In this document: in pieces, positions 1-64,000 of the stretch
Numbering within the stretch: position 1 is the first letter of the stretch
Layout of the letters: each line of letters starts with the position of its first letter
NCBI RefSeq assembly: GCF_963921235.1
Contig: NC_086108.1
Span: forward strand, 56,174,001-56,238,000
Direction: 5' to 3'
DNA: 64,000 bases
DNA from: Mobula hypostoma
Lineage: Eukaryota
Notes under the pieces: generated by a model
What the model saw: only the letters and a program-made list of their open reading frames with translations
Told to the model about the DNA's origin: nothing
Databases searched by the model: none
Position numbers and translations under genes: made by a program

Positions 1-249
1 AACGATCGATTTTAATTGACATAATATCTAAAACTGATTGATCTTATTAAAGATCTTGATAATCTTTAACTGAATGATGCACAAGAGTTATCGTCAACAA
101 AATTAAAAGAATGTACAATATTAAAAGGCCGCCAACATGTTTGCTGACCTTGCTAATATGTAAAAGGAGATGAATTTGCATTTGTTGACAGCGTTTGTAA
201 ACATTCTGGAACACATCCCATCCTGCTTCATGGAGCAGAATCAGAAGTG

Positions 250-890
250 GAAGATGGTGTTAGAAGAATCTCCCAGTGACAAAGAGCTGCTTCCCAAATC
301 ACAATGTGGATTCTGTCCATCTACAGGCACTGTTGACTTGATCCTCACAATGTCATCAATCCAGGAGAAATGCAGGGAGCATTACCAACAGATCCACTAA
401 TTTCAGTCATACTTATTGTTCCACACGTTCACACTCAGTGGAGCGCTCCAGCTGCTAGCTTCCTGCTGGAGTGAAACTGATCTGCTTAACCATTCAGTCT
501 ACATCACCTGCACCCCAGAACCAGCAGATAAGCCACAGCATGATTCTTGCATTTGCTCATGTTCAGAACATCATTGATTCCCCCACTAATACACACGAGA
601 AGATTCCTTTACACTGAATGCCATAAAAGAAAGGTTCAATACCATTTTGAAAATAAAGGTTCACAGTGAGACCTGGAAGATGTGGTTCACCTTCTGCACT
701 TCTAGAGCTACCTTTCAATAACGAGGATGATAAAATTCACTGTTGTCTTCAGTGCAGGAGGAAAAGGGTATAGAGGACCAACACCCTCAAGCCAACATAA
801 ATCTCATAGTCTATAGGGCAGCAATGTTCACTGCTCTTCTATCTGCTTCTTAGACTTGGATTACCAAGTCTCTGGATAGATACCATAATA
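250..890 (+). mobile_element. Highly decayed RTE-clade LINE reverse transcriptase fragments
   Basis: ELLPKSQCGFCPSTGTVDLILTMSSIQEKCREH resembles the RTE motif LPESQCGFR...DMIF...LQEKCRE. Around 800-870 a VYRAAMFTALL-like segment resembles the RTE C-terminal region. Contains stops and deletions. Confidence 0.65.
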
Positions 891-894
891 GCAT

Positions 895-1528
895 AGGCAT
901 AAGTGGAGAGTTAGCTCATTCATCCTATAGAGTCAGCTCTGCCTTTCCATCGTGGATGATTTATTCTCCTTCTCAACCTAATTCTCCTACCTTCTCCATG
1001 TAACTGTTGATACCCTTACTAATCAAGACCTATTTAAAATATATTTAAATAGATTTAAAAGGAGTATTTAAATATACTTACCGACTTGGTATCCACAGCC
1101 ATCTGTGGAGATGAATTCCACAGATTCATCATCCTCTGGCTAAAGAAGTTCCTCCTCATCCCTGTTCTACAGGTACAGTACATCTTTTATTCTGAGGCTG
1201 TGCACTCTAGTCCTAGACCCTAACATTAATGGAAACATCCTCTCCATTTCCATCCTGTCTAGGCCTTTCAATACGCAGCAGGTTTCATTGAGACACCCAC
1301 CCCCCACCCCATTCTTCTAAACTCCAGTGAGTACAGACTCATAGCCATCAAATGCACATACCCTAACCCTTTCATTCCTGGGATCATTCTTATGAACCTC
1401 CTCTGGACCATCTCCAATGCCAGCACATCCTTTCTTAGATATGCAGCCCAAAACTGCTCACAAAACTCCAAATGTGGTCTGGCCAATGCTTTATAAACCC
1501 CCAGCATTACATCCTTGCTTTTATAAAT
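895..1528 (-). mobile_element. 5'-truncated CR1 LINE (RT C-terminus plus 3' UTR)
   Basis: Minus ORF YKSKDVMLGVYKALARPHLEFCEQFWAAYLRKDVLALEMVQRRFIRMIPGMKG is the typical CR1 ORF2 C-terminal region. The 3' UTR is similar to the other copies in this window. Confidence 0.88.
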
Positions 1529-1857
1529 ACCACCAAAGCTGTTGTTGCTCAAAATCCTTCAAGTCTACTGGAAGGGTAAATAAGTCAGTGTCCATTTCCT
1601 CTCATAGCCAGCATCTTCAATACTGAGGCATGGTTACAGTCATTTCTTTATCATAGCCACATCCTTCACCTGTCCCACGCTAGACTCAAAACAGAAGTTC
1701 TCTTCTGAGTTCTATCAAAGAAAGTGATTACCAGAGAGTGGATATGTTATTCAAGTCCTCTGATGGATAGAAGGATAGGAAGCATTTAACACTAACCAAT
1801 CAGATTTACTGGAACCAGCAAACTTTTGATGTCCATTCCTTAGGATTCAGGCTGAAT

Positions 1858-3202
1858 CTTTAATGACTACCACCCCGTTGCACTCACATCTACAGTGATG
1901 AAATGCTTTGAGAGGTTGGTCATGACTAGACTGAACTCCTGCCTCAGCAAAGACCTGAACCCATTGCAATTTGCCTATCGCCACAATAGGTCAATGGCAG
2001 ATGCAATCTCAATGGCTCTTCACGTGGCTTTAGACCACCTGAACAACACCAACACCTATGTCAGGATGCTGTTCATCGACTATAGCTCAGCATTTAATAC
2101 CATCATTCCTGCAATCGTGATTGAGAAGTTGCAGAGCCTGGGCCTCTGTACCTCCCTCTGCAATTGGATCCTCGACTTCCTAACCAGAAGACCACAATCT
2201 GTGCGGATTGGCGATAAGATCTCCCCCTCACTGACGATCAACACTGGTGCACCTTAGGGGCTTATGCTTAGCCCACTGCTCTACTCTCTCTATACCCATG
2301 ACTGTGACTAGGCATAGCTCAAAAACCATCTATAAATTTGCTGATGATACAACCATTCTTTGTAGAATCTCAGATGGAGATGAGAGTGAGATATGCCAAC
2401 TAGTGGAATGGTGCCACAGCAACAACCTTGCACTCAACGTCAGTAAGTGAAAGAGCTGATTGTGGACTTCAGGAAGGGTAAGAGGAAAGAACACATACCA
2501 CTCCTCACAGAGGGATCAGAAGTGGAGAGAGTGAACAGTTTCAAGTTCTTGGGTGTTAAGATCTCTGAGGATCTAACCTGGTCCCAATATATTGATGCAG
2601 TCATAAAGAAGGCAAGACAGTGGCTATACTTCATTAGGAGTTTGAAGAGATTTGGTATGTCAACAAATACACTCAAAAACTTCTATAGATGTACTATGGC
2701 GAATATTTTGACAGGCTGCATCACTGCCTGGTATGGGGGTGGGGTGAGTGGCTACTGCACAGGACCAAAAGAAGCTGCAGAGGGATGTAAATTTAGTCAG
2801 CTCCATCTTGGGTACTAGCCTACAAAGTACCCTGGACATCTTCAGGGAGCGGTGTCTCAGAACGGCAGCGTCCATTATTAAGGGCTTCCAGCAGCCAGGG
2901 CATGCCCTTTTCTCACTGTTACCATCAGGTAGGAGGTACAGCTTCTTCCCCTCTGCCATCTGATTCCATTGAACCCTTAAACACCACCTCACTTTTTTTA
3001 ATATATAGTATTTCTCTTCTTTGCATGATTTTTAATCTGTTCAATACATGTATACTATATTTGATTTACTTGTTTATTTATTATTATTATTATTATATTA
3101 TTGTGTTTTTTTCTTCTATATTATGTATTGCGTTGAACTGCTGCTGCTAAGTCAACAGATTTTACATCGCATGCCGGTGATAATAAACCTGATTCTGATT
3201 CT
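1858..3202 (+). mobile_element. 5'-truncated Rex1/Babar-type non-LTR retrotransposon with frameshifted RT
   Basis: Motifs [78 protein letters not shown] and KKARQWLYFIRSL. Ends in AATAAA followed by CCTGATTCTGATTCT short tandem tail. Confidence 0.88.
3078..3100. repeat. (TAT)n microsatellite within the Rex1 3' UTR
   Basis: ttattattattattattatatta seen directly. Confidence 0.8.
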
Positions 3203-3594
3203 AAAGCTTGAGTTACTTAGTACTTGGTTTTCCTACAATAACTGAGCAGCTAAGTGATGTGCATGCTGAACTTATTTATTGGTCTTCAGTAGTGGGCTTA
3301 ATGTACTGAATGACCTTCTTTTGTCCTGAAGAAGTGATTCCAATTTAGTACAACTAATGATAATTTTGATGTTCTATGTCATTCTGTGCTTTAGTAAGTT
3401 TTCAATCAATTAGTCTCAAGTGATGGTTTTTACTCAAGAACTCATGATTGTCACTTGTGTTTGCACTTCTTGTTACTTAGTGATTGGATCTTTCTCTCAT
3501 ATTCTCTATCTCAATTCCATTGGTGGATATTTTTGACACAGCTGTTTTATTTTTTGCTTCATTTTGACATCTAGCTATTTGTTTTAATGAACAG

Positions 3595-3750
3595 GTGTAT
3601 TGTGAAGATTACAGGAGAAATGGTTCTATCATTTCCAGCAGGTATCACAAGGCACTTTGCCAATAACCAGTGCCCTGCTGTTCTCACATTCTGCATTACA
3701 AACTGCAGCCGATTAGAGCATATCCTGCCGAACCCCCAGCTTCTCTGCAG
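3595..3750 (+). CDS. SGIP1: SGIP1 mu-homology domain, internal coding exon (156 bp, phase 2 to 2)
   Basis: Flanked by ...tgaacag|G and AG|gtaatt. Translates [51 protein letters not shown], which I recognise as the SGIP1/FCHO muHD. The ORF track reports a different frame here. Confidence 0.92.
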
Positions 3751-3911
3751 GTAATTTCAGTACAACATCTTTCGCTATCCAAGATGAAAAGCAGCTCATT
3801 TGTATACATCAGTACACTACAACTATCTGTACAAGGTAAATTGCCAATGCACAAATGGTCTGTGAGATCTCCTCAAAAGGCTAGATTGATCAGTAGTTTA
3901 ACTGAATGATT

Positions 3912-4022
3912 TCCACCTGAAACGTCAACTGTTCACTTCCCTCCACAGATGCCACCTGACCTCTTGACTCCCTCCAGCATTTAGTTTGCTCCAAATTCCA
4001 GTATCTGCTGTCTATTGTATCT
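3912..4022 (+). mobile_element. Short remnant of a Penelope-like terminal repeat
   Basis: ctgaaacgtcaactg...gatgccacctgacctcttgactccctccagcat...ttccagtatctgc resembles the tails at 13460-13535 and 14065-14145. Confidence 0.5.
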
Positions 4023-4340
4023 CTGAAGACAGAATTAAGTTGTCAATCATTATCTAGGTCTCTGGAGTAAGAAATAGCATATGGAATGGAGGTATCCAAA
4101 ATCATCTTGATTGTAGACATTATTCCCTAAAAGTGAGATATGAGCTAGAAATTGTACATTGTATAAAAACAAGTACTAAAATATCAATGTGTTTAAGAGT
4201 TTTGAGCTGTTGTATATATTGACCTTTCCTAATTTCAGAGGCATGAGCAAACTGTGAACTAACTCATGACTGCAGCCTAACATTTTCTGTCTCTTTCTTC
4301 TTTAACTTTTTTAGCTAACTATTTTTTTTCTCTTGTCTAG

Positions 4341-4473
4341 TAACACTTCTCAAGCTGATGCCAAAACAAGAGAATTCTGGGTAAACATGCCGAATCTAAT
4401 GACTCATTTAAAAAAGGTGGCTGAGCAGAAACCACAGGCTACTTATTACAATGTGGATATGCTAAAGTATCAG
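4341..4473 (+). CDS. SGIP1: SGIP1 muHD internal coding exon (133 bp, phase 2 to 0)
   Basis: Polypyrimidine tract then tctag|T ... CAG|gtgaat. Encodes [44 protein letters not shown], matching SGIP1 as I recall it, and is in frame with the previous exon. Confidence 0.95.
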
Positions 4474-5884
4474 GTGAATAGACTCCTGACTTTCTCGATA
4501 CAAACCAATGATCTATAGACATACATTTTGTCAGATTAGACTTCTGCATTTATCAGATTTACTTGTCAGTTAAAATGATGACCCAGTATTTCCATCTTGC
4601 CATCTGCACTACGTTATTCATTCTATGATCATTTTCCACAGAGAATAAGCTTGTTTGGTATAATGCAGAGAGTAAACTGCCAGCTGAAGCATTTGTCCCT
4701 TGAGATTTGGAGGTGTGGAAGGTAGAATTAATCTATCCTCTGGTGGTGTTCAATGGAGTTATGCTGGTGATATCCTGCAGGATATGAAGCGCAGGTACTG
4801 GTGTAGCAATGGGCAGGGCCTTAACATCTTGAGTTCTAGCTTTCCATAGACTAGAAGATTGAAATACAGTATCTTTAAGAGATCTCCTTCATTGGGCAAT
4901 GTCAGAAAGCCCATGTTAATGGTCAAAGCAGCAAGGCAGTCTTTGGCCCATAATGATTAATTCAATGAGAAGTAGTATTTAAATGGAACATATATACTAG
5001 TAGTGTGGTATCATTTTCCAAAAAAATGTGACAGATCTGGAAATAAGGCAGTCAAATTTTCTCCTTCTGTCAGGCTCTATACCACAGAAAATTCACATAA
5101 AATTACCAGCAACTAAAGTTCCTTATGTTTCCCATAGTACACCAATTGTAGAAATGTAGATAGATGACTTGCTGAATGGTGTTACTGATGCTACAATGTC
5201 TTGTGGAATTTGGTGAATAAGTTGATTATGCACCAACAACCAGTGAGGTCATATTCAATAAATATCTGTTCTATTAATAATGGGGGTATCTAAAAGAAAA
5301 TCAGAGACATAGTTGACCAGAATTTGAATTGAATAATATCTCAGTCAAAGTACCCCTACATATCTCATATGCACAAAAGTAACACATCAGCCTAGAAATT
5401 TTGAGCTCTGTCACCATCTTTTGCAGTACTAAACAGGGTCAGAACACTTAGCAAGGAAGTTAATCCGTATGCATTGAATAAACACAACAGTTGCACAATT
5501 TACCATATCAGAATAGCAGTATAAAAGTTGCCTCAGACCTTTAGCTGAAGCAGATTCTAGGTGCTTTGCACTTGGAGAGAATAAGCCTTATACAGTACCT
5601 GATATTAAGTCCCTTTGACAAAGTTGGGGGCCGATTAGTTGCAGGAAATACATTCTATCTTGGACTAAAAGGCAATCCTTTAAGGAGTTTGATTTGACCC
5701 AAGATTTAATCTGACCCTTTAACCAAGTGAATCCTCCCAAAATTGAACCTGCTTGGAATTCAGATAATGTCGCCTTCAGTCAGATAGCCCAGTGACACTG
5801 ACTGCCAAGACTCTGGTACCAAACAATTACTTGGACAGGTACTATAGCCTGAGAAAACCTGTGCCTATTTCACGGGGTTTCAGG

Positions 5885-6028
5885 TGAATACCTTCTTGAT
5901 TAGTAAGGGCATCATAGGTTATGGGGAGAAGACAGTAAAATTGCTTTGAGAGGGAAAATAAATCAAATGGTAGAGCAGACTTAATGGGCCAAATGGCCTA
6001 ATTCTGCTTCTATGCCTTATGGTCTTAA
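5885..6028 (+). mobile_element. CR1 3' UTR fragment
   Basis: ttcttgattagtaagggcatcataggttatggggagaag...ggcctaattctgcttctatgccttatggtct is reverse-complement similar to the CR1 3' ends near 9305 and 14455. Confidence 0.75.
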
Positions 6029-6111
6029 AGAGATGAACTTTTGAAAGAGACATATATTCGTATAAAAACATTGAAAACATACAGCATTAATCCCCAGTTT
6101 TGTTTTGGAAG

Positions 6112-6314
6112 GTGTCATCCCTGGGCATTCAGTCCACACCACTGAACCTAGCAGTGAGCTGGCGCTGTGAACCTACCTGCACTGATCTTCGAGTAGATTA
6201 CAAGTATAATGCGGAGGCAATGATTACACCTGTAGCTCTCAACAATGTCCAGTTTCTCATTCCTGTCGATGGAGGAGTTGCAAAAGTACAGGCAGTGCTT
6301 CCGCCTGCTGCTTG
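6112..6314 (+). CDS. SGIP1: SGIP1 muHD internal coding exon (203 bp, phase 0 to 2)
   Basis: ggaag|GTG ... TG|gtaaga. Encodes [67 protein letters not shown](W). Confidence 0.95.
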
Positions 6315-7179
6315 GTAAGAGATTATCTCTGTTCACCCAATGAGTCAGTGGGATGATTTGTTCAAAGCCTGATCTTCTTATCTAGCCCAGAGCATCTGTG
6401 AGCCTGATAATCCTTCCTGACACAAAATCCATGGAACGACCTGTCACCATTTCCCATTCTCCAGTGTTGTCCATACACTGTTCTGATCCATCCGATGTAC
6501 TCTCTAGCTGTTTCCGATCAATCCCTGACATCTTCTGTCTTATAGATACCTTTTTACCTACCCTGATCACTACCCAACACTGTTTATTAAGCACCATTCA
6601 CTCCTCCCACTCTTCCTAAATGTCAACCATGTTGCACTGTGCTACATTCTATCCCACCCTTGTCTGTAATTCTGATTGTTCTTTAGCACACTCTACTCAA
6701 CAAATAAATTCATACTTTCATGCAGCCACTCTAGATCCAGTGTACTAAGCTCAAGCTTTTCTACTCCCAATTGTGGAATAATAGACCTGGCTCATTGAAA
6801 AATATATCCAATTAATCTCATTTGTCTGTTCTTTTTCATAGCCCTGTAACTCCCATTCCTCGTTTCCATTTATAACTTACTTGGAACATTCCATTCAACA
6901 TCGGTATTAGAGATTGACTCACAACTTCATGTATAGTTTCCTTTCTTGATCCTACTGGTACTTTTGTCAATTACTTTCAAAATTGGGTTCTGATTACGAG
7001 CCCTTCTGCCACTGGACACAGGAAAATATTTCCAGCTTTCCAGGTCTCACCAAGTCTGGCACCCTAGTAGCATTTTAGCATATTGCCTGCGTACCCCTCA
7101 TAAAGCCTTTACGTCCTTCCCAATATGGTGGCAAATGTGTTCTCAGTATAACTGCTAGATCATGTTTACAAACTGATTC

Positions 7180-7410
7180 ATTTATTTATTGATCCATTTA
7201 GAGATACAGCACAGTAGCAGAGCCTTCCGGCCCAACGACCCCACGCTGCCCAATTATACCCATGTGACCAATTCACCTAGCAACCTCCTTTGGAATGTGG
7301 GAGGAAACCAGAGCACCCAGAGGAAACCCACACAATCTCATGGAGAATGTGCAAACTCCTTACAGACTGCAGTGGAATTGAACCCGCTGGCTGATGCTGT
7401 AACACACAGC
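7180..7410 (-). mobile_element. tRNA-derived SINE, V-SINE/HE1-like
   Basis: ggaattgaaccc is the reverse complement of a B-box (GGGTTCAATTCC). ggaggaaaccagagcacccagaggaaacccac matches the V-domain as I recall it. Ends in a (TAAA)-like tail on the minus strand. Confidence 0.7.
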
Positions 7411-8045
7411 ATCTTACTTCCTGGCATCTGCAGTTACACTATCCATAAAGGTTAGCAGAACCTCCCATACTTAATTATTAGTCTTTACACTGGTTCCTGT
7501 TACATTCAAAGATCTGAGTGAATAGGCTCGCAAGTATCTGCTTCGGCACCATCTTTAAATTTAGTTTGTTCCCCTTGCACATTCTTTCTCTGAACACGAA
7601 AAATTGCATAATTGTGCATACTAAATTTTATAATCTTCTTATCGTGAAACTTGCCAGAAAGTGTGTATGCACTGACTGGATTCTTATAGTTGAACATCAA
7701 GCTGACCATCACCCATGCATCACATGTGTAATAAGCAATTAGTCAAGGCATACAGTAAATCGTCAGAGAGCTCCCCCATATACTGGAGCATCTCCCTTAT
7801 ATGCATCAACACCCTTGTGACTGTGGAGCAATCTCAACCAAATCCAAACATCAAAGGAACTGCAGATGCCAGGAAATAAGATGTTGTAAGTACTCAATGG
7901 GACAGGCAGCACCTGCGGAAAGAAGAACAGTCAAGGACCTTTTATCAGAAGTAGGACAGGGAGGAAACAAGTTAGTTTTACATTTCTAAGTGGATGAGGG
8001 AGGAATAGATAGGACGAGAGGAGCATCTCCTATAGGGTGAATATA

Positions 8046-9060
8046 GGAATCACAATCAGGCTTATCATCTCTCTGACGTACACACAGTGGCCACTTTATT
8101 AGTTACAAGAGTGGAACCTGACATGGCCTTCTGCTGCTGTAGCCCATCCACTTCAAGGTTCGATGTGTTGTGCATTCAGAGTTGCTGTTCTGCACACCAC
8201 TGTTACAAGACATGGTTATTTTAGTTACTGTCTCCTTCCTGTCAATTAGAAACAGTTTGACCATTCTCCTCTGACCTCTCTCATTAACGAGGCATTTTCA
8301 CCCACAGAACTGCCGCCCACTGGATGCTTTTCTTTGTTTTTGCACCATTCTCTGTAAAGTCTAAACACTGTGGTTCACGAAAATCCCAGGAGATCAGCAG
8401 TTTCTGAGATACTCAAACCACTCTGTCTGGCACCAACAATCAGTCAATGGTCAAAGTCACTTAGATCACATTTCTTCCCCATTCTGAAGTTTGATCTGAA
8501 CAGCAACTGAACCTCTTGATTATGTCTACATGCTTTTGTGCTCATGAGGTGCTGCCCACATGATTGTTTGATTAGATATTTGTATTAACAAGCATGTTTG
8601 CAAATAAAGTCACCATTGAGTGTATGTCGTGAAATCTGCTGTTTTGTGGCAGCAGTGCAGCACAAGACGTAAAAATTACTGTGTCATCATAAATAAATAC
8701 ATAGTGCTAAAGAGGAATACTGTAGTGAGGTAGTGTTCATGGATGATCCATAAATCTGATGGCGGGGGGAGAAACTGTTACTAAAAAATTGAGAGTGGGT
8801 CTTCTCCCCGATGGTAGGAAAGAGTAGAGGGCATGTCCCAGATGGTTCGGCCCTTTAATATTGGATACCAACTTCTTAAGGCATCACCTTTTGAAGATGT
8901 CCTAGTTGGAGGGGGATATTGTGCCCATGATGAATTTGGCTAGGTTTATAACCCTTTGCAGCTTCATTTGAACCTGATTGGAGCCTCCGTAGCAGGCGGT
9001 ATTGCAACCAGTCAGAATGCTCCACACCATACATCTGAAATGTGTTGCCATACATGCTGA
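8046..9060 (-). mobile_element. Decayed Rex1/Babar-type 3' fragment, interrupted by the element at 8081-8622
   Basis: 8046-8078 joined to 8623-8670 aligns with the reverse complement of the 3' end at 3130-3202. Minus ORF SILTGCNTACYGG...KLQRVINLA matches NILTGCITAWYGG/KKLQRDVNL of the + copy. Confidence 0.78.
8081..8622. mobile_element. Non-autonomous Tc1/mariner-type DNA transposon (542 bp)
   Basis: Left end CACACAGTGGCCACTTTATT and reverse-complemented right end CACTCAATGGTGACTTTATT match at 16/20. TA flanks both ends (8079-8080, 8623-8624). No long ORF. Confidence 0.82.
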
Positions 9061-9304
9061 ATAAAGTGTAAATACAGACCACAATAATTTTAGGATAAAG
9101 TCAGCTGATGTCTTCCAGAGAGTGGCAAGGACATGCTTGTGCTAATACGTGGCATTAAGCTTGTGTTTCAGGATATGATGAGAACAGTGTCTTGAGTATG
9201 AGCGTACTCGAAATCCTCCAGTTAGGCCATGTCCATCCTTGTCTACCCAGTCCATCCATCACCCCCCCACCCCACTAATTAAAATCAACTTTCTCAATTC
9301 TGAT

Positions 9305-10092
9305 GAGACCATAAGATATAGGAGCAGAATTAGGCCATTTCGCCTTTCGAGTCCTATCCGCCATATCAACATGGTTGATCTATTTTTCCTCTCACCCCAA
9401 TCTCCTGCCTTCTCCCCCTATCCCTTCATACCCTGACCAATCATAAATCTATCAACCTCTGCCTTAAATATACATAAAGACTTGGCCTCCACAGCTGCCT
9501 GTAACAAAGAATTCCACAGATTCACCACTCTCTGGTTAAAGAAATTTCTCCTCATCTCGATTCTAAAAGGACACCCCTCTATTCTGAGGCTGTGTCCTCT
9601 GGTCTTAAACTCTCCCACCAGAGGAAACAGCCTCTCCATGTCCACTCTATCCAGGTTTTAATGAGGCCACTCCTTATTCTTCTGAATTCTAGTGAATTCA
9701 GAGCCAGAGGCATCAAATGTTCTTCGTATGACAAGCCATTCAATTCTAGAATCATTTTCATGAATCTCCTTTGAACCCTCTCCAGTCTTAGCACATCCTT
9801 TCTTAGATAAGGGGCCCAAACCTGCTCACAATTATCCAAGTGAGGCCTCACCAGTGCTTTATAAAGTCTCAACATCACATCCTTTGCTTTTATATTCTCG
9901 TCTTCTTGAAATAAGTGCTAACATTTGCCTTCCTTACCACCGACCAACCTACAAATTAACCTTTAGAGAGTCCTGCACAAGGACTCTGCTCCTTAACTTC
10001 TTGTATTTTTTCTCCGTTTAGAAAATATTCAACCCTTTCATTTCTTCTACAAAAGTGCCTGACCATACACTTCCCAATACTGTATTCCATCC
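9305..10092 (-). mobile_element. 5'-truncated CR1 LINE
   Basis: Minus ORFs MMLRLYKALVRPHLDNCEQVWAPYLRKDVLRLERVQRRF and TRGHSLRIEGCPFRIEMRRNFFNQRVVNLWNSL. Confidence 0.9.
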
Positions 10093-10101
10093 GGAGGGTC
10101 T

Positions 10102-10795
10102 TTGACCATAATAACTAGGAGCAGGATTAGCCCACTTGTCCCATCGAGTCTGCTCTGCCATTGCATCATGGCTGTTTTATTGTCCCTCTCAACCCTATTC
10201 CCCTGTCTTCTCCCCGTAACCTTTGACACCCTGATTAAGCAAGAACCAATTAACCTCCACCTTAAATATACCCAATGACTTGGCCTGCACAGCCTTGTGT
10301 GGAAAAGAATTCCACAAATTTGCCATGCTTCTGGCTAAAGAAATATTTCCCCTTTTCCGTTTTAAATGGATATCTCTCAACTCGGAGGCTGTGGCCTCTA
10401 GTCCTAGACTCACCCACTATACGAAGCATCCTCACCACATCCACTCTATCCTGACATTTCAATATTCGATAGGTTTCAGTGAGATCCTCCCTCACTCTTC
10501 TAAACTCAAGTGAGCCATCAAAACACACCTCATGTGTTAACCCTTTCATCTCTGGGATTATTCTCACTAATGTCCACTGGTCTCACTCCAATGCCAGCAC
10601 ATGTTTCTTAGATAAGGGGTCCAAAACTGTTCACAATACTCCAAATGCAGTTGGTCCAATGCCTCATAAAGCCTCAACATCACATCTTTGCTTTTATATT
10701 CTAGTCCTCTTGAAATGAATGCTAACATTGCACTTGTCTTTCTCACCACAAACTCAACCTGCAAGTTAACTTTTAGGGATCCTGCATGAGGACTT
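10102..10795 (-). mobile_element. Second 5'-truncated CR1 LINE directly adjacent to the previous one
   Basis: A new 3' UTR begins near 10102. ORFs AMLAFISRGLEYKSKDVMLRLY, SRTRGHSLRVE and ANLWNSFPHKAVQAKSLGIFKVEV. Confidence 0.88.
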
Positions 10796-10809
10796 GCATC
10801 TTATTATTA

Positions 10810-11070
10810 ATCTCACTGGCACATAGCACAGGCAGCAATCCAGAGATTATTAGCCTGAAGGTCCTGCTTTTCATCTTTCTGCCTAACTTTCAGTACTCTG
10901 TTCAGGACCTCATCCCTTTTCCTACATATGTCATTGGTACGAATAAGCACCACAATTTCAGGCTGTTCATCCTCCCCCTTCAGAATATCCTGGAACCGAA
11001 CCGAGACATCACTGATCCTGGCACCTGGGAGGCAACATACCATCTGGGTGTCTCTTTCACATCCACAGAA
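10810..11070 (-). mobile_element. CR1 ORF1 fragment (SGNH/GDSL esterase-like domain)
   Basis: MVCCLPGARISDVSVRFQDILKGEDEQPEIVVLIRTNDICRKRDEVL resembles the CLPGA...VVHxGTND motif of CR1 ORF1 esterase. Confidence 0.75.
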
Positions 11071-11212
11071 ATGTCCATCTTTATGTAAAACATTAACTCT
11101 GCTTCTCTTTCTTTGGATGCTGCATCACCTGTTAATTGTTTAGACAGATCTTGTTTGCCTCAATAGTTTGAAGTTTGCCAAGTAAAATCCTGACTTCCGT
11201 TTGTTTTTCAAG

Positions 11213-11277
11213 GAATGCTGAACAACATAGGATACTCTGGAAGATCCCCGATTTATCCCAGAAATCTGAAAATGGAG
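11213..11277 (+). CDS. SGIP1: SGIP1 muHD small coding exon (65 bp, phase 2 to 1)
   Basis: ttttcaag|G ... GGAG|gtaact. Encodes (W)[21 protein letters not shown](G). Completes the split TG|G Trp codon from the previous exon. Too short for the ORF track. Confidence 0.92.
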
Positions 11278-11357
11278 GTAACTTCACTAAACTTTTTAAA
11301 AATCTCTATTACAGACTCTAAAATAAACTCAAAATATGACAAAGATTTATGCTGAGT

Positions 11358-11575
11358 TTAAGATTTGGGAGCAGAAGTGAGTCATTTGGCCTCTTGAACT
11401 TGCTCTGTTAATCAATAAAATCATATCTATTCTAATGCCCCAAACCTACTTTGCCTCCCGATCCCTACATCCTGCGACCTCATAGTATTCACAAATCTCA
11501 GTCATGAACATACCCAGTGACTGAAAACCAGTGGCCCTTATTGTGAGATCATGCCTTCGTTCTAGACTCCAGCAA
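11358..11575 (-). mobile_element. Old CR1 3' end remnant
   Basis: aagatttgggagcagaagtgagtcatttggcctcttgaacttgctctg is a degenerate version of the CR1 3' ends at 9305 and 14455. Confidence 0.5.
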
Positions 11576-12243
11576 CATTGCCACAATTTAGCCAGATTAA
11601 AAATTCTGAGCATGTATGGAACAGTTGCATTAAGTAAAGTCTCGCATTTGTGAAAATACATTCACTCTGACAAAACCACAACACCATGAGTCAGGCAAAG
11701 TGATAAACGACAAAGAAAATTTGCCTTTTATCTATTACAAAGAAAACTCAGAAGTTATTGTAAAGGCCCTAGAGTAGATCAGTTGCTCTCTCTCCTCATT
11801 GTATAATTATACGTGGTGTTCAGATACATAGATAGGGAGATCAGTAGGAGGAAAACTGAAATAATTTGCAAGTTTTGAAATAGAGATACCCTTAATTTTA
11901 GAAGGAAAATCTGCAAAATTCATAGGGCAGTTTTGCAAATCTGGTTCTCCCCACCAGTGGACATGGAGTTGAAGATAATGTATGTCAACCATTAATCCAT
12001 AACTAAACTTCAAACAAATACAACTTTCTTGATTTTATTTCTGTACAATTTAACTTCTCTCTTCCAGCACTTTAATGTACTAAGCCACATGACAGCTGTG
12101 TACAATGGGAAGCTGGTGATGTGCTTCATGCCTGCATTCCAATATGATGTAAACTTAAATATATCTGGCACTCCTTAATTTTTTTTTTTGAAGGTGAAGT
12201 TCCATCCTTCTCCAAACACAGATTCTTCCATGGTTTCTTTTAG

Positions 12244-12408
12244 GTGTTGGATCTCTCTTGGCCAGGTTTCAGCTGTCTGAGGGCCCAAGTAAACCTGCAA
12301 CGTTGGCTGTCCAGTTCACCAGCGAAGGGAGCACGCTCTCAGGTGCCGATATTGAATTGGTCGGAGGAGGATACAGGTTTTCACTCATCAAAAAGAGATT
12401 TGCAGCAG
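12244..12408 (+). CDS. SGIP1: SGIP1 muHD penultimate coding exon (165 bp, phase 1 to 1)
   Basis: tttttag|GT ... GCAG|gtaatt. Encodes (G)[54 protein letters not shown](G). Confidence 0.95.
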
Positions 12409-12679
12409 GTAATTCTCAAGGTCATTGTCTTCTTCCAAGAAGAGAAATGTACATAGGATCAAGGAGTAGCATAGCAATGACGAAGCCTATTCAGACCTCT
12501 TTCAAGAGGCTGCTGTAGTCCCTCTCACACACGGCCATTCTAGTAATTCTGCTGGGATTGTACCCATCTGATTTCCCAGGATCAGGGAGAAATTCCTTAA
12601 CTTTTCTGGCAATGCTGTTGCCCACATTATTCGAAAAGCTGTTTCAAGTTACATGAAGAAATAACTCCCTTTCAACAAC

Positions 12680-13538
12680 TCAATTTGCCTCCTACCCACT
12701 CTCCTCTTGCCACAGGGATCACTCCCTCTGTGATTCCCTTGTTCATTCACCTCTCCCCACTAATCTTCCTCCTGACACTTATCCTTACAAGCTGAAGAAA
12801 TGTTTCATTGCCCATTCACCTCCTCCCTCACCTCCATTCAGAGCCCCAAATAGTCCCTCTAGGTGAGACAAGACCTCACTTGTGAATCTATTGGGGTCGT
12901 CTACTGTATCTGGTGCTCCCTATGCGGCCTCCTCTACATTGGCAAGTCCTGATGTAGAATGGAGCACCGCTTCAAGAGGGATTTCCCAGTGGCCAATTAT
13001 TTCAGTTCCAATCCCCATTCCCATTCCGACATGTTGGTCCATGGCCTCCTCTTTTGTCATGATGACACTACTGTCAGATTGGAAGAGCAACACCTTATAT
13101 TCCATCTGGATAGTCTCTAACCTGATGGTATGAACAGCAATTTCTCCAAGTTCCAGTAATTTTCCCCTCCCCCTTCCCTCTTCTTCAACTCTGCCCTCTG
13201 GGCCCCCTACCCACTTCTCCTCACCTGTCTATCACCTCCCCATGGTGCCCCTCCTCATTCCCTTTTTCCATGGTCCAATTCCCTCTCCAATCAGATTCCT
13301 TCTACTCCAGTTCTTTACCTTTTCCACCTATCACCTCCCAGCTTCTTACCTCCCCCCCAGCTTTACCTATCACTTTCAAGCTTGTACTCCCTCCCATCGC
13401 CCATCTTTCTTATTCTGGCATCTTCCCTCTTCATTTGTGGTCCTGATGAAGGGTCTCGGCCCAAATCATCGACTGTTTATTCATTTCCATAGTTGCAGCC
13501 TGACCTGCTGAGTTCCTCCAACATTTTGTGTGTGCCGC
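12680..13538 (+). mobile_element. Penelope-like element fragment: GIY-YIG endonuclease remnant, pyrimidine-rich spacer and terminal repeat
   Basis: Manual translation gives HRDHSLCDSLVHS and, after frameshifts, LTCESIGVVYCIWCSLCGLLYIG, a GIY-YIG signature preceded by a Cys motif typical of PLEs. The tail carries a hammerhead-like CTGATGA. Confidence 0.8.
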
Positions 13539-14004
13539 TTTCAGAGGTTTCACTATAAGCAGCATCTCCTGCCTACACTTGAGCCACAACTTTGAATATG
13601 TGAGAGCTTTCTGGATTCATCCTGGAGTCTCCAATAACCTACAGAGATACTGGCTCTGATAACTTGGGGAGTAATTCTACCCTGGCAGAAAAGACACCAT
13701 TTTTTTCCAGTTGGTGACTACTGAAAAGTTATCAGAGCAGCTGCTATAGAAGATCACAGGGAACTGGAGAGGTTACCTGTCCCTTGGCATTCAGGGTCAA
13801 CATCTGCCACAAAAGGTCTGCATCACAGGGAATTAAACATAAACCTTGGTACAAAATCCATGAGTCATTGACTATAAGTGCATTGCTTCGCTACACCTTT
13901 CAAGGCAGCTAAATGCTGGAGTACCCAAGGAAAGTAATTATTAAGCAGGATTATTCTGGCAGCTGGCTGGTGTGTCCATTGGGAATAACTGGTGAGCTGC
14001 AGTA

Positions 14005-14155
14005 CACACAGGCTGTGTCAAGACCCTTCATCAGGATCCTTCATTCTTCACCAGTCTCTACCCAAACAACTGATGCTGCCAAACGTGCTGACTTCCTCCC
14101 ACATTTTGTGTGTGTGTTGCTTAAGATCTCCAGCATTTGCAGAACCTCGTGTGAT
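14005..14155. mobile_element. Collapsed Penelope-like terminal repeat remnant containing both orientations
   Basis: 14021-14036 (agacccttcatcagga) is the exact reverse complement of 13441-13456. 14070-14120 matches 13490-13535 in direct orientation. Confidence 0.6.
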
Positions 14156-14451
14156 GCCTTGTGTACATCAGCATGCTCAGGGCCTCCAAGCCTGTGTGGT
14201 GTAGCATTGGAGGTCAGGCAGCAGTGTCTCTGGCCCTTTGTACTGCCACTGGGTTCATTAATGTGTCCAGGATACACTGAACTGAGGAGGCTGGAAATGC
14301 TCTCTAGCCTGTGCATCCAGTGCAGCCTCTTCACTTGAATCAGCAGGCCATTCTTCACTTAAAAAGGTGAGAGGATTGTTTCATTTGCTTTATTTTTTGT
14401 TGACCTACATGTATTAATATAGTGTTAAATATACATAATGTTCAGTTAATT

Positions 14452-15768
14452 TTAGACCATAAGACACAGGAGCAAAATTCGGTCATTTGGCCCATCGAGT
14501 CTGCTCCGCCATTTTATCATGGCTGATTAATCCCTCACAACGGCATTCTCTTGTCTTCTCCCCATACCCTTTGATGCACTGACTAATCAAGAAGCTACCA
14601 ACCTCTACTTGAAATATACTCAATGATTTGCCCTGCACAGATATCCATGGCAATGAATTCTACGGATCCACTACGGTCTGGCTAAGAAATTCCTCTTCAT
14701 CTCCGTTCTGAATGGACATTCCTCTATTCTGAGGCTGTGCTGCCTGGACCTAGAATTACCCAATACATGAAACATCCTCTCCATATCCACTTTATCTAGG
14801 TCTTTCAATATTAAATTGGTTTCAATAAAATCCCTCCTCATTCTTCTAAGCTCCAGTGAGTACAGGCCCACAGCCATCAAATGTTTTTCATAAGTTAACC
14901 TTTTCATTCCTGGGATCATTCTCGTGGACCTCCTCTCCAATGCCAGCACATCTTTAATTAGATAATGCGTCCAGAACTGCTCACAATACTCCGTGTGGTC
15001 TGACCAATGTCTTATAAAGCCTCAGCATTACATCCTTGCTCCTACATTCTAGTCTTCTCAAAATGAATGCTAACATTATATTTGGCTTCCTCAACACCGA
15101 CTCAGCATTCAAGTTAACCTTTATGGAATTCTGCACAAGGACTCTCAAGTCCGTTTGCACCTCTGATTTTTGAATTTTCTCCCCATTTAGAAAATAGTCG
15201 ATGCCTTTGTCCCTTCTGCCGAAGTGCATGACCATACACTTCGCTACACTATATTCCATCTGCCACTTCTTTGCCCATTCTCCTCATCTGTCTAAGTCCT
15301 TCAGCAAACTCTGCTCAACGCTACCTGGTCTTTCACCTATCTTCATATCATCCACAAACTCGTCCACAAAGCCATCAATTCCATCATCCATATCATTGAA
15401 ATATAACGTGAAAAGAACTGGTCCCAATACCAACACCTGCAGAACACCACTAGTCACCGGCAGCCAACTGGAATAGGCTTCCTTTATTCCCACTCATTGC
15501 CTCCTGCCAGTCAGCCCATCATCCATCCTTGCTAGTACCTTTCCAGTAATACCATGATCTCTTATCTTGTTAAACATCCTTATTTGTGGCATCTTGATCT
15601 TCTGAAAATCCAACTAAACTACATCCACTGACTCTCCTTTGTCTATCGTGCCTGTTATTCCCTCAAAGAATTCCAACAGATTTGTCAGGAAAGATTTCCG
15701 CTTAAGGAAATCATTCAGACTTTGGCCTACTTTATCATGTGCCTCCAAGTACACCAAAACCTCATCCA
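14452..15768 (-). mobile_element. 5'-truncated CR1 LINE with a longer RT region
   Basis: Minus ORFs LTNLLEFFEGIT, SSWLPVTSGVLQVLVLGPVLFTLYFND...FVDDMKIG, KCMVMHFGR, LRLYKTLVRPH and RQHSLRIEECPFRTEMKRNF. Confidence 0.92.
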
Positions 15769-15787
15769 TAATAATAATAATAATAAT
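15768..15787. repeat. (ATA)n microsatellite at the 5'-truncation end of a CR1 copy
   Basis: ataataataataataataat seen directly. Confidence 0.8.
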
Positions 15788-16099
15788 TTTTATCAATAAC
15801 ACCTAATTCTTTTATTTACATATTTTTAGCTATATTAGATATCTTTGATCCATCAAAACCCAGCTGTGGATGGATAAGGTGGAGTTGTGTGCGGATTCCT
15901 GAATTAGGAGAGTGAGATTGAAATTAATGTGTGACAGCCAGTTCTTGAGGAAGCAATTAGATTTTATGTAGTTATTGTGTATGGTCTGGATTGTTACCTT
16001 TGGTGTTTAATGTTTATATTTCAGAAATGATTATTGGTAGATCCAACGATTACAGTATCTGTTCCTATTTACTCTTTCATGCTCATTTGTTACTCTCTC

Positions 16100-16522
16100 C
16101 ATAGTATATAAAAGCAAGGATGTAATGTTGACACTTTATAAAGCTCTGGTGCGGCCTCACTTGGAGTATTTTGAGCAGTTTTGTGCCCCTTATCTAAGAA
16201 AGGATGTACTGACATTGGAGAGGATTCAAAGGAGGTTCACAAAAATGATTCTGTGATTGAAAGGCTTATCATTTGAGTAGCATTTTATGGCTCCAGGCCT
16301 CTGCTCACTGGAATTCAGGAAAACAAAGGGTAACCTTATTGAAACCAATCAAATGTTAAAAGGTCTCAATAAAGTGGATGTGGAGAGGATGTTTTCTATG
16401 GTGGTGGAGTCTAAGACCAGAAGACACAGCCTCAGAATGGAAGAGTGCTCCTTATACAATGGAGATGATAAGGAATTTCTTTAGCCAGAGAGGGGTGAAT
16501 CTGTGGATTTTGTTGACACCGG
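16100..16522 (+). mobile_element. CR1 LINE internal fragment, sense orientation
   Basis: Manual translation YKSKDVMLTLYKALVRPHLEYFEQFCAPYLRKDVLTLERIQRRFTKMI, then SLEFRK...KTRRHSLRME. Confidence 0.88.
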
Positions 16523-16695
16523 CTACTTAAAGATCTTCTGTAATACTTTATAACGGGGCTTGTTGTGGCCTTTCTTCACAACAAGTCTGACTGAGAAACT
16601 CTGCCTACAACAGGATACCTACAAGCTTGTCCTTCATGCTGGAATGCCAATAATGTAGTGTTGGTCCAGCAATTAGCGGGCCTGCCTTCCCGCCC

Positions 16696-19600
16696 CATCA
16701 CCACAGGCAGCACAGACCCTCCACAGGGACTGTCCTATATCATCAGCACTGGCAGCAGAGACATCCCTGTATCATCATCTCTCCACAGAAACTGTCCTTT
16801 ATCACCACCATTCCACAGAGACAGTCCTATATCATCACTACTCCACAGACACTGTCCTGTATCATCACTACTCCTCAGGCACTGTCCTATATGATCACTA
16901 CTCCACTGAGACTGTCCTATATCATCACTACTCCACTGAGACTGTCCTATATTATCACCACTCCACAGAGACTGTCCTATATCATCACCGCTCCACAGAT
17001 ACGGTCCTATATCATCACCGCTCCACAGAGACTGTCCTATATCATCACCACTCCACAGAAACTGTCCGATATCATCACTACTCCACAGAGACTGTCCTAT
17101 ATCATCACTACTCCAGAGACTGTCCTATATCATCACTACTCCACTGAGACAGTCCTATATCATCACCACTCCACAGAGACTGTCCTAAATCATCACCACT
17201 CCACCGAGACTGCCCCATATCATCACCACTCCACAGTGACTGTTCGATATCATCACTACTCCACGGAGACTGTCCGATATCATCACAACTCCACAGAGAC
17301 TGTCCTAAATCATCACCACTGAACCGAGACTGTCCTATATCATCACTACTCCACAGAGACTGTTGTACATCCTCACCACTCCACCGAGACTATCCTAAAT
17401 TATCACCACTCCACAGAGACTGTTGTACATCCTCACCACTCCACAGAGACTGTCCGATATCACCACTCCACAGAGACTGTCCGATATCACCACTCCACCG
17501 AGACTGTTCTATATCATCACCACTCCACAAAGACTGTCCTATATCATCAACACAGAGATGGTTCTATGTCATCAACACAGAGACGGTCCTAAATCACCAC
17601 CACTCTGTAGAGACTGTCCTACATCACCACCACTCCACAGAGACTGTCCGATATCATCACTACTCCACAGAGACTTTCCTATATCATCACCACTCCACAG
17701 AGACTGACCGATGTCATCACCACTCCACAGAGACTATCCTATATCATCACCACTCCACAGAGACTGTCCGATATCATCACCACTCCACCGAGACTGTCCA
17801 ATATCATCACCACTGCACAGAGACTGTCCTATATCATCAGCACTCCACAGAGACTGTCCGATATCATCACCTCCACAGAGACTGTCCTATATCATCACCA
17901 CTCCATTGAGACTGTCCTAAATCATCACCACTCCACAGAGACTGTCCGATATCATCACAACTCCACAGAAACTGTACTACATCATCTTCACCACTCCACA
18001 CAGACTGTCGTACATCATCACTCCACCGAGACTGTCCTATATCATCACCCACCCACAGAGACTGTGCGATATCATCACCCACCCACAGAGACTGTTGTAC
18101 ATCCTCACAACTCCACCGAGACAATCCTAAATTATCACCACTCCACAGAGACTGTTGTACATCCTCACTACTCCACCGAGACTGTCCAAAATTCTGACCA
18201 CTCCGCAGAGACTGTTCTATATCATCACCACTCCACAAAGACCGTCATATATCATCAACACTCCACGGAGACTTTCCTATATCATCACCACTCCACTGAG
18301 ACTGTCCTAAATCATCACCACTCCTCAGAGACTGTCCTATATCATCACCACTCCTCAGAGACTGTCCGTTACCATCACCACTCCACAGAGACTGTCCTAT
18401 ATCATCACTGCTCCAGAGACTGACCTATATCATCACTACTCCACTGAGACGATCCTATCTCATCACCACTTCACAGAGCCTGTCCTATATCATCACCACT
18501 CCACAGAGACTGTCCTAAATCATCACCACTCCACCGAGACTGCCCCATATAATCACCACTCCACAGTGACTGTTCGATATCATCACTACTCCACTGAGAC
18601 GGTCCTATGTCATCACCACTCCACAGAGATTGTCCTATATCATCACCACTTCATAGAAACTGTCCTAAATCATCATCACCACTCCACAGAGACTGTCCGA
18701 TATCACCACTCCACAGAGACTGTCCTAAATCATCACCACTGCACCGAGACTGTCGTATATCACCACCACTCCACAGAGACTGTTGTACATCCTCACCACT
18801 CCTCCGAGACTATCCTAAATTATCACCACTCCACAGAGACTGTTGTACATCCTCAACACTCCACCGAGACTGTCCTAAATTTTCACCACTCCACAGAGAC
18901 TGTCCTAAATCATCACCACTCCACAGAGACTGTTGTACGTCCTCACTACTCCACCGTGACTGTCCTAAATTATCACCAGTCCGCAGAGAAGGTTCTATAT
19001 CATCACCACTCCACAAAGACTTTCCTATATCATCAACACAGAGACAGGTCCTAAATCATCACCACTCCACAGAGAATGTCCTAAATCATCACCACTCTAC
19101 AGAGACTGTCCTATATCACCACCACTCCACAGAAACTGTCCTATATTATGAACACTCCACCGAGACTGTGCGATATCATCACCCACCCACAGAGACTGTG
19201 CGATATCATCACCCACCCACAGAGACTGTTGTACATCCTCACAACTCCACCGAGACAATCCTAAATTATCACCAATCCACAGAGACTGTTGTACATCCTC
19301 ACTACTCCACCGAGACTGTCCAAAATTCTGACCACTCCGCAGAGACTGTTCTATATCATCACCACTCCACAAAGACCGTCATATATCATCAACACTCCAC
19401 GGAGACTTTCCTATATCATCACCACTCCACTGAGACTGTCCGAAATCATCACCACTCCTCAGAGACTGTCCTATATCATCACCACTCCACTGAGACTGTC
19501 CTATATCATCACCACTCCACAGAAACTGTCCTATATTATGAACACTCCACCGAGACTGTCCTATATCATCACCCACCCACAGAGACTGTGCGATATCATC

Positions 19601-22600
19601 ACCCACCCACAGAGACTGTTGTACATCCTCACAACTCCACCGAGACAATCCTAAATTATCACCACTCCACAGAGACTGTTGTACATCCTCACTACTCCAC
19701 CGAGACTGTCCAAAATTATGACCACTCCGCAGAGACTGTTCTATATCATCACCACTCCACAAAGACCGTCATATATCATCAACACTCCACGGAGACTTTC
19801 CTATATCATCACCACTCCACTGAGACTGTCCTAAATCATCACCACTCCTCAGAGACTGTCCTATATCATCACCACTCCTCAGAGACTGTCCGTTACCATC
19901 ACCACTCCACAGAGACTGTCCTATATCATCACTGCTCCAGAGACTGACCTATATCATCACTACTCCACTGAGACGATCCTATCTCATCACCACTTCACAG
20001 AGCCTGTCCTATATCATCACCACTCCACAGAGACTGTCCTAAATCATCACCACTCCACCGAGACTGCCCCATATAATCACCACTCCACAGTGACTGTTCG
20101 ATATCATCACTACTCCACTGAGACGGTCCTATGTCATCCCACTCCACAGAGATTGTCCTATATCATCACCACTTCATAGAAACTGTCCTAAATCATCATC
20201 ACCACTCCACAGAGACTGTCCGATATCATCACCACTCCACAGAGATTATCCTATATCATCACCACTCTGTAGACTGTCCTACATCACCACCACTCCATAG
20301 AGACTGTCCGATATCATCACCACTCCACAGACACTTTCCTATATCATCACCACTCCACAGAGACTGCCCCATATAGTCACCACTCCACAGACTGTCCTAT
20401 ATCATCACCGCTCCACAGAGACTGTCCTATATATTTACCACTCCACTGAGACTGTCCTAAATCATCACCACTCCTCAGAGACTGTCCTATATCATCACCA
20501 CTCCACAGACACTGTCCGATATTATCACAACTCCACTGAGACTGTAATATGTCATCACCACTTACACAGTGACTGTCCTAAATCATCTTCACCACTCCAC
20601 TAAGACTGTCCTATATAATCACCACTCCACAGGAACTGTCCTATATCATCACCACTCCACAGAGACTGTCCTAAATCATCTTCACCACTCTACAGAGACG
20701 GTCATACATCATCACTCCACTGAGACTGTCCTATATCATCACCACTGCACCGAGACTGTCGTATATCACCACCACTCCACAGAGACTGTCTGATATCATC
20801 ACCTCCACAGAGACTGTCCTATATCATCACCACTCCACAGAGACTGTCCTATATCATCACCGCTCCACAGATACGGTCCTATATCATCACCGCTCCACAG
20901 AGACTGTCCTATATCATCACCACTCCACAGAAACTGTCCGATATCATCACTACTCCACAGAGACTGTCCTATATCATCACTACTCCAGAGACTGTCCTAT
21001 ATCATCACTACTCCACTGAGACAGTCCTATATCATCACCACTCCACAGAGACTGTCCTAAATCATCACCACTCCACCGAGACTGCCCCATATCATCACCA
21101 CTCCACAGTGACTGTTCGATATCATCACTACTCCACGGAGACTGTCCGATATCATCACAACTCCACAGAGACTGTCCTAAATCATCACCACTGAACCGAG
21201 ACTGTCCTATATCATCACTACTCCACAGAGACTGTTGTACATCCTCGCCACTCCACCGAGACTATCCTAAATTATCACCACTCCACAGAGACTGTTGTAC
21301 ATCCTCACCACTCCACAGAGACTGTCCGATATCACCACTCCACAGAGACTGTCCGATATCACCACTCCACCGAGACTGTTCTATATCATCACCACTCCAC
21401 AAAGACTGTCCTATATCATCAACACAGAGATGGTTCTATGTCATCAACACAGAGACGGTCCTAAATCACCACCACTCTGTAGAGACTGTCCTACATCACC
21501 ACCACTCCACAGAGACTGTCCGATATCATCACTACTCCACAGAGACTTTCCTATATCATCACCACTCCACAGAGACTGACCAATGTCATCACCACTCCAC
21601 AGAGACTATCCTATATCATCACCACTCCACAGAGACTGTCCAATATCATCACCACTGCACAGAGACTTTCCTATATCATCAGCACTCCACAGAGACTGTC
21701 CGATATCATCACCTCCACAGAGACTGTCCTATATCATCACCACTCCATTGAGACTGTCCTAAATCATCACCACTCCACAGAGACTGTCCGATATCATCAC
21801 AACTCCACAGAAACTGTACTACATCATCTTCACCACTCCACACAGACTGTCGTACATCATCACTCCACCGAGACTGTCCTATATCATCACCCACCCACAG
21901 AGACTGTGCGATATCATCACCCACCCACAGAGACTGTTGTACATCCTCACAACTCCACCGAGACAATCCTAAATTATCACCACTCCACAGAGACTGTTGT
22001 ACATCCTCACTACTCCACCGAGACTGTCCAAAATTCTGACCACTCCGCAGAGACTGTTCTATATCATCACCACTCCACAAAGACCGTCATATATCATCAA
22101 CACTCCACGGAGACTTTCCTATATCATCACCACTCCACTGAGACTGTCCTAAATCATCACCACTCCTCAGAGACTGTCCTATATCATCACCACTCCACTG
22201 AGACTGTCCTATATCATCACCACTCCACAGAAACTGTCCTATATTATGAACACTCCACCGAGACTGACCTATATCATCACTACTCCACTGAGACGATCCT
22301 ATCTCATCACCACTTCACAGAGCCTGTCCTATATCATCACCACTCCACAGAGACTGTCCTAAATCATCACCACTCCACCGAGACTGCCCCATATAATCAC
22401 CACTCCACAGTGACTGTTCGATATCATCACTACTCCACTGAGACGGTCCTATGTCATCACCACTCCACAGAGATTGTCCTATATCATCACCACTTCATAG
22501 AAACTGTCCTAAATCATCATCACCACTCCACAGAGACTGTCCGATATCACCACTCCACAGAGACTGTCCTAAATCATCACCACTGCACCGAGACTGTCGT

Positions 22601-25600
22601 ATATCACCACCACTCCACAGAGACTGTTGTACATCCTCACCACTCCTCCGAGACTATCCTAAATTATCACCACTCCACAGAGACTGTTGTACATCCTCAA
22701 CACTCCACCGAGACTGTCCTAAATTTTCACCACTCCACAGAGACTGTCCTAAATCATCACCACTCCACAGAGACTGTTGTACGTCCTCACTACTCCACCG
22801 TGACTGTCCTAAATTATCACCAGTCCGCAGAGAAGGTTCTATATCATCACCACTCCACAAAGACTTTCCTATATCATCAACACAGAGACAGGTCCTAAAT
22901 CATCACCACTCCACAGAGAATGTCCTAAATCATCACCACTCCACAGAAACTGTCCTATATTATGAACACTCCACCGAGACTGTCCTATATCATCACCCAC
23001 CCACAGAGACTGTGCGATATCATCACCCACCCACAGAGACTGTTGTACATCCTCACAACTCCACCGAGACAATCCTAAATTATCACCACTCCACAGAGAC
23101 TGTTGTACATCCTCACTACTCCACCGAGACTGTCCAAAATTATGACCACTCCGCAGAGACTGTTCTATATCATCACCACTCCACAAAGACCGTCATATAT
23201 CATCAACACTCCACGGAGACTTTCCTATATCATCACCACTCCACTGAGACTGTCCGAAATCATCACCACTCCTCAGAGACTGTCCTATATCATCACCACT
23301 CCACTGAGACTGTCCTATATCATCACCACTCCACAGAAACTGTCCTATATTATGAACACTCCACCGAGACTGTCCTATATCATCACCCACCCACAGAGAC
23401 TGTGCGATATCATCACCCACCCACAGAGACTGTGCGATATCATCACCCACCCACAGAGACTGTTGTACATCCTCACAACTCCACCGAGACAATCCTAAAT
23501 TATCACCACTCCACAGAGACTGTTGTACATCCTCACTACTCCACCGAGACTGTCCAAAATTCTGACCACTCCGCAGAGACTGTTCTATATCATCACCACT
23601 CCACAAAGACCGTCATATATCATCAACACTCCACGGAGACTTTCCTATATCATCACCACTCCACTGAGACTGTCCTAAATCATCACCACTCCTCAGAGAC
23701 TGTCCTATATCATCACCACTCCACTGAGACTGTCCTATATCATCACCACTCCACAGAAACTGTCCTATATTATGAACACTCCACCGAGACTGTCCTATAT
23801 CATCACCCACCCACAGAGACTGTGCGATATCATCACCCACCCACAGAGACTGTTGTACATCCTCACAACTCCACCGAGACAATCCTAAATTATCACCACT
23901 CCACAGAGACTGTTGTACATCCTCACTACTCCACCGAGACTGTCCAAAATTATGACCACTCCGCAGAGACTGTTCTATATCATCACCACTCCACAAAGAC
24001 CGTCATATATCATCAACACTCCACGGAGACTTTCCTATATCATCACCACTCCACTGAGACTGTCCTAAATCATCACCACTCCTCAGAGACTGTCCTATAT
24101 CATCACCACTCCTCAGAGACTGTCCGTTACCATCACCACTCCACAGAGACTGTCCTATATCATCACTGCTCCAGAGACTGACCTATATCATCACTACTCC
24201 ACTGAGACGATCCTATCTCATCACCACTTCACAGAGCCTGTCCTATATCATCACCACTCCACAGAGACTGTCCTAAATCATCACCACTCCACCGAGACTG
24301 CCCCATATAATCACCACTCCACAGTGACTGTTCGATATCATCACTACTCCACTGAGACGGTCCTATGTCATCCCACTCCACAGAGATTGTCCTATATCAT
24401 CACCACTTCATAGAAACTGTCCTAAATCATCATCACCACTCCACAGAGACTGTCCGATATCATCACCACTCCACAGAGATTATCCTATATCATCACCACT
24501 CTGTAGACTGTCCTACATCACCACCACTCCATAGAGACTGTCCGATATCATCACCACTCCACAGACACTTTCCTATATCATCACCACTCCACAGAGACTG
24601 CCCCATATAGTCACCACTCCACAGACTGTCCTATATCATCACCGCTCCACAGAGACTGTCCTATATATTTACCACTCCACTGAGACTGTCCTAAATCATC
24701 ACCACTCCTCAGAGACTGTCCTATATCATCACCACTCCACAGACACTGTCCGATATTATCACAACTCCACTGAGACTGTAATATGTCATCACCACTTACA
24801 CAGTGACTGTCCTAAATCATCTTCACCACTCCACTAAGACTGTCCTATATAATCACCACTCCACAGGAACTGTCCTATATCATCACCACTCCACAGAGAC
24901 TGTCCTAAATCATCTTCACCACTCTACAGAGACGGTCATACATCATCACTCCACTGAGACTGTCCTATATCATCACCACTGCACCGAGACTGTCGTATAT
25001 CACCACCACTCCACAGAGACTGTCTGATATCATCACCTCCACAGAGACTGTCCTATATCATCACCACTCCACAGAGACTATCCTATATCATCACCACTCT
25101 GTAGAGACTATCCAATATCATCACCACTCCACAGAGACTGTCCTAAATCATCTTCACCACTCCACACAGACGGTCGTACATCATCACTCCACCGAGACTG
25201 TCCTATATCATCACCACTGGACCGAGACTGTCGTATATCACCACCACTCCACAGAGACTGTTGAACTTCCTCACCACTCCACCGAGACTGTCCTAAATTA
25301 TCACCACTCCACAGAGACTGTTGTACATCCTCACTACTCCACCGAGACTGTCCTAAATTTTCACCACTCCACAGAGACTGTCCTAAATCATCACCACTCC
25401 ACAGAGACTGTTGTACGTCCTCACTACTCCACCGTGACTGTCCTAAATTATCACCAGTCCGCAGAGAAGGTTCTATATCATCACCACTCCACAAAGACTT
25501 TCCTATATCATCAACACAGAGACGGTCCTAAATCATCACCACTCCACAGAGACTGTCCTGTATTATTACCACTCCACAGAGACTGTCCTAAATCATCACC

Positions 25601-28600
25601 ACTCTACAGAGACTGTCCTATATCACCATCACTCCACAGAGATTATCCTATATCATCACCACTCTGTAGAGACTGTCCTATATCATCACCATTCCACAGA
25701 GACTGTCTGATATCATCACCTCCACAGAGACTGTCCTATATCATCACCACTCCACAGAGACTATCCTATATCATCACCACTCTGTAGAGACTATCCAATA
25801 TCATCACCACTCCACAGAGACTGTCCTAAATCATCTTCACCACTCCACACAGACGGTCGTACATCATCACTCCACCGAGACTGTCCTATATCATCACCAC
25901 TGGACCGAGACTGTCGTATATCACCACCACTCCACAGAGACTGTTGAACTTCCTCACCACTCCACCGAGACTGTCCTAAATTATCACCACTCCACAGAGA
26001 CTGTTGTACATCCTCACTACTCCACCGAGACTGTCCTGAATTATCACCACTCCACAGAGACTGTTCTATATCATCACCACTCCACTGAGACTGTCCTATA
26101 TCATCAACACAGAGACGGTCCTATATCAGCAACACAGAGGCGGTCCTAAATCATCACCACTCCACAGAGACTGTCCTATATTATTACCACTCCACAGAGA
26201 CTGTCCTAAATCATCACCACTCTACAGAGACTGTCCTATATCACCACCACTCCACAGAGATTATCCTATATCATCACCACTCTGTAGACTGTCCTACATC
26301 ACCACCACTCCATAGAGACTGTCCGATATCATCACCACTCCACAGAGACTTTACTATATCATCACCACTCCACAGACACTGCCCCATATAATCACCACTC
26401 CACAGTGACTGTTCGATATCATCACTACTCCACTGAGACAGTCCTATAACATCACCACTCCACAGAGACTGTCCTATATCATCACCACTCCATAGAGACT
26501 GTCCTAAATCATCATCACCACTCCACAGCGACTGTCCAATATCATCACCACTCCACAGAGACTGCCCTAAATCATCACCACTGCACCGAGACTGTCGTAT
26601 ATCACCACCAACCCACAGAGACTGTTGTACATCCTCACCACTCCTCCGAGACTATCCTAAATTATCACCACTCCACAGAGACTGTTGTGCATCCTCACTA
26701 CTCCACCGAGACTGTCCTAAATTATTCCCACTCCACAGAGACTGTTCTATATCATCACCACTCCACTGAGACTGTCCTATATCATCACCACTCCACAGAA
26801 ACTGTCCTATATTATGAACACTCCACAGAGACTGTCCTATATCATCACCACTCCACAGAGACTGTCCTAAATCATCAGCACTCCACAGAGACTGTTGTAC
26901 GTCCTCACTACTCCACCGAGACTGTCCTAAATTATCACCACTCCACAGAGAAGGTTCTATATCATCACCACTCCACAAAGACTTTCCTATATCATCAACA
27001 CAGAGACGGTCCTAAATCATCACCACTCCACAGAGACTGTCCTGTATTATTACCACTCCACAGAGACTGTCCTAAATCATCACCACTCTACAGAGACGGT
27101 CCTATATCATCAACACAGAGGCGGTCCTAAATTATCACCACTCCACAGAGACTGTCCTATATTATTACCACTCCACAGAGACTGTCCTAAATCATCACCA
27201 CTCTACAGAGACTGTCCTATCTCACCACCACTCCACAGAGATTATCCTATATCATCACCACTCTGTAGACTGTCCTACATCACCACCACTCCATAGAGAC
27301 TGTCCGATATCATCACCACTCCACAGAGACTTTCCTATATCATCACTACTCCACAGAGACTGTTCTATATCATCACCACTCCATAGAGACTGTCCTAAAT
27401 CATCATCACCACTCCACAGCGACTGTCCAATATCATCACCACTCCACAGAGACTGTCCTACATCATCTTCACCACTCCACACAGACGGTCGTACATCATC
27501 ACTCCACCGAGACTGTCGTATATCATCACCAACCCACAGAGACTGTTGTACATCCTCACCACTCCACCGAGACTATCCTAAATTATCACCACTCCACAGA
27601 GACTGTTGTACATCCTCACTACTCCACCGAGACTGTCCTAAATTATGACCACTCCGCAGAGACTGTTCTATATCATCACCACTCCACAGAGACTGTCCTA
27701 TATTATTACCACTCCACAGAGACTGTCCTAAATCATCACCACTCTACAGAGACTGTCCTATATCACCACCACTCCACAGAGATTATCCTATATCATCAAC
27801 ACTCTGTAGAGACTGTCCTATATCATCACCACTCCACAGAGACTGTCCGATATCATCACCACTCCACAGAGACTGTCCTAAATCATCACCAATGCACCGA
27901 GACTGTCGTATATCACCCCACCAACCCAAAGAAACTGTTGTACATCCTAACTACTCCACTGAGACGGTCCTAAATTATCACCACTCCACAGAGACTGTTG
28001 TACATCCTCACTACTCCACCGAGACTGTCCTAAATTATCACCACTCCACAAAGACTGTTCTCTATCATCACCACTCCACTGAGACTGTCCTATATCATCA
28101 CCACTCCACAGAAACTGTCCTATATTATGAACACTCCACAGAGACTGTCCTATATCATCACCACTCGACAGAGACTGTCCTAAATCATCACCACTCCACA
28201 GAGACTGTTGTACATCCTCTCTACTCCACCGAGACTGTCCTAAATTATCACCACACCGCAGAGAAGGTTCCATATCATCACCTCTCCACAGACACTGTCC
28301 GATATCATCACCTCCACAGAGACTGTCCTAAATTATCACCACTCCACAGAGACTGTTGTACATCCTCACTACTCCACAGAGACTGTTCAAATTATCACCA
28401 CTCCACAGAGACTGTTCTATATCATCACCACTCCACTGAGACTGTCCTATATCATCAACACAGAGACGGTCCTATATCATCAACACAGAGGCTGTCCTAA
28501 ATCATCACCACTCCACAGAAACTGTCCTATATCATTACCACTCCACAGAGACTGTCCTAAGTCATCACCACTCTACAGAGACTGTCCTATATCACCACCA

Positions 28601-31600
28601 CTCCACAGAGATTATCCTATATCATCACCACTCTGTAGACTGTCCTACATCACCACCACTCCATAGAGACTGTCCGATATCATCACCACTCCACAGACAC
28701 TTTCCTATATCATCACCACTCCACAGAGACTGCCCCATATAGTCACCACTCCACAGACTGTCCTATATCATCACCGCTCCACAGAGACTGTCCTATATAT
28801 TTACCACTCCACTGAGACTGTCCTAAATCATCACCACTGCTCAGAGACTGTCCTATATCATCACCACTCCACAGAGACTGTTGAACTTCCTCACCACTCC
28901 GCCGAGAATGTCCTAAATTATCACCACTCCACAGAGACTGTTGTGCATCCTCACTACTCCACCGAGACTGTCCTGAATTATCACCACTCCACAGAGACTG
29001 TTGAACTTCCTCACTACTCCACCGAGACTGTCCTAAATTATCGTCACTCCACAGAGTCTGTTCTATATTATTACCACTCCACAGAGAATGTCCTAAATCA
29101 TCACCACTCTACAGAGACTGTCCTATATCGCCACCACTCCACAGAGATTATCCTACATCATCACCACTCTGTAGAGACTGTCCAATATCATCACCACTCC
29201 ACAGAGACTGTGCAATATCATCACCACTCCACAGAGACTGTCCTATATCATCAGCACTCCACAGAGACTGTCCAATATCATCACTACTCCACTGAGACGG
29301 TCTAATATCATCACTACTCCACTGAGTCTGCCCTATATCATCACCACTCCTCAGAGACTGTCCTAAATCATCACCACTCCACAGAGACAGTTCTATATCA
29401 TCACCGCTCCACAGAAACTGTCCTATATCATCTCCACTCCACTGAGACTGTCCTAAATCATCACCACTCCTCAGAGACTGTCCTATATCATCACCACTCA
29501 ACAGAGACTATCCTATATCATCACCACTCCACAGACACTGTCCGATATTATCACCACTCCACTGAGACTGTACTACGTCATCACCACTTACACAGTGACT
29601 GTCCTAAATGAAATTCACCACTTCACTAAGACTGTCCTATATCATCACCACTCCACAGCAACTGTCCGTTATCATCACCACTCCACAGAGACTGTCCTAA
29701 ATCATCTTCACCACTCTACAGGGACGGTCATACATCATCACTCCACTGAGACTGTCCTATATCATCACCACTGCACCGAGACTGTCGTATATCACCACCA
29801 CTCCACAGAGACTGTCCTAAATTATCACCACTCCACAGAGACTGTTGTACATCCTCACTTCTCCAACGAGACTGTCCTAAATTATCACCACTCCACAGAG
29901 ACTGTTGTACATCCTCACCACTCCACCGAGACTGTCCTAAATTATCACCACTCCACAGAGACTGTTGTACATCCTCACTACTCCACCGAGACTGTCCTAA
30001 ATTATCATCACTCCACAGAGACTGTCCTATATTATTACCACTCCACAGAGACCGTCTTATATCACCACCAACCCACAATGACTGTTGTACATCCTCACCA
30101 CTCCACCGAGACTATCCTAAATTATCACCACTCCACAGAGACTGTTCTATATCATCACAACTCCAGCAAAATTGTCCTATATCATCAACACAGAGACGGT
30201 CCTAAATCATCACCACTCCGCAGAGACTGTCCGATATCATCACCACTCCACAGAGACTTTCCTATATCATCACTACTCCACTGAGACTGTCCTATATCAT
30301 CACTACTCCACTGAGGCGGTCTAATATCATCACTACTCCACTGAGACTGCCCTATATCATCACCACTCCACAGAGACTATCCGAAATCATCACCTCCACA
30401 GAGACTGTCCTATGTCATCACCACTCCACAGAGACTGTCCTATATCATCACCACTGCACAGAAACTGTCCTATATCATCACCACTCCATAGAGACTGTCC
30501 TAAATACTCATCACCACTCCACAGAAACTGTCCTATATTATGAACACTCCACAGAGACTGTCCTATATCATCACCACTCGACAGAGACTGTCCTATATTA
30601 TGAACACTCCACAGAGACTGTCCTATATCATCACCACTCGACAGAGACTGTCCTAAATTATCACCACTCCACAGAGACTGTTCTATATCATCACCACTCC
30701 ACTGAGACTGTCCTATATCATCACCACTCCACAGAAACTGCCCTATATTATGAACACTCCACAGAGACTGTCCTATATCATCACCACTCGACAGAGACTG
30801 TCCTAAATCATCACCACTCCACAGAGACTGTTGTACGTCCTCTCTACTCCACCGAGACTGTCCTAAATTATCACCACACCGCAGAGAATGTTCTATATCA
30901 TCACCACTCCACAGACACTGTCCGATATCATCACCTCCACAGAGACTGTCCTAAATTATCACCACTCCACAGAGACTGTTGTACATCCTCACTACTCCAC
31001 CAAGACTGTCCTAAATTATCACCACTCCACAGAGACTGTTCTGTATCAGCACCACTCCACTGAGACTGTCCTATATCATCAACACAGAGACGGTCCTATA
31101 TCATCAACACAGAGGCGGTCCTAAATCATCACCACTCCACAGAAACTGTCCTATATCATTACCACTCCACAGAGACTGTCCTAAATCATCACCACTCTAC
31201 AGAGACTGTCCTATATCACCACCACTCCACAGAGATTATCCTATATCATCACCACTCTGTAGACTGTCCTACATCACCACCACTCCATAGAGACTGTCCG
31301 ATATCATCCCCACTCCACAGACACTTTCTTATATCATCACCACTCCACAGAGACTGCCCCATATAGTCACCACTCCACAGTGACTGTTCGATATCATCAC
31401 TACTCCACTGAGACAGTCCTATATCATCACCACTCCACAGAGACTGTCCTATATCATCACCACTCCATAGAGACTGTCCTAAATCATAATCACCACTCCA
31501 CAGCGGCTGTCCGATATCATCACCACTCCACCGAGACTGTCCTAAATTATCACCACTCCACAGAGACTGTTGTACATCCTCACTACTCCACCGAGACTGT

Positions 31601-34600
31601 CCTGAATTATCACCACTCCACAGAGACTGTTCTATATCATCACCACTCCACTGAGACTGTCCTATATCATCAACACAGAGACGGTCCTATATCAGCAACA
31701 CAGAGGCGGTCCTAAATCATCACCACTCCACAGAGACTGTCCTATATTATTACCACTCCACAGAGACTGTCCTAAATCATCACCACTCTACAGAGACTGT
31801 CCTATATCACCACCACTCCACAGAGATTATCCTATATCATCACCACTCTGTAGACTGTCCTACATCACCACCACTCCATAGAGACTGTCCGATATCATCA
31901 CCACTCCACAGAGACTTTACTATATCATCACCACTCCACAGACACTGCCCCATATAATCACCACTCCACAGTGACTGTTCGATATCATCACTACTCCACT
32001 GAGACAGTCCTATAACATCACCACTCCACAGAGACTGTCCTATATCATCACCACTCCATAGAGACTGTCCTAAATCATCATCACCACTCCACAGCGACTG
32101 TCCAATATCATCACCACTCCACAGAGACTGCCCTAAATCATCACCACTGCACCGAGACTGTCGTATATCACCACCAACCCACAGAGACTGTTGTACATCC
32201 TCACCACTCCTCCGAGACTATCCTAAATTATCACCACTCCACAGAGACTGTTGTGCATCCTCACTACTCCACCGAGACTGTCCTAAATTATTCCCACTCC
32301 ACAGAGACTGTTCTATATCATCACCACTCCACTGAGACTGTCCTATATCATCACCACTCCACAGAAACTGTCCTATATTATGAACACTCCACAGAGACTG
32401 TCCTATATCATCACCACTCCACAGAGACTGTCCTAAATCATCAGCACTCCACAGAGACTGTTGTACGTCCTCACTACTCCACCGAGACTGTCCTAAATTA
32501 TCACCACTCCACAGAGAAGGTTCTATATCATCAGCACTCCACAGAGACTTTCCTATATCATCAACACAGAGACGGTCCTAAATCATCACCACTCCACAGA
32601 GACTGTCCTGTATTATTACCACTCCACAGAGACTGTCCTAAATCATCACCACTCTACAGAGACGGTCCTATATCATCAACACAGAGGCGGTCCTAAATTA
32701 TCACCACACCACAGAGACTGTCCTATATTATTACCACTCCACAGAGACTGTCCTAAATCATCACCACTCTACAGAGACTGTCCTATCTCACCACCACTCC
32801 ACAGAGATTATCCTATATCATCACCACTCTGTAGACTGTCCTACATCACCACCACTCCATAGAGACTGTCCGATATCATCACCACTCCACAGAGACTTTC
32901 CTATATCATCACTACTCCACAGAGACTGTTCTATATCATCACCACTCCATAGAGACTGTCCTAAATCATCATCACCACTCCACAGCGACTGTCCAATATC
33001 ATCACCACTCCACAGAGACTGTCCTACATCATCTTCACCACTCCACACAGACGGTCGTACATCATCACTCCACCGAGACTGTCGTATATCATCACCAACC
33101 CACAGAGACTGTTGTACATCCTCACCACTCCACCGAGACTATCCTAAATTATCACCACTCCACAGAGACTGTTGTACATCCTCACTACTCCACCGAGACT
33201 GTCCTAAATTATGACCACTCCGCAGAGACTGTTCTATATCATCACCACTCCACAGAGACTGTCCTATATTATTACCACTCCACAGAGACTGTCCTAAATC
33301 ATCACCACTCTACAGAGACTGTCCTATATCACCACCACTCCACAGAGATTATCCTATATCATCAACACTCTGTAGAGACTGTCCTATATCATCACCACTC
33401 CACAGAGACTGTCCGATATCATCACCACTCCACAGAGACTGTCCTAAATCATCACCAATGCACCGAGACTGTCGTATATCACCCCACCAACCCAAAGAAA
33501 CTGTTGTACATCCTAACTACTCCACTGAGACGGTCCTAAATTATCACCACTCCACAGAGACTGTTGTACATCCTCACTACTCCACCGAGACTGTCCTAAA
33601 TTATCACCACTCCACAAAGACTGTTCTCTATCATCACCACTCCACTGAGACTGTCCTATATCATCACCACTCCACAGAAACTGTCCTATATTATGAACAC
33701 TCCACAGAGACTGTCCTATATCATCACCACTCGACAGAGACTGTCCTAAATCATCACCACTCCACAGAGACTGTTGTACATCCTCTCTACTCCACCGAGA
33801 CTGTCCTAAATTATCACCACACCGCAGAGAAGGTTCCATATCATCACCTCTCCGCAGACACTGTCCGATATCATCACCTCCACAGAGACTGTCCTAAATT
33901 ATCACCACTCCACAGAGACTGTTGTACATCCTCACTACTCCACAGAGACTGTTCAAATTATCACCACTCCACAGAGACTGTTCTATATCATCACCACTCC
34001 ACTGAGACTGTCCTATATCATCAACACAGAGACGGTCCTATATCATCAACACAGAGGCTGTCCTAAATCATCACCACTCCACAGAAACTGTCCTATATCA
34101 TTACCACTCCACAGAGACTGTCCTAAGTCATCACCACTCTACAGAGACTGTCCTATATCACCACCACTCCACAGAGATTATCCTATATCATCACCACTCT
34201 GTAGACTGTCCTACATCACCACCACTCCATAGAGACTGTCCGATATCATCACCACTCCACAGACACTTTCCTATATCATCACCACTCCACAGAGACTGCC
34301 CCATATAGTCACCACTCCACAGACTGTCCTATATCATCACCGCTCCACAGAGACTGTCCTATATATTTACCACTCCACTGAGACTGTCCTAAATCATCAC
34401 CACTGCTCAGAGACTGTCCTATATCATCACCACTCCACAGAGACTGTTGAACTTCCTCACCACTCCGCCGAGAATGTCCTAAATTATCACCACTCCACAG
34501 AGACTTTTGTGCATCCTCACTACTCCACCGAGACTGTCCTAAATTATCACCACTCCACAGAGACTGTTGAACTTCCTCACTACTCCACCGAGACTGTCCT

Positions 34601-37600
34601 AAATTATCGTCACTCCACAGAGTCTGTTCTATATTATTACCACTCCACAGAGAATGTCCTAAATCACCACCACTCCACAGAGACTGTCCGATATCATCAC
34701 TACTCCACAGAGACTTTCCTATATCATCACCACTCCACAAAGACTGACCAATGTCATCACCACTCCACAGACTGTCCTATATCATCACCGCTCCACAGAG
34801 ACTGTCCTATATATTTACCACTCCACTGAGACTGTCCTAAATCATCACCACTCCTCAGAGACTGTCCTATATCATCACCACTCCACAGACACTGTCCGAT
34901 ATTATCACAACTCCACTGAGACTGTAATATGTCATCACCACTTACACAGTGACTGTCCTAAATCATCTTCACCACTCCACTAAGACTGTCCTATATAATC
35001 ACCACTCCACAGGAACTGTCCTATATCATCACCACTCCACAGAGACTGTCCTAAATCATCTTCACCACTCTACAGAGACGGTCATACATCATCACTCCAC
35101 TGAGACTGTCCTATATCATCACCACTGCACCGAGACTGTCGTATATCACCACCACTCCACAGAGACTGTCTGATATCATCACCTCCACAGAGACTGTCCT
35201 ATATCATCACCACTCCACAGAGACTATCCTATATCATCACCACTCTGTAGAGACTATCCAATATCATCACCACTCCACAGAGACTGTCCTAAATCATCTT
35301 CACCACTCCACACAGACGGTCGTACATCATCACTCCACCGAGACTGTCCTATATCATCACCACTGGACCGAGACTGTCGTATATCACCACCACTCCACAG
35401 AGACTGTTGAACTTCCTCACCACTCCACCGAGACTGTCCTAAATTATCACCACTCCACAGAGACTGTTGTACATCCTCACTACTCCACCGAGACTGTCCT
35501 AAATTTTCACCACTCCACAGAGACTGTCCTAAATCATCACCACTCCACAGAGACTGTTGTACGTCCTCACTACTCCACCGTGACTGTCCTAAATTATCAC
35601 CAGTCCGCAGAGAAGGTTCTATATCATCACCACTCCACAAAGACTTTCCTATATCATCAACACAGAGACGGTCCTAAATCATCACCACTCCACAGAGACT
35701 GTCCTGTATTATTACCACTCCACAGAGACTGTCCTAAATCATCACCACTCTACAGAGACTGTCCTATATCACCATCACTCCACAGAGATTATCCTATATC
35801 ATCACCACTCTGTAGAGACTGTCCTATATCATCACCATTCCACAGAGACTGTCTGATATCATCACCTCCACAGAGACTGTCCTATATCATCACCACTCCA
35901 CAGAGACTATCCTATATCATCACCACTCTGTAGAGACTATCCAATATCATCACCACTCCACAGAGACTGTCCTAAATCATCTTCACCACTCCACACAGAC
36001 GGTCGTACATCATCACTCCACCGAGACTGTCCTATATCATCACCACTGGACCGAGACTGTCGTATATCACCACCACTCCACAGAGACTGTTGAACTTCCT
36101 CACCACTCCACCGAGACTGTCCTAAATTATCACCACTCCACAGAGACTGTTGTACATCCTCACTACTCCACCGAGACTGTCCTGAATTATCACCACTCCA
36201 CAGAGACTGTTCTATATCATCACCACTCCACTGAGACTGTCCTATATCATCAACACAGAGACGGTCCTATATCAGCAACACAGAGGCGGTCCTAAATCAT
36301 CACCACTCCACAGAGACTGTCCTATATTATTACCACTCCACAGAGACTGTCCTAAATCATCACCACTCTACAGAGACTGTCCTATATCACCACCACTCCA
36401 CAGAGATTATCCTATATCATCACCACTCTGTAGACTGTCCTACATCACCACCACTCCATAGAGACTGTCCGATATCATCACCACTCCACAGAGACTTTAC
36501 TATATCATCACCACTCCACAGACACTGCCCCATATAATCACCACTCCACAGTGACTGTTCGATATCATCACTACTCCACTGAGACAGTCCTATAACATCA
36601 CCACTCCACAGAGACTGTCCTATATCATCACCACTCCATAGAGACTGTCCTAAATCATCATCACCACTCCACAGCGACTGTCCAATATCATCACCACTCC
36701 ACAGAGACTGCCCTAAATCATCACCACTGCACCGAGACTGTCGTATATCACCACCAACCCACAGAGACTGTTGTACATCCTCACCACTCCTCCGAGACTA
36801 TCCTAAATTATCACCACTCCACAGAGACTGTTGTGCATCCTCACTACTCCACCGAGACTGTCCTAAATTATTCCCACTCCACAGAGACTGTTCTATATCA
36901 TCACCACTCCACTGAGACTGTCCTATATCATCACCACTCCACAGAAACTGTCCTATATTATGAACACTCCACAGAGACTGTCCTATATCATCACCACTCC
37001 ACAGAGACTGTCCTAAATCATCAGCACTCCACAGAGACTGTTGTACGTCCTCACTACTCCACCGAGACTGTCCTAAATTATCACCACTCCACAGAGAAGG
37101 TTCTATATCATCACCACTCCACAAAGACTTTCCTATATCATCAACACAGAGACGGTCCTAAATCATCACCACTCCACAGAGACTGTCCTGTATTATTACC
37201 ACTCCACAGAGACTGTCCTAAATCATCACCACTCTACAGAGACGGTCCTATATCATCAACACAGAGGCGGTCCTAAATTATCACCACTCCACAGAGACTG
37301 TCCTATATTATTACCACTCCACAGAGACTGTCCTAAATCATCACCACTCTACAGAGACTGTCCTATCTCACCACCACTCCACAGAGATTATCCTATATCA
37401 TCACCACTCTGTAGACTGTCCTACATCACCACCACTCCATAGAGACTGTCCGATATCATCACCACTCCACAGAGACTTTCCTATATCATCACTACTCCAC
37501 AGAGACTGTTCTATATCATCACCACTCCATAGAGACTGTCCTAAATCATCATCACCACTCCACAGCGACTGTCCAATATCATCACCACTCCACAGAGACT

Positions 37601-40600
37601 GTCCTACATCATCTTCACCACTCCACACAGACGGTCGTACATCATCACTCCACCGAGACTGTCGTATATCATCACCAACCCACAGAGACTGTTGTACATC
37701 CTCACCACTCCACCGAGACTATCCTAAATTATCACCACTCCACAGAGACTGTTGTACATCCTCACTACTCCACCGAGACTGTCCTAAATTATTCCCACTC
37801 CACAGAGACTGTTCTATATCATCACCACTCCACTGAGACTGTCCTATATCATCACCACTCCACAGAAACTGTCCTATATTATGAACACTCCACAGAGACT
37901 GTCCTATATCATCACCACTCCACAGAGACTGTCCTAAATCATCAGCACTCCACAGAGACTGTTGTACGTCCTCACTACTCCACCGAGACTGTCCTAAATT
38001 ATCACCACTCCACAGAGAAGGTTCTATATCATCACCACTCCACAAAGACTTTCCTATATCATCAACACAGAGACGGTCCTAAATCATCACCACTCCACAG
38101 AGACTGTCCTGTATTATTACCACTCCACAGAGACTGTCCTAAATCATCACCACTCTACAGAGACGGTCCTATATCATCAACACAGAGGCGGTCCTAAATT
38201 ATCACCACTCCACAGAGACTGTCCTATATTATTACCACTCCACAGAGACTGTCCTAAATCATCACCACTCTACAGAGACTGTCCTATCTCACCACCACTC
38301 CACAGAGATTATCCTATATCATCACCACTCTGTAGACTGTCCTACATCACCACCACTCCATAGAGACTGTCCGATATCATCACCACTCCACAGAGACTTT
38401 CCTATATCATCACTACTCCACAGAGACTGTTCTATATCATCACCACTCCATAGAGACTGTCCTAAATCATCATCACCACTCCACAGCGACTGTCCAATAT
38501 CATCACCACTCCACAGAGACTGTCCTACATCATCTTCACCACTCCACACAGACGGTCGTACATCATCACTCCACCGAGACTGTCGTATATCATCACCAAC
38601 CCACAGAGACTGTTGTACATCCTCACCACTCCACCGAGACTATCCTAAATTATCACCACTCCACAGAGACTGTTGTACATCCTCACTACTCCACCGAGAC
38701 TGTCCTAAATTATGACCACTCCGCAGAGACTGTTCTATATCATCACCACTCCACAGAGACTGTCCTATATTATTACCACTCCACAGAGACTGTCCTAAAT
38801 CATCACCACTCTACAGAGACTGTCCTATATCACCACCACTCCACAGAGATTATCCTATATCATCAACACTCTGTAGAGACTGTCCTATATCATCACCACT
38901 CCACAGAGACTGTCCGATATCATCACCACTCCACAGAGACTGTCCTAAATCATCACCAATGCACCGAGACTGTCGTATATCACCCCACCAACCCAAAGAA
39001 ACTGTTGTACATCCTAACTACTCCACTGAGACGGTCCTAAATTATCACCACTCCACAGAGACTGTTGTACATCCTCACTACTCCACCGAGACTGTCCTAA
39101 ATTATCACCACTCCACAAAGACTGTTCTCTATCATCACCACTCCACTGAGACTGTCCTATATCATCACCACTCCACAGAAACTGTCCTATATTATGAACA
39201 CTCCACAGAGACTGTCCTATATCATCACCACTCGACAGAGACTGTCCTAAATCATCACCACTCCACAGAGACTGTTGTACATCCTCTCTACTCCACCGAG
39301 ACTGTCCTAAATTATCACCACACCGCAGAGAAGGTTCCATATCATCACCTCTCCACAGACACTGTCCGATATCATCACCTCCACAGAGACTGTCCTAAAT
39401 TATCACCACTCCACAGAGACTGTTGTACATCCTCACTACTCCACAGAGACTGTTCAAATTATCACCACTCCACAGAGACTGTTCTATATCATCACCACTC
39501 CACTGAGACTGTCCTATATCATCAACACAGAGACGGTCCTATATCATCAACACAGAGGCTGTCCTAAATCATCACCACTCCACAGAAACTGTCCTATATC
39601 ATTACCACTCCACAGAGACTGTCCTAAGTCATCACCACTCTACAGAGACTGTCCTATATCACCACCACTCCACAGAGATTATCCTATATCATCACCACTC
39701 TGTAGACTGTCCTACATCACCACCACTCCATAGAGACTGTCCGATATCATCACCACTCCACAGACACTTTCCTATATCATCACCACTCCACAGAGACTGC
39801 CCCATATAGTCACCACTCCACAGACTGTCCTATATCATCACCGCTCCACAGAGACTGTCCTATATATTTACCACTCCACTGAGACTGTCCTAAATCATCA
39901 CCACTGCTCAGAGACTGTCCTATATCATCACCACTCCACAGAGACTGTTGAACTTCCTCACCACTCCGCCGAGAATGTCCTAAATTATCACCACTCCACA
40001 GAGACTGTTGTGCATCCTCACTACTCCACCGAGACTGTCCTAAATTATCACCACTCCACAGAGACTGTTGAACTTCCTCACTACTCCACCGAGACTGTCC
40101 TAAATTATCGTCACTCCACAGAGTCTGTTCTATATTATTACCACTCCACAGAGAATGTCCTAAATCATCACCACTCTACAGAGACTGTCCTATATCGCCA
40201 CCACTCCACAGAGATTATCCTACATCATCACCACTCTGTAGAGACTGTCCAATATCATCACCACTCCACAGAGACTGTGCAATATCATCACCACTCCACA
40301 GAGACTGTCCTATATCATCAGCACTCCACAGAGACTGTCCAATATCATCACTACTCCACTGAGACGGTCTAATATCATCACTACTCCACTGAGTCTGCCC
40401 TATATCATCACCACTCCTCAGAGACTGTCCTAAATCATCACCACTCCACAGAGACAGTTCTATATCATCACCGCTCCACAGAAACTGTCCTATATCATCT
40501 CCACTCCACTGAGACTGTCCTAAATCATCACCACTCCTCAGAGACTGTCCTATATCATCACCACTCAACAGAGACTATCCTATATCATCACCACTCCACA

Positions 40601-43600
40601 GACACTGTCCGATATTATCACCACTCCACTGAGACTGTACTACGTCATCACCACTTACACAGTGACTGTCCTAAATGAAATTCACCACTTCACTAAGACT
40701 GTCCTATATCATCACCACTCCACAGCAACTGTCCGTTATCATCACCACTCCACAGAGACTGTCCTAAATCATCTTCACCACTCTACAGGGACGGTCATAC
40801 ATCATCACTCCACTGAGACTGTCCTATATCATCACCACTGCACCGAGACTGTCGTATATCACCACCACTCCACAGAGACTGTCCTAAATTATCACCACTC
40901 CACAGAGACTGTTGTACATCCTCACTTCTCCAACGAGACTGTCCTAAATTATCACCACTCCACAGAGACTGTTGTACATCCTCACCACTCCACCGAGACT
41001 GTCCTAAATTATCACTCCACAGAGACTGTTGTACATCCTCACTACTCCACCGAGACTGTCCTAAATTATCATCACTCCACAGAGACTGTCCTATATTATT
41101 ACCACTCCACAGAGACCGTCTTATATCACCACCAACCCACAATGACTGTTGTACATCCTCACCACTCCACCGAGACTATCCTAAATTATCACCACTCCAC
41201 AGAGACTGTTCTATATCATCACAACTCCAGCAAAATTGTCCTATATCATCAACACAGAGACGGTCCTAAATCATCACCACTCCGCAGAGACTGTCCGATA
41301 TCATCACCACTCCACAGAGACTTTCCTATATCATCACTACTCCACTGAGACTGTCCTATATCATCACTACTCCACTGAGGCGGTCTAATATCATCACTAC
41401 TCCACTGAGACTGCCCTATATCATCACCACTCCACAGAGACTATCCGAAATCATCACCTCCACAGAGACTGTCCTATGTCATCACCACTCCACAGAGACT
41501 GTCCTATATCATCACCACTGCACAGAAACTGTCCTATATCATCACCACTCCATAGAGACTGTCCTAAATACTCATCACCACTCCACAGAAACTGTCCTAT
41601 ATTATGAACACTCCACAGAGACTGTCCTATATCATCACCACTCGACAGAGACTGTCCTATATTATGAACACTCCACAGAGACTGTCCTATATCATCACCA
41701 CTCGACAGAGACTGTCCTAAATTATCACCACTCCACAGAGACTGTTCTATATCATCACCACTCCACTGAGACTGTCCTATATCATCACCACTCCACAGAA
41801 ACTGCCCTATATTATGAACACTCCACAGAGACTGTCCTATATCATCACCACTCGACAGAGACTGTCCTAAATCATCACCACTCCACAGAGACTGTTGTAC
41901 GTCCTCTCTACTCCACCGAGACTGTCCTAAATTATCACCACACCGCAGAGAATGTTCTATATCATCACCACTCCACAGACACTGTCCGATATCATCACCT
42001 CCACAGAGACTGTCCTAAATTATCACCACTCCACAGAGACTGTTGTACATCCTCACTACTCCACCAAGACTGTCCTAAATTATCACCACTCCACAGAGAC
42101 TGTTCTGTATCAGCACCACTCCACTGAGACTGTCCTATATCATCAACACAGAGACGGTCCTATATCATCAACACAGAGGCGGTCCTAAATCATCACCACT
42201 CCACAGAAACTGTCCTATATCATTACCACTCCACAGAGACTGTCCTAAATCATCACCACTCTACAGAGACTGTCCTATATCACCACCACTCCACAGAGAT
42301 TATCCTATATCATCACCACTCTGTAGACTGTCCTACATCACCACCACTCCATAGAGACTGTCCGATATCATCCCCACTCCACAGACACTTTCTTATATCA
42401 TCACCACTCCACAGAGACTGCCCCATATAGTCACCACTCCACAGTGACTGTTCGATATCATCACTACTCCACTGAGACAGTCCTATATCATCACCACTCC
42501 ACAGAGACTGTCCTATATCATCACCACTCCATAGAGACTGTCCTAAATCATAATCACCACTCCACAGCGGCTGTCCGATATCATCACCACTCCACCGAGA
42601 CTGTCCTAAATTATCACCACTCCACAGAGACTGTTGTACATCCTCACTACTCCACCGAGACTGTCCTGAATTATCACCACTCCACAGAGACTGTTCTATA
42701 TCATCACCACTCCACTGAGACTGTCCTATATCATCAACACAGAGACGGTCCTATATCAGCAACACAGAGGCGGTCCTAAATCATCACCACTCCACAGAGA
42801 CTGTCCTATATTATTACCACTCCACAGAGACTGTCCTAAATCATCACCACTCTACAGAGACTGTCCTATATCACCACCACTCCACAGAGATTATCCTATA
42901 TCATCACCACTCTGTAGACTGTCCTACATCACCACCACTCCATAGAGACTGTCCGATATCATCACCACTCCACAGAGACTTTACTATATCATCACCACTC
43001 CACAGACACTGCCCCATATAATCACCACTCCACAGTGACTGTTCGATATCATCACTACTCCACTGAGACAGTCCTATAACATCACCACTCCACAGAGACT
43101 GTCCTATATCATCACCACTCCATAGAGACTGTCCTAAATCATCATCACCACTCCACAGCGACTGTCCAATATCATCACCACTCCACAGAGACTGCCCTAA
43201 ATCATCACCACTGCACCGAGACTGTCGTATATCACCACCAACCCACAGAGACTGTTGTACATCCTCACCACTCCTCCGAGACTATCCTAAATTATCACCA
43301 CTCCACAGAGACTGTTGTGCATCCTCACTACTCCACCGAGACTGTCCTAAATTATTCCCACTCCACAGAGACTGTTCTATATCATCACCACTCCACTGAG
43401 ACTGTCCTATATCATCACCACTCCACAGAAACTGTCCTATATTATGAACACTCCACAGAGACTGTCCTATATCATCACCACTCCACAGAGACTGTCCTAA
43501 ATCATCAGCACTCCACAGAGACTGTTGTACGTCCTCACTACTCCACCGAGACTGTCCTAAATTATCACCACTCCACAGAGAAGGTTCTATATCATCACCA

Positions 43601-46600
43601 CTCCACAAAGACTTTCCTATATCATCAACACAGAGACGGTCCTAAATCATCACCACTCCACAGAGACTGTCCTGTATTATTACCACTCCACAGAGACTGT
43701 CCTAAATCATCACCACTCTACAGAGACGGTCCTATATCATCAACACAGAGGCGGTCCTAAATTATCACCACTCCACAGAGACTGTCCTATATTATTACCA
43801 CTCCACAGAGACTGTCCTAAATCATCACCACTCTACAGAGATTATCCTATATCATCACCACTCTGTAGACTGTCCTACATCACCACCACTCCATAGAGAC
43901 TGTCCGATATCATCACCACTCCACAGAGACTTTCCTATATCATCACTACTCCACAGAGACTGTTCTATATCATCACCACTCCATAGAGACTGTCCTAAAT
44001 CATCATCACCACTCCACAGCGACTGTCCAATATCATCACCACTCCACAGAGACTGTCCTACATCATCTTCACCACTCCACACAGACGGTCGTACATCATC
44101 ACTCCACCAAGACTGTCGTATATCATCACCAACCCACAGAGACTGTTGTACATCCTCACCACTCCACCGAGACTATCCTAAATTATCACCACTCCACAGA
44201 GACTGTTGTACATCCTCACTACTCCACCGAGACTGTCCTAAATTATGACCACTCCGCAGAGACTGTTCTATATCATCACCACTCCACAGAGACTGTCCTA
44301 TATTATTACCACTCCACAGAGACTGTCCTAAATCATCACCACTCTACAGAGACTGTCCTATATCACCACCACTCCACAGAGATTATCCTATATCATCAAC
44401 ACTCTGTAGAGACTGTCCTATATCATCACCACTCCACAGAGACTGACCGATATCATCACCACTCCACAGAGACTGTCCTAAATCATCACCAATGCACCGA
44501 GACTGTCGTATATCACCCCACCAACCCAAAGAAACTGTTGTACATCCTAACTACTCCACTGAGACGGTCCTAAATTATCACCACTCCACAGAGACTGTTG
44601 TACATCCTCACTACTCCACCGAGACTGTCCTAAATTATCACCACTCCACAAAGACTGTTCTCTACCATCACCACTCCACTGAGACTGTCCTATATCATCA
44701 CCACTCCACAGAAACTGTCCTATATTATGAACACTCCACAGAGACTGTCCTATATCATCACCACTCGACAGAGACTGTCCTAAATCATCACCACTCCACA
44801 GAGACTGTTGTACATCCTCTCTACTCCACCGAGACTGTCCTAAATTATCACCACACCGCAGAGAAGGTTCCATATCATCACCTCTCCACAGACACTGTCC
44901 GATATCATCACCTCCACAGAGACTGTCCTAAATTATCACCACTCCACAGAGACTGTTGTACATCCTCACTACTCCACAGAGACTGTTCAAATTATCACCA
45001 CTCCACAGAGACTGTTCTATATCATCACCACTCCACTGAGACTGTCCTATATCATCAACACAGAGACGGTCCTATATCATCAACACAGAGGCTGTCCTAA
45101 ATCATCACCACTCCACAGAAACTGTCCTATATCATTACCACTCCACAGAGACTGTCCTAAGTCATCACCACTCTACAGAGACTGTCCTATATCACCACCA
45201 CTCCACAGAGATTATCCTATATCATCACCACTCTGTAGACTGTCCTACATCACCACCACTCCATAGAGACTGTCCGATATCATCACCACTCCACAGACAC
45301 TTTCCTATATCATCACCACTCCACAGAGACTGCCCCATATAGTCACCACTCCACAGACTGTCCTATATCATCACCGCTCCACAGAGACTGTCCTATATAT
45401 TTACCACTCCACTGAGACTGTCCTAAATCATCACCACTGCTCAGAGACTGTCCTATATCATCACCACTCCACAGAGACTGTTGAACTTCCTCACCACTCC
45501 GCCGAGAATGTCCTAAATTATCACCACTCCACAGAGACTGTTGTGCATCCTCACTACTCCACCGAGACTGTCCTAAATTATCACCACTCCACAGAGACTG
45601 TTGAACTTCCTCACTACTCCACCGAGACTGTCCTAAATTATCGTCACTCCACAGAGTCTGTTCTATATTATTACCACTCCACAGAGAATGTCCTAAATCA
45701 TCACCACTCTACAGAGACTGTCCTATATCGCCACCACTCCACAGAGATTATCCTACATCATCACCACTCTGTAGAGACTGTCCAATATCATCACCACTCC
45801 ACAGAGACTGTGCAATATCATCACCACTCCACAGAGACTGTCCTATATCATCAGCACTCCACAGAGACTGTCCAATATCATCACTACTCCACTGAGACGG
45901 TCTAATATCATCACTACTCCACTGAGTCTGCCCTATATCATCACCACTCCTCAGAGACTGTCCTAAATCATCACCACTCCACAGAGACAGTTCTATATCA
46001 TCACCGCTCCACAGAAACTGTCCTATATCATCTCCACTCCACTGAGACTGTCCTAAATCATCACCACTCCTCAGAGACTGTCCTATATCATCACCACTCA
46101 ACAGAGACTATCCTATATCATCACCACTCCACAGACACTGTCCGATATTATCACCACTCCACTGAGACTGTACTACGTCATCACCACTTACACAGTGACT
46201 GTCCTAAATGAAATTCACCACTTCACTAAGACTGTCCTATATCATCACCACTCCACAGCAACTGTCCGTTATCATCACCACTCCACAGAGACTGTCCTAA
46301 ATCATCTTCACCACTCTACAGGGACGGTCATACATCATCACTCCACTGAGACTGTCCTATATCATCACCACTGCACCGAGACTGTCGTATATCACCACCA
46401 CTCCACAGAGACTGTCCTAAATTATCACCACTCCACAGAGACTGTTGTACATCCTCACTTCTCCAACGAGACTGTCCTAAATTATCACCACTCCACAGAG
46501 ACTGTTGTACATCCTCACCACTCCACCGAGACTGTCCTAAATTATCACCACTCCACAGAGACTGTTGTACATCCTCACTACTCCACCGAGACTGTCCTAA

Positions 46601-49600
46601 ATTATCATCACTCCACAGAGACTGTCCTATATTATTACCACTCCACAGAGACCGTCTTATATCACCACCAACCCACAATGACTGTTGTACATCCTCACCA
46701 CTCCACCGAGACTATCCTAAATTATCACCACTCCACAGAGACTGTTCTATATCATCACAACTCCAGCAAAATTGTCCTATATCATCAACACAGAGACGGT
46801 CCTAAATCATCACCACTCCGCAGAGACTGTCCGATATCATCACCACTCCACAGAGACTTTCCTATATCATCACTACTCCACTGAGACTGTCCTATATCAT
46901 CACTACTCCACTGAGGCGGTCTAATATCATCACTACTCCACTGAGACTGCCCTATATCATCACCACTCCACAGAGACTATCCGAAATCATCACCTCCACA
47001 GAGACTGTCCTATGTCATCACCACTCCACAGAGACTGTCCTATATCATCACCACTGCACAGAAACTGTCCTATATCATCACCACTCCATAGAGACTGTCC
47101 TAAATACTCATCACCACTCCACAGAAACTGTCCTATATTATGAACACTCCACAGAGACTGTCCTATATCATCACCACTCGACAGAGACTGTCCTATATTA
47201 TGAACACTCCACAGAGACTGTTCTATATCATCACCACTCCACTGAGACTGTCCTATATCATCACCACTCCACAGAAACTGCCCTATATTATGAACACTCC
47301 ACAGAGACTGTCCTATATCATCACCACTCGACAGAGACTGTCCTAAATCATCACCACTCCACAGAGACTGTTGTACGTCCTCTCTACTCCACCGAGACTG
47401 TCCTAAATTATCACCACACCGCAGAGAATGTTCTATATCATCACCACTCCACAGACACTGTCCGATATCATCACCTCCACAGAGACTGTCCTAAATTATC
47501 ACCACTCCACAGAGACTGTTGTACATCCTCACTACTCCACCAAGACTGTCCTAAATTATCACCACTCCACAGAGACTGTTCTGTATCAGCACCACTCCAC
47601 TGAGACTGTCCTATATCATCAACACAGAGACGGTCCTATATCATCAACACAGAGGCGGTCCTAAATCATCACCACTCCACAGAAACTGTCCTATATCATT
47701 ACCACTCCACAGAGACTGTCCTAAATCATCACTACTCTACAGAGACTGTCCTATATCACCACCACTCCACAGAGATTATCCTATATCATCACCACTCTGT
47801 AGACTGTCCTACATCACCACCACTCCATAGAGACTGTCCGATATCATCCCCACTCCACAGACACTTTCTTATATCATCACCACTCCACAGAGACTGCCCC
47901 ATATAGTCACCACTCCACAGTGACTGTTCGATATCATCACTACTCCACTGAGACAGTCCTATATCATCACCACTCCACAGAGACTGTCCTATATCATCAC
48001 CACTCCATAGAGAGTGTCCTAAATCATAATCACCACTCCACAGCGGCTGTCCGATATCATCACCACTCCACAGAGACTGTCCTTAATCATCACCACTGCA
48101 CCGAGACTGTCGTATATCACCACCAACCCACAGAATGTTGTACATCCTCACCACTCCTCCGAGACTATCCTAAATTATCACCACACAACAGAGACTGTTG
48201 TACATCCTCACTTCTCCACTGAGACTATCCTAAATTATCACCACTCTACAGAGACTGTTGTACATCCTCACTACTCCACCGAGACTGTCCTAAATTATCA
48301 CCACTCCGCAGAGAAGGTTCTATATCATCACCACTCCACAAAGACTTTCCTATATCATCAACACAGAGACGGTCCTAAATCATCACCATTCCACAGAGAC
48401 TGTCCTAAATCATCACCACTCCACAGAGACTGTCCTATATTATTACCACTCCACAGAGACTGTCCTAAATCATCACCACTCTACAGAGACTGTCCTATCT
48501 CACCACCACTCCACAGAGATTATCCTATATCATCACCACTCTGTAGACTGTCCTACATCACCACCACTCCACAGAGACTGTCCTATATCATCACCACTCC
48601 ACAGAGACTGTCCTATGTCATCACCACTCCACAGAGGCTATCCAATATCATCACCACTGCACAGAGACTGTCCTATATCATCACCACTGCACAGAAACTG
48701 TCCTATATCATCACCACTCCATAGAGACTGTCCTAAATCATCATCACCACTCCACAGCGACTGTCCGATATCATCACCACTCCACAGAGACTGTCCTAAA
48801 TCATCACCACTGCACCGAGACTGTCGTATATCACCTCCAACCCACAGACTCTGTCCTAAATTATCACCACTCAACAGAGACTGTTCTATATCATCACCAC
48901 TCCACTGAGACTGTCCTATATCATCACCACTCCACAGAAACTGTCCTATCCTATGAACACTCCACAGAGACTGTCCTAAATCATCACCACTCCACAGATA
49001 CTGTCCTAAATCATCACCAATCCACAGAGACTGTTGTACATCCTCACCACTCCACCGAGACTGTCCTAAATTATCATCACTCCACAGAGACTGTCCTATA
49101 TTATTACCACTCCACAGAGACCGTCTTATATCACCACCAACCCACAACCACTGTTGTACATCCTCACCACTCCACCGAGACTATCCTAAGTTATCACCAC
49201 TCCACAGAGACTGTTCTATATCATCACAACTCCAGCAAAATTGTCCTATATCATCAACACAGAGACGGTCCTAAATCATCACCACTCCACAGAGACTGTC
49301 CGATATCATCACCACTCCACAGAGACTTTCCTATATCATCACTACTCCACTGAGACTGTCCTATATCATCACTACTCCACTGAGGCGGTCTAATATCATC
49401 ACTACTCCACTGAGACTGCCCTATATCATCACCACTCCTCAGAGACTGTACTAAATTATCACCACTCCACAGAGACTGTGCTATATCATCACCGCTCCAC
49501 AGAGACTGTCCGATATCATCACCTCCACAGAAACTATCCAATATCATCACCACTGCACAGAGACTGTCCTATATCATCACCACTGCACAGAAACTGTCTT

Positions 49601-52600
49601 ATATCATCACCACTCCATAGAGACTGTCCTAAATAATCATCACCACTCCACTGAGACTGTCCTATATCATCACCACTCCACAGAAACTGTCCTATATTAT
49701 GAACACTCCACAGAGACTGTCCTATATCATCACCACTCCACAGAGACTGTTGTACATCCTCACTACACCACCGAGACTGTCCTAAATTATCACCACTCCA
49801 CAAAGACTGTTCTATATCATCACCACTCCACTGAGACTGTCCTATATCATCACCACTCCACAGAAACTGCCCTATATTATGAACACTCCACAGAGACTGT
49901 CCTATATCATCACCACTCCACAGAGACTGTCCTATATCATCACCACTCCACAGAGACTGTTGTACGTCCTCTCTACTCCACCGAGACTGTTCTAAATTAT
50001 CACCACACCGCAGAGAATGTTCTATATCATCACCACTCCACAGACACTGTCCGATATCATCACCTCCACAGAGACTGTCCTAAATTATCACCACTCCACA
50101 GAGACTGTTGTACATCCTCACTACTCCACCGAGACTGTCCTAAATTATCACCACTCCACAGAGACTGTTGTACATCCTCACCACTCCACCGAGACTGTCC
50201 TAAATTATCACCACTCCACAGAGACTGTTGTACATCCTCACTACTCCACCGAGACTTTCCTATATCATCAACACAGAGACGGTCCTATATCATTAACACA
50301 GAGGCGGTCCTAAATCATCACCACTCCACAGAAACTGTCCTATATCTTTACCACCCCACAGAGACTGTCCTAAATCATCACCACTCTACAGAGACTGTCC
50401 TATATCACCACCACTCCACAGAGATTATCCTATATCATCACCACTCTGTAGACTGTCCTACATCACCACCACTCCATAGAGACTGTCCGATATCATCACC
50501 ACTCCACAGACACTTTCTTATATCATCACCACTCCACAGAGACTGCCCCATATAGTCACCACTCCACAGTGACTGTTCGATATCATCACTACTCCACTGA
50601 GACAGTCCTATATCATCACCACTCCACAGGGACTGTCCTATATCATCACCACTCCATAGAGACTGTCCTAAATCATAATCACCACTCCACAGCGACTGTC
50701 CGATATCATCACCACTCCACAGAGACTGTCCTAAATCATCACCACTGCACCGAGACTGTCGTATATCACCACCAACCCACAGAATGTTGTACATCCTCAC
50801 CACTCCTCCGAGACTATCCTAAATTATCACCACTCCACAGAGACTGTTGTACATCCTCACTTCTCCACTGAGACTATCCTAAATTATCACCACTCCACAG
50901 AGACTGTTCTATATCATCACCACTCCACTGAGACTGTCCTATATCATCACCACTCCACAGAAACTGTCCTAAATCATCACCAATCCACAGAGACTGTTGT
51001 ACATCCTCACTACTCCACCAAGACTGTCCTAAATTATCAGCACTCCACAGAGACTGTTCTACATCCTCACTACTCCACCGAGACTGTCCCAAATTATCAC
51101 GACTCCACAAAGACTGTTCTATATCATCACCACTCCACTGAGACTGCCCTCTATCATCACCACTCCACAGAGACTGTCCTATATCATCACCACTGCACAG
51201 AGACTGTCCTATATCATCACCACTCCATAGAGACTGTACTAAATCATCATCACCACTCCACAGCGACTGTCCGATATCATCACCACTCCACAGAGACTGT
51301 CCTACATCATCTTCACCACTCCACACAGACGGTCGTACATCATCACTCCACTGAGACTGTCATATTTCATCACCAACTCACAGAGACTGTTGTACATCCT
51401 CACCACTCCACCGAGACTATCCTAACTTATCACCACTCCACAGAGACTGTTGTACATCCTCACTACTCCACCGAGACTGTCCTAAATTATCGTCACTCCA
51501 CAGAGTCTGTTCTATATTATTACCACTCCACAGAGAATGTCCTAAATCACCACCACTCCACAGAGACTGTCCGATATCATCACTACTCCACAGAGACTTT
51601 CCTATATCATCACCACTCCATTGAGACTGTCCTAAATCATCACCACTCCACAGAGACTGTCCGATATCATCACAACTCCACAGAAACTGTACTACATCAT
51701 CTTCACCACTCCACACAGACTGTCGTACATCATCACTCCACAGAGACTGTTCTATATCATCACCACTCCACAAAGACCATCCTATATCATCAACACAGAG
51801 ATGGTCCTAAATCATCACCACTCCTCAGAGACTGTCCTATATCATCACCACTCTGTAGAGACTGTCCTATATCATTACCACTCCACAGAGGATGTCCGAT
51901 ATCATCATCACTCCACAGAGACTGTCCTATATTATCACTACTCCACAGGGACTGTCCGATATCATCACCTCCACAGAGACTGTCGTATATCATCACCACT
52001 CCACTGAGACTATCCTAACTTATCACCACTCCACAGAGACTGTTGTACATCCTCACTACTCCACCGAGACTGTCCTAAATTATGACCACTCCATAGAGAC
52101 TGTTCTATATCATCACCACTCCACAAAGACCATCCTATATCATCAACACAGAGATGGTCCTAAATCATCACCACTCCACAGAGACTGTCCTATATTATTA
52201 CCACTCCACAGAGACTGTCCTAAGTCATCACCACTCTACAGAGACTGTCCTATATCACCAGCACTCCACTGAGACTGTCCTAAATCATCACCACTCCTCA
52301 GAAACTGTCCTATATCATCACCACTCTGTAGAGACTGTCCTATATCATTACTACTCCACAGAGAATGTCCAATATCATCTTCACTCCACAGAGACTGTCC
52401 TATATTATCACTACTCCACAGGGACTGTCCAATATCATCACCTCCACAGAGACTGTCGTATATCATCACCACTCCACTGAGACTGTCCTAAATCATCACC
52501 ACTCCACTGAGACTGTCCTATATCATCACCACTCCACAGAGACTTTCCTATATCATCACCACTCCACTGAGACTGTCCTATATTATCACCGCTCCACTGA

Positions 52601-55600
52601 GACTGTCCTAAATCATCACCGCTCCTCAGAGACTATCCTATATCATCACCACTCAACAGAGACTATCCTATATCATCACCACTCCACAGACACTGTCCGA
52701 TATTATCATTACTCCACTGAGACTGTCCTATATCATCACCACTCCACAGAGACTGCCCTAAATCATCACCACTCCACCGAGACTGCCCCATATAATCACC
52801 ACTCCACAGTGACTGTTCGATATCATCATTACTCCACTGAGACAGTCCTATATCATCACCACTCCACAGAGACTATCCTATATCATCACCACTCCACAGA
52901 GACTGTCCTATACGATCACCACTCCATAGAGACTGTCCTAAATCATCATCACCACTCCACAGCGACTGTCCGATATCATCACCACTCCACAGAGACTGTC
53001 CTAAATCATCACCACTCCACAGAGACTGTTGAACTTCCTCACCACTCCACCGGGACTGTCCTAAATTATCACCACTCCACAGAGACTGTTGTACATCCTC
53101 ACTACTCCACCGAGACTGTCCTAAATTATCACCACTCCACAGAGACTGTTCTATATCATCACCACTCCACTGAGACTGTCCTCTGTCATCAGCACTCCAC
53201 AGAGACTGTCCTACATCATCTTCACAACTCCACACAGACGGTCGTACATCATCACTCCACCGAGACTGTCATATATCATCACCAACCCACAGAGACGGTT
53301 GTACATCCTCACCGCTCCACCGAGACTATCCTAAATTATCACCACTCCACAGAGACTGTTCTATATCATCACCACTCCACAAAGACCATCCTATATCATC
53401 AACACAGAGACGGTCCTAAATCATCACCACTCCACAGAGACTGTCCTATATTATTACCACTCCACAGAGACTGTCCTAAATTAGCACCACTCTACAGAGA
53501 CTGTTGTACATCCTCACTACTCCACCGAGACTGTCCTAAATTATCACCACTCCACAGAGACTGTTCTATATTATTACCACTCCACAGAGACTGTCGTATA
53601 TCACCACCAACCCACAAAGACTGTTGTACATCCTCACCACTCCACCGAGACTGTCCTAAATTATCACCACTCCACAGAGACTGTTGTACATCCTCACTAC
53701 TCCACCGAGACTGTCGTATATCACCACCAACCCACAACGACTGTTGTACATCCTCACCACTCCACCGAGACTGTCCTAAATTATCACCACTCCACAGAGA
53801 CTGTTCTATGTCATCACCACTCCACAAAAATTGTCCTTTATCATCAACACGGTGACGGTCCTAAATCATCACCACTCCACAGAGACTGTCCGATATCATC
53901 ACCACTCCACAGAGACTGTCCTATATCATCACCACTCCACAGAGACTGTCCTAAATCATTTTCACCACTCTACAGAGACGGTCATACATCATCACTCCAC
54001 TGAGACTGTCCTATATCATCACCACTGCACCGAGACTGTCGTATGTCACCACCACTCCACAGACACTGTTGAACTTCCTCACCACTCCGCCGAGACTGTC
54101 CTAAATTATCACCACTCCACAGAGACTGTTGTGCATCCTCACTACTCCACCGAGACTGTCCTAAATTATCACCACTCCACAGAGACTGTTGTACATCCTC
54201 ACTACTCCACCGAGACTGTCCTAAATAATCACCACTCCACAGAGACTGTTCTATATCACCACCACTCCACAGAGACTGTTGAACATCCTCACTACTCCAC
54301 CGAGACTGTCCTAAATTATCGTCACTCCACAGAGAATGTCCTAAATCATCACCACTCTACCGAGACTGTCCTATATCACCACCACTCCACAGAGATTATC
54401 CTACATCATCACCACTCTGTAGAGACTGTCCAATATCATCACCACTCCACAGAGACTGTCCTATATCATCAGCACTCCACAGAGACTGTCCAATATCATC
54501 ACTACTCCACTGAGACGGTCTAATATCATCACTACTCCACTGAGACTGCCCTATATCATCACCACTCCTCAGAGACTGTCCTAAATCATCACCACTCCAC
54601 AGAGACAGTCCTATATCATCACCGCTCCACAGAAACTGTCCTATATCATCTCCACTCCACTGAGACTGTCCTATATCATCACCACTCCTCAGAGACTGTC
54701 CTATATCATCACCACTCAACAGAGACTATCCTATATCATCACCACTCCGCAGACACTGTCTGATATTATCACCACTCCACTGAGACTGTACTACGTCATC
54801 ACCACTTACGCAGTGACTGTCCTAAATGAAATTCACCACTCCACTAAGACTGTCCTGTATCATCACCACTCCACAGCAACTGTCCGATATCATCACCACT
54901 CCACAGAGACTGTCCTAAATCATTTTCACCACTCTACAGGGACGGTCATACATCATCACTCCACTGAGACTGTCCTATATCATCACCACTGCACCGAGAC
55001 TGTCGTATATCACCACCACTCCACAGAGACTGTTGAACTTACTCACCACTCCGCCGAGACTGTCCTAAATTATCACCACTCCACAGAGACTGTTGTGCAT
55101 CCTCGCTACTCCACGAGACTGTCCTAAATTATCACCACTCCACAGAGACTGTTGTACATCCTCACCACTCCACCGAGACTGTCCTAAATCATCACCACTC
55201 CTCAAAGACTGTCCTATATCATCACCACTCCACAGTGACTGTCCGATATCATCACTACTCCACTGACACTGTCCTATATCATCACTATTCCACTGAGACT
55301 GTCCTATATCATCACTACTCCACTGAGACGGACTAATATGATCACTACTGTACAGAGAATGCCCTATATCAGCACCACTCCTCAGAGACTGTCCTAAATC
55401 ATCACCACTCCACAGACTGTCCTATATCATCACCGCTCCACAGAGACTGTCCTATATATTTACCACTCCACTGAGACTGTCCTAAATCATCACCACTCCT
55501 CAGAGACTGTCCTATATCATCACCACTCAACAGAGACTATCCTATATCATCACCACTCCGCAGACACTGTCTGATATTATCACCACTCCACTGAGACTGT

Positions 55601-58600
55601 ACTACGTCATCACCACTTACGCAGTGACTGTCCTAAATGAAATTCACCACTCCACTAAGACTGTCCTGTATCATCACCACTCCACAGGAACTGTCCTATA
55701 TCATCACCACTCCACAGAGACTGTCCTAAATCATCTTCACCACTCTACAGAGACGGTCATACATCATCACTCCACTGAGACTGTCCTATATCATCACCAC
55801 TGCATCGAGACTGTCGTATATCACCACCACTCCACAGAGACTGTTGAACTTCCTCACCACTCCGCCGAGACTGTCCTAAATTATCACCACTCCACAGAGA
55901 CTGTTGTGCATCCTCACTACTCCACCGAGACTGTCCTAAATTATCACCACTCCACAGAGACTGTTGTACATCCTCACTACTCCACCGAGACTGTCCTAAA
56001 TAATCACCACTCCACAGAGACTGTTCTATATCACCACCACTCCACAGAGACTGTTGAACTTCCTCACTACTCCACCGAGACTGTCCTAAATTATCACCAC
56101 TCCACAGAGACTGTTGTACATCCTCACTACTCCACCAAGACTGTCCTAAATTATCGTCACTCCACAGAGTCTGTTCTATATTATTACCACTCCACAGAGA
56201 ATGTCCTAAATCATCACCACTCTACAGAGACTGTCCTATATCACCACCACTCCACAGAGATTATCCTACATCATCACCACTCTGTAGAGACTGTCCAATA
56301 TCATCACCACTCCACAAAGACTGTCCAATATCATCACCACTCCACAGAGACTGTCCTATATCATCAGCACTCCACAGAGACTGTCCAATATCATCACTAC
56401 TCCACTGAGACGGTCTAATATCATCACTACTCCACTGAGACTGCCCTATATCATCACCACTCCTCAGAGACTGTCCTAAATCATCACCACTCCACAGAGA
56501 CAGTCCTATATCATCACCGCTCCACAGAAACTGTCCTATATCATCTCCACTCCACTGAGACTGTCCTATATCATCACCACTCCTCAGAGACTGTCCTATA
56601 TCATCACCACTCAACAGAGACTATCCTATATCATCACCACTCCACAGAGACAGTCCTATATCATCACCGCTCCACAGAAACTGTCCTATATCATCTCCAC
56701 TCCACTGAGACTGTCCTATATCATCACCACTCCTCAGAGACTGTCCTATATCATCACCACTCAACAGAGACTATCCTATATCATCACCACTCCACAGACA
56801 CTGTCTGATATTATCACCACTCCACTGAGACTGTACTACGTCATCACCACTTACGCAGTGACTGTCCTAAATGAAATTCACCACTCCACTAAGACTGTCC
56901 TATATCATCACCACTCCACAGCAACTGTCCGATATCATCACCACTCCACAGAGACTGTCCTAAATCATCTTCACCACTCTACAGGGACGGTCATACATCA
57001 TCACTCCACTGAGACTGTCCTATATCATCACCACTGCACCAAGACTGTCGTATATCACCACCACTCCACAGAGACTGTTGAACTTCCTCACCACTCCTCC
57101 GAGACTATCCTAAATTATCACCACTCCACAGAGACTGTTGTACATCCTCACTTCTCCACCGAGACGGTCCTAAATTATCACCACTCCACAAAGACTGTTG
57201 TACATCCTCACTACTCCACGAGACTGTCCTAAATTATCACCACTCCACAGATACTGTTCTATATCACCACCACTCCACAGAGACTGTTGTACATCCTCAC
57301 CACTCCTCCGAGACTGTCCTAAATTATCACCACTCCACAGAGACTGTTGTACATCCTCACTACTCCACCGAGACTGTCCTAAATTATCATCACTCCACAG
57401 AGACTGTCCTATATTATTACCACTCCACAGAGACCGTCTTATATCACCACCAACCCACAACGACTGTTGTACATCCTCACCACTCCACCGAGACTATCCT
57501 AAATTATCACCACTCCACAGAGACTGTTCTATATCATCACAACTCCAGCAAAATTGTCCTATATCATCAACACAGAGACGGTCCTAAATCATCACCACTC
57601 CACAGAGACTGTCCGATATCATCACCACTCCACAGAGACTTTCCTATATCATCACTACTCCACTGAGACTGTCCTATATCATCACTACTCCACTGAGGCG
57701 GTCTAATATCATCACTACTCCACTGAGACTGCCCTATACCATCACCACTCCTTCAGAGACTGTGCTATATCATCACCGCTCCACAGAGACTGTCCTATAT
57801 CATCACCACTCCACTGAGACTGTCCTAAATCATCACCACTGCTCAGAGACTGTCCTATATCATCACCACTCAACAGAGACTATCCTATATCATCACCACT
57901 TACACAGTGACTGTCCTAAATCATCTTCACCACTCTACAGAGACGGTCATACATCATCACTCCACTGAGACTGTCCTATATCATCACCACTGCACCGAGA
58001 CTGTCGTATATCACCACCACTCCACAGAGACTGTTCAACTTCCTCACCACTCCGCCGAGACTGTCCTAAATTATCACCACTCCACAGAGACTGTTGTGCA
58101 TCCTCACTACTCCACTGAGACTGTCCTAAATTATCACCACTCCACAAAGACTGTTGTACATCCTCACTACTCCACCGAGACGGTCCTAAATTATCACCAC
58201 TCCACAGAGACTGTTGTGCATCCTCACTACTCCACCGAGACTGTCCTAAATTATCACCACTCCACAGAGACTGTTGTACATCCTCACTACTCCACCGAGA
58301 CTGTCCTAAATAATCACCACTCCACAGAGACTGTTCTATATCACCACCACTCCACAGAGACTGTTGAACTTCCTCACTACTCCACCGAGACTGTCCTAAA
58401 TTATCGTCACTCCACAGAGTCTGTTCTATATTATTACCACTCCACAGAGAATGTCCTAAATCATCACCACTCTACAGAGACTGTCCTATATCACCACCAC
58501 TCCACAGAGATTATCCTACATCATCACCACTCTGTAGAGACTGTCCAATATCATCACCACTCCACAAAGACTGTCCAATATCATCACCACTCCACAGAGA

Positions 58601-61600
58601 CTGTCCTATATCATCAGCACTCCACAGAGACTGTCCAATATCATCACTACTCCACTGAGACGGTCTAATATCATCACTACTCCACTGAGACTGCCCTATA
58701 TCATCACCACTCCTCAGAGACTGTCCTAAATCATCACCACTCCACAGAGACAGTCCTATATCATCACCGCTCCACAGAAACTGTCCTATATCATCTCCAC
58801 TCCACTGAGACTGTCCTATATCATCACCACTCCTCAGAGACTGTCCTATATCATCACCACTCAACAGAGACTATCCTATATCATCACCACTCCACAGAGA
58901 CAGTCCTATATCATCACCGCTCCACAGAAACTGTCCTATATCATCTCCACTCCACTGAGACTGTCCTATATCATCACCACTCCTCAGAGACTGTCCTATA
59001 TCATCACCACTCAACAGAGACTATCCTATATCATCACCACTCCACAGACACTGTCTGATATTATCACCACTCCACTGAGACTGTACTACGTCATCACCAC
59101 TTACGCAGTGACTGTCCTAAATGAAATTCACCACTCCACTAAGACTGTCCTATATCATCACCACTCCACAGCAACTGTCCGATATCATCACCACTCCACA
59201 GAGACTGTCCTAAATCATCTTCACCACTCTACAGGGACGGTCATACATCATCACTCCACTGAGACTGTCCTATATCATCACCACTGCACCAAGACTGTCG
59301 TATATCACCACCACTTCACAGAGACTGTTGAACTTCCTCACCACTCCTCCGAGACTATCCTAAATTATCACCACTCCACAGAGACTGTTGTACATCCTCA
59401 CTTCTCCACCGAGACGGTCCTAAATTATCACCACTCCACAAAGACTGTTGTACATCCTCACTACTCCACGAGACTGTCCTAAATTATCACCACTCCACAG
59501 ATACTGTTCTATATCACCACCACTCCACAGAGACTGTTGTACATCCTCACCACTCCTCCGAGACTGTCCTAAATTATCACCACTCCACAGAGACTGTTGT
59601 ACATCCTCACTACTCCACCGAGACTGTCCTAAATTATCATCACTCCACAGAGACTGTCCTATATTATTACCACTCCACAGAGACCGTCTTATATCACCAC
59701 CAACCCACAACGACTGTTGTACATCCTCACCACTCCACCGAGACTATCCTAAATTATCACCACTCCACAGAGACTGTTCTATATCATCACAACTCCAGCA
59801 AAATTGTCCTATATCATCAACACAGAGACGGTCCTAAATCATCACCACTCCACAGAGACTGTCCGATATCATCACCACTCCACAGAGACTTTCCTATATC
59901 ATCACTACTCCACTGAGACTGTCCTATATCATCACTACTCCACTGAGGCGGTCTAATATCATCACTACTCCACTGAGACTGCCCTATACCATCACCACTC
60001 CTTCAGAGACTGTGCTATATCATCACCGCTCCACAGAGACTGTCCTATATCATCACCACTCCACTGAGACTGTCCTAAATCATCACCACTGCTCAGAGAC
60101 TGTCCTATATCATCACCACTCAACAGAGACTATCCTATATCATCACCACTTACACAGTGACTGTCCTAAATCATCTTCACCACTCTACAGAGACGGTCAT
60201 ACATCATCACTCCACTGAGACTGTCCTATATCATCACCACTGCACCGAGACTGTCGTATATCACCACCACTCCACAGAGACTGTTCAACTTCCTCACCAC
60301 TCCGCCGAGACTGTCCTAAATTATCACCACTCCACAGAGACTGTTGTGCATCCTCACTACTCCACTGAGACTGTCCTAAATTATCACCACTCCACAAAGA
60401 CTGTTGTACATCCTCACTACTCCACCGAGACGGTCCTAAATTATCACCACTCCACAGAGACTGTTGTGCATCCTCACTACTCCACCGAGACTGTCCTAAA
60501 TTATCACCACTCCACAGAGACTGTTCTATATCACCACCACTCCACAGAGACTGTTGAACTTCCTCACTACTCCACCGAGACTGTCCTAAATTATCGTCAC
60601 TCCACAGAGTCTGTTCTATATTATTACCACTCCACAGAGAATGTCCTAAATCATCACCACTCTACAGAGACTGTCCTATATCACCACCACTCCACAGAGA
60701 TTATCCTACATCATCACCACTCTGTAGAGACTGTCCAATATCATCACCACTCCACAAAGACTGTCCAATATCATCACCACTCCACAGAGACTGTCCTATA
60801 TCATCAGCACTCCACAGAGACTGTCCAATATCATCACTACTCCACTGAGACGGTCTAATATCATCACTACTCCACTGAGACTGCCCTATATCATCACCAC
60901 TCCTCAGAGACTGTCCTAAATCATCACCACTCCACAGAGACAGTCCTATATCATCACCGCTCCACAGAAACTGTCCTATATCATCTCCACTCCACTGAGA
61001 CTGTCCTATATCATCACCACTCCTCAGAGACTGTCCTATATCATCACCACTCAACAGAGACTATCCTATATCATCACCACTCCACAGAGACAGTCCTATA
61101 TCATCACCGCTCCACAGAAACTGTCCTATATCATCTCCACTCCACTGAGACTGTCCTATATCATCACCACTCCTCAGAGACTGTCCTATATCATCACCAC
61201 TCAACAGAGACTATCCTATATCATCACCACTCCACAGACACTGTCTGATATTATCACCACTCCACTGAGACTGTACTACGTCATCACCACTTACGCAGTG
61301 ACTGTCCTAAATGAAATTCACCACTCCACTAAGACTGTCCTATATCATCACCACTCCACAGCAACTGTCCGATATCATCACCACTCCACAGAGACTGTCC
61401 TAAATCATCTTCACCACTCTACAGGGACGGTCATACATCATCACTCCACTGAGACTGTCCTATATCATCACCACTGCACCAAGACTGTCGTATATCACCA
61501 CCACTCCACAGAGACTGTTGAACTTCCTCACCACTCCTCCGAGACTATCCTAAATTATCACCACTCCACAGAGACTGTTGTACATCCTCACTTCTCCACC

Positions 61601-63879
61601 GAGACGGTCCTAAATTATCACCACTCCACAAAGACTGTTGTACATCCTCACTACTCCACGAGACTGTCCTAAATTATCACCACTCCACAGATACTGTTCT
61701 ATATCACCACCACTCCACAGAGACTGTTGTACATCCTCACCACTCCTCCGAGACTGTCCTAAATTATCACCACTCCACAGAGACTGTTGTACATCCTCAC
61801 TACTCCACCGAGACTGTCCTAAATTATCATCACTCCACAGAGACTGTCCTATATTATTACCACTCCACAGAGACTGTCTTATATCACCACCAACCCACAA
61901 CGACTGTTGTACATCCTCACCACTCCACCGAGACTATCCTAAATTATCACCACTCCACAGAGACTGTTCTATATCATCACAACTCCAGCAAAATTGTCCT
62001 ATATCATCAACACAGAGACGGTCCTAAATCATCACCACTCCACAGAGACTGTCCGATATCATCACCACTCCACAGAGACTTTCCTATATCATCACTACTC
62101 CACTGAGACTGTCCTATATCATCACTACTCCACTGAGGCGGTCTAATATCATCACTACTCCACTGAGACTGCCCTATACCATCACCACTCCTTCAGAGAC
62201 TGTGCTATATCATCACCGCTCCACAGAGACTGTCCTATATCATCACCACTCCACTGAGACTGTCCTAAATCATCACCACTGCTCAGAGACTGTCCTATAT
62301 CATCACCACTCAACAGAGACTATCCTATATCATCACCACTTACACAGTGACTGTCCTAAATCATCTTCACCACTCTACAGAGACGGTCATACATCATCAC
62401 TCCACTGAGACTGTCCTATATCATCACCACTGCACCGAGACTGTCGTATATCACCACCACTCCACAGAGACTGTTCAACTTCCTCACCACTCCGCCGAGA
62501 CTGTCCTAAATTATCACCACTCCACAGAGACTGTTGTGCATCCTCACTACTCCACTGAGACTGTCCTAAATTATCACCACTCCACAAAGACTGTTGTACA
62601 TCCTCACTACTCCACGAGATTGTCCTAAATTATCACCACTCCACAGAGACTGTTGTACATCCTCACTACTCCACCGAGACTGTCCTAAATAATCACCACT
62701 CCACAGAGACTGTTCTATATCACCACCACTCCACAGAGACTGTTGAACTTCCTCACCACTCCACCGAGACTGTCCTAAATTATCACCACTCCACAGAGAC
62801 TGTTGTACATCCTCACTACTCCACCGAGACGGTCCTAAATTATCACCACTCCACAGAGACTGTTGTACATCCTCACTACTCCACCAAGACTGTCCTAAAT
62901 TATCGTCACTCCACAGAGTCTGTCCTATATTATTACCACTCCACAGAGACTGTCCTAAATCATCACCACTCTACAGAGACTGTCCTATATCACCACCACT
63001 CCACAGAGATTATCCTACATCATCACCACTCTGTAGAGACTGTCCAATATCATCACCGCTCCACAGAGACTGTCCAATATCATCACCTCTCCACAGAGAC
63101 TGTCCTATATCATCAGCACTCCACAGAGTCTGTCCTATATCATCACTACTCCACTGAGACGGTCTAATGTCATCACTACTCCACTGAGACTGCCCTATAT
63201 CATCACCACTCCTCAGAGACTGTCCTATATCATCACCACTCAACAGAGACTATCCTATATCATCACCACTCCACAGACACTGTCCGATATTATCACCACT
63301 CTACTGAGACTGTACTACGTCATCACCACTTACCAGTGACTGTCCTAAATGATCTTCACCACTCCACTAAGACTGTCCTATATCATCACCACTCCACAGC
63401 AACTGTCCGATATCATCACCACTCCACAGAGACTGTCCTAAATCATCTTCACCACTCTACAGGGACGGTCATACATCATCACTCCACTGAGACTGTCCTA
63501 TATCATCACCACTGCACCGAGACTGTCGTATATCACCACCACTCCACAGAGACTGTTGAACTTCCTCACCACTCCACCGAGACTGTCCTAAATTATCACC
63601 ACTCCACAGAGACTGTTGTACATCCTCACTTCTCCACCGAGACTGTCCTAAATTATCACCACTCCACAGAGACTGTTGTACATCCTCACTTCTCCACCGA
63701 GACTGTCCTAAATCATCACCACTCCACCGAGACTGTCCGATATCATTACTACTCCACTTAGACTGTCCTATATCATCACCAGTCCACCGGGACTGTCCAA
63801 AATCATCACCACTCCACTGAGACTGTACTATATCATCACTACTCCACTGAGACTGTCCTATATCATCACCACTCCACAG
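16696..63879. repeat. ~47 kb tandem satellite/minisatellite array, 30-bp monomer CACCACTCCACAGAGACTGTCCTATATCAT
   Basis: 30-bp periodicity is directly visible throughout. Variants include CTAAAT/CTATAT/CGATAT and GTTGTACATCCTCACTAC, with occasional 24, 27, 28, 29 and 33 bp units. Both junctions with unique sequence lie inside the window. Confidence 0.98.
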
Positions 63880-64000
63880 TTAATGTCCAGTTTCTTTCCA
63901 ACTTAGAAAACTTAGTTTTCGAACATGAGTAAGACCCTGACTATCACATTAGGTCAGGCAAGTACTGCCAGTTAATGGGATCATACAATCAAGCGGGAAA

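What the first reader, a model, noticed from the sequence alone, without database searches (positions are those of the whole stretch)
12409..64000. A 47 kb satellite may sit inside the last intron of SGIP1; terminal exon not found
Seen: the last recognisable exon ends ...KKRFAA-G|gtaatt at 12408, a phase-1 donor. Recalled knowledge: vertebrate SGIP1 ends with a tiny exon encoding about (G)KYLADN-stop. Reading 12409-16700 and 63880-64000 by eye, I found no such exon. Inference: it lies beyond the window, making the final intron longer than 51 kb and about 90% satellite, so Pol II would have to transcribe the whole array in an endocytic gene. Alternatives are a changed C-terminus by read-through (GNSQGHCLL...KRLL*, stop at 12518) or a new acceptor such as tttcag| at 16024 or ttccaacttag| at 63906.
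Basis: partly seen in the sequence, partly recalled or inferred. Interest (0 to 1): 0.7.

Follow-up and report, generated by a model that had tools for sequence, protein, structure and literature searches.

The report
Giant minisatellite in ray SGIP1 intron
About 1,580 head-to-tail copies of a 30-base repeat, found nowhere else in this ray's genome, fill 90% of the 52-kb last intron of an intact SGIP1 gene whose missing final exon lies just past the window's end; the repeat is likely spliced out as a functionless, recently grown passenger, of a kind already known from human genes.

Summary
Confirmed, and resolved as ordinary. The terminal exon lies 492 nt beyond the window (extended coordinate 64492). 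It has a phase-1 acceptor and encodes (G)KYMADN-stop. Contigs from 3 of 3 RNA-type runs, from three organisms and three studies, join the exon ending at 12408 to it. A public SGIP1 protein maps across the same gap. The last intron is 52,083 nt, of which 47,161 nt (90.5%) is a 30-bp array. The array is single-locus: all 883 genome-wide matches are in it. It shows recent 2-6 kb internal duplications. The gene is otherwise normal, with other introns near 39, 23 and 18 kb; the paralogous last introns are 839 and 871 nt. One of 50 sampled 10-kb stretches lay wholly inside another minisatellite. The scan had already found similar intronic arrays on other DNA of this genome (PRKD1, MIDEAS, RTF1; unchecked notes). 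The closest known cases are the human CACNA1C and WDR7 intronic repeats. One speculative lead: the sense strand carries 4,795 NOVA-type YCAY motifs, with no sign that they are selected. Array length in the animals that gave the RNA is unknown.

The parts
3595..3750 (+). SGIP1 coding exon (muHD, about residues 516-566 of P0001)
   Evidence: boundaries read from the AG/GT sites
4341..4473 (+). SGIP1 coding exon (about residues 567-612 of P0001)
6112..6314 (+). SGIP1 coding exon (about residues 613-679 of P0001)
11213..11277 (+). SGIP1 coding exon (about residues 680-701 of P0001)
12244..12408 (+). Penultimate SGIP1 exon, ending ...KKRFAA-G, with a phase-1 GT donor at 12409
   Evidence: matches human SGIP1 muHD 5AWR residues 222-275 of 282, E 6e-26
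12409..64000 (+). Last intron; it continues past the window to extended coordinate 64491 (52,083 nt in all, 4,922 nt without the array). The terminal exon, (G)KYMADN-stop, lies outside the window at extended 64492-64514 (L002:992-1014), behind a pyrimidine tract and CAG, with the 3' UTR following
16719..63879 (.). Single-locus 30-bp minisatellite, about 1,581 copies, one orientation, diverged units at the left edge (from about 16690), internal kb-scale duplications
63880..64000 (+). Single-copy intron sequence after the array; it runs 612 nt to the acceptor outside the window

Best explanation
The 47-kb block is a single-locus 30-bp minisatellite that fills 90% of the 52-kb last intron of an intact SGIP1 gene; it likely grew in place, is likely transcribed and spliced out with the rest of the intron, and likely has no selected function. 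Shown: the exon-intron-exon anatomy, the conserved GKYMADN end, use of this junction in assembled transcripts of this or close species, confinement of the repeat to one locus, and a two-tier structure (units differ from the majority unit at about 3 of 30 bases, while 2-6 kb blocks recur almost unchanged). Inferred: a short seed in a roughly 5-kb intron first multiplied unit by unit and gathered point changes. Unequal crossing-over or replication template switching then duplicated multi-kb blocks recently. Also inferred: the array is tolerated because its sense strand lacks poly(A) signals and canonical splice-site words and ends 612 nt before the acceptor, so the two splice sites are recognised as before. 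The cost would be some extra minutes of transcription.
For: Terminal exon with a strong acceptor at L002:992, the only hit in 263.5 kb. Contigs of 3 of 3 RNA-type runs (X1, X3, X8; three organisms, three studies) begin at L002:988 with loose 5' letters equal to window 12375-12404; the four letters between fit both sides, giving junction 12408 to L002:992. DNA-type run X12 runs through unspliced. P0001, named SGIP1 isoform X4 of a devil ray by its source, maps in 21 exact blocks, the last across a 52,083-nt gap. 102 of the 120 listed homologues end in GKY[LM]ADx. All genome-wide matches lie in this array: 38 of 38, 201 of 201, 883 of 883. The right flank is single-copy. A Tctex-1 family exon lies 49 kb downstream, which fits the human gene order as I recall it. 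Duplicated blocks of 1.7-3.4 kb differ at 0-6 bases. Sense strand has 0 AATAAA/ATTAAA, 0 GT[AG]AG and 0 pyrimidine-tract acceptors. No Rfam match. YCAY cores are no better kept than other positions, 0.883 vs 0.880 among 273 distinct 30-nt units.
Against: The RNA comes from other animals whose array length is unknown, so splicing across a full 47-kb array is inferred, not observed; the runs are labelled RNA only by guess. No long reads were available to confirm the assembled length, and one 6.2-kb stretch has no unique 31-mer. No orthologous intron of another ray could be read, so the age of the array and the ancestral intron size are not measured. Lack of function is argued from absence of evidence. 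It is the only array over 1 kb in 463.5 kb around the gene, so it is locally exceptional. The mutational mechanism was not tested.
Confidence: 0.8

Rival explanations
1. The array is real but acts on gene expression. Its sense RNA is unstructured and dense in YCAY motifs, so it would bind NOVA-type KH-domain proteins or slow transcription, and so tune last-intron splicing, 3' end formation or SGIP1 level in neurons.
For: 4,795 YCAY on the sense strand, 101.7 per kb, against 18.7 per kb in 490 kb of background and 1.9 per kb on the antisense strand. 756 of 200,000 background 30-mers (0.4%) have 4 or more YCAY. A 301-nt piece folds worse than 100 of 100 shuffles, z +2.9. NOVA1 binds YCAY clusters, and a 258-nt intronic repeat with 7 YCAY affects hTERT splicing (PMC6079032, passages). 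Long CACNA1C repeat alleles go with lower expression in some tissues (PMC13131567, abstract). Neuronal enrichment of SGIP1 and NOVA is recalled, from no call.
Against: The motif was chosen after seeing the unit, and the thousands of copies come from one seed, so they are one observation. YCAY cores are not better kept than other positions. The terminal exon is used in all contigs seen. No binding or expression data.
Confidence: 0.1
2. The array is in this intron but its assembled length is wrong, collapsed or inflated through mis-joined near-identical blocks.
For: Blocks of 3.0 kb recur with 0 differences, and a 6.1-kb block recurs with 199 of 205 identical units. The largest stretches without a unique 31-mer are 6.2 and 6.0 kb.
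Against: No N in 463.5 kb. The longest exact repeat is 3,036 nt, which common long reads span (read lengths recalled). 339 distinct units among 1,567 do not look like a collapsed consensus. Exon order is collinear on both sides, and the repeat exists nowhere else to be mis-joined from.
Confidence: 0.07
3. The array has changed the gene's 3' end, so that the main product uses read-through (stop at 12518) or a new acceptor (16024 or 63906).
For: The read-through frame is open for 35 codons after the junction glycine. AG sites exist at both places. 18 of 120 listed homologues end otherwise than GKY[LM]ADx, though these look like gene calls running into the intron (my inference).
Against: An intact conserved terminal exon exists and is joined to the donor in 3 of 3 RNA-type runs, one with no difference from G000 over 912 nt. 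P0001 ends in GKYMADN.
Confidence: 0.03

Closest known systems
Human CACNA1C intronic 30-bp VNTR (TRACT); PMC13131567 (abstract and section 12 read); 10.1101/2025.09.15.676436 (search listing only)
   Same: A 30-bp unit, one intron of a vertebrate gene, a mosaic of unit variants, tens of kb (3-30+ kb in humans).
   Different: Unrelated unit sequence. This array is longer (47 kb) and shows kb-scale block duplications, whereas the paper proposes growth through perfect-repeat tracts. Length polymorphism and expression effects are known for TRACT and untested here.
Human WDR7 last-intron 69-bp VNTR and ABCA7 intronic VNTR; as cited in review PMC11433896 (passages)
   Same: A minisatellite inside an intron, for WDR7 the last intron.
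   Different: Different units. ABCA7 alleles count as expanded above 5.7 kb, far shorter than this array. Disease association is shown there; nothing of the kind is known here.
Intron gigantism of Drosophila Y-linked fertility genes (kl-3, kl-5); PMC6508621, PMC11207136 (search listings only)
   Same: Polymerase II transcribes satellite DNA that makes up most of an intron.
   Different: Those introns reach hundreds of kb to megabases and have a dedicated expression programme. This one is 52 kb, only 1.3 times the gene's next-longest intron mapped with P0001.
Repeat-driven intron elongation in sharks and rays; 10.1101/2025.06.08.657570 (passages)
   Same: Long introns filled with repeats. The paper reports no overt difference in repeat cover between introns and intergenic DNA in a stingray, and many regions dominated by simple tandem repeats.
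   Different: A genome-wide statistic. The passages seen do not describe single-locus giant intronic minisatellites or SGIP1.

Membership tests
SGIP1 (muniscin family, against FCHO1/FCHO2) | C-terminal mu-homology domain closest to SGIP1 | tested here: met
   5AWR SGIP1 E 6e-26 against FCHO1 5JP2 E 1.4e-11; best named homologues are SGIP1 at 96-100%; two other muHD loci on C12 and C73 end RYMADC and KYFAGC
SGIP1 (muniscin family, against FCHO1/FCHO2) | Intact reading frame ending GKY[LM]ADN | tested here: met
   P0001 maps in 21 exact blocks from residue 4 to 762, with residues 72 and 132-135 unmapped by the 6-residue minimum
Intronic minisatellite / VNTR | Head-to-tail unit of about 10-100 bp | tested here: met
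   Period 30, 1581 copies; 1,316 of 1,567 units are 30 nt
Intronic minisatellite / VNTR | Locus-specific and inside a spliced intron | tested here: met
   883 of 883 matches in this array; junction across it
Intronic minisatellite / VNTR | Copy number varies between individuals | not testable with these tools
   One assembly only; no long reads
Centromeric or dispersed satellite family | Present at several loci or in megabase blocks | tested here: not met
   No match outside the array at up to 3 mismatches in 30; 47 kb bounded by genic DNA
Centromeric or dispersed satellite family | Regular higher-order repeat | tested here: inconclusive
   Recurrent offsets near 2.2, 5.5, 11 and 16.6 kb, but irregular and largely absent from 46.7-55.7 kb
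Transposon-derived minisatellite | Unit or both flanks belong to a dispersed element | tested here: not met
   Right flank of 581 nt has 1 match in the genome. For the left-flank query, among 150 listed of 354 matches the only ones outside this locus covered its first 44 bases, a LINE-like end about 190 nt before the array. An old, diverged element is not excluded.
Intron gigantism (Drosophila Y-loop type) | Intron of hundreds of kb to Mb with a dedicated transcription programme | tested here: not met
   52 kb; the programme itself was not tested

The most novel reading that the evidence does not exclude
A ray has turned the last intron of a neuronal endocytosis gene into a 47-kb unstructured RNA carrying about 4,800 NOVA-type YCAY sites. 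Each nascent SGIP1 transcript would act as a length-variable sponge or splicing timer for neuronal KH-domain proteins, a natural and tolerated counterpart of the repeat RNAs that sequester NOVA2 in human ataxia (SCA37).
Probability: 0.07. Interest if true: 0.6.

Novelty: new member of a known kind. Interest (0 to 1): 0.2.

Why it matters
Taken alone it matters little. It shows that a conserved vertebrate gene can carry a tenfold repeat-driven expansion of its last intron, from about 4.9 kb of non-array sequence to 52 kb, with its reading frame and terminal exon intact. It is a clean single-locus example, larger than the human CACNA1C repeat, and could serve for studying how minisatellites move from unit-wise growth to block duplication. 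With the other arrays in this genome it makes one general question testable: whether intronic arrays are filtered by orientation so that the transcribed strand lacks splice and poly(A) words. Here GT[AG]AG occurs 0 times on the sense strand and 185 times on the antisense strand, but one array is one observation.

Tried and rejected
No run is on record as RNA for window 11100-13100; the three used are RNA by guess only. No reads were laid on the donor side, so read-through at 12409-12518 and the 16024 acceptor were not examined with reads. The three RNA-type runs show no cover at L002:385-987, where the 63906 site lies; absence in contigs proves nothing. X12's DNA contig starts two letters before the laid stretch, near the array's end, which says nothing about whether that relative has the array. 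A coding role for the 30-bp unit was rejected: the + frames have stop-free runs up to 579 codons but 266-320 stops each, with frequent 25-33 nt units, many of which shift the frame. A megablast self-comparison of the array gave only short hits and was replaced by unit-level and k-mer analyses. No Rfam family in 12409-64000. No seed of the unit in the surrounding 416 kb by blastn. Literature searches 'SGIP1 + intron + VNTR' and 'SGIP1 + satellite + intron + shark' found 0 papers. 'Intron + tandem repeat + minisatellite + shark + genome' gave 6 unrelated listings. Last-intron length in other sharks and rays could not be compared, because the genome search has no relatives for G000.

Full report
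Observation. The window is G000:C50:56174001-56238000, in a 3.48-Gb genome. TRF finds one array at 16719-63879, period 30, 1,581 copies. All of this is as reported.

Gene identity. The 54 residues of the exon match human SGIP1 muHD (5AWR, residues 222-275 of 282, E 6e-26) far better than FCHO1 (E 1.4e-11), leaving seven residues to find. The genome has three muHD loci, on C50, C12 and C73. A homologue search gave 3,303 hits, of which 120 were listed; the best are SGIP1 proteins of rays and sharks at 96-100% identity. The organism is therefore a ray, likely close to the devil rays.

The missing exon. I fetched 200 kb downstream. A scan of 263.5 kb for a phase-1 acceptor followed by a KY-type peptide gave one hit, at extended coordinate 64492 (L002:992), 492 nt past the window's end. 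It has a pyrimidine tract and CAG and encodes (G)KYMADN-stop. Of the 120 listed homologues, 102 end in GKY[LM]ADx (31 in GKYMADN) and 18 end otherwise. The 13 named cartilaginous-fish proteins I printed all end in GKYMADN. P0001 maps to the region in 21 exact blocks, the last six residues across a gap of 52,083 nt, so a public protein record already implies this intron. A Tctex-1 family exon lies 49 kb further on, which fits the human order SGIP1 then DYNLT5 (recalled).

Transcripts. No run is on record as RNA; eleven were guessed to be RNA. I laid three of them and one DNA-like run on L002:385-2450. In 3 of 3 RNA-type runs (X1, X3, X8; organisms A, B, D; three studies) a contig begins at L002:988 with loose upstream letters identical to window 12375-12404. 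The four letters between fit both sides, so the junction is 12408 to L002:992. X1 has no difference from G000 over 912 nt. X12 covers 385-1420 unspliced. The limit is that these animals' array lengths are unknown and contigs hide rare isoforms. Splicing across the full 47 kb is therefore inferred, and the donor side was not examined with reads.

Intron in context. The intron is 52,083 nt: 47,161 array and 4,922 other. The same phase-1 intron is 839 nt in the C12 paralog and 871 nt in the C73 paralog. Other gaps between P0001 blocks include about 38.8, 23.0 and 17.8 kb, so the gene already carries long introns. At recalled polymerase rates of 1-4 kb per minute the array adds roughly 12-47 minutes.

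The array. All genome-wide matches lie in it: 38 of 38 for an exact 30-mer, 201 of 201 for an 18-mer, and 883 of 883 at up to 3 mismatches, all on one strand. There are 339 distinct units among 1,567; the 1,316 units of 30 nt differ from the majority unit at 3.06 positions on average. On top of this, 18 runs of 25 or more units recur, at offsets near 2.2, 5.5, 11 and 16.6 kb among others; six blocks of 1.7-3.4 kb differ from their copies at 0-6 bases. The stretch 46.7-55.7 kb is rich in private units (20-32 per about 98) and has largely escaped duplication. The left edge fades through diverged units. The right flank is single-copy, and the left shows no dispersed element abutting the array among 150 listed of 354 matches. 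This fits growth in place: older unit-wise expansion, then recent block duplication by unequal exchange or template switching (inferred). The longest exact repeat is 3,036 nt, the longest stretch without a unique 31-mer is 6.2 kb, and there is no N. The assembly is plausible but its length is unverified.

Why it is tolerated (inferred). The sense strand has no AATAAA or ATTAAA, no GT[AG]AG and no pyrimidine-tract acceptor in 47 kb, while the antisense strand has 185 GT[AG]AG. The array ends 612 nt before the acceptor and starts 4.3 kb after the donor. It shows no sign of coding and matches no Rfam family.

How ordinary. It is the only array over 1 kb in 463.5 kb around the gene. Among 50 evenly spaced 10-kb samples (40 on C50, 10 on C12), 1 lay wholly inside another minisatellite and 3 held arrays of 1 kb or more, 12,677 of 500,000 bases. 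That is a small sample from two contigs. Earlier unchecked notes of this scan describe large intronic arrays, up to over 40 kb, in PRKD1, MIDEAS, RTF1, LRRC56 and PLEKHD1 of the same genome; I did not test them. In print, human CACNA1C carries a 30-bp intronic VNTR of 3-30+ kb (PMC13131567, abstract and section 12), and WDR7 a 69-bp VNTR in its last intron (PMC11433896, passages). Shark and ray introns are long and repeat-filled without regional bias (10.1101/2025.06.08.657570, passages). Two searches naming SGIP1 with VNTR or satellite found no paper.

The boldest reading left open. The sense strand holds 4,795 YCAY motifs, 101.7 per kb against 18.7 in background (49 of the 50 samples; the array-filled one was left out). 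Four per unit is reached by 0.4% of background 30-mers and 1.3% of shuffles of the unit, and a 301-nt piece is less structured than all 100 shuffles. NOVA1 binds YCAY clusters and acts on an intronic repeat of hTERT (PMC6079032, passages), and a repeat RNA colocalises with NOVA2 in SCA37 models (10.1101/2025.09.03.673996, abstract). Against this, the motif was picked after the fact, the copies come from one seed, and YCAY cores are no better kept than other positions (0.883 vs 0.880). I give it 0.07.

Verdict. The feature is a large new member of a known kind, a giant single-locus intronic minisatellite in an intact gene. Interest 0.2.

Noticed in passing
window 16719-63879: Strand asymmetry: donor-like words are nearly absent on the transcribed strand (GT[AG]AG 0, GGT[AG] 1) and common on the other (185 and 1,385). 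One array cannot show selection, but all intronic arrays of the genome together could.
   Followed up: partly
window 46719-55718: This part of the array has 20-32 private units per about 98, against 0-4 in 19.7-46.7 kb; it has largely escaped the recent block duplications.
   Followed up: partly
L002:1677, 1918, 4636: Three AATAAA words downstream of the stop codon. RNA-type contigs run past the first two to about 2450, so 4636 is a candidate poly(A) signal and the 3' UTR may be about 3.6 kb and contain LINE-like pieces.
   Followed up: partly
L063:1-9990 (G000:C50:4400001-4410000): An unrelated 32-bp minisatellite fills a whole sampled 10-kb stretch; its full length and gene context were not examined.
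   Followed up: no
L046 (C12, about 159372204-159373066) and L042 (C73, about 25595951-25596845): The two paralogous muHD genes, likely FCHO2 and FCHO1, keep the same phase-1 last intron at 839 and 871 nt and end RYMADC and KYFAGC.
   Followed up: yes
L006, G000:C50:56287353-56287535: Tctex-1 family exon on the + strand 49 kb downstream of the SGIP1 stop, likely DYNLT5/TCTEX1D1.
   Followed up: partly
window 1860-2990 and 16100-16520: Broken reverse-transcriptase (LINE-like) fragments in introns, recognised by eye from the sequence and not classified with a tool.
   Followed up: no
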